Virus record (IMG/VR): IMGVR_UViG_3300045988_052780
Length of the DNA stretch: 64,000 nucleotides
Reading direction: 5' to 3' (one strand)
Source of the DNA: a virus
Under the pieces are notes generated by a model that saw only the letters and a program-made list of their open reading frames with translations, was not told the origin of the DNA and ran no database searches. Below, piece after piece: positions 1 through 64,000 of this stretch; positions within the stretch are counted from its first letter, which is position 1, and the number at the start of each line of letters is the position of its first letter. The position numbers and the translations under genes were made by a program.

Positions 1-495
1 TCTGTAAGTAGGATTGTCATTAACTGGAATTCCTAAGAACTCAGCAGCTTCGATAACTCCATTAACACCTACAGTTAAATACTGTTTCTTCATATGAATG
101 AATCCAGCAGAATAGACAGTTAGTAAACCATCATTTAAATAGTCTTTGAGTAATTCATTATATGCAGTTTGATATTTATGAACTTTCTGAACGTTTTCAC
201 GTAAATACTCAATCATATCGTATCCGTTATTAACTGCATCTTGAACTAATCTATTAATATTTAAAGTCATTACAGATTTGCTACCAGTAGCAATACCACC
301 AGCTCCAAGAGAATAACTAAATTGATTATCAGTTACTTCATTGCGAAGTCTACAACAACTTGACAGACTATCTGCTGAATCAGACATATAAGTAAAGAAT
401 GAGTGTCCCTTACTATACATCTCTGCTGTAAAGTCTGCCCATTCTTTATCTACTACATCCTCTCCATCAGTAAGAAGTGCTACAGTTTCGACCAT
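1..495 (-). CDS. nrdD: anaerobic ribonucleoside-triphosphate reductase NrdD, C-terminal part (start ATG at 495; 5'-truncated by window edge)
   Basis: Minus-strand translation from 495 reads MVETVALLTDGEDVVDKEW...CCRLRNE...SYSLGAGG, typical of the class III RNR C-terminal region. Its ATG lies 4 nt after the stop of the HNH ORF. Confidence 0.55.
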   Translation of the reverse strand, partial: MVETVALLTDGEDVVDKEWADFTAEMYSKGHSFFTYMSDSADSLSSCCRLRNEVTDNQFSYSLGAGGIATGSKSVMTLNINRLVQDAVNNGYDMIEYLRENVQKVHKYQTAYNELLKDYLNDGLLTVYSAGFIHMKKQYLTVGVNGVIEAAEFLGIPVNDNPTYR

Positions 496-499
496 TCTG

Positions 500-1246
500 T
501 TACACCTCACCCTCGGTAGGTGAGTGATTTATTAAGTATTCGTATTTCTTGTTCTCACTACTAACTATCTTGCCATAGATTTCTATTTCGTGTAATAGTC
601 TATTCTTGATAGCCTCTTCTTCCGTGTCATACCATTCGATTAAGGATTCTCCATCCTTCTTTATATAGCATCTCCAGCATTTACCATCTCGTCTATTAGA
701 GTGATAACTAACACCTACTACTTTACCGTAGTGTCTGTTAACTACATTTATTGCTTGAGATACTACTCTAAGATTCTCCATTCTATTGTCTAGTCTAATT
801 CCATTAATATGGTCCACTACAGTCTTAGCATCGTAACCCTCTGTTTCAGTCAGAATCTTATGAATTAGCCGCGTCTTACCATCAGTTTTAGTTACTGCGT
901 AACCTTCACTATTAATATAAATCTTAAACTGTTGTAAGAACTCTTTCTTATCTAAATCGAATATTACTTCACCAGTGATTTCACCATGTACTCCTCTACA
1001 TACACAGACATTATCTCTCCACTCATTAGCATCCTTCTGGGTGAATTGAGATATCTCTCCATGTCTATACATTTGTAAATAGTGCTTTCTACAATAATAC
1101 TGTCCATCTCCCTTAAACTTACTTACTCTACCAGTGCCATTACCGACACTAGCTCCACATATACAGCAAATTCTTTCGTTAGTCTCCATATTTATAAAGT
1201 TGTTACTTGTTTCACTTAATGAGACAAAGATACAACTTATTCCCAA
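500..1246 (-). CDS. HNH homing endonuclease (HNH_3 motif DHINGIRLDNRMENLR plus AP2-like DNA-binding domain) inserted inside nrdD
   Basis: ORF track 248 aa with the DHINGxxxDNRxxNLR HNH motif and a C-terminal AP2-like YHSNRRDGKCWRCYIKKDGE...EEEAIKNR segment. It sits between the two nrdD halves. Confidence 0.8.
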   Translation of the reverse strand: MGISCIFVSLSETSNNFINMETNERICCICGASVGNGTGRVSKFKGDGQYYCRKHYLQMYRHGEISQFTQKDANEWRDNVCVCRGVHGEITGEVIFDLDKKEFLQQFKIYINSEGYAVTKTDGKTRLIHKILTETEGYDAKTVVDHINGIRLDNRMENLRVVSQAINVVNRHYGKVVGVSYHSNRRDGKCWRCYIKKDGESLIEWYDTEEEAIKNRLLHEIEIYGKIVSSENKKYEYLINHSPTEGEV

Positions 1247-1390
1247 TAGAAACTAACTTTAATGGACATACTTAATAAACGGGAGAATACTTCAATTCTC
1301 CTCTATATGTTACCATATAGTTCCGACTATCGCATACCTTAATACATTATATTCACACATAACGTATTAAAGTCCTCTATATTTAGTCTG

Positions 1391-2518
1391 TCAGGCTGCA
1401 CACTTAACGTTGCTTGCCCCCTGTTGTCCTAATATTAGGAGTTCCAAGTCAATTAATAGAGGTTTTAATTCCCCATCGAAATTCCAAGGGAATGTAAGAA
1501 TACACTTAGTGCGTTCATTATTAAACCAAGTCATAAACTTCTTCTGTAACCAGTTCAAAGAATCCCATATGGGCTTAGTTCCATCTGGGAATACAAACTC
1601 ACCAAATAAACCTTCAAAGTAATTCTTATCAAAATAACTGATATTCCAGAATACTGATTGGAAGTTACGAGCAGCTGCTGGTTGATTGATTGAATATACA
1701 ATCTGTTGGAACTTCTGTTCAATAGTCTTATCAATATTTCTATGTTTATCAACCATCTCTTCTGGACGTTTCCAATAATCATCACCCCATTCTTTACGAG
1801 CGAAGTAATCGAAATACATTAGGAACTCACCAGTAGCTACTGCTCCAGCGAATTGTGAGCTGATAGCAAATACCAGATTAACAAACATACCGCAGAAGGA
1901 GTCCAGATTCTTAGGCTTGGCAGACAAACCTCCAATTGGCTGTAGCCCTTCAAGTAGGAACGGATACATAGTGATAGCCACGCAGTAGGGCATAATTGAT
2001 GTTTCATCATGCTTGTAAAGTTCATGAGATTCCAGTTGTCTAATATACTCCTTAGCTAAATCTTCACCATATAACTGCCTAATTTTATCTGTAAGGATTG
2101 CTCTATTAACTTTAATTACATCACCCTTAAACAACTCTCCATTTAAAGTTACTATATTCTTCTCAGTAACATTGGCATTAGCATCATATTTACTACCTGT
2201 AGCAGCATTAGATGCTTTGGCATAATCTTTAATAAACTGCTTCTTCCCAGCTAATGCTCTGAGTTCAGCTTGTTTATGTCGATACAAAATGAATGCTTTA
2301 GCGACATCATAGTAATCACAAGCCATCAAAGCCTTTTCAATTTGATCTTGAAGCTCTTCTACTGATACTATGTTGTTAATATACAATTCATCTTTAATAT
2401 CATCCAAAATATCGGAATCAATTGGTTCGTTAACAGCATTGAACGCCTTAGTAATAGCCGCGTCAATCTTATTAATATCGAAAGGTTCTACTCTCTTATT
2501 TCTTTTAATTACTAACAT
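1391..2518 (-). CDS. nrdD: anaerobic ribonucleoside-triphosphate reductase NrdD, N-terminal part (ATP-cone plus start of catalytic domain)
   Basis: N-terminal ATP-cone (MLVIKRNKRVEPFDINKIDAAITKAF...) followed by class III RNR-like sequence. The ORF ends 144 nt before the HNH start. Confidence 0.7.
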   Translation of the reverse strand: MLVIKRNKRVEPFDINKIDAAITKAFNAVNEPIDSDILDDIKDELYINNIVSVEELQDQIEKALMACDYYDVAKAFILYRHKQAELRALAGKKQFIKDYAKASNAATGSKYDANANVTEKNIVTLNGELFKGDVIKVNRAILTDKIRQLYGEDLAKEYIRQLESHELYKHDETSIMPYCVAITMYPFLLEGLQPIGGLSAKPKNLDSFCGMFVNLVFAISSQFAGAVATGEFLMYFDYFARKEWGDDYWKRPEEMVDKHRNIDKTIEQKFQQIVYSINQPAAARNFQSVFWNISYFDKNYFEGLFGEFVFPDGTKPIWDSLNWLQKKFMTWFNNERTKCILTFPWNFDGELKPLLIDLELLILGQQGASNVKCAA

Positions 2519-2523
2519 TCAAT

Positions 2524-3303
2524 TTAGAAGTTTAATATGTTTCTTAGTAATAGAGTCTTCTCTGCTCTATTCATCAAATCTTTGCCCTTGTCATTACTAA
2601 TTAACTGAGTAAATGCATTATACACAGTAAACATATCCACCTCATTACCCTCTCCTATATAATAGCTAGAATCAGGGTCTTCAAACATAGAACCATAAGC
2701 CTTAACAACAAGGTCTGTTCCTATCTTTACGTCTCCATACCCACCATTATAGGTCATAGATATAGCGTTTCTAACCCATCTACCTAGATTAGAGTCTATA
2801 TTACTTGGAGTTCCTTCCCATGTAGTATTATGTAAGGTGTCCAACATCAATTTAATATCACTGGTTTGTGATAAAAGGTGTTCAACAGCTTTATAATTGA
2901 TGGGCTTCTCAGACTCTAAGTTCTGAACTTGCAAGAACTCTGGGTCAAAGACACATAAGTTTGTACATGCTCTATTAAGAGCGCCTCTATAAATCTTAGC
3001 TACTGGTTTACGGACATCTAATCCATATACCATACCAATAACTTCATCGTGATTATCTATTCTGCAATTCTCTGGCATTACAGCTTGAATAAGTACACGA
3101 TTATAAGTGATATCATCTGCATTAACCTCTCCATCTGCTGTTCTAGTAACTTGCTTAGGAAGTTCTGCTTCCACTATAAAGTTACTAGTAAACTTATACA
3201 TTCTTTCTAGAAAGGGTTCTACATAAGCAGCCGTAGGGAAGTAATTACGCTTCCCTATTCTGGTTGCTTTACCATTTAACAGTTGATCAATCGTCAGTTG
3301 CAT
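2524..3303 (-). CDS. hypothetical protein
   Basis: 259-aa ORF, tightly packed, with phage-like codon usage. Confidence 0.45.
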   Translation of the reverse strand: MQLTIDQLLNGKATRIGKRNYFPTAAYVEPFLERMYKFTSNFIVEAELPKQVTRTADGEVNADDITYNRVLIQAVMPENCRIDNHDEVIGMVYGLDVRKPVAKIYRGALNRACTNLCVFDPEFLQVQNLESEKPINYKAVEHLLSQTSDIKLMLDTLHNTTWEGTPSNIDSNLGRWVRNAISMTYNGGYGDVKIGTDLVVKAYGSMFEDPDSSYYIGEGNEVDMFTVYNAFTQLISNDKGKDLMNRAEKTLLLRNILNF

Positions 3304-3956
3304 TATACACAGTACAATATCGGCTTTGGTAATTCTAGTAATCTAGCAGCATAATATACAGCTCTTAATGGATTCGCATTGTTGCCATCAAAAGGCATAG
3401 TATTATAATTAAAATAACCAACGCCACATTTCTTAGCAATTGTATATAGTCTTACTAACAACTTAGTAGATTGCTTTTCTATTGGCTCGATATCCTTTAA
3501 CAAAAGCTGATTTATCAAATACTTTAGGGCTTCCGTGCAAGTAGCTCTGGTATCACCACCGCTAAATGTATGATTGTCTATCATAATTGCTCGCACAGTA
3601 ACTCCACAAAATGCATCCTCAGCATACTTTACTTCACCACTCATCATTTCAATAGGAGTTCCCACCAATCCCTGTACAGGATGGACAGGTTTCTCTACAT
3701 CTCTGTCATTAATGGTTATCTTACTAGAATCTAGTTGCTTTGAGGCTTTAGAAATCATACTATCTTTAACAATAGTAGGAAAATCATCTATGTTAGTTTG
3801 GCCAGTTACTCTAAATCCAACAGCTGGCAAATTACTCATAAGATTATCCTCGGCTCGTTGAAAGTCTAGTTTACTTTGTTCTAACGCCTTAAAAGCATTT
3901 ACATAGTCATCACAATTAGCTCTAAGAGCTATTACATCATCAATAGTTAAAGTCAT
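3303..3956 (-). CDS. hypothetical protein
   Basis: 217-aa ORF. Its start/stop overlaps the downstream gene by 1 nt. Confidence 0.45.
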   Translation of the reverse strand: MTLTIDDVIALRANCDDYVNAFKALEQSKLDFQRAEDNLMSNLPAVGFRVTGQTNIDDFPTIVKDSMISKASKQLDSSKITINDRDVEKPVHPVQGLVGTPIEMMSGEVKYAEDAFCGVTVRAIMIDNHTFSGGDTRATCTEALKYLINQLLLKDIEPIEKQSTKLLVRLYTIAKKCGVGYFNYNTMPFDGNNANPLRAVYYAARLLELPKPILYCV

Positions 3957-3964
3957 TGTTTACA

Positions 3965-5527
3965 TTATTGTAAGATAATTCGTCCATCTAACGTGTTCTT
4001 ACCATCTACAATACTATAATCACAGGATGCAAGAGTATTACCGAAGTTCTTGTGTATCCACTCAGAACTTCCAAATAATGAGCCTACAGACTTATAAGTA
4101 AATCTTCTACCATAGGTAGTAGCGGACTGATGCAAGTCTCCTTTTACAAAGACTACATTACCGGAGATTCCCCTATTATCTAGATACTCATTAATAAAAT
4201 TCTCAGTCTTTACATCTAAGGTTAGCGGTAAATTCTTGAACATATCCTTGTTATCTTTACCATGACACATTACATAAGTAACGTCACCAAGTTTGAACTC
4301 TCCGATAAATTTATCAAATACTTGACACTTAATATCGAACTGTTCAAGTATAGCAGCCAATGCTATATTAGCAGCATATCCAAAATCACCGTCATGGTTG
4401 GATTCCCCAACGCAGTAATAATATAAATTGGAATGCTTAATCTCTTCCTGTATAGACTTAATAAAACTAGTCATTAGTTTTATATAAGTATGCAGTTGTT
4501 CCTTATTGCTCATATTTTGAGCTAGGTCATGTCCACCTCTAGTAGTCTGGCCATTATATCCATCTAGAGAGTCTCCAAGATTACAGATAACAATATTCTC
4601 AAATCCTCCACCTATATGATAGGCTTCTGTATATACTCTTTTAAGAATCATATCAAATCTTCTCTTCATCTCTTCCTCATTATAAGGATTTTGATAAATA
4701 GATTGTGGAGATACAGCTGCTCCAGTATGAATATCAGATAGCCAAATGATTAAGTCTTTACCATTGGTTATCATAGGTGCTTTGCCCCAATCATACAAAT
4801 TATTAATGTCTAAACCTTCTAGAATATGTTTACCATCTTCAATCTTAGACTTTAATTCTGCATTCTCTAATGCATATTTCTTTAATAAGGATTCATTCTG
4901 TTTTATCCTTTGAGTTTCTATGCCTCTAAGAAAGTCATTCTCCTTCTCTCTTAGTTGCATAACTTGAAGCTGTTCAGGAGTATTCTCCTCTATGATATGA
5001 GGAGCAAATGGAGCTGAAGCCTTAGTAATATTAAACACTCTCAGAATCTTCTTGAAATCTTCCAATGAATATTCTGGGAAGCTACGGCTAACTTCTCTTT
5101 GCGTGATAGAAGAGCCATAATATGAATACAATCTATAAATCATATTCATTTCATCACGTGTAAGTCTTCCGGCTAAAGGAGCTTTATCACGCAAAGGCAC
5201 AGTAAATTCATAGGCAATAATCCTACCTTCTGTGTCTCTTATATACTGAATGGTTCCAGTACTAGTCTTTTCAGAGGTATTCTTGGCTTTGGATTTAGTA
5301 GTTCCAACATAACCTCGTTCTTTAATCTGTTTAAACAAATCCATGACAGTAGAATACTGTTCATTAGATACTTTGTTAGCCTCATAGTCAAACTCCAGTT
5401 GCTTACGCTTATTGCAGAAATAATTCTGAGGAAGACCTGTCTTCTCAGCATAAGCATTCATACTGACGTTATCTTTAATTACGTTATGTAAGTGACTGAT
5501 CAATTTGACTAGAGTTTCGTTTCTCAT
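3965..5527 (-). CDS. calcineurin-like metallophosphoesterase (Mre11/SbcD-like nuclease or phosphatase) with an N-terminal helical, possibly DNA-binding region
   Basis: Metallophosphatase motifs are present: LSDIHTG (motif I), NLGDSLDG (II), GESNHDG (III) and CHGKD (GNH-type). Confidence 0.6.
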   Translation of the reverse strand: MRNETLVKLISHLHNVIKDNVSMNAYAEKTGLPQNYFCNKRKQLEFDYEANKVSNEQYSTVMDLFKQIKERGYVGTTKSKAKNTSEKTSTGTIQYIRDTEGRIIAYEFTVPLRDKAPLAGRLTRDEMNMIYRLYSYYGSSITQREVSRSFPEYSLEDFKKILRVFNITKASAPFAPHIIEENTPEQLQVMQLREKENDFLRGIETQRIKQNESLLKKYALENAELKSKIEDGKHILEGLDINNLYDWGKAPMITNGKDLIIWLSDIHTGAAVSPQSIYQNPYNEEEMKRRFDMILKRVYTEAYHIGGGFENIVICNLGDSLDGYNGQTTRGGHDLAQNMSNKEQLHTYIKLMTSFIKSIQEEIKHSNLYYYCVGESNHDGDFGYAANIALAAILEQFDIKCQVFDKFIGEFKLGDVTYVMCHGKDNKDMFKNLPLTLDVKTENFINEYLDNRGISGNVVFVKGDLHQSATTYGRRFTYKSVGSLFGSSEWIHKNFGNTLASCDYSIVDGKNTLDGRIILQ

Positions 5528-5672
5528 ATTACTGATGTAAATTAGATAGCCTTTCGGCCTTAATATAAAATTTCTAATCTCTTTGTTACTAAGTATCTAT
5601 AAAGAATAAGGGGACTACCTTATTAAACATAAGATAATCCCCTTGATATTTAAGGTCAATAGAAGTTATAAC

Positions 5673-6230
5673 TTATCCTTCAACCCCAAAGCAGATATAT
5701 GTACCCATCTTAGCTGACTTAGACGGAGTGTACTTAACTTCAAAAGCACCATCCTCACCTTCAACTACTGCCTTAATATACTTGCAATATACGTCACCAG
5801 TGTAGTCTTTCTTAGTGTACAGCTCCTTAGCTACTTCTTTAGCCTTAGTCTTAGTCTCGAAATTGATAAACAGTACTTCACCAGTTGCAGGATTAATACC
5901 TTGATAACCAGTCTTATACTTTCTCTTACCCTTCTCATTCTTAATGTCAATCATAGTGTACGGACGCTCGCGAGTGTCAGCAGAACCTGCCTCAAACGTA
6001 ATGGAACATCCAACACCAGCAGCCATCTTAGTATGTTTAGTAAGATATTCAGCGCAGAATTCCTTCAATGCTTTGTCAGTGATGGGCTTACCGGCAGCTT
6101 TCCATGCCTGAGTAGCATCACGAATTACTTGGAATGGGGCTTGTGCAACTGCTTCTTGTTTAGTGTAACCTTTAACTTCTACTTTCTTAAAATTTACTTG
6201 ATTAGTCATAATTAATTGAGTTTTAAACAT
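5673..6230 (-). CDS. hypothetical protein
   Basis: 185-aa ORF. Confidence 0.4.
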   Translation of the reverse strand: MFKTQLIMTNQVNFKKVEVKGYTKQEAVAQAPFQVIRDATQAWKAAGKPITDKALKEFCAEYLTKHTKMAAGVGCSITFEAGSADTRERPYTMIDIKNEKGKRKYKTGYQGINPATGEVLFINFETKTKAKEVAKELYTKKDYTGDVYCKYIKAVVEGEDGAFEVKYTPSKSAKMGTYICFGVEG

Positions 6231-6656
6231 TATTCCATTGAGTGTAATCTCTTTGTTATTGTATTACAAAGGTACTGCTTTAATATTGGATTACCAAGCA
6301 ATACTGATGTAAAATAATCTTAATGTTGTATTCTCAATCTGACCTCTTCTTTCATGGAGGATGCTGCAAAGGTACTACTTTATCTCCAATTGGACAAGTA
6401 ATGACTAATAAATAATACGATAAATTATTTTAACTATTATCATTAGGTGGAAAGCAAAATGTATTATTGCACATTCCACGCCATGTAGCTTCACTCTCTT
6501 CATAGAATTTATCTATTATGCCATTCTCATCATTAGCGATTATCCCAGTAGCCCATAACAGTTGATTAAATCTCATGTCTGGATACTTGTCTATTAAATC
6601 GGATAGCTTACTAAGAATAGCCTTGTTGTTTACATATCTAGTGTTATTCATACACT

Positions 6657-7049
6657 TTAAAATGGTAAATCTGGAGTTGAATCTTCCCAGGGTAATTCTT
6701 TATCAAGAATCTCATTGATTTTATCAACCATTTCCTTAGAAGACTTCATATCGAATGTAAGGAACTCTGTGGTATTTCTCATGAAATCGTCGCAGATAAC
6801 TGCAAGACCTTTAAGAATCCTTTCAGAGTTATGAGACTCTTTGCCCTTACGAACTTTCTGAATTACTTGCCAGGTAGTAGCATTAGGAGTCTTATTTCTG
6901 GCTTGCTTAGTAAGGAAGCATATTAGTGAGATTAAGGCAAACTTAGTTCCTATATCACAAGCTAAACACCCCAAACTGAAGTAATCCTTATAATACTCCC
7001 TTAAGTCATTCAGAGTTGGTTCATAGTATTCCATCAGCATCGTATCCAT
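6657..7049 (-). CDS. hypothetical protein
   Basis: 130-aa ORF overlapping the start of the upstream gene by 29 nt. Confidence 0.35.
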   Translation of the reverse strand: MDTMLMEYYEPTLNDLREYYKDYFSLGCLACDIGTKFALISLICFLTKQARNKTPNATTWQVIQKVRKGKESHNSERILKGLAVICDDFMRNTTEFLTFDMKSSKEMVDKINEILDKELPWEDSTPDLPF

Positions 7050-8058
7050 ACAATTCGTAGTATGCTACCATACGTAACAACTTAGTAAACTCTAAGAATC
7101 CTTCTTTCATATGGCCATTAGTAACTGGGTATACTCCAGACCTGAAATCAGGAACTGTAGATACTACCAGCATATTAGCCTTTAAAGAAGGTTTGACCTT
7201 ATATGTGTTCTCAATATACAGTTTAAGCATCCACATATACATAGCCATTTGTCTAGCATAATGATACTTATCAAAACTCTCGCCAAACTTAGTAAGATAA
7301 TGCCCACTTGTCTTTAAGTCATTGAGTGTTAACTCATCGCTATCAGGACAGTATGTGAAATTATCAAGTTTAGCTTTAAGTTTTAATACTTTATTCTTGC
7401 CACCATGTTCTACTAACACAGACATTAATAAGGCTGCTTCATTAGCTATAACAGGTTCTGCAAATAAACCTTCTGGTTTTAGTAATGACTGTATTTGCTT
7501 ATTGCATTCAACTGATGTGAGACATTCTCGTAGCTTGTCTCTAGACTTGGGATCTAAATAAATAGGAACCTTATCGGCAACATATTTACTTCCCCATTCA
7601 TAGGCTGTACGCTGAGCATAGTAGTCTTCGCATTTAACACGTAGAGCTTCCATCTTATCAGCATCCATTTTACCCTTATAATAGCTAATTTTATTTGATG
7701 CTGCTATAATTTCGTCAGCAGTAACAACATGATTAGCTACAAATGTAAGATATAATTCATCCGCCATGAATCCAGCTTTAGCTGTAGGTCTATTAACTGT
7801 TTCTACAAGAATAAATGATTCTGGTTGCAGTATTAATTCATGCACTGCTGAACCAAAATACAGTGAGTCAGAATACCTAGAGTCCGCTTCTAAACCAGCT
7901 TTATACAAAGCAGGACTTCCACCCTGCTCTGGATTTATTAGCTTCAATCTAGAGTTACTGATGTAATCAGAATAAGCATCCCCGAAGTATTCTTCATCAC
8001 TTATGTCTAAATATTCTATGGTTTCAATTAGTGGTGTTATTTTAATTTCCTCAAGCAT
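7021..8058 (-). CDS. putative PD-(D/E)XK RecB-family nuclease / exonuclease
   Basis: C-terminal QxxxY-like motif (YARQMAMYMW) with upstream acidic residues, consistent with Cas4/RecB-type nucleases. The call is weak. Confidence 0.35.
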   Translation of the reverse strand: MLEEIKITPLIETIEYLDISDEEYFGDAYSDYISNSRLKLINPEQGGSPALYKAGLEADSRYSDSLYFGSAVHELILQPESFILVETVNRPTAKAGFMADELYLTFVANHVVTADEIIAASNKISYYKGKMDADKMEALRVKCEDYYAQRTAYEWGSKYVADKVPIYLDPKSRDKLRECLTSVECNKQIQSLLKPEGLFAEPVIANEAALLMSVLVEHGGKNKVLKLKAKLDNFTYCPDSDELTLNDLKTSGHYLTKFGESFDKYHYARQMAMYMWMLKLYIENTYKVKPSLKANMLVVSTVPDFRSGVYPVTNGHMKEGFLEFTKLLRMVAYYELYGYDADGIL

Positions 8059-8554
8059 ATTGCTTCATAAATAGATAAGCATCGATTATCTCAGTTCTAT
8101 TTAGTGAGAATACCTTGAACATAGGGAAGTCAACAGTTCTGTCTGTATGATACAGTAGTGCTGGCACCCCAGAACGTTGACATTTGATTACATTACTTAA
8201 AGAATCATCAATAAAGACATCCACTTTACCTTTAATCATATCAGCTTTGTTACCATGCTGGTATACCATTTGATAAATTGGTCTGTCAGGAAATCCATTC
8301 CTCCTGAGCCATTCTCTAGTCCATGCCTTATTATTGACTCTCTTAGTACAATACAGCTCTGGAATAAAGTCAGGTCTATTAATAACTGGGAGATTTAACC
8401 AGAAATCTCTCTCCTTACTAAGGATCTGTTGTACATTCCTAGTAATTATATGGTCTTTAAGCATGTGAGGATTATTAGCTGTATCAAAACGCTCACAATA
8501 AGCATCCCAAAACCCAGCCAAACAATCATCTATATCTAATCCTATTCTGAACAT
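8051..8554 (-). CDS. 5'(3')-deoxyribonucleotidase, HAD superfamily (NT5C-like)
   Basis: N-terminal GLDIDDCLAGF matches the NT5C DxDxV/T catalytic motif. The 167-aa size fits the family. Confidence 0.55.
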   Translation of the reverse strand: MFRIGLDIDDCLAGFWDAYCERFDTANNPHMLKDHIITRNVQQILSKERDFWLNLPVINRPDFIPELYCTKRVNNKAWTREWLRRNGFPDRPIYQMVYQHGNKADMIKGKVDVFIDDSLSNVIKCQRSGVPALLYHTDRTVDFPMFKVFSLNRTEIIDAYLFMKQYA

Positions 8555-8907
8555 TCAATAGCATCTTGTTATGATTCTAGAATTCTTCTATATCATAGAT
8601 GTCACCAATAATTATCTCTCTGTCTCTTGACATGATTACCCCTAGTTCTTCATAATCTCCAGGTAGATCAATATCATAATCTTCAACGAACAAGTTTATG
8701 AACTTGTCTTCAGCTTCTGTGAAGCTTCTAGCTCTCACTTTCTCTAACCACAAGTCTCCATTATTAAGACCATAACATGGTAGAATGTAAGTACTCATTT
8801 ATTTAGTTTAAAATTTTAAGGCAATATAGAACTTCATAAGACAAATCAAAGCCGTAGGTAAGTCTTACTTCAGTTAAAGTGTCTTCATAAATTTCAACCA
8901 TCTCTTA

Positions 8908-9297
8908 CTAAGACTTCTTAATAAGTTCGTAAAAGAAATCTTTACTCATCATAACGTATTCTCCATCAGAGCCCATATTCACACCTTTATCAACTTGTTT
9001 ATTCCAGACTATTACTAATGGTCTGTCTTTACGTCCACAAGTTTTGATGATTTCAGCAATAGATGGAGTATTCTTAGTACATTTGCATTGAACATAACAA
9101 GGTAATTTGTCCTCGGTTTCTGCAATATCAATCTTAGCATCATCCAAATTCTTAGATTCACTACGAGACGATTTCAATCCTTTATAACCGAGTTCAATTA
9201 ATTCCTTAATAATTTTAAGTTCATAATTATTACCCTTACGTTTAGCATAAGCACCGTTACGTTTCTTCTTTGGTTTTACTTCTTCAGTACCTTCCAT
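8908..9297 (-). CDS. Holliday junction resolvase-like PD-(D/E)XK endonuclease (Hjc-like)
   Basis: Hjc-like pattern G-x2-YE-x4-KxLxxxGY ... D ... CYVQCK (GNNYELKIIKELIELGY...DIAETEDKLPCYVQCKCT). Confidence 0.45.
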   Translation of the reverse strand: MEGTEEVKPKKKRNGAYAKRKGNNYELKIIKELIELGYKGLKSSRSESKNLDDAKIDIAETEDKLPCYVQCKCTKNTPSIAEIIKTCGRKDRPLVIVWNKQVDKGVNMGSDGEYVMMSKDFFYELIKKS

Positions 9298-10277
9298 GCT
9301 TCGTTAATTAAGTTAAGTGTTGCATCTCTACCATATTTAGCATGAAAGTCGGATATATCCTTAGCTCCATAAGATCTAGGAATCCATAGGCATTCTACTC
9401 CAAATTGCTTCCTTATCCGATTCATATTATGAATTCCAGCTAAGTCATTGTCATAGAACACTACTATCTTCTTAAATCTCTTGCTGAGTTTCTCAAACTG
9501 AGATTCAGTTATGAATAGATTCTCAGAATTAGGAGCTATTGCAGTAATCCCTAAAGAATATAAGCACATTACATCCTTCATACTTTTAGTAATTACTAAC
9601 AAATTACCTTCTGCTGGGAGTTGATGAGCTCCTTGCAACATGATAGCCTTCCAATTAGAAAGGAATCTTGTAGTTCCTTTGTCCCTAAATGGAAAGTATA
9701 TACGCCATAACTCAATGCCTTTATCGTTTTTACCTCGATAATAGCCGAATATGGGGTTCTGAGAACCAGTAGTAGCATAATAATTCCCATTCAGGAATAC
9801 AGTTTTACATGAGTACACTCTAAATTTCTTTAGAATATCCTTAGTAATTCCATATCTATGCCACCATTCCAGCTCTTTATCAGTGAATTCCTGTATTTCA
9901 GCCCGTATAACAGCAGGTCCCTTGTCTTTAAACTCAGTACTACTAATTACTGGCTTACTACCTTTAGGCAACGTCTTGTGTTTGATATAACCAAAATCAT
10001 TAGCAATGATTTGTAAAGCCTTATAATAAGAGCAGCTATACTTATACATTACTACACTGATAAAATTGCCATAAAATTGTCCACTGAAATCATTGAAGAT
10101 GATATCCCCAGACGCATTCCTATAAAAGGAACACGTAGGAGAGTTATCATTTCTCAACGGAGATTTAAACAGTCCCTTCTTTACTGGGATACCAAGATAA
10201 TACTCAAGATATGTCTCCTGAGATTGCCTTTCAAGTAAATACTTCTTAGTAATTTTAGGTTCATACTCTAATACCAT
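9276..10277 (-). CDS. DNA primase, DnaG-like (zinc-binding N-terminus plus Toprim domain)
   Basis: Toprim motifs are present: LLVITKSMKDV...E and VVFYDNDLAG (DxD). The N-terminal cysteine region resembles the primase zinc finger. Confidence 0.7.
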   Translation of the reverse strand: MVLEYEPKITKKYLLERQSQETYLEYYLGIPVKKGLFKSPLRNDNSPTCSFYRNASGDIIFNDFSGQFYGNFISVVMYKYSCSYYKALQIIANDFGYIKHKTLPKGSKPVISSTEFKDKGPAVIRAEIQEFTDKELEWWHRYGITKDILKKFRVYSCKTVFLNGNYYATTGSQNPIFGYYRGKNDKGIELWRIYFPFRDKGTTRFLSNWKAIMLQGAHQLPAEGNLLVITKSMKDVMCLYSLGITAIAPNSENLFITESQFEKLSKRFKKIVVFYDNDLAGIHNMNRIRKQFGVECLWIPRSYGAKDISDFHAKYGRDATLNLINEAWKVLKK

Positions 10278-10324
10278 ATTGATTCGATACTTAATGTTAG
10301 AACCTTAAAGTTACTAATTATTTC

Positions 10325-11008
10325 TTATACATCAAAGTCAAGGTCTGAATTAGCTGATGCAGCGTCTCCTGCTACCCCAAAATCATCAGAACTTGTTCCC
10401 GGCATATCTGTAGGACCGTTACTCTTCTGTTTATTCATCTGATTAGTTTCGTAATCAGAGAAGAAGACCTTATCACCCAACCAGTTATTAGAGATATAAG
10501 CATCACCTGCTTTACTAATATTAACGAAGTATGGCAAACAAGGTTCACCCTTCTTATTAGCAATCAGTTTCAGTTTAGTCTGCTTATTAACAGCGTCCTT
10601 GGTAATCTCAATAAAAGTCTTAGCTAGCTTCTCAAATTCATCGGGAAGCGCAAAGGTCATAGATTTAAACTTCTCATATTTCTTAGGAGATAGTTGTTCT
10701 CCAACATGAGCTAACATAAACTTAAACTTCTCCAAATTAGACGGATTCTCACGTTCTACCCCACCATTAGAGGTTACTGGTCTCACATCATCACCTTCTT
10801 TAGGACAGAATATAGTCTCTTCATATACTCCATTCTCATTCTCAAACGAAATCTTCATGGTCTTCCAAGTAGTACTTGGGTCTTTCTTACCAGCGAATTC
10901 GCTATAAGTTACACCCTTAAAGAGTACAGTATGGATTTCCCAAGGTTTCAGTCTAGGTTTGATTGATGATGTACCGTTAGTGTTGGATAAGTTGAAATTC
11001 ATTGACAT
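10325..11008 (-). CDS. putative ssDNA-binding protein (acidic C-terminal tail)
   Basis: Acidic C-terminus ...SDLDFDV and a position between primase and helicase. The call is weak. Confidence 0.3.
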   Translation of the reverse strand: MSMNFNLSNTNGTSSIKPRLKPWEIHTVLFKGVTYSEFAGKKDPSTTWKTMKISFENENGVYEETIFCPKEGDDVRPVTSNGGVERENPSNLEKFKFMLAHVGEQLSPKKYEKFKSMTFALPDEFEKLAKTFIEITKDAVNKQTKLKLIANKKGEPCLPYFVNISKAGDAYISNNWLGDKVFFSDYETNQMNKQKSNGPTDMPGTSSDDFGVAGDAASANSDLDFDV

Positions 11009-11023
11009 AGTTCTAATAGAATA

Positions 11024-11578
11024 TTAAAGTTCGAAAGTTAATGGGTCAATCTCTTTAGCTGACTCATCTTCAATCTCTGTGTCTAGTGGCAAATCTACAT
11101 TGTCAAAATCTTCCTTAACTTCTATGTTATCTACTTCAGGTTCTATAGGTCTGTCAGCATTACCAACTAATACAAACAAATCATCATAGCCCTTCATTTT
11201 AGTTACTGTAAATGTATCTCCATACTGTCTTAATAACTCATTGGATTTACCTCTACAGCTTACAGATAGACCTTTAGTAAGCTTATTACCACCTTTGGTA
11301 CCAAAAGCTTCATCAGTACCAATAATTGGGAATGTTACTCCTTCAATCTTCTGGTAATTAATACTAATTCTATCTCCCCAGGCAGCACCTATCATAGCAG
11401 CAGCTGCCTTATTAAGTATATACTTATTGGAATCTAATGTTACTTGAGGTTCCGCTGTATCTTCAACCTCTACCGCAACCTTCTTGGTAGGTTCCTCCTT
11501 GACTATCTCCTGCTTCAGAGATTTATATTCTCCAGTAGCAGGATCAAAGTCTAGGGTTAATAGCATTTTAACTATCAT
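11024..11578 (-). CDS. hypothetical acidic protein
   Basis: 184 aa with an acidic C-terminal half. Confidence 0.4.
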   Translation of the reverse strand: MIVKMLLTLDFDPATGEYKSLKQEIVKEEPTKKVAVEVEDTAEPQVTLDSNKYILNKAAAAMIGAAWGDRISINYQKIEGVTFPIIGTDEAFGTKGGNKLTKGLSVSCRGKSNELLRQYGDTFTVTKMKGYDDLFVLVGNADRPIEPEVDNIEVKEDFDNVDLPLDTEIEDESAKEIDPLTFEL

Positions 11579-12267
11579 TCTCCTAATTCAAACTTATTAA
11601 TTGTATCAATAACCATCTTCATATTAGGTTCGATATATAAGTCAGAGAAACATCCAGCAGTACTTCTACAAGTATCAGGACCTAAGGATTTAGTTCTGAA
11701 TTTATACGTAACTTCCTCATCATTAACTATCTTCTCCGCATAGAGCAAATAATTAAACAGTCCATCAATATTAACACTTCTGTCCAACATCTTACCGGTG
11801 GTGAAGAGTTTGTATTTAGGATCATAATCGTTACCATCATTCACAATATGTGATATGAAGATTACGATTAAATCGTCTCGAAGAGTCATTGCCTTAAGAA
11901 TTAAGTCATAATAATGCTTTGCAAAGTCAATATGCTTATCATATCCTTTCTCGGCACTTCTAGACATTACTTCTTGAGAGAGAAGATAATTACTATCATC
12001 AATAGCTAAGACTTTAATCTCCGGCAGTTTAACATTAACTACGTTCATAATATTCATTACCTTAGCAAATTCATTACTAAAATACCAGTTACCAACGTAA
12101 TTCTTGTCCTTATCCTGAGTTAACTTCTTATAATTCTTTCTAAATCCTGGAATAGATAATTGTTTTGGAGTACAACTAATAATAAACGTTTCTTTAGGAT
12201 TCAGATATTGCAGCGAACTAGACTTACCACTACCTGAAAATCCTCCAAGTCCTATAATTTGGCTCAT
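11575..12267 (-). CDS. P-loop NTPase (Walker A GSGKSS), phage replication or recombination ATPase
   Basis: Walker A GLGGFSGSGKSS near the N-terminus and a Walker B-like LAIDDSNY. Confidence 0.5.
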   Translation of the reverse strand: MSQIIGLGGFSGSGKSSSLQYLNPKETFIISCTPKQLSIPGFRKNYKKLTQDKDKNYVGNWYFSNEFAKVMNIMNVVNVKLPEIKVLAIDDSNYLLSQEVMSRSAEKGYDKHIDFAKHYYDLILKAMTLRDDLIVIFISHIVNDGNDYDPKYKLFTTGKMLDRSVNIDGLFNYLLYAEKIVNDEEVTYKFRTKSLGPDTCRSTAGCFSDLYIEPNMKMVIDTINKFELGE

Positions 12268-12271
12268 TAAG

Positions 12272-13354
12272 TTATAATGTTATGGTTACGCGTAAATCAT
12301 CTCGTTTAGCTTTAGCTTCATCTTCTGGAAAGTCGATGATAGTCCAATCTGGATGTTTATACCTCTCATAGTCATTGATTTCAGATGGAATAGGTAATTC
12401 TTTAAAGATACCACATCTACCATAAAATCCTGTACCAATAGCTATGTCAGACGAACCAAATCTATTCTTAAGAACCAGTAATGACCTGAATCCATCCTTT
12501 AGTTCCTTTATGTCATATCCTCTATAAGAAGACAATTTGTTCCTAAATGGATTATACAATACTAATACAACATTAGCATCCTCGCTAGGAGAACCACTTT
12601 CCTTCAAATCGGACAAATCTGGCTCCTGTAACCCTTGCTTTAGTCTTTCAGAATTATTAGAATTTCTATTAAACTGCATAATATTAATTGGAGATACTTT
12701 ACATTTATTTCTAAATGATACCCCATATGCAGAAATAGTATCAATCTCTTCTTTCTTACTACGACCTGGCAACGGTCTTACTAAGCCCAAATGGTCAGTA
12801 ATTATAGCTATGATCTGATTAGGATTATTAAGTACATAAGTGTCTTCATCAACAAAGGTTCCAAACTTCTTCAAGTCTGCTATAACCATTTCTTTATACT
12901 TCTCTGAATTTAAAGTTCCATCATGTATTATAAGTCTGTCTTCTATTGATTCCAGCCATGGAATACATTCCTGAACTAAATCATAATCCTCATCAGATAA
13001 TGTCACCCCCTTACCTCTAGAAAGCAATTCTTTAAAAGATATCTGTTTACCATAAGTCTCATAAATGTGAATAGAAAGCAGTTTAGCTAATAATTGCTCT
13101 GCACTCATTTCTAATGAGAATATAATAAACTGTAAATCTCTATCTTGACTTGTATCAAGAAGTGCTTTATAAATAAAAGAGTGAAGTACTAAACTGGTTT
13201 TACCATTACCAGTTCCTGCTGCTACTAAGTAATATGTTTCTTGAGTTAATCCATCAATAATCTGTTCTAATTTGGGCAGACCTAGTGATAATCCTTGATT
13301 GTCACCTCTTCTACCTCTTTCGATTAGATTTAACAAGCTACTAGTATGTGTCAT
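12272..13354 (-). CDS. replicative DNA helicase, DnaB family (RecA-like C-terminal domain)
   Basis: GLSLGLPKLEQIIDGLTQETYYLVAAGTGNGKTSLVLH ... IFSLEMSAEQL matches the DnaB H1/Walker A and H2 motifs. Confidence 0.75.
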   Translation of the reverse strand: MTHTSSLLNLIERGRRGDNQGLSLGLPKLEQIIDGLTQETYYLVAAGTGNGKTSLVLHSFIYKALLDTSQDRDLQFIIFSLEMSAEQLLAKLLSIHIYETYGKQISFKELLSRGKGVTLSDEDYDLVQECIPWLESIEDRLIIHDGTLNSEKYKEMVIADLKKFGTFVDEDTYVLNNPNQIIAIITDHLGLVRPLPGRSKKEEIDTISAYGVSFRNKCKVSPINIMQFNRNSNNSERLKQGLQEPDLSDLKESGSPSEDANVVLVLYNPFRNKLSSYRGYDIKELKDGFRSLLVLKNRFGSSDIAIGTGFYGRCGIFKELPIPSEINDYERYKHPDWTIIDFPEDEAKAKRDDLRVTITL

Positions 13355-13974
13355 AATTCTGTTATAGTATCAAATACCATTTCATCAAAGTGACCTTCCT
13401 TAAATGCTTTAATGGATTCCCAAGATTTGGATATAATGAAATCAGCTATATTCTTATTAAGCAGATTACATTTATTCTTTTTAGCCCAGTCGATTAACTC
13501 TAGTACTTCTTTATGCTTATCTTTACTCCATCCGATATTCTTACCATATCGAAAGAACATTTCATCTTCAGTAAAGAATCGTTTGGCGAAATTCCGCATA
13601 TCATATTCTTTACCGTTAATAATACCTATTGGAGGATAAGCATCCCATAATTCTTGACCCAGTTCTCCTGAGTACTTTCTGTAATTTCTCATGAAATTCT
13701 CATTAAAGATTACAGTTTCGGGGTCAAACTTCTGACCCGCTTCAGGGACTTTATACTTCTTAGTAATAATTCCCTTAGTTTGAAGACTCAGTAAGATAGT
13801 CCTCAATCCAGTTTTAGTAATAGGCAATCCAAGATATTTAGTAAGGAATTCTCCATGACCTTCTTCTGGTTGCGCTATAAATAATAACTCAATCATTAAC
13901 AACTCCTCAGCAGTAAGTCTATACTGCTCCATCATTAACAATTGATTGTCCAAAGACGTCTTTAATTTATCCAA
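13351..13974 (-). CDS. hypothetical protein (possible helicase loader by position)
   Basis: 207-aa ORF overlapping the dnaB-like start by 4 nt. Confidence 0.35.
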   Translation of the reverse strand: MDKLKTSLDNQLLMMEQYRLTAEELLMIELLFIAQPEEGHGEFLTKYLGLPITKTGLRTILLSLQTKGIITKKYKVPEAGQKFDPETVIFNENFMRNYRKYSGELGQELWDAYPPIGIINGKEYDMRNFAKRFFTEDEMFFRYGKNIGWSKDKHKEVLELIDWAKKNKCNLLNKNIADFIISKSWESIKAFKEGHFDEMVFDTITEL

Positions 13975-14506
13975 GCTAATGATTAATAAGTTAGTAACTT
14001 ACCAATCTATTATGCTGCAATAGTGTTATTCTGATTTCTCAGTGTCCTCAATTACATAAGCATCCTCAGCTACTTCAAATGGAGATAAGAAATCCTCAAT
14101 GAGTTCTTCCTGTCTTTTAGCCATAGCCTTAGAATCATATACTTTACCATTAAAGGTAAATTCTCCCTTCCTATTTATGCCATTAGTAGCAACAGCATCA
14201 AATACAGAAGTAAGAGTAAATAGTTCAACTATACGTTCAACTGTCATTTCAAATTCTCGATATGAGTTACAAAGATAATCAAATCTATTTATACTACCAA
14301 CTGAATCTACCTAAATTTGAGGCTTCTCATAAGGCTTGGTACATCTAACATCTTATTCCCTATAGAAGCAGAGACAATGCAAATGCTAGCCTTAGAATGT
14401 CTTTCTAATAGGTGTAACAGACCAAATATGTCTACATTCGCAGTAGTATCTGGCAAAGGTAACACAACTTCTTGGTCTATTACGTCATAATAGTTTACGG
14501 TATACA

Positions 14507-15781
14507 TCAGAATCTAAATATCATTTTAGTTTCTTTGTTCTTCTTAGGAGTAAATTCTCTTCCTTCTAAGACATCTAGCAGATTAGAGCTGTCTATGGTT
14601 ATGAAATCTTTACCACTAGTACTTTTACGAAACCATTCTTCTTCAACAGTTCCTTTAATTACAAAGGTAAATACTTCTGCCACTTTGTTCTCCGCCTTCC
14701 TAATAACTCTGCCAATTCTTTGTGTCTTAGTAGTAGGACTAGAATCAAATCCAAGAATAACAGCTACAGACAATCCCGGAATGTCAGCACCTTCGTCCAA
14801 CATTTTAGAGGTATTAAGTACTCCCACTTTAGCTTCCTTGAATTCCTCCAAGGTCATACGCCCTTTCTTCTTAGTTTCCTTACTAGATAACACTTTACCA
14901 TATCCAATCTTCTCCGCGACCTTAATTGTCTTACTAAACGTAATACATTTCTTGTCTTGACGGTGCTTCAATATTAAATCAGTAAGTTCTATCTTCTTAG
15001 GATGGTTATATATAAACTGCTTCCTTCCTTGCAGGGCTCTGTTAAACCCCATTGCATGTATTAGAATCTGTTTATTAATAGCCTTAAATTCGTCAGGCTT
15101 ATTAGCATAATCAGGACACATTCTCTTAGCTAATTCAATGCGTTTCTGCCATTTAGAAGCACATGCCATAGCTAAGGTAAAATCATGGTTAAAGAAAGAG
15201 AAATGATCGTAAAACTCTCTATTTAATTCTAGATACTTGCTTAGATCATCTACTTCTATTAAGACTTTGTACTCCCTATAAGGAGACAACCAGCCTCTGG
15301 CAGTAGCTTCACTAACATCTACTCTATCAACTACAGGACAATACTTCTTGATGTAACTGTCTTTACCATCAAGCCTTTCCATAGTTGCTGTTAAGCCTAG
15401 AATTATTTTATACTTAACTACTTCGAACACCTTTCCAAATAAATCGGAGGCATATTTATGACACTCATCAAGTATTAATAGATCACAATTCCATTCCTTT
15501 CTTACTACAGTATTAATGATAAGCACCTGATAAACTTTAGGTACTTTTTGCTCAGCTAAATCTGCTAACCATTGTCTTTGCAAAGCATCTGTAGGTACTA
15601 CTATTATAACACTCTTTCCAGGATTCTTAGCCAAGAATCTCTTCATACACATAATGGCAGTTCTAGTCTTACCGAAACCAGTACAATAGACTAGACTTCC
15701 ACATAATCTGTTATTAACCCATCGTTGAACACCTAAAGCTTGACGTTCACTTCTGGTAATATTTCCAAATAAGTCTGCCAT
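14507..15781 (-). CDS. SF2 DEAD/DEAH-box helicase (UvsW/RecG-like)
   Basis: Walker A CTGFGKT, DExH ILDECH, and C-terminal helicase motifs (TATMERLDG, QRIGRVIR). Confidence 0.7.
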   Translation of the reverse strand: MADLFGNITRSERQALGVQRWVNNRLCGSLVYCTGFGKTRTAIMCMKRFLAKNPGKSVIIVVPTDALQRQWLADLAEQKVPKVYQVLIINTVVRKEWNCDLLILDECHKYASDLFGKVFEVVKYKIILGLTATMERLDGKDSYIKKYCPVVDRVDVSEATARGWLSPYREYKVLIEVDDLSKYLELNREFYDHFSFFNHDFTLAMACASKWQKRIELAKRMCPDYANKPDEFKAINKQILIHAMGFNRALQGRKQFIYNHPKKIELTDLILKHRQDKKCITFSKTIKVAEKIGYGKVLSSKETKKKGRMTLEEFKEAKVGVLNTSKMLDEGADIPGLSVAVILGFDSSPTTKTQRIGRVIRKAENKVAEVFTFVIKGTVEEEWFRKSTSGKDFITIDSSNLLDVLEGREFTPKKNKETKMIFRF

Positions 15782-15932
15782 TTGTTATGTAAAGAGCTAT
15801 TACACCTTAAATTAAATCATCTATCCCTTAAGTCTTGTGATATGACTATAATGAAATTAAATTAAGTAATGCATAGCTATTACATAATAATCTGGATTAA
15901 TAACTGTCAACCAATTACAATTCAGATATAAT

Positions 15933-16760
15933 TTACAGAGTAAATCCTTTAGCATCACATACCATTTTAATTTGTTCCTTACGAGTTTCCCATTGAGAGA
16001 TGTGGAACTTAACTTCTTCAGCCAAAGAATAGAGTATTCTATTTCTGAGAACCTTAAGTTGGTCTGTAGTTAACTCTGTATATTTCTTACTCTTCAGATT
16101 AACCATAGCTCTTAATTGAGTATAATTCAATCCTTTGGGAGTAATATAGATGGGAGCGGTAGGTTTAAGACCTAATCTCTCTCTAGCCACTACAAGCTTG
16201 TCTCTCAGCTGACCATCAGAGTCTTTCTCTACCAAGTCCTTGCTCTCTTGAGCAGTAAACCAGAGACCTTGCTTGAGAATGAATGTGAGTGTAATATGTT
16301 GCTTGTTGAACTTTCCCAGTCTGTCCAAACAACCTTCACGAACAAGTTCAGTAGGAATATCTTTGAATTCCTCCGGACAATTATTCATGGTTCCGTCAAT
16401 CGGATAATCCTTAGGGTCTATAGCATCCTTATTAATGTCTAGGAAAGATACTAGGGCCTCTAAGAATTTAAATCTAGGCAGATGTTGCTCTTGCTCTAGC
16501 CATCTTAAGAATAGCTCAGCATTACAACGCTGCTTCTGGTCATTAATAATGTCCAATAAAACATAACGACCAGGATACTCCTTGCTAGTATTGTGAAGCA
16601 TAGATTCACAATGGGCGTAGAAACTACGAAGTTCTTCCTCAGTACAATCAACCAAACGCTTCTCCTCTTGTACTAATTCTCCATTAACTTCTTGTTTACG
16701 ACCCTTCCATACGAAGGAGTTAATATTATTCATAGCAGCTGCCAATTTCTCTTTAAACAT
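15933..16760 (-). CDS. hypothetical protein
   Basis: 275-aa ORF. Confidence 0.4.
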   Translation of the reverse strand: MFKEKLAAAMNNINSFVWKGRKQEVNGELVQEEKRLVDCTEEELRSFYAHCESMLHNTSKEYPGRYVLLDIINDQKQRCNAELFLRWLEQEQHLPRFKFLEALVSFLDINKDAIDPKDYPIDGTMNNCPEEFKDIPTELVREGCLDRLGKFNKQHITLTFILKQGLWFTAQESKDLVEKDSDGQLRDKLVVARERLGLKPTAPIYITPKGLNYTQLRAMVNLKSKKYTELTTDQLKVLRNRILYSLAEEVKFHISQWETRKEQIKMVCDAKGFTL

Positions 16761-17335
16761 ACAGATATATCATATTAATTTGATGTAATGGTCTAATCTC
16801 TTTAATTTAGATAATCTTTTACAGTATAATCTCACCTTCTGGTGGCTTCTCGTAAATAAAAGTCTCAAAATAAAAGTCAGTATTCTTATAAGGAACTTGA
16901 ATATTATTCTCAGAATCGTACCAAGTATCCTTACCAGCTACTACTTCCCTATATTTTAAGAATCCGATGTCCCCAACTACTAGGAATGGACTATCCCAAT
17001 TGGGACATCGCGTACACGCTTTATATGCACCAGTTTTTAAGTCTTCAAACACATATTGAATATAGCCACCTACGTTCTCTTGTGCAGCTACAAGCCGCAC
17101 ACGTAAGGTCTCTATTATCATAGATATCTTGAGCCTACACGCATATCTTCAGGAATGTTATCTTCTTCAAATGGAACTGCTTTCCATTCTAGATCGTCTG
17201 GATTCCATCCAAATGCTTCTGCATCTGCGTGGGCAATATCTCTACCTCTATCTAGAGCTTCTTGTTGTGTTTCGAATTCTTCTGTTTCTTGATAGGTAAT
17301 ATTACCCTTCAACCCTGCATAAATGTTGTACTCAG

Positions 17336-17530
17336 TCATTCTTCTGATTCGTTAGTGTTAATTTTACCATCTTTATAAGTTACACAACCGTATTTAGCGA
17401 AGTCACATACACTCTTCTCAATACCTCTGAAACAGGGATATTTAGCACATTCTTTACAGGTGCGCTCAGGATACTTGTATTTAACTCCATCTCTGTCTTT
17501 GTCACAGTCTTCGGATTGCTTCTTAGCCAT
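17336..17530 (-). CDS. small cysteine-rich protein
   Basis: 64 aa with 7 Cys (CDKDRDG...CKECAKYPC...CDFAKYGC). Confidence 0.35.
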   Translation of the reverse strand: MAKKQSEDCDKDRDGVKYKYPERTCKECAKYPCFRGIEKSVCDFAKYGCVTYKDGKINTNESEE

Positions 17531-17560
17531 GCGCCTCTGAGTTAGTTGTGTCTTAGTAAA

Positions 17561-17974
17561 TTACTTGAATAATAAGGCCATTATTACTCCTACAGTAACT
17601 ACTCCTAGACTTGTTGATAAAGTGGTTAATCTTTTATTCTTCTTAGTTATTTTACGTAACTGCTCTTGCTGTGTTTGAATAGCTGTATCTTGCAACTTAA
17701 TGTGCATGTTAGCTCTTTCCAGTTGAAGTTTACGTAGACTATCAGCTTTAGCCAAGTTTGCAGTTAGTAAGGCATAAGAATCTACTTGCTTTATAAGTTC
17801 TACCTTCTCAAGTTTTAACTTCTTATGCTCCAGGAATATAAGATTAGTCGACTTTAGCTGTTTAGGAGTTATAACTATTAATGAGTCATTTACCAACTTC
17901 GGATAGATATTCTGTGAAGAACACCACATCGTTGGCAATAGGCTGATTAGTAATATTAATAAACTCCTTCTCAT
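17561..17974 (-). CDS. secreted or membrane coiled-coil protein (signal peptide or lipobox-like N-terminus, C-terminal TM)
   Basis: MRRSLLILLISLLPTMWCSSQ at the N-terminus, central coiled coil, and a C-terminal hydrophobic segment. Confidence 0.4.
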   Translation of the reverse strand: MRRSLLILLISLLPTMWCSSQNIYPKLVNDSLIVITPKQLKSTNLIFLEHKKLKLEKVELIKQVDSYALLTANLAKADSLRKLQLERANMHIKLQDTAIQTQQEQLRKITKKNKRLTTLSTSLGVVTVGVIMALLFK

Positions 17975-18194
17975 ATGTATACTTTATAGTATCTATTTTA
18001 CCGTTACTAGTAGCGATAACACTAAGAATACTATCATTAGTATTTGCTAAATCTCTTATTTCCTTATTAAGCGAATCAATAGTCATTTCATATTTGTTGG
18101 TATCTGGCATTACTACAGGATCTTCCTTTAGTAATAAACCAACTACAACTATTATAATGGCTATAGTAGCTCCTATTATAAATGGTTTACTCAT
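17886..18194 (-). CDS. small membrane protein (N-terminal TM)
   Basis: MSKPFIIGATIAIIIVVVGLLL transmembrane segment. It overlaps the downstream gene by 89 nt. Confidence 0.4.
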   Translation of the reverse strand: MSKPFIIGATIAIIIVVVGLLLKEDPVVMPDTNKYEMTIDSLNKEIRDLANTNDSILSVIATSNGKIDTIKYTYEKEFINITNQPIANDVVFFTEYLSEVGK

Positions 18195-18712
18195 TGCAGA
18201 TAGTAATGATTATACAAATCTACAATATCATTCACTTTCTCTGGTGAGGCTGTGAGCAATGTGTCTAAACATTCTCTTTCCTTGTCATTCAGATTAAGTT
18301 CAACTTCTACCATTCGGGAATCTAATTCATATACCTCTTTTGCTGTATTATAACCAGCAATATACTTCCCTGGGCATTGTTTAAAGAATGCAACTTCTTG
18401 ATCTAAGAGTGCATTTACCACACCACGATTGATTAAACCTGGATCTGTACTGTAGAAAGCATGTTTGTTTCCTTTGCGAGCTTTACCTAAGGCAATTGTT
18501 TTACCTACTTCCTCGTTAAACTCATCTTCCGGGTTACATATCGCAACCCCTATTGATAGTTTCTTTACACCATCACAATGAACTGCATCAGAATCACTAT
18601 AATCAGTAATAACAGCATCTACTTCTTGTGATACTGCTGCCATAATGAATTTACGTTCAATGTTTGCGTAATCAGTAAAGGAATCAATTCTATATTCTAC
18701 TCTCTCTTTCAT
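18191..18712 (-). CDS. hypothetical protein
   Basis: 173-aa ORF. Confidence 0.4.
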   Translation of the reverse strand: MKERVEYRIDSFTDYANIERKFIMAAVSQEVDAVITDYSDSDAVHCDGVKKLSIGVAICNPEDEFNEEVGKTIALGKARKGNKHAFYSTDPGLINRGVVNALLDQEVAFFKQCPGKYIAGYNTAKEVYELDSRMVEVELNLNDKERECLDTLLTASPEKVNDIVDLYNHYYLQ

Positions 18713-18775
18713 AAGATTAACTTTATAAGATAATAAGTCTTATCTCTTTAGATGGTCTAATCTTCTATTTAGATA

Positions 18776-19417
18776 TTATTTCCTACCTAAACCATTATAG
18801 AAGTCAAGTATGGCGTTCTCTTTACGAAGCCATGTGGCTTGTTCTCTAGCCATATCAAGAATAGTTCTACTAATGGACTCTTCTTCTACCTGTTCTTTAA
18901 CTAGCATACCAGTATCTTCATCATCTCCGTTTAGCCACTGGAATGTAGCCCAATCTCCTTCTTTCTGAGCCTGGTCTACAATCTTGTTGATACTCATAGT
19001 AGTCTCAATTTCCCTGTCTACCGTAGCAGCAAAAGGCATGATTCTATCTACGATATCTACTTTAATAGGAGGAACTGGGGGATACTGGAACAAGGCATCA
19101 TTCTCGGTTAGATATTCAAATATCCACGAATGATGTAGGTACTCTTCTTTAGCTCTACCTCTCCAGTAGATGCCAAGTTTAGGAAGTCCTTCTACTTCAA
19201 AGTAATTAGCGAATGTCATATACAAAGCATGATTAGCTAGTTCAGCAGACATCTGCTTTACTAACATTTCAATCATTACCGACGATAAAGGACATTTACG
19301 TCTTGTAGTATCAATAACTCTCTCAGTATATTTCATAGTAGGTTCTGCACCCACTGTTTGAACTCCATCACTTGTTACTTCTTGTATTGGATTTCCGTCT
19401 TTGTCTAGCTTTCTCAC
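18776..19417 (-). CDS. ferritin-like diiron-carboxylate protein
   Basis: ExxH-type motifs (ELANHA, AKEEYLHH) arranged like the ferritin/Dps/rubrerythrin helices. Confidence 0.35.
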   Translation of the reverse strand: MRKLDKDGNPIQEVTSDGVQTVGAEPTMKYTERVIDTTRRKCPLSSVMIEMLVKQMSAELANHALYMTFANYFEVEGLPKLGIYWRGRAKEEYLHHSWIFEYLTENDALFQYPPVPPIKVDIVDRIMPFAATVDREIETTMSINKIVDQAQKEGDWATFQWLNGDDEDTGMLVKEQVEEESISRTILDMAREQATWLRKENAILDFYNGLGRK

Positions 19418-19641
19418 TGTTAAATACTTTAAAGTTATTATTTCGCAAATAATCTAATGGTGCTCCTATCCAAGTAATGTACTTAGCACAGGTAATCTCT
19501 TTATCCATCTTGATGAACTGCGACTCCTTAACTTTTAAAGGTTTATCAGAAGAGAAGAATTTGGTACCTACACATTCTGCCCCATCCTTTCTAATAAGAT
19601 ATAATTGCACTTCATATAGAAAGGTGGGATATTCTGTTAGT

Positions 19642-20106
19642 TTAACGTCCCCAGAATGGTAGATTGTCTGGGCTGTACGTTTTACCATTCCAGGAATACT
19701 TTAGTACTTCCGATTTGGGCGTCTTATACTTCCCTAAAATATAAGGAATGTCAGACTGGATACACTTATGACTAAACGTAGTCTTAGGTATAGGTTTCTT
19801 GGTCTTCGGGTTAAGCTTACCTGTAGTAAAATTACCACCCTTTACATAGACTACCAAAGTTCCAGGTATGTCTATGATTTTAACCGGCTCAGACCAATTG
19901 TAATTAGGAGCAGGAACTCTTCTAAATTTCTTCCACAGCTTACGCTCCTTTGGAGTTTTAGTCCAAACATTAGGGTCGCGAGGTTTAACACTAGGCTGTC
20001 TCAGATGCTCAGCTACTAGGAAAGCATCATCATTCCAGTCTCTAATTCTAAGTCTCTTAACTCTGTCCTCTGGACTTTCTTTCTCCTTAAAAGTCTTCTT
20101 CTCCAT
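19642..20106 (-). CDS. hypothetical basic protein
   Basis: 154 aa, Lys/Arg-rich. Confidence 0.35.
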   Translation of the reverse strand: MEKKTFKEKESPEDRVKRLRIRDWNDDAFLVAEHLRQPSVKPRDPNVWTKTPKERKLWKKFRRVPAPNYNWSEPVKIIDIPGTLVVYVKGGNFTTGKLNPKTKKPIPKTTFSHKCIQSDIPYILGKYKTPKSEVLKYSWNGKTYSPDNLPFWGR

Positions 20107-20810
20107 TTTACTGATAAGATTAAATGTTAATTACTTCGTATGAATAGTACCACAAGTATTACACTTATAGATACCTTTCTCATAATCATACAGCGTGTGA
20201 TTAGTAAGTCTACCACACCTAGTACAATTCATAACTTTTACAGATTCATATACTCTCCTTGACCTTTTCTTGGGAGTCACCCCTACAGTTGAAGTCATAG
20301 TTAAATACCTTTAGTCAGTTCTTCTAATCTCCGTATTGCTTCTCTATAATCTGCAATATAAGTTGCCAAAGACATGGATTCTGGATGTTTCATTTCAACA
20401 CGATAATTGGCAATAATCTTAAGACATGTAAGCAACGGCACCCCATACGCTGCTATCTTTAATTCTTGCCGTTCTCCTTCCTTGGATTTGACAGTTCTTA
20501 GCACTGACAAATCCCAGAAGTGTGAACTATCACCTACAGATTCCATTCTGAAATCAGCTTCTTCTATTACCATCAACTTTGTAATGTTAATTTATAAATT
20601 AGTTAATCTCCATTTCCTTGAGTATCTTGTGAATTAGCCAAATAAATACAAACGGTGATATGAATGGACACAGAGACATAGTATAAAACTCATCACTTAG
20701 AGATTCATAAAAGGTATCTGGGTCTTCACAGTGACTATTTATTAAATAATCAGCCAATGTAGACAATAGGAAAGATACTCCATACGTTACCAATGCTATA
20801 ATTACGACTG

Positions 20811-21278
20811 TCATTTCTCTCTGTTTAATATATTACAGAGTCTCTGTAAGTCTGCTATAATGGGGACTAACGTACCAGCGCCTTTAACAAGGGCTGCTCT
20901 CTGGTCGGCTATTCTACTAGCGTATTCTAATTTAACCGCATTAACAGAATCATCATAACCCTTCTTCATAGAAGCTCTATTAGCTAGAAAGGTCGGAATG
21001 GTAATATATAAATGTAATAATGCATCCAGAGTTTTAGTGAGTTCCTTATAAGTCATAGCTTTAGTAACTCTGTCATATACAAATATATATGTGTCAACTC
21101 CATCTGGTATTATATTTACATATTTATCAGTCTCCGTACCCTTTCTCCCTACATGGTCAGAGATTCTTATTACAGGCGGAAATCCTTCAATAGTAAAATA
21201 TTCTGAGGTTCCTACATAATCAGTAGAAGTAAATCCCTTCCTCCTCAGCCATGCTCTTAGCTTGCTCACCCCTCTCAT
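20811..21278 (-). CDS. hypothetical protein
   Basis: 155-aa ORF. Confidence 0.4.
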   Translation of the reverse strand: MRGVSKLRAWLRRKGFTSTDYVGTSEYFTIEGFPPVIRISDHVGRKGTETDKYVNIIPDGVDTYIFVYDRVTKAMTYKELTKTLDALLHLYITIPTFLANRASMKKGYDDSVNAVKLEYASRIADQRAALVKGAGTLVPIIADLQRLCNILNREK

Positions 21279-21528
21279 CTTGTTTATTATTCTTCAATGT
21301 CTTCAGAAATACCTGAGCACCAGTTAATGGACAGTAATTTGCCCTACATTCGTTATGCTCATCTCTAAAGTAGCAATACTTGCATGAGCCACTAGAATTA
21401 ACTGGTTCAGCTATTTCAAAGTAACTACCATCCACCTCGATGATGTCTCCTGTACTTAAAACAGGTGATATATAACCATCAACAAATTCAAATGTAATCA
21501 TAATTAGATTCAAAAAAATAAGGGTCAA
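21220..21528 (-). CDS. small Cys-rich protein
   Basis: 102 aa with CKYCYF...CRANYC. Confidence 0.35.
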   Translation of the reverse strand: MTLIFLNLIMITFEFVDGYISPVLSTGDIIEVDGSYFEIAEPVNSSGSCKYCYFRDEHNECRANYCPLTGAQVFLKTLKNNKQDERGEQAKSMAEEEGIYFY

Positions 21529-21786
21529 ACCCAGACAGCTATATAGGTTAGACCTTACCTCTGTTAAAGATAAAGCATAATCTAAATAAACTAATCTAAA
21601 TTTGACCCAATACGGCAGTACAAGTATGCACTACTCGATAAATGCCGCTAATCGGCTAGGTTTCATCGCACATAATTGCGATAATAGCAATATTTATTAC
21701 TAGGTGTACTACATATTAGTAGTGGGAAGGAGACTAAACCCCCCCCCCTCATAGCAATTGGCTGGTAAATACCATGACCTGCTATG

Positions 21787-22140
21787 TTATTCGAAATAAT
21801 CAGGAAATTTGTTTCGGAAGGAATCATCAATTTTAAGTCCATCCAAATCCTCACAAACCGCCAGTTCCTCCAGAAGTGCGTCCTCTGAATCGTCCACTGC
21901 ACCATTATCGGAGTTAATCAATTCAATAAGAAGGTTTGCTTTCTGGGAAGTTAAATCAGTACCAATCCAGCTGACTATAACTTCTACAAAGAAATCATCG
22001 AACTCAAGAGAAGTACCTACATCAGAGGCAGCAATCTCATTCTTCTTATCGAATAACTCTTTGATAACATCATCACTGATAGGTTCTTTAAATTTATCCC
22101 TAAGTACAGTGACCAATTGTGATTGTTCTTTAAAGTTCAT
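21787..22140 (-). CDS. hypothetical acidic protein
   Basis: 117 aa, Asp/Glu-rich. Confidence 0.4.
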   Translation of the reverse strand: MNFKEQSQLVTVLRDKFKEPISDDVIKELFDKKNEIAASDVGTSLEFDDFFVEVIVSWIGTDLTSQKANLLIELINSDNGAVDDSEDALLEELAVCEDLDGLKIDDSFRNKFPDYFE

Positions 22141-22311
22141 ATGTGTATATGATAATTACAAATGCTAGCAACAGCTAACACGCACTTCGTAAGAAGTTAT
22201 TACTAATACGTAATGATATAATTCAATAGTATTGAATTTCACGGCATTCGTAATGCCTAAAGTAGACATATCCTCTCATATACATCCACTAGCTATATTA
22301 GAATAAAGAAT

Positions 22312-22635
22312 TTACCTTTTCCAAGATATAAACAAGTAACTACCTACCAATCCGGGATAACCTTCCTTATTAATTACTTTTACGAAGAATTGCTTCTCCT
22401 CGTAATATTTAAGAATGTCATCAATAGATTTTAGTTCGTCATCGTTTAAATCCATTACTAGACTAAAGTAATTATTCTCACTTTTAGCCTTAATAAAGCT
22501 GTCAGTAGTACTAATGAACCTCTTAAGTATAATTTCTTGAGTTACTACTTCATTGTACGTTGCAACCGAATATGCTTCCTCCGCATTCATTGAACTTCCT
22601 TCTAACAGTTTGCTGAAATCAAATAACTTTCTCAT
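22312..22635 (-). CDS. hypothetical protein
   Basis: 107-aa ORF. Confidence 0.4.
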   Translation of the reverse strand: MRKLFDFSKLLEGSSMNAEEAYSVATYNEVVTQEIILKRFISTTDSFIKAKSENNYFSLVMDLNDDELKSIDDILKYYEEKQFFVKVINKEGYPGLVGSYLFISWKR

Positions 22636-22663
22636 AATCTAATTAATTTAAGCCTCCTTTTAG

Positions 22664-22737
22664 TGACTTGAGTGGGACTCTAACCCACAACCTGCTCCTT
22701 AGGACGGAGATGCTCTATACTATTGAGCTATCAAGCC
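22664..22737 (-). tRNA. tRNA-Arg(CCT)
   Basis: Manual cloverleaf: acceptor GGCTTGA/TCAAGTC, D-arm GCTC..GAGC, anticodon loop GTCCTAA, T-stem GTGGG/CCCAC. Confidence 0.65.
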
Positions 22738-22744
22738 TTGACGG

Positions 22745-23212
22745 TTACATACTAATAGATCCGGTATGTTTACCTCTTACTTTAACAGAGTTAGCAGTAA
22801 TATCTCCCTCTACATCACCACCTACTTCGATGCTGTTAGCTTCTATACTACCTCCTACATTACCTTTAACTTTGACACTATTACCATGTACAGTAAGAGC
22901 GTTTCCATCAATGTCACATGTATTACAGTTAAGCTCCTTTACATTACCAGTAAAACTGATATGTACACTATCATTATTGACTTCAGATATTAATTTACCA
23001 TTCACATAAATTCTATTCTTTATTTGTGACAGGGTAATATCATCTTCATCAATATCAAACGATTCATTGTCAATAAACAGTTTATTCATGATTCTTCTTA
23101 TCCAGTTCATAGTACTTAATAAGTTTATCAAATGCTTTAACTCTAGCATTATGTCCTTCCTCACTATCAGGGGTCCACCAATAAGCTTTACCATACCTGT
23201 CTTTAGGAGCAT
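22745..23212 (-). CDS. beta-helix repeat protein (bactofilin-like or hexapeptide-like repeats)
   Basis: The C-terminal half carries repeated G(N/D)V.G.I/V units (GNVKELNCNTCDIDGNALTVHGNSVKVKGNVGGSIEANSIEVGGDVEGDITANSVKVRG). Confidence 0.35.
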   Translation of the reverse strand: MLLKTGMVKLIGGPLIVRKDIMLELKHLINLLSTMNWIRRIMNKLFIDNESFDIDEDDITLSQIKNRIYVNGKLISEVNNDSVHISFTGNVKELNCNTCDIDGNALTVHGNSVKVKGNVGGSIEANSIEVGGDVEGDITANSVKVRGKHTGSISM

Positions 23213-23390
23213 CTAGAAACTTCCTGTTAAATTCTGGAATCATGGTAATTATATCACGTTGGCTATAAATAGTGATTCCACGTTCGGTTCCTGCCATAGC
23301 GTGTTCTATACAGAAACACATTCCCCAGTATTCAGGGTGGGTTACAAATAATTCTTTAGCTTTTTTAAGAACACTTACAACATCTGTCAT
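23082..23390 (-). CDS. hypothetical protein
   Basis: 102-aa ORF. Confidence 0.35.
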   Translation of the reverse strand: MTDVVSVLKKAKELFVTHPEYWGMCFCIEHAMAGTERGITIYSQRDIITMIPEFNRKFLDAPKDRYGKAYWWTPDSEEGHNARVKAFDKLIKYYELDKKNHE

Positions 23391-23564
23391 TTCACTTTAG
23401 ATTTAGTTAGTTGGCCAATCATTTGATTTCTAAAGCCCTCAACTTGATGGGGACATATATTAGTAATCCATTCTTTAAAATATCTATGATATTTAGTGTG
23501 ATTACTTTTATAGAACTCTCTTTCCAACCAGTTATACAATTCTCTTTCCATATTTATTAAATTA

Positions 23565-23637
23565 GTAGTCTTATTCAGAATCGAACTGAAACCTCCATAT
23601 CCGTAGTATGGTATTCTATCCGTTAAACTATAAGACT
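23565..23637 (-). tRNA. tRNA-Arg(ACG)
   Basis: Acceptor AGTCTTA/TAAGACT, anticodon stem CCATA/TATGG with loop CTACGGA, T-loop TTCGATT. The D-arm is irregular. Confidence 0.6.
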
Positions 23638-24133
23638 AAAGAATAGAGGGTGTGCTGTTACGCCAAATGCTCTGACTGAGTTTCACTCTTATCTCGTTTA
23701 CCTTCCTCCGTCTATATAGGCAGTTTCAACATGAGTATTCTAAACGACATTATTACATTCTTGATTCGAGGCTATCAGTAAGGATGCTGCCTAATTATAC
23801 TTCAATAGAAACCTACTCGCAACTCTTTAAATGATGGCCGCTTTTAAGCCTACATCCCCTCTATTATAATTATTCTATACCATAGTACATTAAGTACAAT
23901 ACTTGCTGCCTTAAACCGTATCTACGTGTAACAACATTGGCATTAAACCTTCCAGTTATGGCTACATTAATGCTTCTCTTCAATTTGTCGGCAGTAAATG
24001 ATTTACCAGTAGTACCAATTAATCCATTAGGTTCATCAGCGCAAATAAAATCTACAGCTTCAAATAACTGTTCTTTGGTCTCTGCACTATTTACCTTTTG
24101 CCACTTCTCTAATTCTCTCTCAGAATTCATAAC

Positions 24134-24508
24134 TTAAGACAATGCTTCAAGCTCTTTAGCCAATTCTTCATAAGATTTACTCTCAAGCTCTGCATCCTGT
24201 TTCTTAGCCATGAGATCAAGAATCTTTTGACGCTTAGCTTTCTTCTCAGCAGCTACAATGCGTTCTTCCTGTTCCTGTAACTTAACGTCAATAATGTGTT
24301 TTACAATATTGAATTTCAGTTCAAGTTCAGTGGCGTCTTTAGTACGAGTCTTAATGAAACTTTCGGTTTGTGATTCCTTTAGCCTCTTATTAAGATTAAT
24401 AGCAATAGGATCAAGTTGTTCCAGAGATAAATCCCACAAATCTTCAACAGATAATACTCCACGATTAGTGGAATAACGTAATTTTACCCTTGATGCTTTC
24501 TCAAACAT
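24134..24508 (-). CDS. hypothetical coiled-coil protein
   Basis: 124 aa, heptad-rich. Confidence 0.4.
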   Translation of the reverse strand: MFEKASRVKLRYSTNRGVLSVEDLWDLSLEQLDPIAINLNKRLKESQTESFIKTRTKDATELELKFNIVKHIIDVKLQEQEERIVAAEKKAKRQKILDLMAKKQDAELESKSYEELAKELEALS

Positions 24509-24519
24509 AACATTTTCAT

Positions 24520-26532
24520 TTAAAAGTTAACTTTAATGGTTCTTGTAAAGCTGCCAGTAACTTTACAGATAACACTATTGCGGATGGTAGATGAGAATCC
24601 TAAACCACTCAACTGATTATCAGAATAAGGAGCCTTCATCTTATTAGCTAACATCTCAAATGTCTTACGATCCTGAGATAGTTCACTCCTAAGATATTCG
24701 TTAAAGAATCCTCTTACTGGAGATGGATTCTTGCACCCATCTAAGATAAAGAAATAGTGTTTATTGCCTACTTCTGCACCGTTCCAATAATTTGGAGACA
24801 GAGTGAGTAACGATACCTTATGGAATTTGTTAGTAGACAAGTGCCACGTCTCTTTATCACTTGAATTACTCGGAAGGACATCATGTATGACAATTCCCTT
24901 GGCCTTAGAATACTCAAATCTGGCTACTGTCACTTTATCACGACCTCGAAGATCTGTTGTGTAGGTATACTCACGTACTTCTCCGTTACATTCAATTTCA
25001 ACAGTAAATCCAACATCGTGATAATCTCTTTTGCAGAAATTGTGTACATATACGGTATACATACCTTCCATACGTGGTTCATCCTCCCAGATAACGTTCT
25101 CTACTGGTTTACGAGAATGTATACCACCAGCATTCATGTCAACATCTAGCACCCCACCAGAAGCTCCAGTTCTATGTGAATAATAGATTTCATTATCACG
25201 TGGTTGTATGATATGGATGTCTAAATCATCACCATTATACCATGCAAGAGAACACCTTAGATATCCATTCACCTTACCTCCAGCAGCCTGCACCTTATCC
25301 TTAATAGAAGAATCTGCAAGGTCTCCATTGTATGTCCAAGCGAAATTGTTTGGCCATTTAAATAGATTCTTTGCATCTTTATTAGATGGAGCTGTTAGAG
25401 TCATAAGGTTGTTTATATGTCTACTTTCTAATAGAACTTCTATACTGGTAGCATTGGGAACAACATCCTTAATAAAGTCCTCAATTGATATTTCAGCAAC
25501 AGTACCTAATTTCTTAGGATTAACTGGAATATCTTCCGCTAAATCTTGGAATACACTATTCCCAAGCATTGACTTCTTAGCATTTCTATCAGCAAAGATT
25601 ACATCATTAACTGTAATGTCAGTAATTTCTGCATGTCGCCTTGGAAGTGCATCCATTAGCCCTAGTTCAATAACCCTAGCTTCAGCAGCTTGAATCATCT
25701 TCTTAGTAGCTATTGTCTTAGGTCTTTGATAATTAGCAGGAGCTACTATTCTCTCGTAAGCTCTTACACTTTCATCAAGTTCACGTCCATTGGAGATGTC
25801 TACAAGCAAAGTGCCTATAGCAGTATTCCTAATACGTCCTACATATCCAACTTTAGCAGATTCAACCCAGCAGAAATTATCACGTTCCTCGCGGGGTACT
25901 ACTTCATATTTCTTCTTAAGTGCAACAAATGCCTCTAGATCGGATTTGTACTGGTCTCCACGATACAAAGAACCTTGTGAAATCAAATCCAGAACAATGT
26001 CAAAAGCATCCATGGATAACTCATCCAAAGCCCGCTTCAATACTGTTTTATTGGTACGAAGTGCTCCTCTTACTGCTTCTTCAGAATCAGATACTGCACA
26101 AAGTAAATGATTAGGAAGCTTGTAAAATAAATGATTCCATGTATGTACGTGTCTCGTAGGAGTTTCTATCCACACATTGTTCTTATCTGTACCCAGTTTA
26201 ACCACCTTACTAACAAATACGTCACATACTGGTTTAGATTTAACAAGTTGGGCTAAGTTTCTGGCTACTGTAGCATAAGGTTCATCTAACACTAAGGAAT
26301 CCCAAATACTTACTAACTTGTTATTAACTATTGCAACTACATTGCCATAAGGTTTGATAAATTGACGACAGCAATTACATGTATGTGATTGTCTCTCGTC
26401 TTCTGGATAAGAATCTATGTAACAATCCCACAGCTCATCCTTATTAACATTAGTTAAATACAATCTATCAGCATTATTAGCTAAGGCATCAAATTGCTTA
26501 TAAACTGCTCGTTTAAAATCAATAAATTCCAC
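24520..26532 (-). CDS. large hypothetical protein (670 aa)
   Basis: Long uninterrupted ORF with no motif I can assign. Confidence 0.5.
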   Translation of the reverse strand: MEFIDFKRAVYKQFDALANNADRLYLTNVNKDELWDCYIDSYPEDERQSHTCNCCRQFIKPYGNVVAIVNNKLVSIWDSLVLDEPYATVARNLAQLVKSKPVCDVFVSKVVKLGTDKNNVWIETPTRHVHTWNHLFYKLPNHLLCAVSDSEEAVRGALRTNKTVLKRALDELSMDAFDIVLDLISQGSLYRGDQYKSDLEAFVALKKKYEVVPREERDNFCWVESAKVGYVGRIRNTAIGTLLVDISNGRELDESVRAYERIVAPANYQRPKTIATKKMIQAAEARVIELGLMDALPRRHAEITDITVNDVIFADRNAKKSMLGNSVFQDLAEDIPVNPKKLGTVAEISIEDFIKDVVPNATSIEVLLESRHINNLMTLTAPSNKDAKNLFKWPNNFAWTYNGDLADSSIKDKVQAAGGKVNGYLRCSLAWYNGDDLDIHIIQPRDNEIYYSHRTGASGGVLDVDMNAGGIHSRKPVENVIWEDEPRMEGMYTVYVHNFCKRDYHDVGFTVEIECNGEVREYTYTTDLRGRDKVTVARFEYSKAKGIVIHDVLPSNSSDKETWHLSTNKFHKVSLLTLSPNYWNGAEVGNKHYFFILDGCKNPSPVRGFFNEYLRSELSQDRKTFEMLANKMKAPYSDNQLSGLGFSSTIRNSVICKVTGSFTRTIKVNF

Positions 26533-26544
26533 GATAATTAAATT

Positions 26545-27366
26545 TTATAAAGGTTTTACATTATCAAAGATAGCATCACTGGCTTCTTCTCCCCATTTAG
26601 AATAGATAACAACACCTATTGGGGTCACTTGGAATACAAATGGATCAATACTTCGCGGCATTACTCTTATCTCAGTTTCAGTAAAAGATACCAGTTGTTG
26701 CATATCGTCTACTGGTGCAGCTATAAATAAGTCTGTAGATTTACAGGCAGTATGAGACATAGTTACTCCCTCAGTTCTTCCATTCCAATACTTGGCAAAT
26801 GGATACGCTAGAAGTTCTTTCTTGTGGTATTGTAAGAATATTAGACCTTCGGGAACAGGCTCTTCACGATAAAAGTTATAGTGAGAGTATGGATTTGAAG
26901 TACTACTCCTTCTGACATTGACTTTTACGTTAGTAATAAGAGCATTATCACGATTAGAGTATTTATTATCCGTTAACGAGTCTAGTGTAGTCTTAGTAGC
27001 CAAGATTTCATTTAGATTATCTTCTGGTATATCACCTTTATAATACGATAGTGGCCCGGATACCAATCCATACTTAACATTCAGATTAATAAAATCTTCC
27101 TCTTTGAGTATAATGCATCCAGGGAAGTTCTGCGAGAAGAAGTTATAGCATTTAAAAGTCTCTAAGTTATTCATATACTTCTCAGCATCTGTAATAACTG
27201 AAGAGTGATCAAATCCTAGTAACTTAGCTTTCTCAGCTTTCTCAATTGCAACATGATTCATCTCTAAGCTTCTGGTTTGTTGCAACCAGTTTAAGCTAGC
27301 TAATATATAAGCTTGATGAATCTCTAGAGCTCCTATTTGGGGTCTAGTACCAATTTGTGTGTCCAT
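26545..27366 (-). CDS. hypothetical protein, paralog of 31694..32497
   Basis: Shares blocks with the 31694..32497 protein (KYGLVSGPLSYYKGDIPEDNLNEI vs KYNLACGPISTYKGVIPEENIEAI, C-terminal W..EA.D.IFD). Confidence 0.5.
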   Translation of the reverse strand: MDTQIGTRPQIGALEIHQAYILASLNWLQQTRSLEMNHVAIEKAEKAKLLGFDHSSVITDAEKYMNNLETFKCYNFFSQNFPGCIILKEEDFINLNVKYGLVSGPLSYYKGDIPEDNLNEILATKTTLDSLTDNKYSNRDNALITNVKVNVRRSSTSNPYSHYNFYREEPVPEGLIFLQYHKKELLAYPFAKYWNGRTEGVTMSHTACKSTDLFIAAPVDDMQQLVSFTETEIRVMPRSIDPFVFQVTPIGVVIYSKWGEEASDAIFDNVKPL

Positions 27367-27456
27367 AATCTTTATGCTTTCTTTTTAATAGAACCTGGTC
27401 TTGTAGTAGCCCTTTTGAATGTATCAGACTGCTTATCCCACCATGCTTGACGGTCT

Positions 27457-27918
27457 CTAAGACGTTGTTGTTTCTTCTTGTATTTCATACATATTTAAGT
27501 TTAATTCATTGCTAGCATTATAAGCAAGCTTATCAGCTTTCTCATTATACTCAGAACCATTATGTCCTTTGACCCATCTCACGTCTATAAGCTTATGACG
27601 TTCAATAGCCCTATCAAGTCTAGCCCATAAGTCAGTATTAGCTTTCCTTTTCCAGTTCTTAGTAAGAGTACCTACTATATACATGGAATCAGTAACTATA
27701 ATGACTTCTGAGCTAGTTTTAATGGATTCTAATGCGACTATAACTGCCATTAGTTCCATTCTTTGATTAGTACTATTTACATACATTTTACTGTAGGAGA
27801 ATACTTCCTTTCCATCTTCCACGATAACGAATCCTATTCCACCTTGATTTCTAGCAGGAGAGTATGCTCCATCAGTAAATATTGTATACTTATGCATCAG
27901 CTGTAGGATCTTCAACAA
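27457..27918 (-). CDS. rnhA: ribonuclease HI
   Basis: Canonical RNase H motifs are present: TDGA, GGIGFVI, NQRMELMAVIVALE, TDSMYIV, KGHNG...NEKADKLA. Confidence 0.85.
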   Translation of the reverse strand: MLKILQLMHKYTIFTDGAYSPARNQGGIGFVIVEDGKEVFSYSKMYVNSTNQRMELMAVIVALESIKTSSEVIIVTDSMYIVGTLTKNWKRKANTDLWARLDRAIERHKLIDVRWVKGHNGSEYNEKADKLAYNASNELNLNMYEIQEETTTS

Positions 27919-28468
27919 AATCTTCGTCGGAATCTGTTTCAGCTTCTGTTGCTTTGTGAAGTAAATGTAATGTCCACATTCCTAATACGAATGCAACATA
28001 CAGTTCATCCTCAGGCTCTTCATATGTAAGCTGATCTAATACAGCATTACATACTTCCATCAATGAGAAATCATCCTTAGACATTTCTTCATCAGATATC
28101 TTAGTCATATCATTTACATAAGGTCTAACTTTCTGTATAGCCATATCAAATGACTTAGATAGTCGCAAACCCTTATCACCAGCATCTATAGCTGCATGAA
28201 GAGGTTCTTGTAACTCATCTCTAAGATATCCTAATGCAAAGGCTCTAGTTATGTCTCCTTTAGCTAAATCTAAGAAAGACTCAGCATTAAGAAACTCGTC
28301 TAATTCAAATTCGATGTCTTTAATGTCTATTAATTTACCCATTTGATTATTGAAGTAAACTTCCAATCTTATCGGCCATGGAAGTTGCTTTATTAGAGAC
28401 TTCGCTAAGATTAGCTGTCTCAGTTTGTAATAAAATAATCTCTTGTTCCTTAGCTGCTTTCTCATCAT
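27890..28468 (-). CDS. hypothetical protein
   Basis: 192-aa ORF. Confidence 0.4.
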   Translation of the reverse strand: MMRKQLRNKRLFYYKLRQLILAKSLIKQLPWPIRLEVYFNNQMGKLIDIKDIEFELDEFLNAESFLDLAKGDITRAFALGYLRDELQEPLHAAIDAGDKGLRLSKSFDMAIQKVRPYVNDMTKISDEEMSKDDFSLMEVCNAVLDQLTYEEPEDELYVAFVLGMWTLHLLHKATEAETDSDEDFVEDPTADA

Positions 28469-28621
28469 CTGCTCTTTTAGCTACATCACGTAACTTATTA
28501 ACAGTAGACTGAAATGCATCAATAATCTTGGAAGATTCTTCTGCCAGAGAAGAACTAGTAATCTTATTTACTTTCTTACCTATTATCATAAGAGTTATTT
28601 AGTTACAAGACTTAAGGGATG

Positions 28622-28692
28622 TCGCCATCAGAGGATTCGAACCCCTGCCACTACGCGTACTGTGGACCCGATCAAAACGATTGTTAATGGCG
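28622..28692 (-). ncRNA. tRNA-like element (perfect acceptor stem and T-arm, non-cloverleaf body); possible pseudo-tRNA or Y-RNA-like tRNA mimic
   Basis: Minus strand reads CGCCATT...AGGGG-TTCGAAT-CCTCT-GATGGCG-A. The 7-bp acceptor and canonical T-arm fold, but the 39 nt between them do not form D and anticodon arms; they contain an ACGCGT palindrome. Confidence 0.4.
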
Positions 28693-29165
28693 TTGGAGCA
28701 GTGATTAAGACTTATGTCCCTAAAGAGGTATGCTGCAACCACCCCACTCCTTGTACTTCGGAGCACATCTTATTCCATATGCTAGACTCTGCTTTAGTCT
28801 TCATCGCCAGAGTTAATTATAATCCAGTCTCTAGCCTGGTTTCATTTTCACTTGCTTAAACTTACCACACTTAGTGCATACCAAAAGGTATACATGGGAA
28901 TAAGGAATTTCTTCATCATTCATGTATACATTCATGTGCTTTAATTCCTTCCAATTATGCCGACACGTTAGTTTCAGTATCCAATTCTTTAATAGCTCTT
29001 TCATATTACAATATTTTAGTCACTTTGCCAAACACGGATTTAGTCCATCCATTAATCTTACCATGATTGTTGCCTATAAGGACTCCTCTATCTCCCTTAG
29101 CTTTGACTAAGTGAGTATAGTATCTACCTTTGACTTTACAAAAGACAATATCTCCCACTTCTACT

Positions 29166-29663
29166 TTATCTAGGGTTACTGGACTTAAGACATGCTTTTG
29201 TCCCGATTTGATTAGAGGAGTCATGGAATTTCCCTTCTCTGAAGTTACGAAGGAGTTTCCTTCTGCCAACATCTTTACCTTGTATAGCATTAGCCATTAA
29301 TTGCATTTCGTAAATAAAGTTTAATCTCTGTTCCATTCTAGAACCGTTAGTTATTCTCTCAAACATAGATAAATGTCCTCCATTGCCACATAAACAATAT
29401 TCCATTAAAGTGTCATATCGTTGTTTCTTAGCCTCTAGCTCGGCTTCTGGAATGGGATATCTCTTAAGTTCAAGACCTCTATATAAATCAACAAGTTCGC
29501 CCAATGTAGATGACAGTTTTAATAATGCCATTACATTGGGCGCACGATGCCTTTCACATTTATTGACGTATTCCTCTAAAGCTAAATCCCAGTCACCGAA
29601 TACATATTTGACTTGTGACAATTCAATTTCAGTAACCTTTCTTAGAAATTCATAAATCTTCAT
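29166..29663 (-). CDS. hypothetical protein
   Basis: 165-aa ORF. Confidence 0.4.
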   Translation of the reverse strand: MKIYEFLRKVTEIELSQVKYVFGDWDLALEEYVNKCERHRAPNVMALLKLSSTLGELVDLYRGLELKRYPIPEAELEAKKQRYDTLMEYCLCGNGGHLSMFERITNGSRMEQRLNFIYEMQLMANAIQGKDVGRRKLLRNFREGKFHDSSNQIGTKACLKSSNPR

Positions 29664-29826
29664 TATTAACTGCTTTAGACGTTACTACCTTATTTTCAGT
29701 CCTTTCTTTAGTCTTGATAGCAGACTTACAAGCCTTCTTTCTCATTACTAACGGACAATCACAATACCCTGCTGGATTATACCAACAACAATAATCACAC
29801 TGATGCATACAACATAATTTTAATTG

Positions 29827-29912
29827 TAGCCAGAACGGGAGTCGAACCCGCACGAGCACTTCTGCCCACCAGATTTTAAGTCTGACGCGTCTACCAGTTC
29901 CGCCATCTGGCC
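29827..29912 (-). tRNA. tRNA-Leu(TAA), type II
   Basis: GGCCAGA TG GCGG AACTGGTAGA CGCG..., anticodon stem TCAGA/TCTGG with loop CTTAAAA, long variable arm, T-loop TTCGACT. Confidence 0.8.
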
Positions 29913-30404
29913 ATCCTTGTTACACAATACATGCAAGAAGAAGTAACATTATTGTAGTTACCATTGATATGGAGAACATTACTTTAATGAATTTATCATT
30001 GGCATTCCATATCATTGCTAGAACTGCACTTCCTAGGGACATTGCAGCTAAAGTTACCAATACACATCTTAAAACCATCATATTTCACACTGCTCTTCAT
30101 TTAATCTATCAATCCAGTTGATTAATAGACGATACAACCATTTCATTTCCTTAATACTTTCTTTGCATATTCACCATAGGAACCATGTCTCTTCATAAAC
30201 GGAGTTAGAAACCTATAATCGAATTTATAATCACATACATCATAATCGTTCACAATCTCCCTACTAGAAGAAATCTCATAGTCTAGGATATCTTTAAGTG
30301 TTAGAATATCTCTAGTCTGTTGCCTTTGGTGTCTCTTAACCCTTCGGTTATACCAATTGCGTTTAACTTTAGGTCCTTTAACAATAGGAATTTTACGTCT
30401 ACTT

Positions 30405-30806
30405 CTAGTCATTTAATACATAATCACAATAAGTATCAACAAAATCTTTGGCTTCTTTCAAACCACATTTGGTAGACTCCTTTACATGCTTAACTGCTTG
30501 TAGTTTGGTACCCCTCTGCACAAGCTGCTTCATCTTAAAAAAGTCTTCACATGACAAATCAATTGTATTATTCCAACGCTTCTCGTATGCAAGCATTGCA
30601 TCATTATACTCTTGAGGATGTTCTGTCCAAGTGATTTGCTGGTCCAGGATAACTGTACAAGTTCCATCAAGTATATCATACTCTCTGGAATCTACAGTAA
30701 ATTTGCCAGCTTCTAGCACCACTGTGTCTGTAGGGAATGGAATCATCTCTGATGAGATTGATACTTCCTCTATTGTCTTATCGTCTTTTACAAACTTTAC
30801 GTACAT
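30405..30806 (-). CDS. hypothetical protein
   Basis: 133-aa ORF. Confidence 0.4.
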   Translation of the reverse strand: MYVKFVKDDKTIEEVSISSEMIPFPTDTVVLEAGKFTVDSREYDILDGTCTVILDQQITWTEHPQEYNDAMLAYEKRWNNTIDLSCEDFFKMKQLVQRGTKLQAVKHVKESTKCGLKEAKDFVDTYCDYVLND

Positions 30807-30831
30807 AATCTTTAAGTATTAATTAGTAATG

Positions 30832-31573
30832 TGGCGAGAAGGTGACTCGAACACCCAACCTTGCGATTATTTCTTTGGACGTGTGCTCTTAGCATTTAAT
30901 CGTCCGTAATTCTCAGTTAAGCTGTGACAATTTGGACACAGTAACTGTAGATTGTCTTCTGAGTTGTTGGTAGCATCACCATCTATGTGGTGAACATGAA
31001 GTGGAGGTTCTCCTGTAATCGGGTGAATCTTATCCCACCCACAAACTTGGCACTTACGTTCATGCTTATCCATGAGATAGTCCCTAATGTGTTTAGAAAT
31101 GGAACGAGTTCCACACATGCCAGTTTCTTCACCTTCCTTCCATCTTCTAATGTACTCTTTATGTTTGTACTCGGCTTGACATACGTTGTTACAGTACTTA
31201 GTAGTACTGTTATGATTGCTTAATTCTTTACCGCAATTTAAACAGACTCTAGTTACTAACTTCTTGCCCTTGTTAAAGGTTTCGTTAGCATTTATACTTC
31301 TTCGTTTAACTATGCTGATGTTAAGTCTCTTAGCAACCCTTCGTATGTTTGAGCCTGTACAGCCGTACATTCTACCAATCTCCTCATAAGACACTTTGTC
31401 TGTTAATATTAACCTTTCTAAGTTCTCTTTCTCTAAATTCCAGTCCATTTGTATAACTCTTAATTGAATTACAAATGTAATGATTTTAGATAAAGAAACC
31501 TAGGAATTCGATTCTTATTAAGAATTATTAACAGTATGAGTCGCACGCTCTAACCAGTTGAGCTATCTCGCCA
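30832..31573 (-). tRNA. tRNA-Met(CAT) split in the anticodon loop by a 667-nt intervening sequence carrying an HNH endonuclease gene (exon 1 31536..31573, exon 2 30832..30868)
   Basis: 5' half GGCGAGA TA GCTC AACTGGTTA GAGC G TGCGA CTCAT... and 3' half ...AA TCGCA AGGTT GGGTG TTCGAGT CACCT TCTCGCC A. Acceptor (7/7), anticodon stem (5/5) and T-stem pair perfectly once the halves are joined. Confidence 0.6.
30867..31448 (-). CDS. HNH homing endonuclease with N-terminal sigma-70 region-4-like HTH, inside the tRNA-Met intervening sequence
   Basis: HNH motifs CQVCGW...HVHHIDGD...NLQLLCPNCH. Paralog of 44439..45047. Its stop codon TAA abuts the exon-2 anticodon stem. Confidence 0.8.
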   Translation of the reverse strand: MDWNLEKENLERLILTDKVSYEEIGRMYGCTGSNIRRVAKRLNISIVKRRSINANETFNKGKKLVTRVCLNCGKELSNHNSTTKYCNNVCQAEYKHKEYIRRWKEGEETGMCGTRSISKHIRDYLMDKHERKCQVCGWDKIHPITGEPPLHVHHIDGDATNNSEDNLQLLCPNCHSLTENYGRLNAKSTRPKK

Positions 31574-31693
31574 TTAATAAGAACATAAAGCTCGTCGTGT
31601 TTACATCGTCACCAATGTAACCTTAATACCTCCCGTTTGCTTCACTGCCGGCTAGTCTGGCTTTGTCTCCTTATGTTCTTATGGATTTATAAG

Positions 31694-32497
31694 TTAACGA
31701 TATTTATCGAATATGCTATCTGTAGCTTCAGTATCCCACATAGTAGCAATAATTGCTCCTATTTCATTTGCCTTAAAGACAATTGGATCCTCAAGCTGAC
31801 GTTTTCTAGCCTCTTCTTTACCTGAATACATTCTGATAGTTATATTATCTGTCATAGTATCATAGGGAGCTGCTATACACCAGTCACTGTCATTTAAGGT
31901 AAGTGGACTGAAGCTTACACTGTCCTCAACTTCTGGGTGTCCTATAGCACGCATATATTGCCATCCAGAAGAGATATCGTCCACTACAAACGGGAATCTT
32001 GAGAAGTATTCAACGATTTCATTTACTATACTCTTTGGCATATCGGAATCTATATCTATTCTAGGAACCCATTGCATGTTATTAATATTCCTTATTTTAC
32101 GCAATTCCTCTCCGGCCTTTACAATAGCTTCAATGTTCTCTTCAGGGATAACTCCCTTATAAGTTGAAATGGGACCACAAGCTAAGTTGTACTTCTTCAA
32201 TACTTTAAAGAAATCATCATAAGGAACTATCATACAAGAGGGACTAACTTTCTTGATTCTGTCAATAAGAGAGGCAATTTCATCTCTAGATTTACTAGAA
32301 CCTTTAGCAGTTAATAGAGTACGAAGTACTTCAGCATTCTTAGTTCTACCTAATCCATTAGCTTCCAGCTTAGCAATCTGAGCTTTAATATCTTCTGTCT
32401 TATCGACATTCTGCCCTTCCAAGTATTTCTTACAATACTCCATAGAAGCAACTACTAGGGCATTACGTAGAGCTTCTGCATTCAAATTATTTACCAT
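31694..32497 (-). CDS. hypothetical protein, paralog of 26545..27366
   Basis: See 26545..27366. Confidence 0.5.
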   Translation of the reverse strand: MVNNLNAEALRNALVVASMEYCKKYLEGQNVDKTEDIKAQIAKLEANGLGRTKNAEVLRTLLTAKGSSKSRDEIASLIDRIKKVSPSCMIVPYDDFFKVLKKYNLACGPISTYKGVIPEENIEAIVKAGEELRKIRNINNMQWVPRIDIDSDMPKSIVNEIVEYFSRFPFVVDDISSGWQYMRAIGHPEVEDSVSFSPLTLNDSDWCIAAPYDTMTDNITIRMYSGKEEARKRQLEDPIVFKANEIGAIIATMWDTEATDSIFDKYR

Positions 32498-32960
32498 TGT
32501 TATGACTTATTATACTAGTTATATAACGCACACTATACACTATGAACGAACAGCCACTACTTCCAGTTACTAAGAGTAAGAGTACACATATAAGCTGATT
32601 GTGCCAAGGTCCGTACTCGGTTCTAGATATATTAAAATAGAATGTATTCTTAACACCATTAATAATAGCCCTATTCCAGGTTGGAGTGTCTACGGCTAGC
32701 TTAAATGTGTTATTAAACCCTTCAGCTTGTAATACAAGTTTATTTACCTTCTTAGTAGTAGAATTACCATCTTGTGTAATAGTTTCATCCTCTACTATTC
32801 TGTCTATGACTTTGCATTTAACTCTGTGGTCAACATTCATATCATGCCAGAACTGAGTAGTATATACTTTAATACATAAACATAGTATTAACAAAGCTAC
32901 TATTGCAATCCTTCCTGAAACCTTTTCAATTTCAGGTCTTAAGTCAATTATTGTTGGCAT
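32487..32960 (-). CDS. membrane protein
   Basis: N-terminal TM (IAIVALLILCLCI) and C-terminal hydrophobic stretch. Confidence 0.4.
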   Translation of the reverse strand: MPTIIDLRPEIEKVSGRIAIVALLILCLCIKVYTTQFWHDMNVDHRVKCKVIDRIVEDETITQDGNSTTKKVNKLVLQAEGFNNTFKLAVDTPTWNRAIINGVKNTFYFNISRTEYGPWHNQLICVLLLLVTGSSGCSFIVYSVRYITSIISHNNGK

Positions 32961-33142
32961 CTTTTACACTTAATAATTGCGTTGCTGTATTCAGTCCTAA
33001 TTCATATGCTTCAGCAATCAATACCACTGCATCGGCTAATGTAAGCTTGTTATTATTTGCTTCAGCAAACTCACCTGCTTCTTCAAAGATTTCTTTCAAA
33101 TTATCTGCCATAATTAAATAAGTTTTAAAGTTACTACTCTAG

Positions 33143-33223
33143 TAGGGTAGGAGAGACTCGAACTCTCACACCCGAAGGCATCAGTGCCTAAAACTGACGT
33201 GTCTACCATTCCACCACTACCCC
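33143..33223 (-). tRNA. tRNA-Leu(TAG), type II
   Basis: GGGGTAG TG GTGGAATGGTAGACAC, anticodon stem TCAGT/ACTGA with loop TTTAGGC, long variable arm, T-stem GAGAG/CTCTC. Confidence 0.75.
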
Positions 33224-33440
33224 ATTACCGTTTTAATAATTTAATGAACTCATCTTCATTCCCCTTGTAGTATTGCTGAAGATATGCTATATATACAGCT
33301 TCATTCTTAACTATTTGAGGGAATTTATTCTCAAACTCAATTACTCTCTCTTCTCCAACTACGCTAACATGAAAGCCTCTAGCATCATTACTAGGACTGC
33401 ATAGCAACATAAATAAAATAACTATTAGATACTTCATTAT

Positions 33441-33471
33441 AAATAAAAGAAAGAGGAGTGTTGCCACTCCC
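33441..33471 (-). terminator. rho-independent terminator (minus strand) downstream of the AAA+ ATPase gene
   Basis: Minus strand has GGGAGTG-GCAA-CACTCC followed by TCTTTCTTTTATTTAT. Confidence 0.5.
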
Positions 33472-33497
33472 TTTCTAGTTTTAACCCAAAGTCAGTG

Positions 33498-34937
33498 TTA
33501 ATCTTTAAAGTCGTTACGACTATATTCGAAATAAGTTTCACACATCTTTAAAGTCGTTTCAATCTTATCGGCTCCAAGCAATCCTATTAACCCAGCGGCT
33601 AATTTATCAGCAGGAGTTTCGATAACAGCTTTCTTAGAAGCAAGACCAACTTGACGTTGATAGGATTCAACACTGGTTTTAATATGGAACGACGTTACAT
33701 GGGTCTCTTCAGTAAAGATAAGCTTAGACTTAGTAGATTCTACAATTTCAGCCATAAATGCCGGAGCAATCTGTGCTTTAGCAATGTAGTTACATACATC
33801 TGACAAGTCGTCGTCTACGCTATAACCTTCAGCTTCGGAGAATGTTTCACGAATAAACCTTTCAGCTGTTTCAGCATCAAGACAATCCATAGTAATCACA
33901 GAACCAATTCTTTTACCTCTTAAGAAGGTAGGTTCAATCAGCTCAATATGATTAGTAGTAAATAAAGTGATTACGTTCATATCTTTGGTATCGCCACCAT
34001 CCAAAGTATTCAGAATATCCTGCATTGCAGAATCTCTGTTACCTCTAGTTACCTGGTCAATATCCTCTACAAAGACAATAACACCATGACCTGAACGGTC
34101 TACCACTTTACACATACGGAGAGTTTCAGCTAACAGAGAAGGGTCTTTTAGATATACGAATGACCATCCGTTGTTTACCGCATCTTTGGCCAGTTTAAAT
34201 GCCAGTAGGGTCTTACCAGTACCATATTTACCTTCCAGTAAGCAGCCATACTTCAAAGGAATACCCTTTGCAATACATTTCTCTGGGTACAAGATTCTTG
34301 AACGAAGCGGTTGCAGCTCAAATTCTGTCTTCTTTGACAGAACCATAAACTGCTTATCGATACCGGCTAGAGTCATAATCTTCGGTTCACTCAGATTGGT
34401 AATTTCAAGTGCCTGGTTCTTATAGATAGATTCAGTTGCGAGCAATTCTTTAGTTCTTTCAACAATATCATCAATAAGAGATTGGTACTTGAATTGGCAC
34501 TGACCTTTAACCAATAGTAAATGACGGTCGTTGTCATAGTTAATATTGATTTCAGAATCCTCACCAAGTTCTTCCAAAGAGATTTTACCAAAAGGTACTT
34601 TAGTACGAGAGCCATCAGCTAAGATAACATCTACGGTGTCAATATTACTGTTGCCGGAAGGACTCTTATCCTCCTTACTAACAGCAGAACCAAACACTTC
34701 ATTGATAGCTCTATTCAGCTGATACACGCCATCTGGTTTCCAACATAGGAGTGTGTACTTGAATGATGCCATCTTCTTAGACTGCTTGATTTCGCCTTCA
34801 ATGAAGCCCAGAACGTCTGCATACTTCATATTACTTTGGCACACTTCGATGATTCTCTGTTTCTGAGATTCCTCGTACTTGTTAACTCTAGCTGCTATAG
34901 CAGCGGTGGTTCCTTGCGGAATAATGTTCTTCGCCAT
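33498..34937 (-). CDS. AAA+ ATPase (classic clade)
   Basis: Walker A GKYGTGKTLLA, Walker B VIVFVEDID, sensor-1 TTNH, and an arginine-finger region EPTFLRGKRIGS. Confidence 0.7.
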   Translation of the reverse strand: MAKNIIPQGTTAAIAARVNKYEESQKQRIIEVCQSNMKYADVLGFIEGEIKQSKKMASFKYTLLCWKPDGVYQLNRAINEVFGSAVSKEDKSPSGNSNIDTVDVILADGSRTKVPFGKISLEELGEDSEININYDNDRHLLLVKGQCQFKYQSLIDDIVERTKELLATESIYKNQALEITNLSEPKIMTLAGIDKQFMVLSKKTEFELQPLRSRILYPEKCIAKGIPLKYGCLLEGKYGTGKTLLAFKLAKDAVNNGWSFVYLKDPSLLAETLRMCKVVDRSGHGVIVFVEDIDQVTRGNRDSAMQDILNTLDGGDTKDMNVITLFTTNHIELIEPTFLRGKRIGSVITMDCLDAETAERFIRETFSEAEGYSVDDDLSDVCNYIAKAQIAPAFMAEIVESTKSKLIFTEETHVTSFHIKTSVESYQRQVGLASKKAVIETPADKLAAGLIGLLGADKIETTLKMCETYFEYSRNDFKD

Positions 34938-35227
34938 TACTTGTTAGGTTTATTAATCTTATTTACTTCCTTAATAATTGCCTCGCAATTCTCTCTGGTT
35001 GTAGTTAAACAACCTAATTGAATAATTGAACCATCTTGAGTGATGGTAAGATTCTTATCATCAATTGTGGTTCTACATTCACTTCCCCTAATAATACTTT
35101 TAATCAATGGGTAGGGTAATGCAGTATTCTTACAGAATATTACATTCTTGCCTTCCACATAAATGACATCGTAGCCGTCAATGCTACCTACTACCTTCCT
35201 CATAAAAGATTCTTATCATCAATTGTG

Positions 35228-35301
35228 TGGGCCCAGCCAGACTTGAACTGACAACCTCAACATTACGAGTGTTTTGCTCTAACCAATTGAGCTATGAGCC
35301 C
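35228..35301 (-). tRNA. tRNA-Thr(CGT)
   Basis: GGGCTCA TA GCTC AATTGGTTA GAGC, anticodon loop CTCGTAA (one A:G mismatch at 27:43), T-loop TTCAAGT. Confidence 0.7.
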
Positions 35302-35383
35302 TTAATTCTTTAAGACTAACACAATTAATAGTAAGGTCTTATTAATAACAAACTCATTAACATATTAAAATCATAATTAGTAG

Positions 35384-35454
35384 TTGGACCACCAGGATTC
35401 GAACCTGGACAAACAGAACCAAAACCTGTTGTGCTGCCGTTACACCATAGTCCA
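35384..35454 (-). tRNA. tRNA-Gln(TTG)
   Basis: U1:A72 acceptor TGGACTA/TGGTCCA, anticodon stem ACAGG/TCTGT with loop TTTTGGT, T-arm CCAGG TTCGAAT CCTGG. Confidence 0.7.
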
Positions 35455-35469
35455 ATTACTAAGGGAATA

Positions 35470-36516
35470 CTATGACTCCCTTACATACTCTTCATAAATA
35501 TACAGTTCAAAGTTAGGTCTTATAAACATATCTTTGTCTGTAGCTTCGTCCCAATGAGTAACTATAACCTTCTTGCGAACGTTATGGCTAAACATAGAAT
35601 CAATATTGAGACTATGCCTAAACAAAACTGGATCAAACTCTATAGCCCGGAAAGATTTCTGAAAGTCGTTAAATTGGTTGTTGGGGTCTACAACAGGTCT
35701 AACTGGCTTATCAGAAGGAAACGGACCGTTACCATGACGCGTTATGTATGGTCTAGTAACGTAATTAACCGTAACGGTGTCATTACATCCAATTTGTTTT
35801 AGTATTCGATGAGCATTCTGTGATGTTGTATTAGATGGAGTGCAATGGGGCATTATTCCGAATCTTTGGTCTAATAATATACCTTGAGAACCTTCAAAGA
35901 TAAGATTGTCGTAATCTTCCCATATAGCTTCTAAGGTACTTACTTGGACAGTGTTGAAATATGCATTCACAGTTCTGCACCAATTATCCAAGTCAATTGA
36001 TGGATATACACTATTCATGTGATAATAGTTGTCTGCTATTGCATTAACTTTCTCCCTAAGAATATGTATATTCAAGCAATCTATAACCATAAGATTATAC
36101 CCCGACTTCACTCGGTCTAAACACGTTTTAAAACCAGTCCCTACAGTACCATGACGTAGATTTACTACGTCACTTACTTGGGAATAGACGTCGAATGGTA
36201 CTATGACTTGACATAATGGATTATAAATAATTTTAGGAGTAATACCTAATTTCTTTAAATCCATTGCTTCAAGTGTAGAGGTTACTGGGTCTACAGTACA
36301 GTATTCAGACCAATATGTAGGCACTCCTAGCAAGGTTCCACTTCCAAAGTTACTAAATGTGTGCATAAGGTCTCCGTATTTAACAGTATGGCCAACTTGA
36401 TGTCCACCACTAAACCTTATTACAAGTGAGTTCTCTGGATTCTTAGCACATATATTATGTACCGTCTGTCCCTTACCTTCATCGCCCATAAATGAGCCTA
36501 ACACTATACTAATCAT
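35470..36516 (-). CDS. purA: adenylosuccinate synthetase (PurA)-like, shortened. The ORF-track start at 36624 is probably too far upstream; the likely start is the internal Met before GSFMGDEGKG.
   Basis: GDEGKGQ P-loop and RFSGGHQVGHTV motif match PurA (GDEGKGK / GGHNAGHTV). Confidence 0.7.
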   Translation of the reverse strand: MISIVLGSFMGDEGKGQTVHNICAKNPENSLVIRFSGGHQVGHTVKYGDLMHTFSNFGSGTLLGVPTYWSEYCTVDPVTSTLEAMDLKKLGITPKIIYNPLCQVIVPFDVYSQVSDVVNLRHGTVGTGFKTCLDRVKSGYNLMVIDCLNIHILREKVNAIADNYYHMNSVYPSIDLDNWCRTVNAYFNTVQVSTLEAIWEDYDNLIFEGSQGILLDQRFGIMPHCTPSNTTSQNAHRILKQIGCNDTVTVNYVTRPYITRHGNGPFPSDKPVRPVVDPNNQFNDFQKSFRAIEFDPVLFRHSLNIDSMFSHNVRKKVIVTHWDEATDKDMFIRPNFELYIYEEYVRES

Positions 36517-36520
36517 GATT

Positions 36521-37441
36521 TTAATAGAAATTTTGTTTGTCTTCGGTAGTTGTACTACTAGAAGCATCACTAGGAGTTTCTGCATACACAGGCTCCTCGT
36601 AATTGTCTTTAATTGCTTTAGCAATTACTTTATCCACTTCATCAGATTTGCACATTAGTACATTCTGTCCAAGTAGATTCTTCCAAGATTCAGCCACCCT
36701 TGTGCCATAACTGGCATTAGTAATGTGAATGTGGAATACATGGTACTGCTCTTGTGCTTTCAGAATTGCTTCATTAGCACTAATAGAACCAGCACCTTTT
36801 TGATACCCTAGAATTTCAGTCAAACTGTTACCTGGGATTCCTTGTAGATTAGGTTCATCACCAATAGTAAACAAGAATCCTTTAGTGTGTCTTTTGAACC
36901 AAGAATCGGTTTCAGTGTGATATCCTGCAACTATGTGAGCTAATAAATAGCTCTCACCTGCATTACCACCACCTCCACCTTCTATTACTAAGGACTCTAA
37001 TGAATTTAGAATCTTCTCAGTATCAGATTCAAACTGTCCAACCTGAATAGGATATCTATCGAATTCGTGGTCTCCAACTGCCATAAACAACAATTGAGGA
37101 TCACGTACTCCCATTTGCATGACAGAATCCATAATCTTAGGTAAATGGTTCTTAATCATTTCATAAGGAGTATTCATCATTGAACCAGTAACATCTAGTG
37201 CAATGATTATCGGAGTAGAGTATGGATGTTCTTGAGAGTCACGACACTCACGAACTCCAACATTGACCATTTCAGCTTTAACTTGAGTATTAAAGCTACG
37301 TGCATTTACATTAAATGACGCTGCTGTATTACTAGCATTTACTGAAATGTTCTTAAAGAGCTGGTCACGCGATGCTTTAGCATATCCTCTATCATCGGAT
37401 AAAGTTCTATAAGCAATACTACTGTAAACACCACTTCCCAT
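36521..37441 (-). CDS. von Willebrand factor A (vWA) domain protein
   Basis: MIDAS motif IIIALDVTGSM (DxSxS) at the start of an alpha/beta domain. Confidence 0.65.
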   Translation of the reverse strand: MGSGVYSSIAYRTLSDDRGYAKASRDQLFKNISVNASNTAASFNVNARSFNTQVKAEMVNVGVRECRDSQEHPYSTPIIIALDVTGSMMNTPYEMIKNHLPKIMDSVMQMGVRDPQLLFMAVGDHEFDRYPIQVGQFESDTEKILNSLESLVIEGGGGGNAGESYLLAHIVAGYHTETDSWFKRHTKGFLFTIGDEPNLQGIPGNSLTEILGYQKGAGSISANEAILKAQEQYHVFHIHITNASYGTRVAESWKNLLGQNVLMCKSDEVDKVIAKAIKDNYEEPVYAETPSDASSSTTTEDKQNFY

Positions 37442-37443
37442 GA

Positions 37444-37824
37444 TTAATTATCTAATGGGTTAGTAATGTCTCCTTTTACATCATCCAAATTAATGGATTC
37501 TGTTGCATCAGCAGGAAATTCTTCTTCGTCTACCTGCATGGCTAGAGCAAGTTCAATCTTTGCAACACGCAGTTTACGTGCCAATTCATGTCTTGTTTTT
37601 ACCCATTCAGCCGGATTCAGATTCTCTCCCGGATTCAAAGAGTCTCTTGATTTAACGGCAAGATCATTATGCTTATTGATTTCTCCCTGAATACGGAGTA
37701 CTTTCAACTTGCAGTCCTGAACGAATCTGTCTTCTTCAATTTTAGTCAATTCATACAGATTCTGTGCTCTTGCATCAAGTACACTCTGACCACTCTTACT
37801 CAATTTCTCTTTAAAACTGCTCAT
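37444..37824 (-). CDS. hypothetical coiled-coil protein
   Basis: 126-aa ORF. Confidence 0.4.
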   Translation of the reverse strand: MSSFKEKLSKSGQSVLDARAQNLYELTKIEEDRFVQDCKLKVLRIQGEINKHNDLAVKSRDSLNPGENLNPAEWVKTRHELARKLRVAKIELALAMQVDEEEFPADATESINLDDVKGDITNPLDN

Positions 37825-37906
37825 TTACATTTCACTTTAACATGTTAACTTCATAAGCATCTCTGTGTGTTAAAAATAATCTAACAATAGCCTAAGACTA
37901 TCATCG

Positions 37907-37979
37907 AGCCTCCTACCGGAATCGAACCGATAACCTATCGCTTACAAGACGATTGCTCTGCCAGTTGAGCTAAGGAGGC
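37907..37979 (-). tRNA. tRNA-Thr(TGT)
   Basis: GCCTCCT TA GCTC AACTGGCA GAGC A ATCGT CTTGTAA GCGAT, T-arm ATCGG TTCGATT CCGGT. Confidence 0.8.
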
Positions 37980-38042
37980 AATTTCAGAAGACTTTGATAT
38001 AAAACTATACTGCTGTAGTCTTCTTATGCAAATCAAAGATTG

Positions 38043-38114
38043 CGGTGCATACGGGAATCGAACCCGTACCCCAAGATAGACAGTCTAGTATCCTAACCTT
38101 TAGACCAATGCACC
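38043..38114 (-). tRNA. tRNA-Asp(GTC)
   Basis: GGTGCAT TG GTCT AAAGGTTA GGAT, anticodon loop CTGTCTA (one T:T mismatch in the stem), T-arm ACGGG TTCGATT CCCGT. Confidence 0.65.
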
Positions 38115-38137
38115 ATAGAGCTAGCTTACCTACACTT

Positions 38138-38176
38138 AACTTCCGTTCCCGGACACAGGATTCAACTTCCGTTCCC
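38138..38176. repeat. tandem direct repeat aacttccgttccc (2 copies, 38138..38150 and 38164..38176) in a 320-nt ORF-free spacer between tRNA-Asp and tRNA-Glu
   Basis: Read directly from the sequence. Confidence 0.6.
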
Positions 38177-38441
38177 AAGTGTATTGTCTCTTCCCGCCAG
38201 CTGAGGTATTCCCAATGTTATTGATAGGTGTCCATCTCTTCAAATAACTTGGTATGCTAATGAGACTGGGCATATTTTAACTTAATTAAGTCTACAGAGG
38301 GTGGGTGTTAGCCGTTTCTATCCCACCATTGCGTACTACAGTGCTAACTACCGTCTAAGCTTCCATCCCTTACGTCGCCTTAGAGTGTACATGATTATTA
38401 TTGCCTAATCAGTTACTTGATTGGAAGGATTATGTACAAGG

Positions 38442-38514
38442 TATTCCCAACGGGGCTCGAACCCGTATTTCCACCGTGAAAGGGTGATTACCTAACCAGT
38501 TAGTAGATGGGAAT
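38442..38514 (-). tRNA. tRNA-Glu(TTC)
   Basis: ATTCCCA/TGGGAAT acceptor, anticodon stem TCACC/GGTGG with loop CTTTCAC, T-arm ACGGG TTCGAGC CCCGT. Confidence 0.75.
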
Positions 38515-38754
38515 ATAAGAGTCATGAATAGGAGGTATAAGCATAGTCTAAAACTAACTCAAAGGCTAAGACCAGCTGCATGAGCAAAGACAAAGATAAC
38601 GACCTTTAAGGGATTCGTTTTTATATGCAGCTGTCAGTACATTTTATAAGTTAATATGCCAAGATCTGTGGAACAGATCTTAAAATTGCTATAAACTTTT
38701 ATACCTTTCCTATTCATGTAAAGAGAGATTAGAATCTAAAGCAATTCAGGTTCT

Positions 38755-39642
38755 CTACACCTCAGTAGTGAGAGCTTTCAGCTTCTCATATGTCTTAGTA
38801 AGAGCTTCTGGAATAACAATCTTAAGAGCAGCAATCTTACTACGCTCTTCAATTTGCCAAGTTCTGAACTCAGTTCCTTTAGTTTGCATTGTCATACTAT
38901 AGACTTCACTTGCATCCCTATACTTACGTTCAAGTTCCAGATTGTGTTCCTCAACAAGCTTCTTGATTCTGTATTTGTACTTATTTAATGCTCCTTCAAC
39001 ATTTCTATGTTTCTGTTGTAGTTGCATATAACAATCCTCTACTAAATCAGAGCTAATTGATGGGACGAAATGATACATCATTGCATTGACACCTTCTCCT
39101 ACTAGCTTATTAGGCTGCACCATACGTTTCATCATATCAGTACGTGCCATAGAGAATGGTTTGTCTGGATGGATAAACTTACCTAGAGTGGCTGCTTCAG
39201 CTTCTAAGTTATAATATTCCATTCTTTCTGCAATAGAGAATGTAGCAATGGCATCCTTCTCATTCCACATAATACCTCTTTCAGGAACTTCGGGCATTTC
39301 GGAAAGATTCTCAAGGTAATCACATAGATCAGCATTATCAATGAGGCTTAGTTCCTCATCCTTAGCCTTAATAGCTTCACGCATCCAAGCGCAGAAAGTA
39401 TTCATTTCAGCGATTTCTTCAAGAAGTTCTGGTATAGAAGATAGATATTGTTCGTTTCTACCTTCAGTTAAAATGGAAGCTTGACCTCCACTTAACAATC
39501 TTACAGTACTCGTAATAAATCCCACACCCTCTAAGGCTCTGCGATTAGATTCCATACATTCTTTAGCCAAATTAGCTAAATGATTAGCGGAAGTAGAAGT
39601 AATTCCCTTCTCGCCAAAGAACACACGATTAATTTCCTTCAT
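38755..39642 (-). CDS. hypothetical protein
   Basis: 295-aa ORF. Confidence 0.45.
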   Translation of the reverse strand: MKEINRVFFGEKGITSTSANHLANLAKECMESNRRALEGVGFITSTVRLLSGGQASILTEGRNEQYLSSIPELLEEIAEMNTFCAWMREAIKAKDEELSLIDNADLCDYLENLSEMPEVPERGIMWNEKDAIATFSIAERMEYYNLEAEAATLGKFIHPDKPFSMARTDMMKRMVQPNKLVGEGVNAMMYHFVPSISSDLVEDCYMQLQQKHRNVEGALNKYKYRIKKLVEEHNLELERKYRDASEVYSMTMQTKGTEFRTWQIEERSKIAALKIVIPEALTKTYEKLKALTTEV

Positions 39643-39666
39643 ATAAATCCTTATTAATTAAGTTAG

Positions 39667-39739
39667 TACCGGGTACGGGATTTGAACCCGTGTTACATGT
39701 GTGAGAGACATGTGTCCTATCCAATTAGACGAACCCGAC
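39667..39739 (-). tRNA. tRNA-Glu(CTC) (tentative; acceptor has two G:U pairs)
   Basis: Perfect anticodon stem CATGT/ACATG with loop CTCTCAC, D-stem GTC/GAC, T-arm ACGGG TTCAAAT CCCGT. Confidence 0.55.
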
Positions 39740-39744
39740 ATCCG

Positions 39745-40032
39745 TTATGCCTTCCAGAAAGTGAATTCTGCATCACTTCCTCTTCCTACGTACTTTACTC
39801 CGAATCCATTGGCTCTATAAATAGGTTCTACGTCCAGCCAATGATTCTTAATAGCTTCTTCCTCTGTTATATTATCAGATGCTATATAGGCGATCACATC
39901 TGATTGTTTAAACGCGGAAACCAGACCATTCCAATTCTTAACTATTAAAGTATTAAAAGCTAAGATAACCGCATCGGGTATAGACTTAAAGTCTCTACTC
40001 ATCAATTCCCTTGAATTTAACACTTTCACCAT
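39745..40032 (-). CDS. hypothetical protein
   Basis: 95-aa ORF. Confidence 0.35.
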   Translation of the reverse strand: MVKVLNSRELMSRDFKSIPDAVILAFNTLIVKNWNGLVSAFKQSDVIAYIASDNITEEEAIKNHWLDVEPIYRANGFGVKYVGRGSDAEFTFWKA

Positions 40033-40082
40033 AATTTTAGTAATTAGGTTAATAATAATTTCACAACTCTTATTAATCAGCG

Positions 40083-40171
40083 CGGAGGCAGCTGGATTCG
40101 AACCAGCGGAACCCTTTTAGAGGTTCGGAGTCTTAGCAGGACTCTGGTATAGACCACTCACCCATACCTCC
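40083..40171 (-). tRNA. tRNA-Ser(GCT), type II
   Basis: GGAGGTA TG GGTGAGTGGTCTATACC, anticodon stem GAGTC/GACTC with loop CTGCTAA, 20-nt variable arm, T-arm GCTGG TTCGAAT CCAGC, discriminator G. Confidence 0.8.
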
Positions 40172-40235
40172 AATTACAGAAGACCTTGCTGTATCATTAC
40201 TAATGCTGTTCGTCTTCTTAAGCTGTAAAAGATTG

Positions 40236-42224
40236 TTACTTCACAGCTTCAAAATTGTCTTCGGTTGGATTATCCTTCTTATCCTCGACAAACATTTCTT
40301 TAAATGTCTTCTTAAAAGGAATACTCTTGAGAAGTTCAAATGCTGGATTAAGATTCTCAGCTGTTTTAGCCATGAAACTACCAGCAGTATTCTCATTACC
40401 ATAAACAGTAACTTGTCCAAGATGGATATGTTCATACATCTCTGCGGATGCTTCAGCAATGCCTTTAAGCTGATCCACCGTCTTATATTGAACAATCGTT
40501 TGTGGAGTCATACCACATTCAATCATCTTCTCTACTGCCTTTGCAGGAGCCATTTCAACAGCAGTAATCTTGTCTGCCTCTGCCATCAAGGATGCTCTCT
40601 TACCTTCAGCCTCTGCAAGCAACTTTCTCTTAGTACCTTCAGCTTCAGCTTCAAGTTGCATCTGAGTTGCATTTGCCTTAGCTTCTGCCTCCTTAAGAAT
40701 TTCAGCAGCTTTGGCTTCCGCCTTAAGAATAGCTTCTTGCTTTACAGCTTCAGCATCAATAATGGCTTTCTCCTTAGCCTTATTAGCGGGTACAATTACT
40801 GTTGCATTCAACTCAGCTTCTTTAGCTTTGGCTTCAGCTTCTTTAATTTCTGCAATCTTCTCTTGCTCGGTTCTAGCAATAGTAGTTTCTGCATCCACTT
40901 TAGAAATACCTGCAACCTTATCGGCATCAGCAGCAGCCTTTGCAGCTTCTCCTTTAGCCTTAGACACTTCAATTGTAGCCATATGCTCGGCTACTCCAGC
41001 CTGCTTATTAGCTTCAGCTGTCTTCTTACGAGCTTCAGACTCATATTCAGCAGTCCTAGCCTCCTTCTCTTGAACAGCTTTAATTGTCTCAGCCTCCTGA
41101 TTCTGTTGAGCAGCAGCAATACGAATTTGCTTAGCTGATTCAGCTTCTTGTTCTTTAGCAGCTGCTTCCGCTTTAGATTTAGCCATATTAGCTTTAGCTT
41201 GTGCATCCCATTCAGTCTGTTGAGAAATTGCAATAGACTCCTGCTCTGCTACCTTAGAAAGCCTCTCAGTGTTAGCTTTAGCTACTCCTACTTCCTGCTC
41301 TTTTTGTTGATCTGCAATAGCAATACGTTGTTCCTTCTGCTGCTCTGACAGTTTAACTTCCTGCTCCTTAGTAGTTTCGGCTAATCTAATTGCTTTATCC
41401 TTATTAGTTTCAGCAATAGTAGTCTCTTGATCCTTGAGAGTAATAGCAATGGCTACTTTCTGGTCTCTAGTAGTTTCAGCTACTTTAGTCTCCCTTTCCT
41501 TAGTAGTAAGGGCAATTTGAATTGCTCCTTTCTTCTCTTCTTCAGCAATAGCAGCTTCTGCCTGTGCTCTAGCCTTAGTAGTTTCTTTCTGACCCAAATT
41601 CTCAATATAATTAGCAGCATCTCTGATGTCACTAATATTGATATTAATCAGATACAAACCCAATTTGTTTAATTCAGTATTAATATTGTCTCTGGCTTGA
41701 GTTAAGAACTTATCTCTATTAGAATTAAGTTCCTCAATTTCCATAGAAGCCACAATAAGCCTCATTTGGCCATATACAATGTCTGAAATTAAACTCTCTT
41801 TATCTGTATCATCAACGCCAAGCAATCTATTAGCAGCATTCTGCATAATTAATGGATCTTGGCTGATTGCTACAGTGACTGTAGTAGGAACAGTAACACG
41901 AATATTCTGGGCTGATAATGCATCCTTGAGAGTTAAATTCAACTGAATAGGACGCATTGACATTACTTCATATCCCTGAATGATAGGCCATACAAATGCA
42001 GCTCCACCGTGATATACTCTAGCAGTTTTAATTTCTACTTCCCTGCTAACTTGGTTCCCTTTGGCATCAAGTTCATTTACCTTCTCTTTGTGAGAACCAG
42101 TTTTACCATAAACTACTAATAGTTCATCAGATTTACATTTACGATAACGAGATAAAATCCCAATGATAGTAATAATTGCTATTAATACAATTACTCCTAC
42201 GATAATTAATGTTGTCATTTCCAT
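40236..42224 (-). CDS. flotillin-like SPFH/Band-7 protein with long Ala/Glu/Lys-rich coiled-coil (FloT/YqiK-like)
   Basis: N-terminal TM, an SPFH domain (residues ~30-230), then ~350 aa of EA/KA repeats as in bacterial flotillins. Confidence 0.7.
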   Translation of the reverse strand: MEMTTLIIVGVIVLIAIITIIGILSRYRKCKSDELLVVYGKTGSHKEKVNELDAKGNQVSREVEIKTARVYHGGAAFVWPIIQGYEVMSMRPIQLNLTLKDALSAQNIRVTVPTTVTVAISQDPLIMQNAANRLLGVDDTDKESLISDIVYGQMRLIVASMEIEELNSNRDKFLTQARDNINTELNKLGLYLININISDIRDAANYIENLGQKETTKARAQAEAAIAEEEKKGAIQIALTTKERETKVAETTRDQKVAIAITLKDQETTIAETNKDKAIRLAETTKEQEVKLSEQQKEQRIAIADQQKEQEVGVAKANTERLSKVAEQESIAISQQTEWDAQAKANMAKSKAEAAAKEQEAESAKQIRIAAAQQNQEAETIKAVQEKEARTAEYESEARKKTAEANKQAGVAEHMATIEVSKAKGEAAKAAADADKVAGISKVDAETTIARTEQEKIAEIKEAEAKAKEAELNATVIVPANKAKEKAIIDAEAVKQEAILKAEAKAAEILKEAEAKANATQMQLEAEAEGTKRKLLAEAEGKRASLMAEADKITAVEMAPAKAVEKMIECGMTPQTIVQYKTVDQLKGIAEASAEMYEHIHLGQVTVYGNENTAGSFMAKTAENLNPAFELLKSIPFKKTFKEMFVEDKKDNPTEDNFEAVK

Positions 42225-42235
42225 CTTATGAGTCT

Positions 42236-42754
42236 TTAATCTATGTACAATGTGTTATCCATAACCTCACGAATTGTAACTACTTGATTAACCGCATATG
42301 AAGTACCTGAAATAGAAACGAGTTCTACTTCTCTAGATGCTCCACTTATATTTATAAAAGCTAAATAGCGTTTATCATCTAAGCGAACATATATTCTAGC
42401 TGGTCTTCCTGCTAAGTATACAAGAGGTTCGTCGGTTGGAAAGTTCTGTAATTTCATACAGAATTTATATAAATGATACAGCATAAACACAAATACAAGA
42501 CCTATAAAGAATCCTATTAACCAATCAATCCAGGTTATCTCATAACCTAGTAGTTGTTTAATAGAAGTCCATCCTCCAAATCCCATCAGGAAGTGAATAA
42601 GACCTTTAAATGAAACAACATCACCAATGTCGAAATCGGCATCTCCGTCGAAGTCCACATCAACATCAAGTTCACCTGCAACCCATGATATTATGAATTG
42701 CAAGATAAAGATACCATAGGCAACACCACCTATGATATAATACACATCACTCAT
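42236..42754 (-). CDS. NfeD-like membrane protein (YuaF-type partner of flotillin)
   Basis: Two or three TM helices followed by a C-terminal beta-barrel-like soluble domain. It sits immediately upstream of the flotillin gene, as in the yuaF-floT operon. Confidence 0.55.
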   Translation of the reverse strand: MSDVYYIIGGVAYGIFILQFIISWVAGELDVDVDFDGDADFDIGDVVSFKGLIHFLMGFGGWTSIKQLLGYEITWIDWLIGFFIGLVFVFMLYHLYKFCMKLQNFPTDEPLVYLAGRPARIYVRLDDKRYLAFINISGASREVELVSISGTSYAVNQVVTIREVMDNTLYID

Positions 42755-42785
42755 CTTGTTAATAATTTAATCTGTTAATAAATAG

Positions 42786-42860
42786 TGGGACAGGATGGAG
42801 TCGAACCATCATCTCTGGATTTTCAGTCCAGCGCGAACTGACCACCTGCGCTACTGCCCC
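42786..42860 (-). tRNA. tRNA-Phe(GAA)
   Basis: GGGGCAG/CTGTCCC acceptor, anticodon stem CTGGA/TCCAG with loop CTGAAAA, T-arm GATGG TTCGACT CCATC. The D-loop is long. Confidence 0.7.
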
Positions 42861-43136
42861 ATATTGCCTACACATACGTCTTCACTGGATTTTATGCTTT
42901 ATTACGCCAGTTGCTTTGGACAACCTAAATCCTTCAGTGCTGTACAATCCTAAAGGCGCCATACAGACTGCCATCGCACCTACTCCCATTACCGTGTCAC
43001 GCAACGTATCCACATCCACCTCTAGGACTTTCACCTAGACCACATCCTCGGCATCATAGTATCTTAGTGAATAATAAACAATGAAACAAACTGGAAATTA
43101 ATTTTAAAGTTAATATTATGTCTATAAGATACTAAG

Positions 43137-43211
43137 GGTGTTATGTCAGAATCGAACTGACGACCTCTTGAACCACAATCAAGTGCTCTAACCAACTGAG
43201 CTAATAACACC
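43137..43211 (-). tRNA. tRNA-His(GTG) with encoded G-1
   Basis: G-1 opposite C73, acceptor GTGTTAT/ATAACAC, D-arm GCTC AGTTGGTTA GAGC, anticodon loop TTGTGGT. Confidence 0.85.
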
Positions 43212-43219
43212 ATATATAG

Positions 43220-43726
43220 TTACTCATTCTCGTAACCTTCGCGCACTGCATTTGCAAATACTTGTTTACACATCTCGTATTCTAGAATGGCTAGTGCTAA
43301 GTCTTCTCCTACGTCTTCTACAAACTTGTCTCGGTTATCAGTCTCGTCAAGTTCGTTTAATACCGCTATCAAGTATTCTAGTAGTTCAAGACATCTATTG
43401 TAGCTTTCCCCAACTTTATTAATAATGGCTATCCTATCATTGCTTCTCTTATAGTACTTATGGATTGAATAATTACAGTATAACACTACTAATGCACATA
43501 TAAGTGTAGTAGTAGTGAATGCTTCATTTATATAACATAAGATACTGTGAGTTACAGTAGCAATTAATACAACTGTATTAGCATAAAACATCCAATTTAA
43601 AGACTTGAGAGCTTTACGGTGTGATAATAAATTATCAACCTCTTCTTTTACCTCGTTAAGCGATTCTAATTCTTTTTCATACTGTTCACATGATACTTCA
43701 AGTAGTTCTTCACTCATATTATTCAA
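43220..43726 (-). CDS. membrane protein
   Basis: 168 aa with an internal hydrophobic segment. Confidence 0.4.
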   Translation of the reverse strand: MNNMSEELLEVSCEQYEKELESLNEVKEEVDNLLSHRKALKSLNWMFYANTVVLIATVTHSILCYINEAFTTTTLICALVVLYCNYSIHKYYKRSNDRIAIINKVGESYNRCLELLEYLIAVLNELDETDNRDKFVEDVGEDLALAILEYEMCKQVFANAVREGYENE

Positions 43727-43739
43727 TTTAGTTTAATAG

Positions 43740-43812
43740 TGGACCGTGTGAGATTTGAACTCCTCCTTCATCTTGCAAGGATGATGTGCTCCCGGATTAC
43801 ACTACACAGCCC
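43740..43812 (-). tRNA. tRNA-Ala(TGC) (tentative; weak T-stem)
   Basis: Perfect anticodon stem TCATC/GATGA with loop CTTGCAA; acceptor GGGCTGT/ACGGTCC has 2 G:U pairs; T-loop TTCAAAT with only 3 clean stem pairs. Confidence 0.45.
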
Positions 43813-44144
43813 AGATTTAGTCTCACTATCGTAGGACTATAAGCTTCCAACGTCCGACTGGCTACGGAAGGTTATTTACCGGTCTAATAACCTATTATTC
43901 ATTTTATATGCTTTGTTACTTCTTAGTTAAGTACCTGTACACATCTTCGCTACTACTAGATACTACGATCATTACACCTATCCAGGAGCTAATTACAAAC
44001 AGTGTCAGAACTAGTAACATTCCATAGTCGAACTCGTAACGTTCTTTATTTCTTTGCCTTACTTTGTACTCAATAATTAATCCGATTATGGTACGTAATA
44101 AAGTAGCAATGCATCCAGCCGAATAAATCTATAAGAACAACATA

Positions 44145-44354
44145 CTACTTCTTTCTAAACATCACTATACCTGGAGATACAAATACTATAACTGCAACAA
44201 CACCAATCCATGAAGTTATTACAAGAGTTAATTCCATTAATAAGTCACACAAGTTGTAAGTGTAATTAGAATTTCTCTTATAGTCACGATATTCATAGAA
44301 ACACACAGCCATCAAAGCAACTACACATCCGATAATATAAATAATCAGTATCAT
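44145..44354 (-). CDS. small membrane protein
   Basis: 69 aa with two hydrophobic helices. Confidence 0.4.
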   Translation of the reverse strand: MILIIYIIGCVVALMAVCFYEYRDYKRNSNYTYNLCDLLMELTLVITSWIGVVAVIVFVSPGIVMFRKK

Positions 44355-44379
44355 ACATTTTTAATTATTAGTTAATAAG

Positions 44380-45197
44380 TACCCCGACTGCGATTCGAAC
44401 GCAGATATGTGGCTTAGTATAAGAACTAGGAGTCGAACCTAATTCTTATTGTTATTAATTTCATTTTTATGGTAACGGTAATAGGAACGTTCTCCACACT
44501 TGTTCTTAGACTTATAAGTATCAAGCTGTGAATCACAGTTAGGACATATGCATCGTAAATTATCTCTACGATTGTTAGATGCATGTCCGTCTATATGGTC
44601 AATGATAAAGACCAGCTCTTTACCATTCCAGATAGGCTTCATACCACATATAGCACATACTCCACCTTGCTCTTTTAGAATATCTTTCTTGAAGGCCTTA
44701 GGAGAGTAGTTAGCTCTCATTATACTTTCATCACCGTCCAAAAGCTTCTTGTAAGCAAGCATATGAGCATGTTCAAATTGACATTTAGGACCACAGTACT
44801 TGCCATAACTTCCGTTATAACTAATAAGTTCTGCACCACAGTTTAAACAGTATTTGTACTTCCTATTGAATGTTTCTTTAGGATTAATTTTACGTTTAAT
44901 TGGTAACTCTATGCCAAGTCTACGCGCTACATTCTTAATATTAGCACCTGAACAACCATATCTTCTTCCTATTTCCTCATAACTGAGCTTATCTATCAAA
45001 ATTAAATGCTCAAGTTGAGCTTTCTCGTTAATCCATTTACTTGTCATATTCGTCTAAATTAGAAATTCGTACCTCAAAGATACGAATCTTTTACGAATTA
45101 AACAAGTAAATGGATGTTTTGTTGAAATTAATAACAGTGAGTTACGGACTCACCAGCCGTATGAAGGCCACTGTTCTATCCCTTGAACTATCGAGGC
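44380..45197 (-). tRNA. tRNA split in the anticodon loop by a ~746-nt intervening sequence carrying an HNH endonuclease gene. The anticodon is TCT (Arg) or TCA (UGA-reading) depending on the exact junction (exon 1 45162..45197, exon 2 44380..44415).
   Basis: 5' half GCCTCGA TA GTTC AAGGGATA GAAC A GTGGC CTTCA... and 3' half ...AA GCCAC ATAT CTGCG TTCGAAT CGCAG TCGGGGT A. The anticodon stem GTGGC/GCCAC is perfect and the acceptor pairs 7/7 with two G:U. Confidence 0.55.
44439..45047 (-). CDS. HNH homing endonuclease with N-terminal HTH, paralog of 30867..31448, inside a tRNA intervening sequence
   Basis: CAICGM...IDHIDGH...NLRCICPNCD HNH motifs. The N-terminal 60 aa are about 60% identical to the other HNH. 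Confidence 0.8.
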   Translation of the reverse strand: MTSKWINEKAQLEHLILIDKLSYEEIGRRYGCSGANIKNVARRLGIELPIKRKINPKETFNRKYKYCLNCGAELISYNGSYGKYCGPKCQFEHAHMLAYKKLLDGDESIMRANYSPKAFKKDILKEQGGVCAICGMKPIWNGKELVFIIDHIDGHASNNRRDNLRCICPNCDSQLDTYKSKNKCGERSYYRYHKNEINNNKN

Positions 45198-45265
45198 ATT
45201 AACAGAAGACATTGTAATCATATGTAACATGACACCTGCTGTATGTCTTCTTAGGCAATACTATT

Positions 45266-45613
45266 TTATGAACATAAAGCTATCAGTTCTTTAGTAGTCC
45301 TTTTATATTGCAATCTGTTATATCTTTCTCCCTTACATATTGCACAACTACAGGGAGTACTCATGGTTTTAAACCTAAAGGTATTCTTAGCATTATAAAG
45401 TTCAGTCCAGCTTATTGCTTTACGCCACTTATTACTGCTACAGATATACCAATGCGGAAATGACCGTTTAATCCTAGTAATATACTTCTGGTCTTTCTTT
45501 AGGTTCCTCCACAATTTGTTTCTGTGAATTCTTGATTCTTTCATGTTTAGTTCTTCCATCGTCTCGTCCATTGATATTAACAATGTCCTGACCTGGATTG
45601 TAACCAGTACCAA
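45266..45613 (-). CDS. hypothetical basic Cys-containing protein
   Basis: 115-aa ORF. Confidence 0.35.
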   Translation of the reverse strand: MVLVTIQVRTLLISMDETMEELNMKESRIHRNKLWRNLKKDQKYITRIKRSFPHWYICSSNKWRKAISWTELYNAKNTFRFKTMSTPCSCAICKGERYNRLQYKRTTKELIALCS

Positions 45614-45670
45614 TGAATTTCTTCATATCTAGTCCCGATAAATTGATTGTCTTCATACGATAATTAAATT

Positions 45671-45958
45671 TTAATAGTTAAATACACTGTGATACTTTAG
45701 CCAATCTCTATAAGCTTTAGCATCCATGTTATAGGAATAATTCCAGTGAAACCTTCTCAGCTCCTTAATAAGTTCTGTTCGTATTTCATACGTGAGACGC
45801 ACACCAGGTGCTGTATTAGATATGTAGAATTGTTCTTTAACAAATGAGAAATACCCGTATAATATAGGTGTGCGCTTTCCCTTAAACTTATTAAGTAGAA
45901 TAGCATGCAAACGGCTGTTATCCTTGCTGTACTTCGTCGGATATAGTGTCACGTTCAT
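45671..45958 (-). CDS. hypothetical protein
   Basis: 95-aa ORF. Confidence 0.35.
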   Translation of the reverse strand: MNVTLYPTKYSKDNSRLHAILLNKFKGKRTPILYGYFSFVKEQFYISNTAPGVRLTYEIRTELIKELRRFHWNYSYNMDAKAYRDWLKYHSVFNY

Positions 45959-46244
45959 TGTCTAATATAGCAACAGCTAGACTATAACCATTATATAATG
46001 TCCCAATAAGACGTTTAAGTTTCTTCTTTATCTTCCTAGGAAGTTTTGGAAGATTAACATTCATAAGCTCTTCAGCTTCTTTATGTCTGGCTCTAACAGC
46101 AAGTTCTAAGTTCTCAGGGACATCTTCGGAATCAAAGAATGCGTTCAATACCGGCTCCTCTGGTAACAATCTTATGACTCTGTAAGCTACTCTTGCTTTC
46201 TTATTGTTACTGAGCTGATCAACGTGTTTAAATTTCAATTTCAT
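45918..46244 (-). CDS. hypothetical protein
   Basis: 108-aa ORF. Confidence 0.35.
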   Translation of the reverse strand: MKLKFKHVDQLSNNKKARVAYRVIRLLPEEPVLNAFFDSEDVPENLELAVRARHKEAEELMNVNLPKLPRKIKKKLKRLIGTLYNGYSLAVAILDNERDTISDEVQQG

Positions 46245-46269
46245 AATCTTTCATTAATAAATTAATAAG

Positions 46270-46359
46270 AGGAAGGACAGGGATTCGAACCCTGGGATCG
46301 CTGTTACACGACCAACAGTTTTCAAGACTGCCGCATTAAGCCAACTCTGCCACCCTTCC
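46270..46359 (-). tRNA. tRNA-Ser(TGA), type II
   Basis: GGAAGGG TG GCAGAGTTGGCTTAATGC, anticodon stem GCAGT/ACTGT with loop CTTGAAA, long variable arm, T-arm CAGGG TTCGAAT CCCTG. Confidence 0.75.
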
Positions 46360-46483
46360 ATTAATAAGAGAGCATCTATCTTTCGATTACATACTCAATG
46401 ACACTCTCCGAATTACTCCGGTCCTCGACAGTAGACCTTTACTGTTTAGCTAAAGCTGTCGACACTTTAGGTTATCAGTTTCG

Positions 46484-46558
46484 CACGCCCTGCACGACTC
46501 GAACATGCAACACACCCAGTTTTGGAGACAGGGGCTCTACCGATTGAGCTAAGGACGC
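46484..46558 (-). tRNA. tRNA-Trp(CCA)
   Basis: Closely parallels E. coli tRNA-Trp: GAGC C CCTGT CTCCAAA ACTGG GTGT..., T-loop TTCGAGT, discriminator G. Confidence 0.75.
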
Positions 46559-46820
46559 ATTTTAGTTACCAATCCTGAATGATTGTAAGGAACATTACTA
46601 TAAAACCCGCTGTACCTACAGCAACTCTGCCATCTTCATTTAGTGGAGAATACACTGCTATTAGAATTAATACAAATCCTAATAATAGTTGTAATATAAA
46701 CTTAACATTTCTCATAATCACGCATCTCCAGAATTAGCAATCCACATGATGTATATGATCATAATCACACCTACGACAAATTCTGTTAACATAATCAAAT
46801 ACGTTTAAAATTAAACATTG

Positions 46821-46892
46821 CGGCGAGTGCAGGATTCGAACCTGCGACCAATTGGTTAACGGCCAACTGCTCTACCACTGAGCTAACTCGCC
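46821..46892 (-). tRNA. tRNA-Asn(GTT) (C at position 33)
   Basis: Perfect acceptor GGCGAGT/ACTCGCC, D-arm GCTC AGTGGTA GAGC, anticodon stem GTTGG/CCAAT with loop CCGTTAA, T-arm GCAGG TTCGAAT CCTGC, discriminator G. Confidence 0.65.
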
Positions 46893-46901
46893 ATTTAAAT
46901 A

Positions 46902-47099
46902 CTAAACACCATCTAGCATTATTAAGAAACCTATAATGGCTATCATAGAACCAATTATGATTGGAACTCCTATAATATCTCCTAAGTTTACTAGTATTGG
47001 CAACAATAGAATCATGCATCCAATTAGAAACATGATAAGTCCTTTAATAAATCTGTGTGTCATAAAATCTATATATTTCCTACTGACAGGCGGCAGCAT
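46902..47099 (-). CDS. small membrane protein
   Basis: 65 aa, very hydrophobic. Confidence 0.35.
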   Translation of the reverse strand: MLPPVSRKYIDFMTHRFIKGLIMFLIGCMILLLPILVNLGDIIGVPIIIGSMIAIIGFLIMLDGV

Positions 47100-47357
47100 G
47101 ATTATCCATGCGGAATTATCATGCCCGTGGGAGTCATTACATAAGTCTTAGAGACTTGAATGAAATACCACTTAACTGCTTTCTTAATTAACTTAAATAG
47201 TTTCATAATAACTCAGTTTTAGTCAGTAAATTAATAATCTAAAGAAACCACTCTATCTTCACAGACCGAGTGGTCGAATACAATTATTTGTACTTCAAGT
47301 TGCTTAATTAAAACATTTCCAGTGACTCCAGAGGGACTTGAACCCTCGACCCACGGA

Positions 47358-47795
47358 TTAACAGAATATTTTAGATATTCTATCTTCAGAGATAACATAA
47401 TCTTTGGTGAAATTTATTCCTTTAACTTGTCCATTCTTGGATGTTTCAGTCCTAAGAGTAATTGTACGTCTATCAACCAACTCAGACATAGGGAATAAAT
47501 AAATTGTATCTAAATCACAACATATAACTACATCCACTTCATCAATGGTGTATTTATGAGTTTCTTTGTTACTCCAGTTATTTGTCACTAAACTAAAACA
47601 AAGAGAGTTATTCTCTGTCTTAGTATCAGTGGTTTTAACTTGACACTTAAAGAATTTGTTGTTGTGGAAGACAACGAAATCAAAAGGGAGATTGTCAGAC
47701 ATAGGTAATAATACATCAATACCATACTTAGCTAACTCTCCGATTGCTACACGCTCTCCCATTTCACCTAATTGTTTGTTATTTCTAACTTCCAT
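47358..47795 (-). CDS. YraN/I-Ssp6803I-like PD-(D/E)XK homing endonuclease
   Basis: GE.GERVAIGELAKYGIDVLLP...DFVVFHNNKFFKCQVKTT matches the UPF0102/I-Ssp6803I core. The start ATG is 1 nt after tRNA-Lys, and the last codons TGT TAA lie inside the CTGTTAA anticodon loop of the split tRNA. Confidence 0.6.
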   Translation of the reverse strand: MEVRNNKQLGEMGERVAIGELAKYGIDVLLPMSDNLPFDFVVFHNNKFFKCQVKTTDTKTENNSLCFSLVTNNWSNKETHKYTIDEVDVVICCDLDTIYLFPMSELVDRRTITLRTETSKNGQVKGINFTKDYVISEDRISKIFC

Positions 47796-47796
47796 G

Positions 47797-47868
47797 TCAC
47801 TCCGCAGGGACTTGAACCCTGTTCTATAGATTAAAAGTCTATAGCATATCCATACATGCTCCGGAGTG
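47797..47868 (-). tRNA. tRNA-Lys(TTT)
   Basis: Fully canonical: CACTCCG GA GCAT GTATGGAT ATGC T ATAGA CTTTTAA TCTAT AGAA CAGGG TTCAAGT CCCTG CGGAGTG A. Confidence 0.85.
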
Positions 47869-48007
47869 AGACATCCGTTAATCCGTTGCTCTAAGCCAGC
47901 TGAGCTATGGAGTCATCCTACAGAAGACAGAATTAAATCACACGAATAAATTGGCGGTTGCCAAGTCATGAAGTGCTGACGTCTTCTTATATTTCACTAA
48001 ATCGAAG

Positions 48008-48081
48008 AGTGGGCGCTCGGATTCGAACCGAGGAATACAGATTTTGCAGACCTGCCTATTAAGCCACTCTAGCACGCCCAC
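48008..48081 (-). tRNA. tRNA-Cys(GCA)
   Basis: Perfect acceptor GTGGGCG/CGCCCAC, anticodon stem CAGGT/ATCTG with loop CTGCAAA, T-arm CTCGG TTCGAAT CCGAG, discriminator U as in bacterial tRNA-Cys. Confidence 0.75.
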
Positions 48082-48179
48082 ATGTCAATGGACTAATGTG
48101 AGGCGAAAGTGAAACGGTTTAATCATTAAGGTTTTAATGATTGGATCTAGTGAAACTAAACAAACATACAAATAAATCG

Positions 48180-49040
48180 TCTGGGTAGTGTGGCTCGAAC
48201 ACACGACATCTAGGTCTAGGAACTAATGCTTTAGAGATTTATCCAATCATTAGAGTTAATAGATTTAATATCTGACGTTTTGGTTGGAAGGTTGTAGCTC
48301 TTACACCACTTTCTAACAGCGTTATCTGAGACTCCAAAGTCCTTTCCAATTTGAGTAAATGGTTTAAATCTAATTAATTCTTTTAGTTGCTCTCTTGTAG
48401 GTCTCTCGACCTTCTGTGCATTCTTAGTAGCACACTCTACACATATACCATTAGCCTTAGAGACTTTGTTAGTGTTACACTGAGAACAGATATAAACTTT
48501 AGGTAAAGGCTCAGATTCCTCTGAACTCCTAACAAAAGAATTAGATACTTTATGTCCTAGCATGTTCTCTAACAGGTAATCCTCTGCTTTGTTATAAGCA
48601 CCACTGTTGTTAGCAGGTGGTTTGAGTCTTAATGTCTTGTCAGTTGAACACTCACTTACTGGAACAAGGTAAACCTTGTTATCGTAACAGGTTGCAAAGT
48701 AATCTATCTGCTCATCATCGTATCTCCTACGAATTGTCTCTTTGGTGTTGGTAGTCTGTGTGACTGTACTAAAATGAAATGCATCTAAATCTCGTACACC
48801 ATTCCTAATAGGATTACTAGACGACTTGCACTGAACTTTAAGGAGTTCATCGCCAGTATCTACTATCATGTCATATCTGGCACAATCACCATAAGGAATT
48901 GAGCAATCAAATCCCATTGACATGAATCCCATAAGGCAGGTTAGTTCTGTAATGTTACCTTTAGATTTTGTATAATCCATATGTTATACTCTAAAGTTTA
49001 GTTCCCAAACCTAGCATTCTACCTACTGAATTATACCCAG
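48180..49040 (-). tRNA. tRNA-Pro(TGG) split at the 3' side of the anticodon loop by a ~790-nt intervening sequence carrying a YraN-like endonuclease gene (exon 1 ~49003..49040, exon 2 48180..48216)
   Basis: 5' half CTGGGTA TA ATTC AGTAGGTA GAAT G CTAGG TTTGGGA and 3' half (GA) CCTAG ATGTC GTGTG TTCGAGC CACAC TACCCAG A. All stems are perfect. The intervening sequence ends with CCTAGA, duplicating the start of exon 2. Confidence 0.6.
48231..48980 (-). CDS. YraN/I-Ssp6803I-like PD-(D/E)XK homing endonuclease with C-terminal zinc-ribbon and HTH DNA-binding extension
   Basis: The N-terminus ITELTCLMGFMSMGFDCSIP...DMIVDTGDELLKVQCKSS is paralogous to 47358..47795. C-terminal CSQCN...CVEC and a DFGVSDNAVRKW HTH. 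Confidence 0.6.
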   Translation of the reverse strand: MDYTKSKGNITELTCLMGFMSMGFDCSIPYGDCARYDMIVDTGDELLKVQCKSSSNPIRNGVRDLDAFHFSTVTQTTNTKETIRRRYDDEQIDYFATCYDNKVYLVPVSECSTDKTLRLKPPANNSGAYNKAEDYLLENMLGHKVSNSFVRSSEESEPLPKVYICSQCNTNKVSKANGICVECATKNAQKVERPTREQLKELIRFKPFTQIGKDFGVSDNAVRKWCKSYNLPTKTSDIKSINSNDWINL

Positions 49041-49110
49041 AGTGCGGAAGTCTAAATATGCTTGACATGGGTTATGCTGTAAGACTTCCTATCAATTCGA
49101 AATCAAGACG

Positions 49111-49184
49111 TGGGCAAGATAGGACTTGAACCTATGACCCCTACCTTATCAGAGTAGTGCTCTAACCAACTGAGCTACTTGCCC
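49111..49184 (-). tRNA. tRNA-Ile(GAT)
   Basis: GGGCAAG TA GCTC AGTTGGTTA GAGC A CTACT CTGATAA GGTAG, T-arm ATAGG TTCAAGT CCTAT. Confidence 0.85.
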
Positions 49185-49272
49185 ATCCACAGAAGACGCT
49201 ACCAATACTAATCATGTAAGAGGCGTGTGCTGTACGTCTTCTTAAATAAAATAATCATTTATGGATTATATG

Positions 49273-49289
49273 GTTGCGGAGATGGGAGT
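49273..49289. repeat. 17-bp direct repeat ttgcggagatgggagtt. It duplicates the 3' end of tRNA-Met (50000..50016) and flanks the GIY-YIG gene on its far side.
   Basis: 16/17 identity with 50000..50016. It is followed by the hairpin GATGGGA(N14)TCCCATC. Confidence 0.7.
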
Positions 49290-49936
49290 TATTGTGCATA
49301 TTCCCATCTATATCCGTATGCTGTCTTAGTCTTGTGCTTAGCTGCATTAGAGATATGGCTTCTAACACCTCCGTTATATGTCTTAGCATAACCGTTATCA
49401 ACACACCAATGTGCTGCATCAGCTACGCTATCAAACACTTGCACAAGCATATCTTCGTTGTACTGTTCTATCTTTACTGGAGGTTTACAGGAGCCACAAC
49501 GTGACTTGCTATTATTGTGAGACCTCTTAATGTCCTTCACTACTTTAGACACTGTGTCTGGATGACATCCTACTATTTTAGCAGTATCTTTCATCGAATG
49601 TCCAGCAGCGTAAAGCTCACGAATTTCATCATAGTTCCAAATAATAGAACCATCTCCACCGGTAGTGGCATTATAACCATTACCATAGGTTTTAAATTCA
49701 TTTATCCAGTAAGTTTCTCTTCCGCTAGATTCCTTTGACGAGCACTCTTCTAGCATTTCTATGCTAAATGAATCAATTCCATATTTATTCATGGCTCTAT
49801 ACAAAGGTCTATCTTTGCATCTCTCCTTCTTATAATCTCTACAGTGTTCTTTCCATCTCTTACTAACGGACGAAGTAGTTTTACCTATATACTTCTTTCC
49901 ATTTACATGGTTAGTTATGCAGTAAATATAAGACAT
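49289..49936 (-). CDS. GIY-YIG homing endonuclease (I-TevI/Seg-like) with C-terminal DNA-binding region
   Basis: N-terminal YIYCITNHVNGKKYIGKT...RWKEH is the GIY-YIG signature. The C-terminal half has NUMOD/HTH-like segments. Confidence 0.8.
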   Translation of the reverse strand: MSYIYCITNHVNGKKYIGKTTSSVSKRWKEHCRDYKKERCKDRPLYRAMNKYGIDSFSIEMLEECSSKESSGRETYWINEFKTYGNGYNATTGGDGSIIWNYDEIRELYAAGHSMKDTAKIVGCHPDTVSKVVKDIKRSHNNSKSRCGSCKPPVKIEQYNEDMLVQVFDSVADAAHWCVDNGYAKTYNGGVRSHISNAAKHKTKTAYGYRWEYAQ

Positions 49937-49999
49937 TAAGCTTTAGTCGAATTAGCGTTACCCGAATCTCACCACGTGGAGGTTTCGACTATGAGATTC

Positions 50000-50078
50000 T
50001 TGCGGAGATGGGAGTCGAACCCAATATAACTAGCTTATGAGACTAGTATGATTTATATATCCGTTTCATTCCTCCGCA
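50000..50078 (-). tRNA. tRNA-Met/Ile2(CAT) with enlarged D-loop
   Basis: Acceptor TGCGGAG/CTCCGCA, anticodon stem CTAGT/GCTAG with loop CTCATAA, T-arm TTGGG TTCGACT CCCAT. The D region is 6 nt longer than standard. Confidence 0.5.
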
Positions 50079-50081
50079 AAG

Positions 50082-50153
50082 TGCTCCATACAGGATTCAA
50101 ACCTGTGACACGTAGGTTTAGGGTCTACTGTTCTATCGCTGAACTAATGGAGC
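50082..50153 (-). tRNA. tRNA with CUA anticodon (candidate amber-suppressor / TAG-decoding tRNA); loop is atypical (C33)
   Basis: Perfect acceptor GCTCCAT/ATGGAGC, D-arm GTTC AGCGATA GAAC, anticodon stem GTAG(A)/(C)CTAC with loop CCCTAAA, T-arm ACAGG TTTGAAT CCTGT. Confidence 0.5.
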
Positions 50154-50274
50154 GTGTGGCAATGCTTTTAAGGTGCACCGCCAATTCATCCTACTACTTA
50201 CTTCTCCACCCCGTAAGATTAACTATTCGGTGGTAAGACCAGTCACAACATGCTAACTGCTGTGGAGCCTTGTT

Positions 50275-50580
50275 TCAGTAATTTCCTACTAACTTAAGTT
50301 TCTTGAACATACGACCGTCATCTTGTAATGCGATTGCTGTTAATTGGTTATTAAGGTCTGGTTCACGGAACATAGAGTAATCCTTATTAGTAAGGTCTAA
50401 TCTAACTCTCCATTTATCCAAGTCAGCATATAAGTAGATTAAGTAGTTATTGTTCCAATTCTGATTAGGATGTTCCAATAACCACTGTGCTACTGCATGA
50501 CCACCTTGTACACAACCATAAACTACATCAAGCTTCTGGTCTATCAGCACATACAGTCTCTTCATCAGAATATGCATCAA
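50275..50580 (-). CDS. peptidyl-tRNA hydrolase, PTH2 family-like
   Basis: YVLIDQKLDVVYGCVQGGHAVAQW aligns by eye to the PTH2 block VVRTDLKMGKGKIAAQCSHAA. Size (101 aa) and the C-terminal KLKLVG fit the family. Confidence 0.45.
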   Translation of the reverse strand: MMHILMKRLYVLIDQKLDVVYGCVQGGHAVAQWLLEHPNQNWNNNYLIYLYADLDKWRVRLDLTNKDYSMFREPDLNNQLTAIALQDDGRMFKKLKLVGNY

Positions 50581-50875
50581 TTAGTGAATCAACTCTACTC
50601 ACAAAGTATTTCCATGTTTCCTTTGAGTAATCTCCACCGGAGCAACCGTACCAGCCGTTGAATTTTAATTTCTTCCAAGAATCTAATACTTGCTTGTAGT
50701 AAGCTTCTTGTGCATCCCCAACCAGTTTATGTTTTAGAATGTAATAAGCTACATACATTGCATGTAATAAACCTCTGTTACGATATACTTCTGATTGATG
50801 ATTAATTCTTTTAGCGACCTTCTGTGCTTTTACTAATTCGCTAATTTCTCTTTTAAAATCGTTAATTGTTGCCAT
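50528..50875 (-). CDS. hypothetical protein
   Basis: 115-aa ORF. Confidence 0.4.
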   Translation of the reverse strand: MATINDFKREISELVKAQKVAKRINHQSEVYRNRGLLHAMYVAYYILKHKLVGDAQEAYYKQVLDSWKKLKFNGWYGCSGGDYSKETWKYFVSRVDSLIDAYSDEETVCADRPEA

Positions 50876-50964
50876 AATAATTAGTTGTTAATAAGTTAAT
50901 AAAATTGTAATTTCTAAATAACAGACTAACTGTTATGGTGGTTTGTAAGAAATCTACCGCATAA

Positions 50965-51249
50965 TCATTTCCTTTTAAATTGTTTGCACATGTTAATAAA
51001 CTCATCTTCCGATTCGCATATAATCGGATTTATTTCCTTAATAAAATCCTCCTGATAAGCTTCTTTGGACAAATCATTTATATCATCAGGATAAACACCA
51101 TGCACATCATAAGCCATATTGGATTCCCAACAACAGAGCCAATCAGCTTCTTTAAACGATGAACATATACATACACTTATTCCAGCTTGCTCTAACCTTT
51201 GTCTAAGCTCTGGAGTATTATTCTTAATAATACAGCATTTACTCATCAC
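50965..51249 (-). CDS. hypothetical protein
   Basis: 94-aa ORF. Confidence 0.35.
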   Translation of the reverse strand: MMSKCCIIKNNTPELRQRLEQAGISVCICSSFKEADWLCCWESNMAYDVHGVYPDDINDLSKEAYQEDFIKEINPIICESEDEFINMCKQFKRK

Positions 51250-51617
51250 TCACTTTCACTGACGAATGGAGTCCAACTAAGACTAAGTGACTCTACTGTG
51301 TTATCGTCACTAACGGCATTGGCAGTAAAACCTCCATGACTGACATTATATTCAAGTACATTAGAAGTGTCATCTACATGTTTGTAAAATTCCGGATTAA
51401 GTAATGTGTCAATGACACTCTCTGCTGTTTCTCTCAATAATTTAGCAGTCAAGAATTTACCATTCCATGATACCGAGGCTGCTATAGGCGAGGAGGCCAA
51501 CTTATGGAAATCACAAGGCTGATTGACATCTATGTATAGATTATATATTTCCAATATCCTCTCGAAATCCATACCGTCTAAACATTCATTTTTAATCTTT
51601 TCACTTACACTGTTCAT
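51246..51617 (-). CDS. hypothetical protein
   Basis: 123-aa ORF. Confidence 0.4.
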   Translation of the reverse strand: MNSVSEKIKNECLDGMDFERILEIYNLYIDVNQPCDFHKLASSPIAASVSWNGKFLTAKLLRETAESVIDTLLNPEFYKHVDDTSNVLEYNVSHGGFTANAVSDDNTVESLSLSWTPFVSESE

Positions 51618-51639
51618 AATACTTCAAATTTAAAACGAG

Positions 51640-51711
51640 AGCGGGATAACAGAATCGAACTGTCATCTTCAGCTTGGAAGGCTGTTATAATAACCATTAT
51701 ACGAATCCCGC
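51640..51711 (-). tRNA. tRNA-Gly(TCC)
   Basis: GCGGGAT/ATCCCGC acceptor, anticodon stem (A)CAGC/GCTG(A) with loop CTTCCAA, T-arm GACAG TTCGATT CTGTT, discriminator U. Confidence 0.75.
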
Positions 51712-51799
51712 AGTTTACTTCTACTATTCTCACGAACCATAGAAGGGTTTGCTGAGCGAATGCTCAACAGATGTTGTATTTAATTATCGCAGTGTGGGG

Positions 51800-51883
51800 T
51801 GGGCCCGGGAGGACTCGAACCTCCAGTCCAATTAAGGAGTAGATTTACAGTCTACGCGGCTACCAATTACCGGTTACGTGCCC
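51800..51883 (-). tRNA. tRNA-Tyr(GTA), type II
   Basis: Anticodon arm GTAGA CTGTAAA TCTAC, long variable arm, T-arm GGAGG TTCGAGT CCTCC. The acceptor has one A:G mismatch. Confidence 0.65.
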
Positions 51884-52130
51884 AAATCACACAATCCATA
51901 TTAACTGATGAATTGTGAGTGCAAAGATAAGTAATCCTTCTCACATATAAAAGTTAATATGTATTAAATACAACATGGGGAAATTTAATTGGATATAGAC
52001 TTACTATCTTCACAGACTGTAAGCCTTTATGACCATTTCCAATAGTTGCTGTTTTAAGTAGTAATGGCAATGACACAGATGCAACTATCGGAAATTCTTT
52101 ATGAGTAATTTAAAACTACAGTAATAATAG

Positions 52131-52200
52131 TCAGCTAGGTGGGATTCGAACCCACACCACTTACATAATTTGTAAGTCTTCTAACTTAAATTACTAGCCT
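52131..52200 (-). ncRNA. tRNA-like element (canonical T-arm GTGGG TTCGAAT CCCAC plus 6-bp acceptor) with a non-cloverleaf body; candidate Y-RNA-like tRNA mimic or degenerate tRNA
   Basis: Minus strand is AGGCTAG TAATTTAAGTTAGAAGACTTACAAATTATGTAAGTGGTGT GGG-TTCGAAT-CCCAC CTAGCTG A. The body forms a 7-bp hairpin ACTTACA/TGTAAGT with a 5-nt loop instead of D and anticodon arms. It lies about 105 nt downstream of the vWA/Ro-like gene on the same strand. Confidence 0.4.
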
Positions 52201-52308
52201 TACCGCTCACAGGCATCATTCAAATAAATCCCATCTAATAGATTAGATATGTAATTAGACTGTCTTTGATTTGTAATGCACTTCTAATTACATAAGGAAT
52301 TTAATCTT

Positions 52309-54027
52309 CTAGCCTTGTTGAGTGGACACAGTGCGCTTATTATAAATTGGCTTCTCAGCCTTTGCAGGCTTACTCTGCACGCTTGCATTCTTTCTCGGTG
52401 TGTCCTTCTCTAACACCATCATATTCAAGAGTTCTTGATTCATCATGTAATCGAACAACTCTTTAGGCGTACTAGGATTCTGGAATCTCTTCTCTCCGGT
52501 TATAAATCCAGCAGTGGACTGACTTAATCCGTTAACAAAGAAACAGTTAGAAACATTGCGAATCAATTCAACTTTAGGCTTAGTCTGTTTAGAGGCTAAA
52601 TGCCAAATAATTAATTTAAACTGTTTAACAAACTCTTTGCTAAATCCAGCTTTTAAGAGTTTAGATTTAAATTCAATGAATTGTTCACTGGTGTTTCTTA
52701 AATGTCCCAATGCTCCGCTAATTACCAAACAGCCATTTGGAAATTCACCTTCCCGAATTCCTCCAGATTTAATAGATATAAGCATATCTGCAATCATAGA
52801 CAGAGTTGGACTAGTTACTAAGGCTTCCTCAGTATCTGAAATCCACTTACTAGTAGGAGTTGTACCTTCCCACTTACGTAAATCACATCTATTGTTGGCA
52901 AATACACCATACATGCCAGAGAACGCTACAGGCATTAATTCGGAATGATACATAGCATAAGCCTTACCAACACTATAAGCAGAAGTTTCAGTAGCTTCTA
53001 TCTCAGAATAAGCAGAATTACTAATGTCTCTAATTACTAATAGTGGTGATACTTTCTTTAGCTTAGCATTCTTCACGAATGTATTAAAACTAACATCTAT
53101 AGAAGAACCCATGAATTCTGGTACGAACTCTGCAATTTTATCAAGTCCAAATGGCTTAAATAAATTATGCACAAATCCGTCATTACAGGGCTTTCTACGA
53201 GTCTTCAGCCATTTCTGATACTTCTCTGCAAGACCTTGTTGTTTGAGGAATTTAGAGCCTACTAGCAGTGCTAGAGCCTTTCCTGGAACTGTATCAAAGT
53301 CAATGTCGAGTAATTTCTTATGGCTTATTAATTGCTGCCATTTCATAACTGTACCGCTGTTCTTCATCTTTCTATACTTACGATAAGATGAATAGTCTCC
53401 TTCCTCTTTCGGTTTACCATAAAGGCCTTCAGCTAGATATTTAGCAACTATGTTACGGGCTTTCGCCTCGTCTGTCTTACATATAGTATTAGCTCGAACT
53501 CTAGGAAGATACTTCTTTACTAAGTCACATGTTTGCCCTTCTACTAAACCAGCATAAATAGTCTTTCTAAAGAAATCCCAATCTAGTCTATGCTTGTATC
53601 CATGTAATTGAGCATCCATTACTAACATATTAATAAAGTCCTTCCAGCATCCTGCTGCCGCAAAGTAAGGCATATTGGCATGGAATGTAGATTTATGATA
53701 TGTTGCCAACCACATCATTCTTAATAAACCTTCATTCTTTAGACCACCTCCTCGCTGTGTGTCTAAGTAAATAACTCCATTAGGAGTAACTACTCTACAT
53801 TTACGTGTAATAAGTCTTACACAGGCAGTAAATTTGACACACAGCTTTGGATTGGCCTTCCACAGTTCATACATATCTTGACTAACGTCTTCATAAGAAC
53901 GTGGTTCAAGATAGTGCGCAAGGTTTACGAATTGGTCCACAAATACTTTAGTAGGATTTGTATACCTTCGTCCCCCACCTTGAGAGGGCTTAGAGCAAGC
54001 CTTTTTAGGCCTTTCATTCATTTCCAT
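52309..54027 (-). CDS. large vWA-domain protein. Tentatively Ro60/TROVE-like (Rsr), but not verified and could be another vWA-containing RNA or DNA processing protein.
   Basis: 572 aa with a MIDAS DxSxS motif (VIRDISNSAYS) about two-thirds along, as in Ro60 domain order (TROVE then vWA). A tRNA-like RNA lies immediately downstream. Confidence 0.35.
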   Translation of the reverse strand: MEMNERPKKACSKPSQGGGRRYTNPTKVFVDQFVNLAHYLEPRSYEDVSQDMYELWKANPKLCVKFTACVRLITRKCRVVTPNGVIYLDTQRGGGLKNEGLLRMMWLATYHKSTFHANMPYFAAAGCWKDFINMLVMDAQLHGYKHRLDWDFFRKTIYAGLVEGQTCDLVKKYLPRVRANTICKTDEAKARNIVAKYLAEGLYGKPKEEGDYSSYRKYRKMKNSGTVMKWQQLISHKKLLDIDFDTVPGKALALLVGSKFLKQQGLAEKYQKWLKTRRKPCNDGFVHNLFKPFGLDKIAEFVPEFMGSSIDVSFNTFVKNAKLKKVSPLLVIRDISNSAYSEIEATETSAYSVGKAYAMYHSELMPVAFSGMYGVFANNRCDLRKWEGTTPTSKWISDTEEALVTSPTLSMIADMLISIKSGGIREGEFPNGCLVISGALGHLRNTSEQFIEFKSKLLKAGFSKEFVKQFKLIIWHLASKQTKPKVELIRNVSNCFFVNGLSQSTAGFITGEKRFQNPSTPKELFDYMMNQELLNMMVLEKDTPRKNASVQSKPAKAEKPIYNKRTVSTQQG

Positions 54028-54388
54028 CTTGTAAAATTAAATTGGCAGGTTAATCTGAGAGTTCTTTATTCTAATTGATAAAATGGGACACATAGACATC
54101 GAGCCAGCTTAATACAACTCGCTACTTACACACTACATGCCCCATATCAAATGAGGAAAGAGGTTCACTTGATGACCTATCTACGTGCTGATTATAACGT
54201 AGACCGTGCAGATTCTCTCTTACACAATACTATGATGGACTCAAACCATCTCCACCCCTAGGTGAACTTTCCGTTATTCGAATAGTACAGGTTTCAACTC
54301 TTTATAACGCCTTTAAGTCAAAGTATACTCCGGAATATACTCTTAGTTCATCAGACCAAGTTTGCGCTTAGAATTATCTAAGATTAAG

Positions 54389-55087
54389 TTACCCTATTAA
54401 ATATGCAATTTGTAAATCTACGGATGTCCCGTTGTCTTCTAGAGTAACCGTTGTGGATATTGTTTCCAGTTGACCATTATTAACGATAGCACTTCTAATC
54501 TCATGTGGAGACTCAATGTGCAAATAGCCTTTACCGTCCCAAGCAGGTATATAACCTCCTCTCAAGATATTCTTGGAGGGAATGCTCTTATAGTAGAAGT
54601 CAGCTGTTCTATAATGTGCGAATGATACAGTGATTGGAACATCAGAAAGGTTGCCTATAGTAAAACCTCCCAATACAGTTGCCAATTTAGTAACCTTCTC
54701 AACATAAGAAGTTCTGCCAACTACTTGCAAAGAAATCTTCAAGCCTGGAGCGTAAAACTGCTTAACTCTGGAATTAATATCCTTTAGTGTTTGAAGTGAT
54801 TGCAGTTCTGAGATGTCAATATAATCCTTCTCAGATTCTTCATCGCCAAATACACAAGCTACCGAGATTGGCAGGCTTTCATTTATAAAGTCTGTAATCC
54901 TAGCAATTGCTTTGGTTGTGATTGGCTCATTTCCCATTCTAATTCTATTCGTAGCATATAAGATATGCGCTACAATATCTTGTAAGGGAAGTGATTGATT
55001 CTCTTTAGCGAAATTGCTGTCCATATCATATAGATACTGACAGATGTGCACCCCAAATTGGGATTGACTACTAATTGTTAATTTCAT
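54389..55087 (-). CDS. hypothetical protein (translationally coupled to the ParB-like gene)
   Basis: 232 aa. Its start overlaps the upstream stop by 4 nt. Confidence 0.45.
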   Translation of the reverse strand: MKLTISSQSQFGVHICQYLYDMDSNFAKENQSLPLQDIVAHILYATNRIRMGNEPITTKAIARITDFINESLPISVACVFGDEESEKDYIDISELQSLQTLKDINSRVKQFYAPGLKISLQVVGRTSYVEKVTKLATVLGGFTIGNLSDVPITVSFAHYRTADFYYKSIPSKNILRGGYIPAWDGKGYLHIESPHEIRSAIVNNGQLETISTTVTLEDNGTSVDLQIAYLIG

Positions 55088-55884
55088 AAACTTGCTATCT
55101 TCATATACATATTAAACCATGCTTCAGTAGTGTCCTTGGGCTCTTCCCAAGTTGCAGCTCTTCTTCTAAGTCTTACTATGAACTTAGTAAAAGGAATACC
55201 AAGTCTTGTACGTGCTTTCATCCAACCAGTACTGTGGTCTCTAGCGTATACAGATTGAGTTCCTAATACTTCTGAGATTAATGACAATTCATCCATCATA
55301 GTCTCTCCTAATTCTAACTGAGTTTCGTTAATTAATAACTTACCGTTGGAGAATGCAGTATTTAAAGATGCTCTTGTCCTACCTCCAGAAAGAAGACTTA
55401 AGCCAGCTTGTACCATATACTCACCATTACGAATAAATATAGATGGATATTTATCCATAAACTGTTTTAGTATCATATACGGTTCTTTCTTCTCATATAC
55501 ATAAGACATAAGTTTGTCATGTGCCTTCCATCTATTCTGAGTATTATTAATGAGACGGGCAGTTTCTAATGCAGATTCGTCGGCATAGAAGTATACTCTT
55601 AACGTAAATGGAATATTCCTTTTAAGACATTCCAAAGCAGCTGCAAGTCTGTGATTACCTTCAGTTACAAATCTGAAAGGAGTTGATACTAGAATAGGAG
55701 GAATATAATCCTTGTTTTGATAAGCTTTTACTAAGTCCTCAACCTTCTTAGGTTTGATTTCTCTGTTTCCGGGTAAGAACCTCAAAGCCTCGATAACCTT
55801 TCGGTTATCATTAGTAAGAACATAAACGTTCTCTGTGGTAACTCCATTTAGAAGTTTACCAAAATCAATGTTACCTCTTTCCAT
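55084..55884 (-). CDS. ParB-like nuclease domain protein (ParB/Srx fold)
   Basis: PPILVSTPFRFVTEGNHRLAAALE matches the ParB N-terminal domain box (xxxI(V)xGxHRxxAA). Confidence 0.5.
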   Translation of the reverse strand: MERGNIDFGKLLNGVTTENVYVLTNDNRKVIEALRFLPGNREIKPKKVEDLVKAYQNKDYIPPILVSTPFRFVTEGNHRLAAALECLKRNIPFTLRVYFYADESALETARLINNTQNRWKAHDKLMSYVYEKKEPYMILKQFMDKYPSIFIRNGEYMVQAGLSLLSGGRTRASLNTAFSNGKLLINETQLELGETMMDELSLISEVLGTQSVYARDHSTGWMKARTRLGIPFTKFIVRLRRRAATWEEPKDTTEAWFNMYMKIASL

Positions 55885-55911
55885 GTCAAAGTGATTTAAT
55901 TAGTTAATAAG

Positions 55912-55950
55912 TGGACCATCGCGGACTCGAACCGCGGTCTTCACAACTCT
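55912..55950 (-). ncRNA. tRNA 3'-half-like element (T-arm CGCGG TTCGAGT CCGCG plus acceptor 3' strand ATGGTCC A) with no matching 5' half nearby
   Basis: Canonical T-loop and 7-nt acceptor strand. I found no complementary GGACCAT plus D-arm within 700 nt upstream. Confidence 0.35.
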
Positions 55951-56876
55951 AAATAATAAGATTACGTGTGTCTCTATTTTATTACATCAGCTGTTGAGTT
56001 CAGCATGTAGACAGTTTTATTAGTCTTATCCTGGAACCAGGTAATTAGGCTGTAATAGCCAAACCAGTACGCCAAAAGCTAATTTACAAACTACCAAACT
56101 TAAAGGTTCAGAAGCTGACGCTTCCAAACCTGGACTGACCGAAGTCGTCCCTCCACCACTCCATTTACGTTGGAGAACGTCTATTTGTAGCCCATAGATA
56201 GGCAGTGGAGATTTCAGCTCTACTAGCCTTTGGCTTTCAAGTTAATGCATCTAAGCTTCACTGTAACCTGTAGGTACTATGATTCTTCCCCGAAGGTCTC
56301 GTTATAACACTTAGATACAAACCTCTTCTGTTTCTAGGTCTCCCCATTAACCCGACTTAATCAATATGATATCGATAAGCCACAGCTTACGCTGCCATTC
56401 TTACTTCAGTGTTGTCACTTGAAATTTGTGTATCATTTTATAAGAGTTGGTACGAACTCTACACGTCTTACTACCCAGTTATCATGAATCAATTCCATGT
56501 ATGGCCCATAGTAGCATGATTATACTCTCATGCCAGGAGTGGGAAACAACCCAAAGCTTTCAGTATCCTCCTGTGCTACTGGCGTACCCATTTCAGACTT
56601 AAAAGCTTATCAATGAATGAAAAAATGAATAGCACGCAGAATGTTAACGGAAGAACTCTTTAAGCAACTCACATTGCTCATTCATGAACTTCCGTCTAAC
56701 ACTAGCACTATTAAAAGAAATAAAATGATAATCGAATCGAGATGTTATTGGAATTATATTGTTACCACATCTAGTGACGCAGTATTTATAAGTTCCATCC
56801 TCCCAGTCAGGTTTCCAACCTTCGTTGTACATATCAAGAGCAGTCATTACTGCATTGAATATTTCGGCATGTGACA

Positions 56877-57218
56877 TCAAAACGGGTATTGTACGTTAGA
56901 TTGTTTACGCATCCAGCTATATACTATAATCTCTGGTTGTATATCCTTAATAAGTTCAATGCAGGATTCATAAGACATCGAAGTGGTTATTACAGAAGGA
57001 TACTTAGAAGTATATACCCACTCCTCAATAACTTGTTTCATGTCTATATGCTCATCATAAGGCCATTTAAGCTCTGCTTCAATATTGTCTCTAATACGTT
57101 CTAGAGACACATAGAGCCTAATACCATACACATTAGTAATAAGGAACTTAAGCAGCTCCTTGTTAAATTTGTCTACATCACATATAAGGATGTGAGAACC
57201 TTCTATAACTTTATGCAT
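56877..57218 (-). CDS. hypothetical protein
   Basis: 113-aa ORF. Confidence 0.4.
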   Translation of the reverse strand: MHKVIEGSHILICDVDKFNKELLKFLITNVYGIRLYVSLERIRDNIEAELKWPYDEHIDMKQVIEEWVYTSKYPSVITTSMSYESCIELIKDIQPEIIVYSWMRKQSNVQYPF

Positions 57219-57294
57219 AGTTAATAAATAAGAGAGGCAGAGTGTTTCACAACATGTCTGCCTTAGATTTGTAACATATTATTCAGTCATTAGA

Positions 57295-57900
57295 TTAGAG
57301 TCCATGTTTAGCCTTGAATAAAGTATCAAATACTTCCCTTAGTTCGGATACCGCTTCTGGAGCTTCAATACCGAGTTCTTTCATCTTATTCTTAATGACG
57401 TCCTCACGGAAGTTCTTGGTCTCATCCATTGCCTTCTCCAAAGCTTTGTCAAATGTATCCGGATCCAATTTCTTTAAGAGTTTAAGTATATCAATGCCTG
57501 ATTTCTCAGTAATATCATTCATTCCAAAGTGTTCCTTATAGGCATCTATACTTGCATCCAGTCTGTCAAATGCCTTTACTAACATGGCAGCGTCTTCTTC
57601 AGTAATATCAAAACCGCCATTCTTGTCAGTAAGTTCAGGGCTTTGGATACAAGGAGGCTCACTCATTTCCAGACAGAATACAGGCTCGTTATCCTCTCTA
57701 AGGATATATACCGTATGTTTGGTATCTTTTGTGATACCTTCTCCTACTCCCCATGAAATACCTTCCTTGAATGATTCTACTTCATCAAGAGCTCTAGCCA
57801 TATGAGATTTAATTTCTCCTATAACTTCCTCATAGTTGCGTTTAGGAGTTTCATCCACTTGAGGTCTTTCTGACGCTAAAATTTCTTCTAATGTTCTCAT
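57295..57900 (-). CDS. hypothetical acidic protein
   Basis: 201-aa ORF. Confidence 0.45.
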   Translation of the reverse strand: MRTLEEILASERPQVDETPKRNYEEVIGEIKSHMARALDEVESFKEGISWGVGEGITKDTKHTVYILREDNEPVFCLEMSEPPCIQSPELTDKNGGFDITEEDAAMLVKAFDRLDASIDAYKEHFGMNDITEKSGIDILKLLKKLDPDTFDKALEKAMDETKNFREDVIKNKMKELGIEAPEAVSELREVFDTLFKAKHGL

Positions 57901-58390
57901 TTCTTGTTAAATTTATTAATTGATTTACTATCTGGCATATACCAGATACCTACGGCTGTCACAATCATAATGGTTGCTGTGATTAATGTAAAATCATCAG
58001 AAGCCATACATAACATAAATATAACACCTAATGCTAGTATTATATCTATAATAATATTATCCACCTTCATAATTATTAGTATTGATTAAGAGTGACACTC
58101 CACCGCCTGCCCTCGGTGAAGTGTTTCGTCGCAATTTCCAGCGACTCATCAGACTCTCTTTAGATGGAAAGAATGCTGATCAGATAGTTGTAATTAGAGA
58201 TATCTTGTCACAGGCTATCTCTACAGCTATCATAGGTTTATGATGTACCTTGTGAGTAACATCAATTAAAGCATTCTCTACGTGTTTTAACTGGTCTCTA
58301 TTACTACCAAGACCTAATAGAACTGCATCATCCTTGAATGAAATGGATTGGTGATTTACATTAACCACCTGTCCATCATTAAATTGTATT

Positions 58391-58732
58391 CTAGATAACA
58401 TCGCCAATCAGTTTAAACAGTCCTTTCCAGAAATATCTAGGAAAGTCACCAGTAAATTTTACATACGTAGCCTTATCATCAGACTTATAGCAGATTCTGA
58501 CTCTATGGTGATCAATGAATGCGTAGTGAGCAGAACCGTCAGCTAATTCAAACATAGCTTTGCCGAATTGGGCCATATTGACAGGTCTCCACTCACTGCT
58601 GGTCTCCCTATTATAAGAATTGAGAACTGCGTCAGCTGTAGCATCAGTAGGAATACCAGTTCGCATATCAATGATAACACCGTTATGTTTAGCTACTATG
58701 TAATTACCTTTAAAGTTAAAGTATAATTTCAT
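58391..58732 (-). CDS. hypothetical protein
   Basis: 113-aa ORF. Confidence 0.4.
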   Translation of the reverse strand: MKLYFNFKGNYIVAKHNGVIIDMRTGIPTDATADAVLNSYNRETSSEWRPVNMAQFGKAMFELADGSAHYAFIDHHRVRICYKSDDKATYVKFTGDFPRYFWKGLFKLIGDVI

Positions 58733-58736
58733 ATTT

Positions 58737-59390
58737 TTATTTGGTTACATGAACATCACATGAAGGATATCCGTGAGATTCTAAGACTTCAATAATATCA
58801 CCAGATGTAAGTTCCTCATCATACAGATTTGGAACATATTCAAACAGTCTAGCATGTATATCATCCTCGTCTCTGATGTTGTCTATAATAGCCTCACGAA
58901 TGTTCTTAGTAAGTATTTCCTTAAATTCTTGCATCAGTTGCCCTTTAGTACCGTAACGAGTAGTACCTATAAAAGTGTTGCAAGTATAAGAGAATACATT
59001 AAAATTATCAATAAGTTCTCTGAGAGCGTGACGCATCTTATTTGTTGCCTTAGTCCTTAATGAGGCTACTAATTCAGATTCCTCTGGAGACAAGTCAACC
59101 TCGATACGTCTATTACCTACATAAGCTTTAGTGTAATCCAAACTGAACTCCACTATAAGCCTTCTGCCATTCCTTGCAACTCCTACTAAGCTGAGACAGT
59201 CGGTTATTCTATTACAGCCAATTTCAACCTTATCAAAATGAGCGTTCTCTGGCACCTTTGCATCTGTAAGGTTCATAACAGCTAACTCTACCATTTCCTC
59301 CAATATCTTTCTGGCTGCACCAAATTCAGAAGATTTCTCAGCTTGTTCATTCTGCTGCAATAAAGCTTTGTATTTATCTACATCTATCAT
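58737..59390 (-). CDS. hypothetical protein
   Basis: 217-aa ORF. Confidence 0.45.
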   Translation of the reverse strand: MIDVDKYKALLQQNEQAEKSSEFGAARKILEEMVELAVMNLTDAKVPENAHFDKVEIGCNRITDCLSLVGVARNGRRLIVEFSLDYTKAYVGNRRIEVDLSPEESELVASLRTKATNKMRHALRELIDNFNVFSYTCNTFIGTTRYGTKGQLMQEFKEILTKNIREAIIDNIRDEDDIHARLFEYVPNLYDEELTSGDIIEVLESHGYPSCDVHVTK

Positions 59391-59397
59391 AATTATT

Positions 59398-60246
59398 TTA
59401 CTTATATGTTATAGTATACGAAGTAACAGACATGTTACAAGTATTTAATTTGTCCACCTGAGTTCCAGTTCTTTTAATATAAACCTTATATGGACCAGTT
59501 AGTAATATTTGACCTAAACACTTGGCTTTGAATGTATCTAATGGCATTGACTTATTATCAAACCATACAGTAGCATCCTTCATAAGTGAACCAGTCTCTA
59601 GGGACATGAGTTTATTCATATAATAATCCTCTTTAGCCTTCTTTATTTCCCATAGGTCTTCATTGGGATCAGTAATAAAGGTATTTAGATTACCGATTTC
59701 AGAGATTGGTATTTCTTTGACTACTACAATTCTTCTAGGGCTGTTAGGATTAACTACTTCGAAGCGGATAGTACTGCCAAACGCCGTGGATAAGTCTACT
59801 AATGCCTTCTTAGTAAAGCCACTAAGTCCAGCTACTCTAAAGAGTTGATACCGTAAGTCGAGGACATCTGTCTTCCATATGCCAGGTTTGTAGTCCTTAC
59901 TAGCTGCTACTTCAATCATACCTAGCCACAGTAATCCTTTAGCTGCGAGGATTGCATTAGCTTGGGTTACATTAATAACAGCATAAAGCTTGTCATTAAT
60001 AAATAATGCTCTCTGATTAGGTTGTAAGGGCTTTGAAGATCTCACTTCTATGCCATAATTATACTTTAAGAACAACTTACTTGCTATCCAAGAATCCATT
60101 CTTGTTCTATCAGCTATTTCACAAAGAGCCTCTTTATATGCATCACAAAGGTCTTGCCATAAATCTTTGCGTTTTAATACAGTCTTAAGACATTCTAAGT
60201 TCTCATTGAAACTATTCATAAATAAATTGGCAGTTAACCTACTCAC
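59398..60246 (-). CDS. hypothetical protein
   Basis: 282-aa ORF. Confidence 0.45.
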   Translation of the reverse strand: MSRLTANLFMNSFNENLECLKTVLKRKDLWQDLCDAYKEALCEIADRTRMDSWIASKLFLKYNYGIEVRSSKPLQPNQRALFINDKLYAVINVTQANAILAAKGLLWLGMIEVAASKDYKPGIWKTDVLDLRYQLFRVAGLSGFTKKALVDLSTAFGSTIRFEVVNPNSPRRIVVVKEIPISEIGNLNTFITDPNEDLWEIKKAKEDYYMNKLMSLETGSLMKDATVWFDNKSMPLDTFKAKCLGQILLTGPYKVYIKRTGTQVDKLNTCNMSVTSYTITYK

Positions 60247-60263
60247 TGCCAGGTTTTAAATAT

Positions 60264-60752
60264 TTATTCTTCTTCGTCCAAATCAGACATGTCATACTCT
60301 TCCCAGTTCTGCTGTTCTAAGAACGGCATTGACATATCCATTCCAAATGATGTGTTAATTCCACCGAAAGAAGCAGGCATTCCACTAATACGCTCTTCAA
60401 AGAACCAGAACGTATCATCCACTTTAGCGGCATACATATATTTGCCAGTTTCATCATAATCATGAAATGACTTCTCTACGTGCTTTGGATAATAAACTTT
60501 GATAGTGGGCTTAGTGTGCATTGCTTGTGCAACTGAAGATGATGGATATTGCAGTATAACTGCAACCTTACCATTTACTCTAGTAAGGTCTACAATCATG
60601 CTTTTGAAGGGAGCAGTGTTAACTACAATACTATAGTTTGACTCTCCAACTTCATGCTTATCTGGGTCGAAATCCGTCTCAATGGAATAGAACCATTCCA
60701 TAACCTTCATTGCATAATTCTTGTGTTCGATGTTATATTTTTGCTTAGACAT
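60264..60752 (-). CDS. hypothetical protein
   Basis: 162-aa ORF preceded by the conserved promoter-like motif. Confidence 0.45.
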   Translation of the reverse strand: MSKQKYNIEHKNYAMKVMEWFYSIETDFDPDKHEVGESNYSIVVNTAPFKSMIVDLTRVNGKVAVILQYPSSSVAQAMHTKPTIKVYYPKHVEKSFHDYDETGKYMYAAKVDDTFWFFEERISGMPASFGGINTSFGMDMSMPFLEQQNWEEYDMSDLDEEE

Positions 60753-60767
60753 ACTTTATTTAATGAG

Positions 60768-60794
60768 TTTACCTATACACTCACGAGGTTTTAG
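60768..60794 (-). promoter_or_regulatory. conserved promoter-like motif, copy 1 (minus strand TAAAACCTCGTGAGTGTATAGGTAAA), 16 nt upstream of the start codon at 60752
   Basis: The same ~27-nt motif recurs at 62414..62439 and 62748..62774, each 14-16 nt upstream of a minus-strand ATG. Confidence 0.45.
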
Positions 60795-60817
60795 TGAAAT
60801 ATTTAATAATAGCTACC

Positions 60818-61225
60818 TCAGCCGTTAATTTTGATTAACATGTCATTGTCAGAAAGGATATCAAGTTGCACTTGTTCCTCAGCCGTCATGATAGATTCTG
60901 ATTCCTTTGAGCTCCATGGTTCCAGATGACAAATCCAAGTAACCTTACCACTGTTGGAGATTGGTTGCTTGTAAAGCGATATCAAAGAATCAGGATGTTT
61001 CTTTGCATACGTCCTGCCAAATTTAATAGCATTGTAAGACTGAAGAGTAATTTTAAGTGGTGTTAATTTACCATTTACTAATTCAGTTACTAAGAAGAAA
61101 TACTGTTTCATAATCTTGTACAACTTACCTATACGTTGTGAGGTTCTAATTGCTAATAATTGGTGACTAATTAGTTTCAGCTTGTTTAGCTTACTTATAG
61201 CATCGCCACGTAAAGGCTTAGTCAT
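60818..61225 (-). CDS. hypothetical protein
   Basis: 135-aa ORF. Confidence 0.4.
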   Translation of the reverse strand: MTKPLRGDAISKLNKLKLISHQLLAIRTSQRIGKLYKIMKQYFFLVTELVNGKLTPLKITLQSYNAIKFGRTYAKKHPDSLISLYKQPISNSGKVTWICHLEPWSSKESESIMTAEEQVQLDILSDNDMLIKING

Positions 61226-62236
61226 GATGCCGCTCCCATCACGGGAGAATGAATAATTTTAACTTACTGTATTTATTAATTTAAATTCAAACAATTTCAT
61301 CTTCCTGTGCCACTATACTTTGAGTTGTTCCCTACAGAACTTTATCCACTTCTTATCCTTTCTATAATTATATGCATGAGTGTCCTTCTCTCCAAGAGTA
61401 ACTATCTTAATCTCTAAAATAGTTACTTCCTCTTTATCAATATGAATTATCATTTTGTGGGATTGTAGATGAAACTTTCCTGTTCTTCAAATGTGATTTT
61501 AATGTGTTGCACACGCCAGTTTGCTGTTGAATGCATTACATCTTGTTGATATTTCACATGAGAGATTGCCTCTTCTCTAGTGTTATAACAACGCACAAAT
61601 CTTTCATCTGTAGATACCCACCAACCCGATTGAATATTTAATGGATTCATAATCTTTACACTTACCTAATCAGTGTGAGGTTGAAAGTTAGTAAAATGCC
61701 TGTCTTTCCAGGCTGTCACACAAACTCTACGCACAACTCATGTTTGTGAAACACAAGCTATGGAACGTTCCTTTAGCCGATTACCCACACACCCCTACGT
61801 ACAATGGTGGAACGCAGCTTTCGCTACGATTAACAACTCTAGCTTTCTTCCCCTTCTTGGTTCTCCGTCATTACGGTTTGTATTATTGAAAGCGTGGAGG
61901 AATGGTCCCCACATTACTACTTAAAGCAATGTGGTTTTACCATTATTTACTCGCAAATACATTTTCTTTGTGAGTCTATCATAGCTCTTGTACGCATTAC
62001 TCGGCAGAGGAGCCTTACCGAAACCTACAATGTAGGACGCTGTTTAAAACTTAAAAATTAATATAATTAAAACAATCATGTGGACTCCTGCTTTAACGCA
62101 TGAAGCAGGAACGTTTAACTTTTGGCACTACATACATTATGTCCGTTTTGTGATGTAGGGATTCTAAGTATTTGCAACTACTCAGAAGAGCTAAACCAGG
62201 TTGCCTATCCTTTACAGCGATAGGCGTTCTGTTTAT

Positions 62237-62398
62237 TTATAACTGCATCCAACAATTACCATGCCAAGCAAATTCTGCATCACCGATTCTCATTCTCCAC
62301 TCAGAACCATCATCAGTATAGAATTCATATTGTCTTCTGAAAGCTTCTTCACTTGAAATTGTTGTTGTATGTCCGTCTGACCAAATTATCTTATCCAT
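62237..62398 (-). CDS. small hypothetical protein (53 aa, MDKIIWSDGHTTTISSEEAFRRQYEFYTDDGSEWRMRIGDAEFAWHGNCWMQL), not in the ORF track
   Basis: Open frame on the minus strand directly downstream of promoter-like motif copy 2. Confidence 0.35.
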   Translation of the reverse strand: MDKIIWSDGHTTTISSEEAFRRQYEFYTDDGSEWRMRIGDAEFAWHGNCWMQL

Positions 62399-62413
62399 AA
62401 TTGTATATGTAAT

Positions 62414-62439
62414 TGACCTTTACATTACGAGGTTTTAAA
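62414..62439 (-). promoter_or_regulatory. conserved promoter-like motif, copy 2 (minus strand TTAAAACCTCGTAATGTAAAGGTCAA)
   Basis: See 60768..60794. Confidence 0.4.
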
Positions 62440-62519
62440 TTATTAATCAGACTCCTGCATATAGCAGAAGTTTCGTCCAGTCTCATCAGTGATTATTTTA
62501 TAGACTCCTGGTTGTCTTA

Positions 62520-62735
62520 TTAACGCTTCTTCTTTAATTCTTGGAAACGCTTGCGAGCTTGTTCACCTTTAGAGAATTTCTGACATGTTGTGATTGTCAT
62601 ATTACCTGTAGATTCTTCTACATAGATAGTCCAATCAAATGCATGTGTGCCCATTAATGTAATGGTTCTTCCCCACTTATCTGTGATTTGTGCTCTTACT
62701 GAAGATGTGCAATTCTGTTTGTTGAAACGTTTCAT
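62520..62735 (-). CDS. small hypothetical protein
   Basis: 71-aa ORF preceded by motif copy 3. Confidence 0.4.
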   Translation of the reverse strand: MKRFNKQNCTSSVRAQITDKWGRTITLMGTHAFDWTIYVEESTGNMTITTCQKFSKGEQARKRFQELKKKR

Positions 62736-62747
62736 AACTTTATACTA

Positions 62748-62774
62748 TTTACCTATACATAGCGAGGTTTTAAG
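62748..62774 (-). promoter_or_regulatory. conserved promoter-like motif, copy 3 (minus strand CTTAAAACCTCGCTATGTATAGGTAAA)
   Basis: See 60768..60794. Confidence 0.45.
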
Positions 62775-62785
62775 TTAATATCTTG

Positions 62786-62989
62786 TTATTTATTTGTCAT
62801 CTCAGTTGTAGGAACTAACATATACTTTATTAGCTTATAAATGCCATATCCTACTTTCTGAATGGTAAAGTATCCAGTAGCGTTGTCAATGATAACTGGA
62901 TTAAGATTATATCTTATTCCATTATGACTATATAGTTTATTGCTACGTACTATACCATACACAGTTTTTAATGTGAATTTATTGTTCAT
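62786..62989 (-). CDS. small hypothetical protein
   Basis: 67-aa ORF. Confidence 0.35.
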   Translation of the reverse strand: MNNKFTLKTVYGIVRSNKLYSHNGIRYNLNPVIIDNATGYFTIQKVGYGIYKLIKYMLVPTTEMTNK

Positions 62990-63095
62990 TTATGTAAATT
63001 TCTACATACTACTATTATGAAAGTAGAACATCAAAGCGTAATAAAAAGTAAGACACACAATACTGATATTGTATGTGTGCCTTACTTATAAAGCA

Positions 63096-63587
63096 TTATC
63101 TTTCGATAATTGCCGTTACGTTAACATTCATGGGTGCACCGTCACGAGTTACGGACTCAAACGTTTCGATACGCTTAACTTCCAACTCTTTTCCTTTGAG
63201 TTGTTGCAAACCATCGTCTACCGTTCCGCCCTCAAAGTGTTTAAACACGGCTTTTGCTTTGTCGGCTTCATCTAACAAATCAACGGGCGTTGTTCTTGCG
63301 CGTGTTTCTCTATCCACAAACACACGGTTTAAAGTAGATACAGCAAGGTTGCGGGCTTCACCGTTAACTGTAACAACAACTTGTAAGAATGGGTTACCGT
63401 TAACCATGTTTGCGGACAAAGAGCCATCTGCCAACGAAATGTTATCGGGCATTTTGATAATGTCACCGACTTTTAAAGCCTCTGGATTTACACCCATACG
63501 GTTAAGAAGTTGGTTTACTGTTTGGGCTTTGATACCCAAATTTGCAGCCGCTTTGCGATTGATTTCTTTAACTTTACTTTCGTTCAT
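63096..63587 (-). CDS. hypothetical protein in a locally GC-enriched segment
   Basis: 163-aa ORF. Local GC is about 45% against about 33% elsewhere. The overlapping plus-strand ORF 63073..63603 looks like an antisense artefact. Confidence 0.45.
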   Translation of the reverse strand: MNESKVKEINRKAAANLGIKAQTVNQLLNRMGVNPEALKVGDIIKMPDNISLADGSLSANMVNGNPFLQVVVTVNGEARNLAVSTLNRVFVDRETRARTTPVDLLDEADKAKAVFKHFEGGTVDDGLQQLKGKELEVKRIETFESVTRDGAPMNVNVTAIIER

Positions 63588-63947
63588 AGTTGTAATAATT
63601 TAGTGAAACAAATAATAAATGAAGCGAAACAACAAAGATATAATCTTTTGTTTTCCTCCAAAGATAGGTGAGGGGTGTTAGGGGTAACACGACTGTCGTA
63701 TTCGAGATATATACCAAACTGTCGTGTTAGCAATATATAATATGATAACCCACCCCGGGGAGTGGGAGGGGTATAAATATAGCACCCCGTACTACAGAGT
63801 GCGACATATACAAGATTTGCAATTTATGTACTAATAATTTACTATCTTTTATCTTGCACTTAGCTCAGTCCTAAGCGAATGCCGATTTCGGCAGCCGCGC
63901 CTATTATATGTACTTATGTGATGGTATTATAGTAATTATATATAGAT

Positions 63948-64000
63948 TGCCAAATTTCAAGTTGGAATATATAATTATATTAAATTGCCAAATTTCAAGT
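63948..64000. repeat. direct repeat attgccaaatttcaagt (63948..63964 and 63984..64000) at the window end
   Basis: Two exact 17-nt copies 19 nt apart in an AT-rich ORF-free region. Confidence 0.6.

Follow-up and report, generated by a model that had tools for sequence, protein, structure and literature searches.

Mobile group I introns with homing-endonuclease genes are well known in phage genes of nucleotide metabolism. One of them, the T4 nrdD (sunY) intron with its gene for I-TevII, is mobile by homing (PMC1865063, PMC2988022). The endonuclease ORF there follows a 5′ core and leaves a very short tail at the 3′ end. Jug jumbo phages and Lak megaphages, gut phages of Bacteroidota, have nrdD in several pieces through group I introns and HNH genes. 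The gene is fragmented in 95 of 104 Jug genomes, and RNA reads there cross the intron junctions of split genes, terL and nrdD being examples (PMC12880540). Another arrangement is that of Aeromonas phage Aeh1, where a ribonucleotide reductase gene is interrupted by an HNH-family endonuclease gene to give the consecutive ORFs nrdA-a, mobE and nrdA-b (PMC3653736), with no ribozyme and with two polypeptides that assemble.

To which of these is the present locus akin? It lies at the start of a 64,000-nt stretch of viral DNA, the whole of which is here called the window. The initial annotation had nrdD broken into two ORFs by an HNH gene, and this is confirmed with its coordinates unchanged: on the minus strand there follow, in a row, an NrdD N-terminal ORF, the HNH ORF and an NrdD C-terminal ORF that runs from ATG 495 and is truncated by the window start. 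The ORFs, and the exons and intron that they are proposed to conceal, are as follows.

2518..1391, minus strand: NrdD N-terminal ORF, 375 aa, with ATP-cone and NRDD Pfam matches
1246..500, minus strand: HNH ORF as called mechanically, 248 aa from a TTG start
500..1189, minus strand: putative intron-encoded HNH homing endonuclease gene, 229 aa from ATG 1189, with its UAA stop (502..500) inside the conserved 3′ element of the intron
502..500, minus strand: HNH stop TAA, followed by CAGA and then by ATG at 495..493
1487..2518, minus strand: nrdD exon 1, 344 codons with the ATP-cone and the first part of the NRDD domain, ending …ATT CTT ACA TTC CCT
493..1486, minus strand: predicted group I intron, 994 nt, UGGAAUUUCGAU… to …GUAACAGAAUG
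1..492, minus strand: nrdD exon 2, VETVALL…CCRLRNE…NDNPTYR, continuing past the window start and colinear with the intact homologue

The break can be placed to the nucleotide by comparison with the intact 688-aa NrdD of a close relative, MT835470.1, with which exon 1 is colinear up to …ILTFP. The relative reads …ACATTCCCT GTTGAAACT… (…ILTFPVETM…), and the window has these exons too, with CCT and GTC separated by 994 nt (…ILTFP|VETV…), at a junction that is unique and lies between the codons for Pro344 and Val345, exon 2 beginning GUCGAAACUGUAG…. Aligned to intact NrdD the two halves are contiguous, with no residue lost or gained at the break, and an intron fold is present between them. Such an exact insertion relative to intact homologues means that the arrangement is not due to chance. 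The frame after ATG 495 (VETVALL…CCRLRNE…SLGAGG) matches NRDD profile positions 223-375 (Pfam). The N-terminal part had been taken to extend over all 375 residues to 1391; the ORF does so, but its NrdD homology ends at residue 344 (…ILTFP, window 1487), and its last 31 codons (WNFDGEL…KCAA*) come from the intron, through which the frame stays open as far as a UGA in J6/7. Nucleotide identity of the exons to MT835470.1 is 83%, while exon 2 with the end of exon 1 is 91% identical in protein (223 aa), which, with both exon frames open, argues for purifying selection on NrdD.

The 994 nt at 1486..493 are, very probably, a mobile group I intron with an HNH gene, and with the break so explained nrdD is almost certainly restored by RNA splicing rather than made as two proteins; catalysis and splicing in vivo we infer from sequence. 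The initial annotation had posed this as one of two alternatives, and the exact insertion, the splice-site pairings, the final G, the covarying core and a match to an Rfam group I model all support it. The predicted elements are these.

1469..1492, minus strand: P1, exon UUCCCU (1492..1487) with guide GGGGAA (1474..1469), read from the sequence
486..492, minus strand: P10 partner, the first 7 nt of exon 2 (GUCGAAA), pairing with UUUCGAU at 1481..1475
1282..1462, minus strand: ribozyme core, P3–P9.1 in canonical helix order
1462..1456 / 1380..1374, minus strand: P3
1448..1445 / 1423..1420, minus strand: P4
1440..1427, minus strand: P5 hairpin
1419..1416 / 1396..1393, minus strand: P6
1412..1399, minus strand: P6a
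1390..1385 / 1328..1324, minus strand: P7, C(A)GACU/AGUCG, with a bulged A and the G-C pair of the G-binding site
1373..1336, minus strand: P8
1320..1303, minus strand: P9, with a GUAA loop
1301..1282, minus strand: P9.1
506..524, minus strand: 3′-terminal hairpin CUCACCU-ACCGA-GGGUGAG, within the last HNH codons
493..503, minus strand: conserved intron 3′ terminus GUAACAGAAUG, with G493 as terminal guanosine and the ‘ATG’ at 495..493 inside the element

At the 5′ splice site U1487, with which exon 1 ends, has G1474 as partner, so giving the U·G expected of a group I intron within a 6-bp P1, the loop of which contains the P10 guide directly adjoining the P1 guide as one contiguous guide sequence. 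P10, likewise read from the sequence, has 7 contiguous pairs, one of them G·U, and relatives with the exon-2 variant GUUGAGA retain it through wobbles. The intron end, …GAAUG with terminal G493, together with P10, is again as in group I introns. P1 gives way directly to an A-rich J1/3 and P3 with no P2, an arrangement also seen in L064, L172 and the second intron of L007.

The ribozyme had been sought, as to its 5′ part, in the ORF-free 1247..1390, but it is not confined there: it occupies 1486..1282, and part of it coincides with the end of the first ORF. Its conserved core comprises P3-P8 with the P3/P7 pseudoknot, the P4-P6 stack and the G-binding site in P7. Covariation supports every predicted helix that varies. 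In alignment A1, of 60 family members (pair counts are from MAFFT alignments anchored on invariant segments), 98.3% of cells are paired vs 35-52% in the slid controls, and both bases change in 18 of 29 pairs, among them 7/7 in P3, 3/4 in P6, 5/5 in P8 and the closing P7 pair (A-U to C-G). For P9 and P9.1 (alignment A3) the corresponding figures are 97.1% paired and 12 of 14 pairs changed on both sides; over all slid controls 35–58% of cells were paired. P4 has only 4 bp and is nearly invariant, so that covariation speaks neither for nor against it, though its pairing is consistent. Placing the 3′ strand of P4 at CAAG (1416..1413) was considered and rejected, since family covariation gives GGGC/GCCU as P6 and CUUG/CARG as P4, and the outer P4 pairs of the Rfam alignment (G19-C66, A1 columns) fail in 12 sequences with G at column 66. 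The fold z-score is -4.66. The Infernal scan for group I models that had been proposed as a check gave a divided answer: with 331 nt searched, RF00028 (Intron_gpI) matches over 1303..1506 at full model length with 44.9 bits and E 1.7e-10, below the gathering score of 50, while an E-value scan of 1..2600 and a gathering scan of the whole window gave no group I match. As the match appears only with the short search, the earlier negatives are attributable to losses to filters and thresholds. Neither P9.0 nor a partner (if any) of the conserved GUAACA was identified in the intron.

The core is part of a large phage intron family, found in >120 viral contigs (IMG/VR) that share UUGACUUGGAAC…GACAACA, and no named family was found to match it. 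The window intron is like the others in its invariant J3/4-P4-P5 and J5/4 segments, in P6, P7, J8/7, P9 (with a GNRA loop) and P9.1, and in the 3′ end GUAACA(N)nG. Most members, however, have P2, close P7 with A-U rather than C-G and either lack an ORF or have it in the P6a loop; here there is no P2 and the ORF comes after P9.1, in place of the small P9.2 hairpin of ORF-less relatives. The nearest distinct relatives, L064 and L172, are in a capsid-like gene and have an antisense LAGLIDADG ORF. Within the window there is no other member of the family elsewhere and no HNH paralogue. Exact matches in L018 and L019 to the 17-mer CAGACTAAATATAGAGG have no intron context and are put down to chance.

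ORF-less members mostly end with a hairpin, GUAACA, a few nt and G, and 37 of 45 of their tails match the expression GTAA[CG][AC], with a few of the matches in an upstream loop instead. A hairpin equivalent to that at 506..524 comes directly before GUAACA in the second intron of L007 and in ORF-less members, and in L012-L014 two pairs of the window's hairpin are replaced in both strands (U-A to C-G, A-U to G-C), a third turning into a wobble. The C-terminal part of NrdD had been credited with its own ATG 4 nt past the endonuclease stop. An ATG is there, but it is the conserved 3′ end of the family. That an AUG precedes exon 2 is most simply seen in this light, the sister intron in L007 ending AGG, not AUG.

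The endonuclease had been described as an HNH/AP2 protein of 248 aa at 500..1246. An ORF of this extent exists, though translation most likely starts at ATG 1189 (229 aa) rather than TTG 1246. The HNH assignment stands, with Pfam HNH_3 at 37 bits (cut-off 24.8) over residues 121-149 (…VVDHINGIRLDNRMENLRV…) and a match to PHROG 99 ‘HNH endonuclease’ (E 8e-27); an AP2 domain, AP2-like features having been noted by eye only, is without a Pfam match at E<=0.05. The protein is 91-99% identical in amino acids in 9 other contigs.

From these features a course of events can be proposed. Transcribed as a single pre-mRNA, nrdD would have the guide UUUCGAU-GGGGAA near the intron 5′ end pair with the last bases of exon 1 in P1 and with the first of exon 2 in P10, and the core P3-P9.1 would fold in the first ~205 nt of the intron. 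Attack by an external guanosine after U1487 would be followed by attack of the exon-1 3′-OH after the terminal G493, with the hairpin and GUAACAGAAUG, the conserved 3′ element in which the HNH gene ends, returning the remote 3′ splice site to the core. Exons joined in this way, with the junction ACAUUCCCU-GUCGAAACU, would have the reading …ILTFP-VETV…, and their product would be a normal NrdD of ~688 aa. In mixed infection the endonuclease, whose specificity presumably lies there, would cut intron-less nrdD alleles near ACATTCCCT|GTNGAAACT, and repair would copy the intron in (homing).

Could the two halves nevertheless be separate translation products, with ATG 495 as the start of the second, that assemble afterwards as for Aeh1 nrdA-a/mobE/nrdA-b? 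This intron-less alternative had been offered alongside the intron, and the three consecutive ORFs accord with it, as does an in-frame ATG one codon before the first exon-2 residue and just past the HNH stop, which permits termination-reinitiation. It is nonetheless highly improbable, for a complete group I core, P1 and P10 included, sits exactly at the break and bounds the insert, where Aeh1 has no ribozyme, and the ATG belongs to a terminus kept even by ORF-less members with no coding need for it and replaced by AGG in the second L007 intron. The 31-residue tail of the first ORF is translated ribozyme, and in that L007 intron the same motifs of the RNA give a peptide resembling it (…LIDLE…QQGAS…AA*). 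No Shine-Dalgarno-like sequence precedes ATG 495, an argument that is weak in Bacteroidota phages. A variant that retains the intron gives the AUG a function: reinitiation there on unspliced RNA would supply C-terminal NrdD to partner the 375-aa N-terminal product as a backup two-piece enzyme, or HNH translation through the 3′ hairpin would gate use of the 3′ splice site. The chance of this is very small.

That the intron has decayed, with a ribozyme that no longer splices and an inactive nrdD in the phage, has a slighter chance yet. The Rfam score below the gathering threshold is in keeping with it, and a 1-nt deletion in the HNH ORF of L014 shows that decay of intron parts does happen. Against this, the ribozyme is 91.5-100% identical across contigs in which the exons differ by up to 19%, such differences as it has are compensatory (P3, P5, P9, P9.1 and the 3′ hairpin), and both exon frames are open under the constraint already noted. 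An intein or other protein-level insertion, though ribonucleotide reductase genes, also those of phages, often contain inteins (PMC3653736; PMC12880540), is refuted by the reading frames, the insert being out of frame with a stop at 1391, ~200 nt outside any frame before ATG 1189 and an HNH frame of its own; nor does it match any Hint or intein domain.

The preferred reading, a mobile group I intron, makes the element one of a known kind, and current understanding of group I introns is unchanged by it, but its site and endonuclease family are unlike those of the T4 nrdD intron. The likening to T4 that had been made holds for the host gene and the layout, with the core first and the ORF running nearly to the 3′ splice site: in both the ORF after the core and the short tail leave that splice site remote from the core, which is 235 nt in T4 vs ~205 nt here, the tail being 21 nt vs 7 nt. 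It does not hold for the insertion site (Pfam NRDD position ~143 in T4 vs ~206 here) or the endonuclease (GIY-YIG I-TevII, by annotation, vs HNH_3), and identity with the T4 nrdD intron and I-TevII lineage was rejected on both these grounds. The two NrdD proteins are very divergent; blastn with the intron core hit no T4-like phage, and no resemblance to T4 was found at the nucleotide level. Among annotated phage genomes, blastn matched the core only to some with introns of the Staphylococcus Twort/Kayvirus type, 81-89% identical over 43-59 nt of J8/7-P7-P9-P9.1 and one of them annotated Intron_gpI; the likeness is limited to the core's 3′ half, and host genes and hosts differ from those of the window. 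Identity with the published Jug phages came into view because a 230-aa nrdD fragment in L007 fits a figure legend, and is unsupported: the GC content of the window is 35-37% vs 27-30% for Jug phages (PMC12880540), so that the window is probably from a different phage.

The three ORFs are best annotated as a single spliced nrdD (join 2518..1487, 492..<1) with an intron-encoded HNH gene; automatic gene callers would otherwise list two truncated reductases. The locus adds one site and a widespread ribozyme family to what is known of mobile introns in ribonucleotide reductase genes.

Mobility itself is argued from distribution. A survey of 80 related nrdD loci has an empty site in 59 and the window's intron in 8 (the same insert had first been counted as 9 HNH-matched loci). 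The empty site is ACATTCCCTGTNGAAACT, with the form ACATTCCCTGTNGAAACTGTAGC in L196 or MT835470.1, and L196, itself without the intron, has 100% protein identity over a 223-aa query spanning the junction. L006 has exons only 83-84% identical to those of the window and an intron 99% identical, whereas in L013 the exons are 97-98% identical and the intron only 86-91%. Discordance of this kind, together with the many empty sites, points to a mobile intron, sporadically present at one site and with a history independent of its exons. Lak-B1 has an intron 2 nt from the window's site. This Lak-B1/L249 intron, downstream of the site in the L249 type, has another architecture, with the ORF before the core, and shows no similarity in nucleotide sequence to that of the window. 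Nearly identical nrdD alleles in gut phages of this lineage thus occur in three states, with the window's intron, with another one at a site 2 nt away, or empty, and so offer a natural system for studies of intron competition.

The nrdD gene of the window is interrupted by what its sequence marks, with little room for doubt, as a group I intron with predicted catalysis. Every feature of the split locus lies on the minus strand:

2518..1391, minus: NrdD N-terminal ORF, 375 aa, with Pfam matches to ATP-cone and the first part of NRDD
1246..500, minus: HNH ORF, 248 aa from TTG, with an HNH_3 domain
ATG at 495 to beyond the window start, minus: NrdD C-terminal frame, NRDD profile positions 223-375

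These ORFs and Pfam matches bear out the order claimed in the initial annotation (NrdD N-terminal part, HNH ORF, NrdD C-terminal part), and its ATG just after the endonuclease stop is also there, TAA 502..500 being followed by CAGA and then ATG 495..493. For the HNH gene itself, ATG 1189 is a more plausible start than TTG 1246. Upstream of nrdD are three ORFs (259, 217 and 520 aa; 2524..5527, minus strand) with no Pfam match at E<=0.05.

The sole close match among deposited phage genomes, MT835470.1 (84% identity), is a 117-kb scaffold from human faeces, and its 688-aa NrdD is unbroken, reading …KCILTFPVETMALL…. The intact gene has …ACATTCCCTGTTGAAACT… and the window …ACATTCCCT, then 994 nt, then GTCGAAACT…, with 1486..493 the single placement of the insert that restores the intact sequence. 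When both halves are aligned to this protein, as had been proposed, they are contiguous, with no residue lost or doubled at the break. In the first ORF, homology to NrdD therefore stops at residue 344: the ORF does end at 1391, but its 375 aa are not all NrdD as first described, the final 31 codons being insert sequence read in frame as far as UGA. Against MT835470.1 the exons are 83% identical in nucleotides and 91% in protein (over the 223 aa compared); they are under purifying selection, evidence that the gene is not dead.

The last base of exon 1 is U and that of the insert is G. P1 forms between exon UUCCCU and GGGGAA (intron bases 13-18, 1474..1469), the splice-site U facing a G, and UUUCGAU (1481..1475) pairs with the first 7 bases of exon 2, GUCGAAA, as P10; because UUUCGAU immediately precedes GGGGAA, P1 and P10 share one contiguous guide sequence. 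The core helices occur in canonical order:

P3: CCUCUAU with AUAGAGG
P4: CUUG with CAGG
P5: a hairpin
P6: GGGC with GCCU, carrying the P6a hairpin
P7: C(A)GACU with AGUCG, flanked by J7/3 AAAU and J8/7 …GCGAU
P8: long
P9: with a GUAA loop
P9.1: present

P2 is absent from the core helices read in this intron. The 311-nt 5' segment has a fold z-score of -4.66. An Infernal group I scan, of the kind suggested at the outset, matched the full-length Rfam Intron_gpI model at 1303..1506 in a 331-nt search, with 44.9 bits (E 1.7e-10) and so short of the gathering score of 50; filters lost the match in the 2.6-kb and whole-window searches.

The most conserved part, TTGACTTGGAAC…GACAACA, used as a search pattern, recurs in more than 120 viral contigs at least; these clearly belong to a single, large family of group I introns in phages, with no match made to any named one. 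Sixty non-identical members were aligned with MAFFT without structure fitting (A1), and those having a short P9 form a further alignment (A3). P3, P4, P5, P6, P7 and P8 are paired in 98.3% of A1 cells (slid controls 35-52%), with both sides changed in 18 of 29 pairs; for P9 and P9.1 in A3 the values are 97.1% (36-58%) and 12 of 14, and in each alignment the covariation score was reached by 0 of 500 shuffles. The both-side changes in A1 include P3 (7/7 pairs), P6 (3/4), P8 (5/5) and the closing P7 pair, which is A-U in 52 sequences and C-G in 8, the window among them; P4 varies only as U-A/U·G, which fits this helix without proving it. Closer to the window, in contigs L012-L014 of its clade, there are compensatory differences in P3, P5, P9 and P9.1. 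The closest distinct ribozyme relatives, in contigs L064 (3511..4612) and L172 (40..800), have a C-G closing P7 and no P2; they interrupt a capsid-like gene and carry a LAGLIDADG ORF antisense to the intron. In many members (e.g. L087, L093, L100, L160, L166 and L187) the ORF sits in the P6a loop, not after P9.1, laid out as AGGGGCAAG-AUnAUG…ORF…CAGCCUGAACGACUAA, and endonuclease genes have therefore been acquired at several positions in this intron family.

ORF-less members mostly end in a small hairpin, GUAACA, a few bases and G, e.g. …GGUCACAAAAGUAACAGAAUG/ (the slash marks the splice site); the expression GTAA[CG][AC] matched 37 of 45 tails examined, a few matches sitting in an upstream loop and not at the terminus. 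The window intron ends …CUCACCU-ACCGA-GGGUGAG-GU-GUAACAGAAUG/GUCGAA. Its HNH gene follows P9.1, at the place taken in ORF-less members by a small P9.2 hairpin; the 3' hairpin (524..506) falls within the final HNH codons and the UAA stop within GUAACA, and ATG 495..493 reads as the final three bases of the conserved terminus. In L012-L014 two pairs of this hairpin have changed on both sides in a compensatory way and one has become a wobble; the hairpin is therefore kept as RNA structure.

The initial annotation had also offered an Aeh1-type split gene, in which the nrdD halves would be expressed without a ribozyme, the second from a genuine start codon. This is not supported: a complete ribozyme bounds the insert, the ATG can be accounted for by the intron terminus, and a sister intron in L007 has AGG as its last bases. 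Its other alternative, the group I intron, is supported by the exact insert, the splice-site pairings, the core helices and covariation. That the intron has decayed is unlikely given the compensatory changes and conserved exons, and the reading frames exclude an intein.

L007 (IMGVR_UViG_3300013900_000002) is the nearest relative, 99% identical to the window. Its second nrdD intron, of the same ribozyme family, is at 3780..4745, in a region ~100 nt beyond window position 1 and ~590 nt into exon 2 (…FNTEFVP/AENLGV…); it carries an HNH gene of its own (243 aa), shares the layout without P2, has a 3' hairpin and ends GUAACAGAAGG. Very probably the window's nrdD has this second intron also, just outside the window.

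The same intron occupies the same nrdD site in other IMG/VR contigs, among which intron and exon similarities are discordant: compared with the window, contig L006 has exons 83-84% identical with ribozyme and ORF both at 99%, and L013 has exons at 97-98% with ribozyme at 91.5% and ORF at 86%. Among the best 80 nrdD loci in IMG/VR the site is empty in 59, has the window's intron (994 or 1006 nt) in 8 and a different insert (856-858 nt) in 3, the remainder being divergent or unresolved; contig L196, one of the 59 with an empty site, has 100% protein identity over the 223-aa query. Such sporadic distribution, and a history independent of the exons, are as expected of a homing intron. The 856-858-nt insert is a different group I intron, seen in L249 (2144..2999), L257, L259 and Lak-B1 (L002, 3168..3987), 2 nt downstream of the window's site (CCTGT/G vs CCT/GTC), with a NUMOD4-like/HNH ORF upstream of the core; the alleles carrying it have exons 96-100% identical to the window's. 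That a single phage lineage has either of two unrelated introns, or neither, at almost identical positions suggests competition between introns.

In phages, introns split ribonucleotide reductase genes, nrdD foremost, more often than any others (PMC3653736), and the present case is a clean, well-supported example that helps annotation and is not surprising. The likeness to T4 nrdD (sunY) drawn at first, an ORF running to the 3' splice site, holds for the arrangement of core, ORF and short tail (in T4 a 235-nt core, the I-TevII ORF and a 21-nt tail). However, the T4 intron lies ~60 profile positions upstream (Pfam NRDD ~143 vs ~206 in the window), its endonuclease is GIY-YIG instead of HNH_3, T4 NrdD is very divergent from the window's, and no T4-like phages were among the blastn matches to the intron core. 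Of 104 genomes of gut Jug jumbo phages, 95 have a fragmented nrdD, and RNA reads cross intron junctions of split genes, terL and nrdD being the published examples (PMC12880540). With a GC of 35-37% vs 27-30% in Jug, the phage of the window probably does not belong to that group. Lak megaphages have several inserts within nrdD; inserts at conserved spots other than the window's site are found in Lak-B1, Lak-C1 (L003), Lak-A1 (L004) and the faecal phage MT835492.1 (L005), namely after about residue 287-292, near the T4 intron site, and at or shortly after the active-site motif SSCC/RLRNE (aligned residues 391-413).

Elsewhere in the window Rfam finds 23 tRNA genes, an unusually large set for a phage with related contigs of ~100-190 kb, and two further RNAs:

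22664..52200, minus: the 23 tRNA genes, over ~30 kb
54284..54381, minus: RAGATH-34 RNA, 86.9 bits (gathering 60.7)
62445..62518, minus: RAGATH-1 hammerhead ribozyme, 82.6 bits (gathering 56.3)

Follow-up and report, generated by a model that had tools for sequence, protein, structure and literature searches.

The tRNA array and the genes within it

The region is the tRNA island of a phage that occurs in metagenomes from gut and faeces. It lies in a stretch of 64,000 nucleotides, here called the window, whose closest contig is 182.5 kb long. An automated count, which the first-pass annotation had called for, gives 23 tRNAs with ARAGORN at default settings alone, spanning 22663-51884. Rfam at its gathering score also gives 23 tRNA matches; Tyr is absent there (41.9 bits in an Rfam E-value search), and a tRNA at 52131-52200 (40.6 bits), extra to the ARAGORN default set, is gained. 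ARAGORN with introns allowed adds Met(CAT) and Arg(TCT), and a search for orphan T-arms adds an interrupted Pro(TGG) and a disrupted Lys. The array is thus tallied as 23 default ARAGORN genes, one from Rfam, one weak CAT gene, three precisely interrupted genes (Met, Arg-TCT and Pro) and one disrupted Lys gene. The earlier estimate of about 27 tRNAs was right as to the array and slightly low as to its total; the minus-strand orientation given for all of them holds for the whole set of about 29, and the Arg-TCT, Pro and both CAT tRNAs named at that stage are all real.

22663..52200, minus strand: tRNA array of about 29 genes (ARAGORN, Rfam and our own T-arm search)
Within it, minus strand: 23 canonical tRNAs, namely Arg CCT, Arg ACG, Leu TAA, Leu TAG, Thr CGT, Gln, Thr TGT, Asp, Glu TTC, Glu CTC, Ser GCT, Phe, His, Ala, Ser TGA, Trp, Asn, Lys, Cys, Ile GAT, an amber suppressor (CTA), Gly and Tyr
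30831..31572, minus strand: interrupted tRNA-Met(CAT) (ARAGORN with introns), 667-nt insert; exon 1 31572-31536, exon 2 30868-30831
30867..31448, minus strand: HNH endonuclease, 193 aa, within tRNA-Met
44379..45197, minus strand: interrupted tRNA-Arg(TCT) (ARAGORN with introns), 746-nt insert at nt 34/35 (or 35/36)
44418..44449, minus strand: tRNA-like minihelix, 12 bp plus one base
44439..45047, minus strand: HNH endonuclease, 202 aa, within tRNA-Arg(TCT)
45137..45162, minus strand: candidate H-type pseudoknot at the 5′ end of the Arg insert
47323..47914, minus strand: resident tRNA-Lys "X", disrupted; 5′ half 47914-47882, 3′ half 47357-47323
47358..47795, minus strand: PD-(D/E)XK (PF11645) endonuclease, 145 aa, directly after the inner tRNA-Lys
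47796..47868, minus strand: complete replacement tRNA-Lys(TTT) inside the insert (ARAGORN, Rfam)
48180..49040, minus strand: interrupted tRNA-Pro(TGG), 788-nt insert at nt 37/38; exon 1 49040-49004, exon 2 48215-48180
48216..49009, minus strand: junction structure of the Pro insert (predicted base pairing)
48231..48980, minus strand: PD-(D/E)XK (PF11645, I-Ssp6803I-like) endonuclease, 249 aa
49289..49936, minus strand: free-standing GIY-YIG endonuclease, 215 aa
49936..49999, minus strand: HDV-like (theta-type) ribozyme candidate (Rfam RF02682; PMC10879173)
50000..50074, minus strand: weak tRNA-CAT with an odd D-arm (ARAGORN 92.5 in relaxed mode; Rfam 20.8 bits)
52131..52200, minus strand: tRNA-like gene (Rfam), loop AAATTAT, without U33

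Six members of the array are preceded by a conserved 5′-leader stem-loop (37980..49243, minus strand), with the consensus UAAGAAG-NNN..(A/U)CAGCA..N'N'N'-CUUCUG-N5-6 followed by the tRNA.

49243-49185, minus strand: leader stem-loop before Ile
49091-49041, minus strand: leader stem-loop before Pro
47988-47915, minus strand: leader stem-loop before Lys-X
45252-45198, minus strand: leader stem-loop before Arg-TCT
40221-40172, minus strand: leader stem-loop before Ser-GCT
38025-37980, minus strand: leader stem-loop before Thr-TGT

Endonuclease families and their movement among relatives

The region holds five endonuclease genes, two HNH, two PD-(D/E)XK (PF11645) and one GIY-YIG; six homing endonucleases had been announced, and searches of the ORFs in the region found no sixth. 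The two HNH genes and the GIY-YIG gene had been correctly recognized. Both genes once called "YraN-like" do encode endonucleases, but their family is the I-Ssp6803I-type PD-(D/E)XK: the two proteins score 86 and 72 bits against the PF11645 profile (cut-off 26.1), and PDB 2OST is the best match for both (E 8e-7 and 3e-4). A PTH2-like peptidyl-tRNA hydrolase, also annotated, was not recovered, with no PTH2 match among the small ORFs tested. Nor are the endonucleases simply interleaved with the tRNAs, as had been described; four of the five lie within tRNA anticodon loops (Met, Arg(TCT), Lys and Pro) in the orientation of the tRNAs, and only the GIY-YIG gene has the free-standing (Seg/Mob-type) placement between genes.

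Endonuclease genes amid phage tRNA clusters are an already known kind of thing, and T5 reportedly carries HNH genes within its cluster. T4 SegB is a homing endonuclease acting on a tRNA locus (PMC13096335). The window shares with these two systems the presence of GIY-YIG/HNH genes in a phage tRNA island and the preferential inheritance of flanking tRNA alleles, and its GIY-YIG gene fits their free-standing type, whereas the other four genes are inside tRNA genes, not between them.

The inserts are absent from near-identical relatives. A comparison of presence and absence across related phages, as had been suggested, finds Pro, Lys, Arg-TCT and Met uninterrupted in L024 and L025, whose SPFH protein is 99% identical; the GIY-YIG gene is absent from both, and is partly deleted in L026. 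Conversely, L013/L029 carry the Pro insert at 99.2% identity over 846 nt, although their SPFH protein is only 69% identical and their Pro exons differ by compensatory pairs (C1-G72 vs A1-U72; T-stem GTGTG/CACAC vs GCCAG/CTGGC). Empty sites in near-identical relatives, together with an insert shared at 99% identity with a distant clade, therefore point to recent homing, in line with the mobility proposed for the PF11645 genes and with the earlier view of actively mobile endonucleases that have tRNA genes as their targets. At 29 syntenic loci the Pro insert occurs twice, the Arg-TCT insert three times plus one ORF-deleted copy, and the intact Met insert not at all; across the relatives together, inserts of this kind are found in at least eight of the array's tRNA genes. 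During homing, the endonuclease would cleave within the anticodon stem-loop of an uninterrupted tRNA gene in a co-infecting phage, and the break would be repaired from the occupied allele so that the cassette is copied with a few flanking exon bases. Interrupted genes can also decay, since Met exon 1 and the beginning of the HNH gene have both gone in L001/L043 and Pro exon 2 has been lost in L187.

Organization of the individual cassettes

The Pro insert has only 23 nt (5′) and 15 nt (3′) of non-coding RNA around its ORF, and the gene without it equals the L024 tRNA-Pro except for one T-loop base. At its predicted junction, bases 32-35 of the loop pair weakly with the final insert bases, and G36, G37 and insert bases 1-6 (49005-48998) pair with 48226-48219; beyond this helix lie a conserved AAAC/GCAUU internal loop and a CUU/AAG helix. 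The endonuclease family comprises at least 419 homologues. Among the sampled lineages (endonuclease 48-76% identical), counting those that keep both junctions, the insert is in tRNA-Pro(TGG) at nt 37/38 in nine of nine, and the exons give a clean cloverleaf in each. The 8-bp junction helix is 97% paired, against 33-53% in slid controls; five of its eight pairs change on both sides, giving a covariation score that none of 500 shuffles reached. The anticodon TGG is invariant in the family, and position 37 covaries with its partner.

The Arg(TCT) gene differs from the intronless L024 allele in the anticodon stem and variable loop, which is read as a co-conversion tract; such tracts are read around the Arg and the Ser(GCT) inserts. 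At the 3′ end of the insert, the minihelix stacks a 7-bp acceptor-like stem on a T-arm, and exon 2 (CTAA...) starts right after it. The stem covaries (ATAAGAA/TTCTTAT in the window vs GTGAAT/ATTCAT in L037), and the same design recurs in the Ser(GCT) insert of L048. The pseudoknot candidate (ACGG..GTGAGT..CCGT.ACTCAC) is retained in the diverged L037 copy and the ORF-deleted L048 copy, a weak case with three variants in all. The Met insert lies in the anticodon loop, at nt 36/37 or 37/38, and the gene without it equals the L024 tRNA except for one D-loop base. Its HNH gene has a 5′ UTR of about 87 nt, and because exon-2 bases complete the TAA stop codon, the insert has no 3′ non-coding intron RNA.

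In the Lys cassette, the resident gene cannot be restored by excision because part of its loop is lost; an intact allele of this gene is at L024:5684. The replacement tRNA-Lys(TTT) variant stands alone at the locus, without an endonuclease gene, in L023. Other cassettes with a spare tRNA carry Ser(GCT) and Ser(TGA) in L023/L050 and Arg(TCT) in L053.

The GIY-YIG gene is followed by a 15-nt repeat of the tRNA-CAT 3′ end (49288-49274). The ribozyme candidate before it matches RF02682 over its full length at 38 bits (E 8e-6 within 271 nt), where the gathering score is 44, and its G1 at 49999 directly follows the tRNA-CAT discriminator A50000, within the limit of about 5 nt between cleavage site and tRNA 3′ end used for theta ribozymes (PMC10879173). 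Like the theta ribozymes reported beside phage tRNAs, among whose commonest partners is tRNA-Met, it starts right after the discriminator base of a tRNA-CAT, next to a suppressor tRNA(CTA), in a gut/faecal phage; unlike them, it scores below the gathering threshold and has an endonuclease gene immediately behind it (PMC10879173). In relatives, a canonical Met(CAT) occupies the position of this weak tRNA-CAT, which in L023 and L048 is itself split by a further HNH gene.

Fate of the interrupted tRNAs

In the T4-like phage Aeh1, nrdA is reportedly a gene in pieces, split by insertion of mobE. The window shares with this case an endonuclease gene in a functional gene without an intron or intein. 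However, protein fragments can reassemble non-covalently, whereas a tRNA with a nick in its anticodon loop is unable to decode, and therefore needs ligation or a spare copy. Four endonuclease genes nested in tRNAs without a self-splicing ribozyme would mean either that the tRNAs are sacrificed or that an undescribed splicing route exists.

The account that we favour, with a little more than moderate confidence, is that selfish homing-endonuclease cassettes repeatedly invade the tRNA island and that the damage is handled cassette by cassette at the RNA level, the Arg and Pro (perhaps Met) types being possible protein-spliced introns. The Lys cassette would bring a complete spare tRNA-Lys, the old gene being dead, and the GIY-YIG gene would sit behind an HDV-like ribozyme candidate predicted to cut exactly at the tRNA-CAT 3′ end. 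In the Arg cassette, RNase Z-type processing at the terminal minihelix may free a 3′ tRNA half starting at C35. In the Pro and perhaps the Met cassette, the tRNA body would form and the conserved helix would clamp both junctions, each RR|A. That the Arg and Pro (perhaps Met) cassettes are true introns, whose removal would take a protein endonuclease plus an RNA ligase and no ribozyme, is our best guess from sequence comparison, with the chances about evenly divided.

A different and distinctly less probable explanation, though one of some weight, is that the inserts in Pro, Arg and Met stay in place for good, so that dispensable tRNAs are inactivated and the elements maintain themselves by super-Mendelian homing. 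Junction helix, minihelix and intact exons would then all serve the selfish element, whose endonuclease mRNA, held in a tRNA scaffold, would be cut from the polycistronic transcript by RNase P and 3′ processing and resist exonucleases; placing an RNA in a tRNA anticodon stem is reportedly an established way to stabilize it in E. coli (Ponchon and Dardel). The cassettes with spare tRNAs reveal selection for compensation, and their existence argues that insertion normally kills the target; copies have decayed in L001 and L187, and the inserts are rare across the 29 syntenic loci. The cuts in the junction helix would be staggered by 5 bp in Pro and by 1 bp in the related Ser insert of L021, so that no single cutting geometry applies, and no RNA ligase, RtcB or EndA-like protein (tRNA_int_endo) was seen among the window ORFs scanned with Pfam (a subset of the ORFs, about two thirds of the genome lying outside the window). 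Set against all this, the Pro-type endonucleases form a large, old family, with identities down to 47%, and every sampled lineage with both junctions keeps the same tRNA-Pro site, a clean cloverleaf and an invariant anticodon. A second tRNA-Pro occurs neither in the 64-kb window nor in the stretches fetched around other occupied Pro alleles, and a single Pro-type allele, P0021, recurs on dozens of contigs (50-200 kb), so wide a persistence as would not be expected of a costly gene-killer.

Two established classes of intron account for the inserts far less well. That they are ordinary self-splicing group I introns, with cores missed owing to the large ORFs, would agree with the same endonuclease families in tRNA introns of related phages that were read as genuine group I from core motifs recognized by eye (L003 Thr, L044 Ser, L066 Leu and L065 Phe). 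Rfam group I models gave no match to the inserts at E<=5, a miss not decisive alone because they also failed on the introns of L003/L004. Nevertheless, the Pro insert has 38 nt of non-coding RNA, the Met insert about 87 nt and the Arg insert about 137 nt, against about 200 nt for the smallest known group I intron, and for none of the three does an allowed junction combine a terminal U in the 5′ exon with a terminal G in the intron. The core motifs GTCCAGAC, CAGACTACA and GGGAAACC are absent from the tRNA region in a scan that marks the nrdD intron at 1390, and we regard this possibility as very improbable. Slighter still is the probability of archaeal-type bulge-helix-bulge introns, with a phage-encoded EndA-like enzyme for cutting and RtcB for ligation. 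The inserts do lie at or near nt 37/38, the canonical position in archaea and eukaryotes, archaeal introns of this type can carry homing endonucleases, and RtcB is present in many bacteria. However, hand-threading of all junction registers and minimum free energy folds gave two 3-nt bulges with a 4-bp helix in no register of Pro, Met or the L021 Ser insert, the Pro 5′ splice site falls inside the covarying helix, and the tRNA_int_endo domain was not found in the window ORFs scanned.

The cassettes have partial counterparts elsewhere. The group I intron in Synechocystis tRNA-fMet (I-Ssp6803I, PDB 2OST) and the tRNA introns of Patescibacteria (PMC13011429) share with the window the PF11645 endonuclease family, the anticodon stem-loop as target, precise insertion and a presence/absence distribution; unlike them, the window inserts are without a ribozyme, and the Pro insert, with its little non-coding RNA, lacks U...G ends and core motifs and has a simple covarying junction helix instead. 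The "enigmatic" tRNA introns of Lak megaphages are likewise non-group-I inserts in phage tRNAs, but the preprint makes no mention of homing endonucleases for them and reports neither mechanism nor junction structure (Devoto et al., bioRxiv 10.1101/356790). Their insert sequences are identical across cohorts, and one of them encodes a tRNA, resembling the Lys cassette of the window.

Array content and interrupted tRNA genes

With default settings, ARAGORN predicted 23 tRNA genes at 22663-51884, all on the minus strand, and Rfam at the gathering score agreed with this array and added a tRNA at 52131-52200 (40.6 bits). When introns were allowed, ARAGORN also gave two genes with inserts: tRNA-Met(CAT) (30831-31572; insert of 667 nt) and tRNA-Arg(TCT) (44379-45197; insert of 746 nt). 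Two further interrupted genes came from a search for orphan T-arms, in which the 3′ acceptor strand was required to have a complementary 5′ strand upstream. The array thereby totals about 29 tRNA genes, so that the large minus-strand array of about 27 genes described in the first-pass annotation is borne out, and its Arg(TCT), Pro and both CAT tRNAs are all real. Four array genes were overlooked by default ARAGORN; because interrupted genes escape standard tRNA finders, phage tRNA repertoires are under-counted.

Endonuclease genes (Pfam) and further tRNA genes
30867-31448, minus strand: HNH gene, within tRNA-Met
44439-45047, minus strand: HNH gene, within tRNA-Arg(TCT)
47323-47914, minus strand: fourth interrupted tRNA, the resident Lys; acceptor GACTCCA/TGGAGTC, anticodon stem ACGGA/TCCGT
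47358-47795, minus strand: PDDEXK_5 (PF11645) gene, 145 codons, within the resident tRNA-Lys
48180-49040, minus strand: interrupted tRNA-Pro(TGG); acceptor CTGGGTA/TACCCAG, 788-nt insert
48231-48980, minus strand: PDDEXK_5 (PF11645) gene, 249 codons, within tRNA-Pro(TGG)
49289-49936, minus strand: GIY-YIG gene, free-standing
50001-50074, minus strand: weak tRNA-CAT

Six endonucleases and a PTH2-like hydrolase had been claimed; Pfam assigns five of the former, and neither a sixth nor a PTH2 domain was found among the ORFs scanned. The description of these genes as interleaved with the tRNAs also has the anatomy wrong, since four of the five lie inside tRNA anticodon loops, in the same orientation as the host tRNA. 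Both PF11645 proteins have their best match in PDB 2OST, which is I-Ssp6803I. The exon-1 loop of tRNA-Met reads CTCAT(A), and its insert opens with 87 nt of leader, after which comes the HNH ORF, with a TAA stop completed by bases of exon 2. tRNA-Arg(TCT) has an exon 1 ending in CTT(C) and an exon 2 starting with (C)TAA, separated by the HNH ORF with 115 nt of leader before it and 22 nt after it. Exon 1 of tRNA-Pro ends in TTTGGG and exon 2 starts with A-CCTAG, and the 249-codon ORF between them has non-coding flanks of just 23 nt (5′) and 15 nt (3′). The insert of the resident tRNA-Lys is a complete, well-scoring tRNA-Lys(TTT) (47796-47868), immediately followed by the 145-codon PF11645 ORF. 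The joined exons expected on splicing would read ...CTAGGTTTGGG + ACCTAGATGTC for Pro, ...GTGGCCTT(C) + (C)TAAGCCAC for Arg and ...CGACTCATA + ATCGCAAGG for Met.

The free-standing GIY-YIG gene begins at the end of an HDV-like ribozyme candidate (49936-49999, minus strand), which scores 38 bits against an RF02682 gathering score of 44 (E 8e-6 locally) and whose first base is directly preceded by the discriminator of tRNA-CAT. This placement right behind a tRNA is that described for theta ribozymes, which are known beside phage tRNA-Met and suppressor tRNAs (PMC10879173). Directly past the GIY-YIG stop codon, a 15-nt direct repeat of the tRNA-CAT 3′ end (CTCCCATCTCCGCAA; 49274-49288, minus strand) is probably a scar from insertion of the GIY-YIG cassette.

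Several other features of the array, all on the minus strand, deserve mention. The tRNA called Thr(CGT) (35227-35301) has a tRNA-Met(CAT) as its counterpart in relatives; it departs from relative L023 at a single base, in the middle of the anticodon (CAT to CGT), and from relative L024 by this change plus one D-loop base. Orphan T-arm-like hairpins at 28622-28692 and 55913-55936, which have flanking acceptor-like complementarity (CGCCATT...GATGGCG at 28.6 kb) and received no call from Rfam or default ARAGORN, could be tRNA-like elements or decayed tRNAs. ORFs inside the array match the ribosomal L7/L12 C-terminal domain (30405-30806, 27.5 bits), an RNase H domain (27457-27918, 106 bits) and a bactofilin domain (22745-23212, 31 bits). 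An amber-suppressor tRNA(CTA) (50081-50153) is kept in nearly all relatives. In-frame TAGs of the window are confined to ORF ends, and TAG is therefore a stop codon there rather than recoded; an in-frame TAG in an endonuclease ORF of one relative (L044:3571-4274) aligns with CAA (Gln) in another (L023:5347-5955), which hints that TAG may be recoded to Gln in the former.

Empty and occupied sites in relatives

A scan of IMG/VR with the neighbouring SPFH protein gave 29 syntenic loci. The relatives L024 and L025, whose SPFH proteins are 99% identical to that of the window, have uninterrupted Pro, Lys, Arg(TCT) and Met tRNA genes and lack the GIY-YIG gene. The Pro and Met inserts are precise, and taking each out gives the L024 tRNA except for one loop base apiece. 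The Arg insert is likewise precise; anticodon stem and variable loop differ between the window and L024 (A-GTGGC...GCCAC-ATAT vs C-TGGGA...CCCCA-TAAT), the outcome expected if flanking exon sequence is co-converted during homing. The intact tRNA-Lys loop of L024 is CCTTTAA, part of which is lost from the resident tRNA-Lys of the window, so that excision could not restore this tRNA; the inner Lys variant stands by itself at this locus in L023.

The Pro insert recurs with 99.2% identity over 846 nt in L013/L029 and L014/L045, a clade whose SPFH proteins are just 69% identical and whose tRNA-Pro exons differ by compensatory pairs, and such a near-identical insert in a distant clade is a signature of recent horizontal homing. 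The Arg insert is retained in L048 with its HNH ORF deleted, and a diverged version (81% protein identity) occupies a different Arg(TCT) background in L037. Met exon 1 is gone along with the start of the HNH gene in L001/L043, and L023 and L048 carry another HNH gene in tRNA-CAT at nt 37/38, where the stop codon is exon-completed too. Ser(GCT) is occupied in L023, L048 and L050, with a similar insert at the same position in L046, and Ser(TGA) in L023 and L044. At least eight array tRNA genes are endonuclease targets in some genome when the window and its relatives are considered together. The first-pass annotation was right to propose active homing at tRNA genes: with sites empty in L024/L025 and the Pro insert shared with a distant clade, homing of the endonuclease cassettes is well supported by these sequence comparisons. 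Megablast of 20 kb against INPHARED phages gave just two short, uninformative matches, and IMG/VR, scanned with one protein at a time, gave very few relatives for the Arg HNH and the 145-aa PD-(D/E)XK proteins. Among the matches listed for a degenerate Pro 3′-junction pattern (TAAAGCATTNNTTCCTRR), the sole real one was the known L013 locus, the others being due to chance.

Insert designs and the fate of the interrupted tRNAs

The inserts follow three recurring designs. In design (i), the endonuclease is accompanied by a spare tRNA, complete and with the specificity of the interrupted one, and the old loop is damaged, as in Lys (window), Ser(GCT) and Ser(TGA) (L023/L050) and Arg(TCT) (L053); the Lys case is a replacement of a dead resident gene by the tRNA that the cassette supplies. 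In design (ii), the endonuclease comes with a tRNA-like minihelix of 12 bp and one further base, directly abutting exon 2, whose first base is C35 (CTAA); this design occurs in Arg(TCT) (window, L037) and, with a different endonuclease family, in Ser(GCT) (L048). The Arg minihelix stems covary between the window and L037 (ATAAGAA/TTCTTAT vs GTGAAT/ATTCAT), and a candidate pseudoknot at the start of the Arg insert is kept in L037 and L048. That the minihelix is just what is left of a spare tRNA was rejected because its exact 12-bp geometry recurs and covaries, and this recurrence in two tRNAs and two endonuclease families argues for function. Design (iii) is the endonuclease alone, in Pro and Met (window), Ser(TGA) (L021) and Ile (L005).

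The 249-aa protein of the Pro insert has at least 419 homologues in public assemblies, and one Pro-type allele, P0021, is present on dozens of contigs of 50-200 kb. Ten further lineages of this family were fetched, with endonucleases 48-76% identical to that of the window. Eight of them (L057, L061, L063, L064, L065, L066, L188 and L189) have the gene in tRNA-Pro(TGG) between nt 37 and 38, and their exons, mutually very different, each make a clean cloverleaf; L059 has a Pro-like 5′ half upstream of the endonuclease and a 3′ part without a canonical fold, and L187 has lost exon 2. Neither the window nor the sequence retrieved around other occupied alleles has a second tRNA-Pro. When the junctions of the window and these eight lineages were aligned, with alignment windows picked via sequence anchors independently of pairing, they supported a single long helix that includes the anticodon stem. 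Loop bases 32-35 form four weak pairs, G36, G37 and insert bases 1-6 pair with insert bases n-10 to n-3 in an 8-bp helix, and there are also an invariant AAAC/GCAUU internal loop and a CUU/AAG helix. Paired cells make up 97% overall, as against 33-53% in slid controls; in the 8-bp junction helix, both partners change in five pairs, and its covariation score was reached by none of 500 shuffles. TGG is the anticodon in every case, position 37 and its pairing partner change together (G-C to A-U), and both Pro junctions read RR|A.

For bacteria and phages, the accepted view is that tRNA introns are self-splicing group I introns, and the smallest known group I intron has roughly 200 nt. The inserts here are not group I introns. 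Their non-coding RNA is far below this size, no choice of junction yields both a U at the end of the 5′ exon and a G at the end of the intron, and group I core motifs are absent from the tRNA region in the same motif scan that marks an nrdD intron at 1390. Such motifs were recognised by eye in tRNA introns of L003, L044, L065 and L066, which have related endonucleases. Rfam gave no match to group I, group II or small ribozymes in the inserts (gathering score and E<=5, 20-56 kb), a negative of limited weight because Rfam also missed the introns taken for group I in L003/L004. A bulge-helix-bulge intron was rejected since, for Pro, Met and the L021 Ser insert, neither folds nor hand-threading gave a register with two 3-nt bulges 4 bp apart. 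Cutting of the junction helix by RNase III would leave 2-nt 3′ overhangs, which does not match the staggers inferred for Pro (5 bp) and for the L021 Ser insert (1 bp), and the topology of the Arg 5′ pseudoknot places the expected RNase P cut within the knot, away from the junction.

The Pro-type inserts, and probably those of Arg and Met type, may be true introns removed by a protein endonuclease and an RNA ligase with no ribozyme, a reading that we hold tentatively, at close to an even chance. The covarying junction helix would offer two RR|A sites for the endonuclease to cut, and the anticodon loop would then be resealed by an RNA ligase (RtcB or Rnl-type), while in Arg, RNase Z-type processing at the minihelix would free exon 2 exactly at C35; we infer all of these post-transcriptional steps. 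The cutter could be the PD-(D/E)XK homing endonuclease itself, and PMC3424549 counts tRNA-intron splicing among the functions of this superfamily. True introns are favoured by how old, large and faithful to one site the Pro family is, by the covariation of its junction helix, by the invariant anticodon, by the lack of a second Pro gene in the window and fetched stretches, and by a minihelix that would let RNase Z-type processing release exon 2. Alternatively, the interrupted genes may be dead, and helix, exons and minihelix would then stabilise and process the endonuclease mRNA in a tRNA scaffold, which we regard as somewhat less likely. The spare-tRNA cassettes point this way because working splicing would make such compensation pointless, as do the decay seen in L001 and L187, the fact that sites are rarely occupied in the 29 syntenic loci, the inconsistent cut geometry of the Pro and L021 Ser inserts (5 bp vs 1 bp) and the absence of a ligase from the window, where no RNA ligase, RtcB, Pnkp or EndA was found among the ORFs scanned with Pfam and PHROGs.

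Protein-dependent tRNA splicing is regarded as archaeal/eukaryotic, and true introns of this kind would mean such a pathway in bacteria or their phages. Either an unrecognised enzymatic tRNA splicing route (phage or host) exists, or the tRNAs are disposable mRNA scaffolds for selfish genes that sometimes repay the damage with a spare tRNA; both would be new biology and would also explain the tRNA introns called 'enigmatic' in megaphages. Endonuclease genes in phage tRNA clusters are already known (T4 SegB; PMC13096335), as are bacterial group I tRNA introns with PD-(D/E)XK endonucleases (I-Ssp6803I; also PMC13011429), and one of the 'enigmatic' introns of Lak megaphages encodes a tRNA (bioRxiv 10.1101/356790). 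A literature search found no description of ribozyme-free, endonuclease-only anticodon-loop inserts, of the junction helix of such tRNA inserts or of endonuclease cassettes carrying a spare tRNA, and the inserts would be a new category if enzymatic splicing were demonstrated.

Leader motif and other nearby elements

A conserved 5′-leader stem-loop, UAAGAAG-NNN..(A/U)CAGCA..variable..N'N'N'-CUUCUG, ends 5-6 nt ahead of tRNAs and has copies spanning 37980-49243.

Copies of the leader stem-loop
49243-49185, minus strand: leader stem-loop
49091-49041, minus strand: leader stem-loop
47988-47915, minus strand: leader stem-loop
45252-45198, minus strand: leader stem-loop
40221-40172, minus strand: leader stem-loop
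38025-37980, minus strand: leader stem-loop

Across 30 genomes it precedes Ile (25/27), Lys (27/28), Arg-TCT (27/29), Ser-GCT (26/26) and Pro (17/27); the leader-bearing tRNAs are largely those invaded by endonucleases. All four Watson-Crick combinations occur at its first variable pair, and it has no Rfam match. Its CAGCA box is shared by inserts in two other places: three consecutive tRNAs of another large phage (L005:4820-5206) have anticodon-loop inserts of 42-64 nt, with a shared hairpin and then UAACAGCAA, and an Asn tRNA (L019:1818-1950) has a hairpin and then AUCAGCAAA.

A RAGATH-34 RNA (54284-54381, minus strand, 86.9 bits) has a T-arm-like hairpin plus acceptor-like stem behind it (54234-54250, minus strand) and lies just upstream of the gene for a 572-aa DUF2828/DUF7788 protein (52309-54027), and ARAGORN calls the equivalent spot in L024 'tRNA-Pro(AGG)'. 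The NrdD ORF ends at 1391 and covers the N-terminal part of the profile alone (ATP-cone and NRDD positions 6-165 of 562); position 1390 has a group I core-like motif (CAGACTAAA), and 500-1246 is an HNH ORF (region 500-2518, minus strand). An intron that carries an endonuclease gene apparently splits the gene for anaerobic ribonucleotide reductase. Phage PurZ enzymes of the adenylosuccinate-synthetase family make 2-aminoadenine genomes, and an adenylosuccinate-synthetase-like gene is located at 35470-36624 (minus strand; PF00709, 118.8 bits, 384 aa). A RAGATH-1 hammerhead ribozyme match at 62445-62518 (minus strand) scores 82.6 bits against a gathering score of 56.3.

Follow-up and report, generated by a model that had tools for sequence, protein, structure and literature searches.

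A mobile HNH endonuclease cassette, apparently without a ribozyme, in the anticodon loop of a phage tRNA(CAT) gene

RESULTS

A tRNA(CAT) gene interrupted in its anticodon loop

The whole 64,000-nt stretch of DNA analysed here (the window) comes from a large phage genome, and all its genes lie on the minus strand. It carries replication genes (DnaB-like helicase, primase, RNase H and NrdD), a tRNA array of 23 genes detected by ARAGORN, an amber-suppressor tRNA(CTA), and RAGATH-34 and RAGATH-1 hammerhead RNAs. For the helicase, the nearest relatives are in uncultured human-gut phages; those in crAss-like and Bacteroides/Flavobacterium phages are more distant. Judged from such similarities, the host is bacterial and the relatives are phages of Bacteroidota.

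A tRNA(CAT) gene running from 31572 to 30832 on the minus strand is interrupted by 667 nt, as read directly from the sequence (Table 1). The letters of the 5′ half are GGCGAGA-TA-GCTC-AACTGGTTA-GAGC-G-TGCGA-CTCAT and those of the 3′ half AA-TCGCA-AGGTT-GGGTG-TTCGAGT-CACCT-TCTCGCC-A. A preliminary description of the locus had placed the 5′ half at 31536..31573; the half is present, but it starts at 31572, position 31573 being a T. The joined tRNA is consequently 74 nt long and not 73 nt as stated there. Perfect complementarity of every stem had also been claimed; pairing is complete in all four stems, with 49-65 as a G.U pair. The joined halves show the features of a tRNA (cloverleaf, 7-nt anticodon loop, U33, purine at 37 and T loop), and ARAGORN in intron mode reports a tRNA-Met(cat) with a 667-nt intron at this locus. 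The earlier view that joining yields a canonical tRNA with the loop CTCATAA is thus borne out by this program and by intact alleles in relatives (see below). Standard ARAGORN and Rfam, both run on the whole window, missed the split gene.

The dinucleotide TA is repeated at both borders of the insert (CTCA-TA-CTGTT ... GAAA-TA-ATCGCA), so that three placements of the junction (35/36, 36/37 and 37/38) are equivalent. The joined sequence across the junction is GCGACTCATAATCGCA; a junction-spanning joined sequence is GAGCGTGCGACTCATAATCGCAAGGTTGG, with TAGGATTCATAACCCTA as its other version. We take the anticodon arm, GCGACUCAUAAUCGC, to resemble that of E. coli tRNA-Ile2, and either Met or Ile2 (lysidine) identity is possible for this tRNA on the basis of its sequence. 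It had been suggested that a second Met-CAT copy might compensate for the split one. A tRNA(CAT)-like gene does lie at 50079..50002 and is non-canonical; a canonical, unsplit tRNA(CAT) was found nowhere in the window.

Table 1. Positions of the split tRNA(CAT) gene, the parts of its insert and the other split tRNA genes of the window
Feature	Position	Strand	Remarks
5′ half of tRNA(CAT)	31536..31572	-	Acceptor 5′ strand, D arm, anticodon-stem 5′ strand TGCGA, loop CTCAT
3′ half of tRNA(CAT)	30832..30868	-	AA, anticodon-stem 3′ strand TCGCA, variable loop, T arm, acceptor 3′ strand, discriminator A
Insert (leader and HNH ORF)	30869..31535	-	667 nt, mobile; absent from 11 orthologous loci
Leader	31449..31535	-	87 nt; conserved blocks from alignments of four lineages and consensus fold
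Long-range helix, 5′ strand CUGUUAAUA	31526..31534	-	9 bp; starts at second insert base; RNAalifold
Long-range helix, 3′ strand UAUUAACAG	31400..31408	-	Within ORF codons 14-17; RNAalifold
HNH homing-endonuclease ORF	30867..31448	-	193 aa; Pfam HNH E=3e-7; stop TAA spans 3′ junction
Split tRNA-Arg(TCT)	44379..45197	-	746-nt insert; paralogous long-form HNH, ORF 44439..45047
Split tRNA-Pro(TGG)	48179..49040	-	788-nt insert; PD-(D/E)XK PF11645 ORF 48231..48980
Possible sister case	47322..47914	-	tRNA halves around tRNA-Lys(TTT) 47796..47868 and 145-aa PF11645 ORF 47358..47795

The insert consists of a leader and an HNH endonuclease ORF

As had been described, the region between the halves holds only the HNH ORF and about 87 nt, which form a leader in front of the ORF. 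No insert sequence remains 3′ of the ORF. Its stop codon overlaps the anticodon loop, again as described, with TAA made of the last insert base, A37 and A38.

The protein has an HTH-like N-terminal region, a Cys-rich region and the HNH domain, an arrangement referred to here as the long form. H154, N161/N162 and the Cys pairs are invariant in the alignment. Between lineages, dN/dS is 0.04-0.13 and synonymous sites are saturated (dS 0.55-2.5). By these measures the ORF is under strong purifying selection and its product is functional-looking. Among 80 metagenome loci, most relatives of this protein are free-standing, adjoining tRNA genes rather than lying inside them, and often abut tRNA-Thr(TGT) or tRNA-Arg(TCT). 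Annotated HNH endonucleases likewise abut tRNA-Thr in the T5-like phage HdH2 and lie between tRNA-Leu and tRNA-Arg in the crAss-like cr116_1. From its gene neighbourhoods, the family is normally free-standing between the tRNA genes of phage tRNA arrays, the niche of free-standing homing endonucleases. The long form is typical of the free-standing copies.

From 5′ to 3′, the conserved blocks of the leader are ACTGTTAAWAA, a variable hairpin (deleted in L127), TCGAAY, the hairpin TAGGT-N6-AYCTA and the hairpin GTAATTC-AATTAA-GARTTAY, the last of which directly precedes the ATG. In addition, RNAalifold predicts a 9-bp helix between insert bases 2-10 and ORF bases 41-49. All four lineages preserve this helix, which contains one G.U pair and one compensatory change, from U-A to A-U. 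The compensating change is a synonymous one in an Ile codon, ATA to ATT, in L125. The inner leader helix CUAAAUUC/GAAUUUAG has one further compensatory change. In this consensus fold, which was derived from four sequences and has modest support, the AUG of the HNH ORF is paired. Read most simply, the predicted fold would repress translation of the endonuclease from read-through transcripts. Translational control is known for other phage homing-endonuclease genes. A pairing of the insert 3′ end (AAAGAAA) with a leader loop (UUUCUUU) was also considered and was discarded, as it is not conserved in L120 or L125.

Relatives with and without the insert

In 11 IMG/VR contigs the orthologous locus contains an uninterrupted gene, GCGTGCGACTCATAATCGCAAGG, between colinear flanks, and the split-gene pattern is therefore not due to chance. 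The joined tRNA of the window, its 5′ half included, is identical to the intact alleles of L013 and L021; in their 5′ part, the remaining intact alleles vary from it only at D-loop position 20. The same insert was found at the same site in three further, diverged lineages (L127, L120-L123 and L125/L126). A protein search returned orthologous cassettes at 93% (P0001), 81% (P0002) and 78% (P0003) identity. Every orthologous cassette with both halves present occupies the same site of tRNA(CAT); among these, the insert is 657-668 nt long and the HNH stop is always formed by T plus AA of the exon. Megablast of the locus against GenBank phages gave no match. Junction-specific DNA searches of IMG/VR recovered the L001 contig again (as L026) and otherwise chance matches in coding DNA (L024 and L025).

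Signs of mobility and of decay

The gene flanking the cassette downstream differs by a dS of 0.00-0.013 among L127, L120, L014 and L013. At this one site L127 carries a P0001-type insert and L120 a P0002-type insert, while L014 and L013 are empty. The inserts of L127 and L120 differ by a dS of 1.29. Near-identical flanks around diverged inserts indicate that a single backbone was invaded twice, from different donors. On this comparative evidence the cassette is actively mobile, and its invasions are recent and horizontal.

The anticodon arm is TAGGAT/CCCTA in both invaded alleles and TGCGAC/TCGCA in the empty allele of the same backbone, and the tRNA is otherwise unchanged between them. The donor arm thus travelled with the insert: a few bases on either side were co-converted, which marks homing by break repair. 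The arm TRGGAKTCATAACCCYA is common as a phage tRNA-Met arm (34 contigs). Perfect and even compensating stems across lineages were considered as a sign of selection on the split tRNA; the recent invasions and the co-conversion of the arm undo this argument.

Several copies have lost parts. L001 lacks the 5′ half and the first 37 HNH codons. L162 (62% identity) retains an intact HNH ORF, the stop of which remains joined to an orphan 3′ half, but has lost the 5′ half; an intact tRNA-Met follows 46 nt downstream. Decayed copies of the cassette, judged by what is left of L001 and L162, therefore exist. The 5′ part is replaced in L124, possibly by an assembly break. In L125/L126 a second, intact tRNA-Met lies within ~1.2 kb upstream.

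The insert compared with group I introns and other ribozymes

[quoted passage not shown] This kinship did not hold up, since the insert has no terminal G, too little sequence outside the ORF and no match to the covariance model R1 described below. The accompanying remark that 87 nt are too few for a standalone ribozyme core was correct. In a survey of bacterial tRNA group I introns, the shortest whole intron is at least 184 nt, compared with 87 nt (Met insert) and 38 nt (Pro insert) of non-ORF sequence in the window. For the 35/36, 36/37 and 37/38 placements the last insert base is A, T or A, respectively, and never G. The base before the insert is T36 in the 36/37 placement, which would suit a group I intron, and A in the other two. 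A U before the junction, true of one placement out of three, is not by itself diagnostic of group I. No internal guide sequence could be recognised close to the 5′ end of the Met insert.

An Rfam scan, proposed earlier as a check, gave no intron or ribozyme match at the Met locus at E ≤ 10 and no intron match in the whole window at gathering thresholds. Control introns revealed the weakness of this test. Rfam missed two introns with plain group I hallmarks, one without an ORF in the tRNA-Leu(TAA) gene of L004, at the classical position 34/35, and the other in the tRNA-Thr gene of L003. Because Rfam misses clear group I-like introns, its silence proves little here and leaves room for a group I reading of the insert; we therefore built R1, a covariance model of the 3′ core, from the introns of L003, L074, L115 and L086. 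On the independent ORF-less tRNA-Thr intron L106, R1 scored 114 bits. With filters off, it scored at most 4.4 bits in 30700..31700 (Met insert) and at most 9 bits in 44300..49200 (Arg and Pro inserts), so this stronger test was negative as well. The core motifs GGGAAACC, GTAGAGAC and GTCCAGAC are absent from the Met insert. A core might instead overlap the ORF; however, the ORF evolves as a protein-coding sequence, and its saturated synonymous sites leave no room for a conserved RNA core hidden within it.

Introns that do house members of this HNH family look different. Short-form HNH ORFs occur in group I-like introns of tRNA-Thr(TGT) and tRNA-Ser(TGA) in L003, L074, L115, L086, L198 and L221, and ORF-less versions in L106 and many Clostridia MAGs. 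These introns resemble the Met insert in their HNH family (43-57% identity over the catalytic part) and in the 36/37 position, seen in tRNA-Thr(TGT), and both likenesses favour a group I reading. They differ from it in having a conserved core of ~200 nt, in following U and in ending in G, and their HNH proteins lack the N-terminal HTH region that the window protein has. In the four introns used for R1, ~180-270 nt of conserved non-ORF RNA contain TCGGGGAAACCT, GTGTAGAGACTT and AGTCCAGACTACAA. The three in tRNA-Thr follow T, and all four end in G. Their HNH protein is 132-136 aa long in the three intact copies, where it has no N-terminal region; the ORF of L115 is disrupted. In bacterial genomes, 20 cellular tRNA introns lie next to or surround an HNH of this family; a T precedes every one of them, 19 have G as their last base, and non-ORF sequence amounts to at least 190 nt in each. 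By these sequence criteria the Met insert is not a group I intron.

Scans of 30700..31700 (E ≤ 10) and 44300..49200 (E ≤ 5) detected no small ribozyme (hammerhead, HDV-like, twister, hatchet or pistol). The sole hammerhead of the window, at 62445..62518, is away from the split genes. Drawings of a bulge-helix-bulge or a hammerhead at the Met junctions did not fit: pairing CUCAUA/CUGUU by hand with GAAAUA/AUCGCA yields no central helix, and both junctions are unpaired in the MFE fold. A transposon with terminal inverted repeats and target duplication was also rejected. The borders share no repeat other than the 2-nt TA (a single nt for Arg and Pro), and there is no transposase.

Other split tRNA genes in the window and elsewhere

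Two further tRNA genes of the window, tRNA-Arg(TCT) and tRNA-Pro(TGG), are split by endonuclease ORFs (Table 1). The Arg(TCT) insert, which is also present in L027, contains a relic of the Met junction, ACTCA-CTGTTATTAATT. Its 3′ end is a perfect acceptor/T-arm minihelix plus discriminator, located exactly at an alternative junction; such a minihelix is also found at the 3′ end of the free-standing relative L078. The Pro insert encodes an enzyme of PF11645, the I-Ssp6803I family. Compared with L030, its ORF differs at 2 of 750 nt and its non-ORF sequence at 0 of 38 nt, whereas 11 of the 74 positions in the tRNA halves are different and the flanks cannot be aligned. This comparison points to the Pro insert as another recent horizontal move. 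The two ends of this insert are complementary over 6+8 bp.

In the possible fourth case (47914..47322) the junction is ambiguous, and a canonical CTGTTAA loop results if it is set at 31/32. By sequence, the Arg(TCT) and Pro(TGG) insertions are similar to the Met insertion in being ribozyme-less; the fourth is less clear. Outside the window, tRNA-Ile(GAT) is split at 32/33 by a related HNH ORF in L005, and tRNA-Arg(TCG) by a GIY-YIG ORF in L032, which has a tRNA-like 3′ end with NCCA.

DISCUSSION

We believe, with moderate confidence, that the locus arose by intron-less homing of a ribozyme-free endonuclease cassette into a dispensable tRNA gene. The HNH protein would cut or nick the uninterrupted tRNA(CAT) genes of co-infecting phages, and repair would copy the cassette in. 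The interrupted copy would be immune because its target site is split. The cassette may be transcribed together with the tRNA array, the leader fold pairing the start codon and so limiting HNH translation. The interrupted tRNA would most likely not be restored, and this would be tolerated because single phage tRNA genes are dispensable; the cassette would persist through super-Mendelian spread while old copies decay. Its place in the anticodon loop may reflect target specificity, the arm being the only part of a tRNA gene that is unique to one tRNA, and is also consistent with ancestry from intron-borne relatives. Unless some splicing route acts, the split tRNA is probably knocked out.

As fallbacks, the preliminary description had offered disruption of the gene and an intervening element of a new kind. 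Both stand, and the evidence favours the former because the insert is a mobile gene of a normally free-standing family, with recent horizontal invasions and decayed copies. The junctions are also heterogeneous (31/32 to 37/38) without a common motif, and some lineages have backup tRNA genes. Some observations count against disruption. The insertion is exact to the base, and its removal restores a canonical 7-nt loop (Met, Arg, Pro and the Ile gene of L005), whereas an initial insertion free of selection could have been imprecise. Every case falls within the anticodon loop, but ARAGORN looks only there. The split genes are the window's only CAT, TCT and TGG tRNAs, save the CAT-like gene at 50079..50002. 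Perfectly paired halves are kept in several lineages, which is uninformative because the invasions are recent.

The insert might instead be a ribozyme-less intron from which a working tRNA is restored, proteins of the phage or its Bacteroidota host cutting both junctions and an RNA ligase (RtcB or Rnl-type) rejoining the halves. Cutting might be done by enzymes of tRNA processing, drawn to a helix or a tRNA-like element at either end of the insert, or by some other endonuclease. Exact insertions in at least three window tRNAs and in L005, and the fact that the only canonical CAT, TCT and TGG tRNAs of the window are split, argue for this possibility, as do structures at the insert ends: the covarying 9-bp helix that starts right at the 37/38 junction of the Met insert, the Arg minihelix with its discriminator, the paired ends of the Pro insert and the tRNA-like 3′ end of L032. 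Against it, the inserts share no motif or geometry and have no bulge-helix-bulge. The presence of the Arg minihelix in free-standing L078 marks it as a feature of endonuclease mRNAs and not of splicing, and the Met leader helix encloses the start codon, for which translational control is an explanation. No RNA ligase, RtcB or Pnkp (ligase and repair genes) was found among the 53 window ORFs scanned, and decayed copies exist. We also know of no protein-dependent tRNA splicing in bacteria. Altogether we regard restoration by proteins as rather unlikely.

Alternatively, the halves might be kept for the sake of the endonuclease, the paired tRNA serving as a scaffold that makes the ends of the embedded mRNA defined and protected and lets it ride on transcription of the tRNA array. 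Endonuclease genes of this family normally have tRNAs or minihelices resembling them at their borders, and in every lineage, L162 included, the stop codon is joined to the 3′ half. However, the 5′ half is lost in L001 and L162, yet the HNH ORF of L162 is intact, and the invasions are too recent to show selection on the halves. We consider such a role improbable. A compact or degenerate group I intron with its catalytic core overlapping the ORF is very improbable indeed, given the missing terminal G and the results with R1.

Several known systems come close to the cassette. Bacterial tRNA group I introns with homing endonucleases also have the endonuclease ORF inside the anticodon loop, HNH and PF11645 enzymes, presence/absence polymorphism and exact insertion; unlike them, the window inserts have no ribozyme, terminal G, core motifs or covariance-model match. 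Free-standing homing endonucleases of phage tRNA regions include SegB and SegF of T4 and the HNH enzymes of the T5 tRNA region. The window cassette shares with such enzymes its protein family, genomic niche and co-conversion of flanking markers, and presumably also spread by cleavage of the cassette-free allele. The difference is that they sit between intact tRNA genes, whereas the cassette splits its gene. Archaeal bulge-helix-bulge introns, some of which contain homing endonucleases, and the split tRNAs of Nanoarchaeum offer a third comparison (PMC4090602). Like the archaeal introns, the Met insert is ribozyme-less and lies in the anticodon loop, and the TA ambiguity permits the 37/38 position; unlike them, it has junctions at which no bulge-helix-bulge can be drawn, and the host is, by the affinities of the phage, bacterial. 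We know of no tRNA splicing endonuclease in bacteria.

To our knowledge, homing-endonuclease genes are thought to survive within genes only inside a self-splicing intron or intein, and to be intergenic otherwise. A search of the literature turned up no account of a lineage of active endonucleases that resides in tRNA anticodon loops and lacks a ribozyme. The window contains such a lineage, active and diverged, with three to four cases from two enzyme families in 64 kb. Should protein-dependent splicing restore these tRNAs, it would be the first outside archaea and eukaryotes and would explain why endonuclease genes are tolerated in several tRNAs of one phage. If instead the genes are disrupted, phage tRNA genes would be expendable enough to serve as landing pads, which bears on the turnover of tRNA arrays and on why tRNA finders under-count phage tRNAs. 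The locus also offers what looks like a clean natural example of homing, with co-conversion tracts only a few bases long.

Endonuclease inserts in other tRNA genes

Features found in the window in addition to the split tRNA(CAT) gene
Feature	Position	Strand	Remarks
NrdD ORF and HNH_3 ORF	500..2518	-	HNH_3 ORF at 500..1246, after NrdD
Acceptor/T-arm element (~28.6 kb)	28630..28700	-	CGCCATT ... AGGGG TTCGAAT CCTCT GATGGCG
Structured element, ~110 nt	31580..31690	-	directly upstream of split tRNA(CAT)
Split tRNA-Arg(TCT)	44379..45197	-	746-nt insert with 202-aa long-form HNH paralog
Separated tRNA halves, Lys/Asn-like body	47322..47914	-	insert contains whole tRNA-Lys(TTT) and PF11645 ORF
Split tRNA-Pro(TGG)	48179..49040	-	788-nt insert with PF11645 PD-(D/E)XK ORF
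Free-standing GIY-YIG (SegE-like) endonuclease gene	49289..49936	-	between tRNA-Ile(GAT) and tRNA(CAT)-like gene
Non-canonical tRNA(CAT)-like gene	50002..50079	-	acceptor TGCGGAG/CTCCGCA, long D loop, loop CTCATAA
tRNA, anticodon CTA (amber suppressor)	50081..50153	-	
Rfam-only tRNA (52.1 kb)	52131..52200	-	odd anticodon loop
Orphan T-arm-like hairpin	54234..54250	-	GATGG TTTGAGT CCATC; just downstream of RAGATH-34
RAGATH-34 RNA	54284..54381	-	86.9 bits
Orphan T arm (55.9 kb)	55920..55936	-	
RAGATH-1 hammerhead ribozyme	62445..62518	-	82.6 bits

The insert of the split tRNA-Arg(TCT) gene encodes an HNH protein of the long form, in which an N-terminal HTH-like region is present, and contains a relic of the tRNA(CAT) junction, ACTCA-CTGTTATTAATT. 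The same insert is found in comparison locus L027, where the ORF protein is 97% identical to that of the window. At its 3′ end the insert forms a perfect minihelix, ATAAGAA-TTAGG-TTCGACT-CCTAG-TTCTTAT, followed by A. A tRNA-like minihelix of this acceptor/T-arm type overlaps the stop codon of Arg-associated HNH genes (window 44417..44449; comparison locus L078, 930..1000). Since this terminal minihelix is present both in a free-standing gene (L078) and in a tRNA-internal gene (window), we suggest that tRNA-processing enzymes cut the Arg-associated HNH mRNAs out of tRNA-array transcripts.

The insert of tRNA-Pro(TGG) leaves only 38 nt outside its ORF. Its ends base-pair, AACUAA-A-CUUUAGAG with CUCUAAAG-CA-UUAGUU, and its final 5 nt repeat the 3′ strand of the anticodon stem. 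The insert in locus L030 shows 2 differences from that of the window over the 750 nt of the ORF, and none in the non-ORF nucleotides. Despite this near identity of the inserts, the tRNA halves of the two loci have 11 mismatches in 74 positions.

Between the separated Lys/Asn-like halves lie a complete tRNA-Lys(TTT) (47796..47868, minus strand) and a PF11645 ORF of 145 aa. Placement of the junction is ambiguous; at 31/32 it gives a canonical CTGTTAA loop. Possibly this cassette carries a replacement tRNA of its own.

Insertions of other kinds were seen in other genomes. In a 185-kb phage contig (L005, 4820..5206), adjacent tRNAs Ser, Gly and Trp have anticodon-region insertions of 42-64 nt; Rfam nonetheless still recognises all three as tRNA, with 42.8-51.2 bits. 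ORF-less introns of ~220-245 nt are located at 36/37 of tRNA-Thr(TGT) in bacterial MAGs, mostly Clostridia (L181-L246), with a free-standing HNH gene a short distance downstream of the intron-bearing tRNA. The HNH gene is inside this intron in two Bacilli MAGs (L198 and L221).

Other endonuclease genes and possible TAG recoding

The window contains at least six homing-endonuclease-type ORFs, including the HNH_3 ORF that follows NrdD. The NrdD ORF ends after 375 aa, comprising the ATP-cone and the NRDD profile as far as position 165 of 562, and CAGACTA stands directly after its stop codon. An endonuclease-bearing intron probably interrupts this protein gene, the remainder of which lies beyond the window edge.

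TAG recoding in the phage group of the window is indicated by the presence of the suppressor tRNA. In-frame TAG codons occur in the GIY-YIG ORF within a split tRNA-Arg(TCG) at another comparison locus (L032, 947..1929).

tRNA-like pieces and structured RNAs

Both ARAGORN and Rfam miss the tRNA(CAT)-like gene, whose positional counterpart in L030 is a called tRNA-Met adjoining the suppressor tRNA. Standard tRNA calling also leaves out the pieces at ~28.6, 52.1 and 55.9 kb.

The structured element upstream of the split tRNA(CAT) gene, for which Rfam gave no match, has a closing stem of 14 bp, ATAAGAACATAAGG / CTTTATGTTCTTAT, and includes CCAGACTAGCC. Relatives having an intact tRNA(CAT) keep this element, with wobble changes, and its counterpart in comparison locus L001 is longer.
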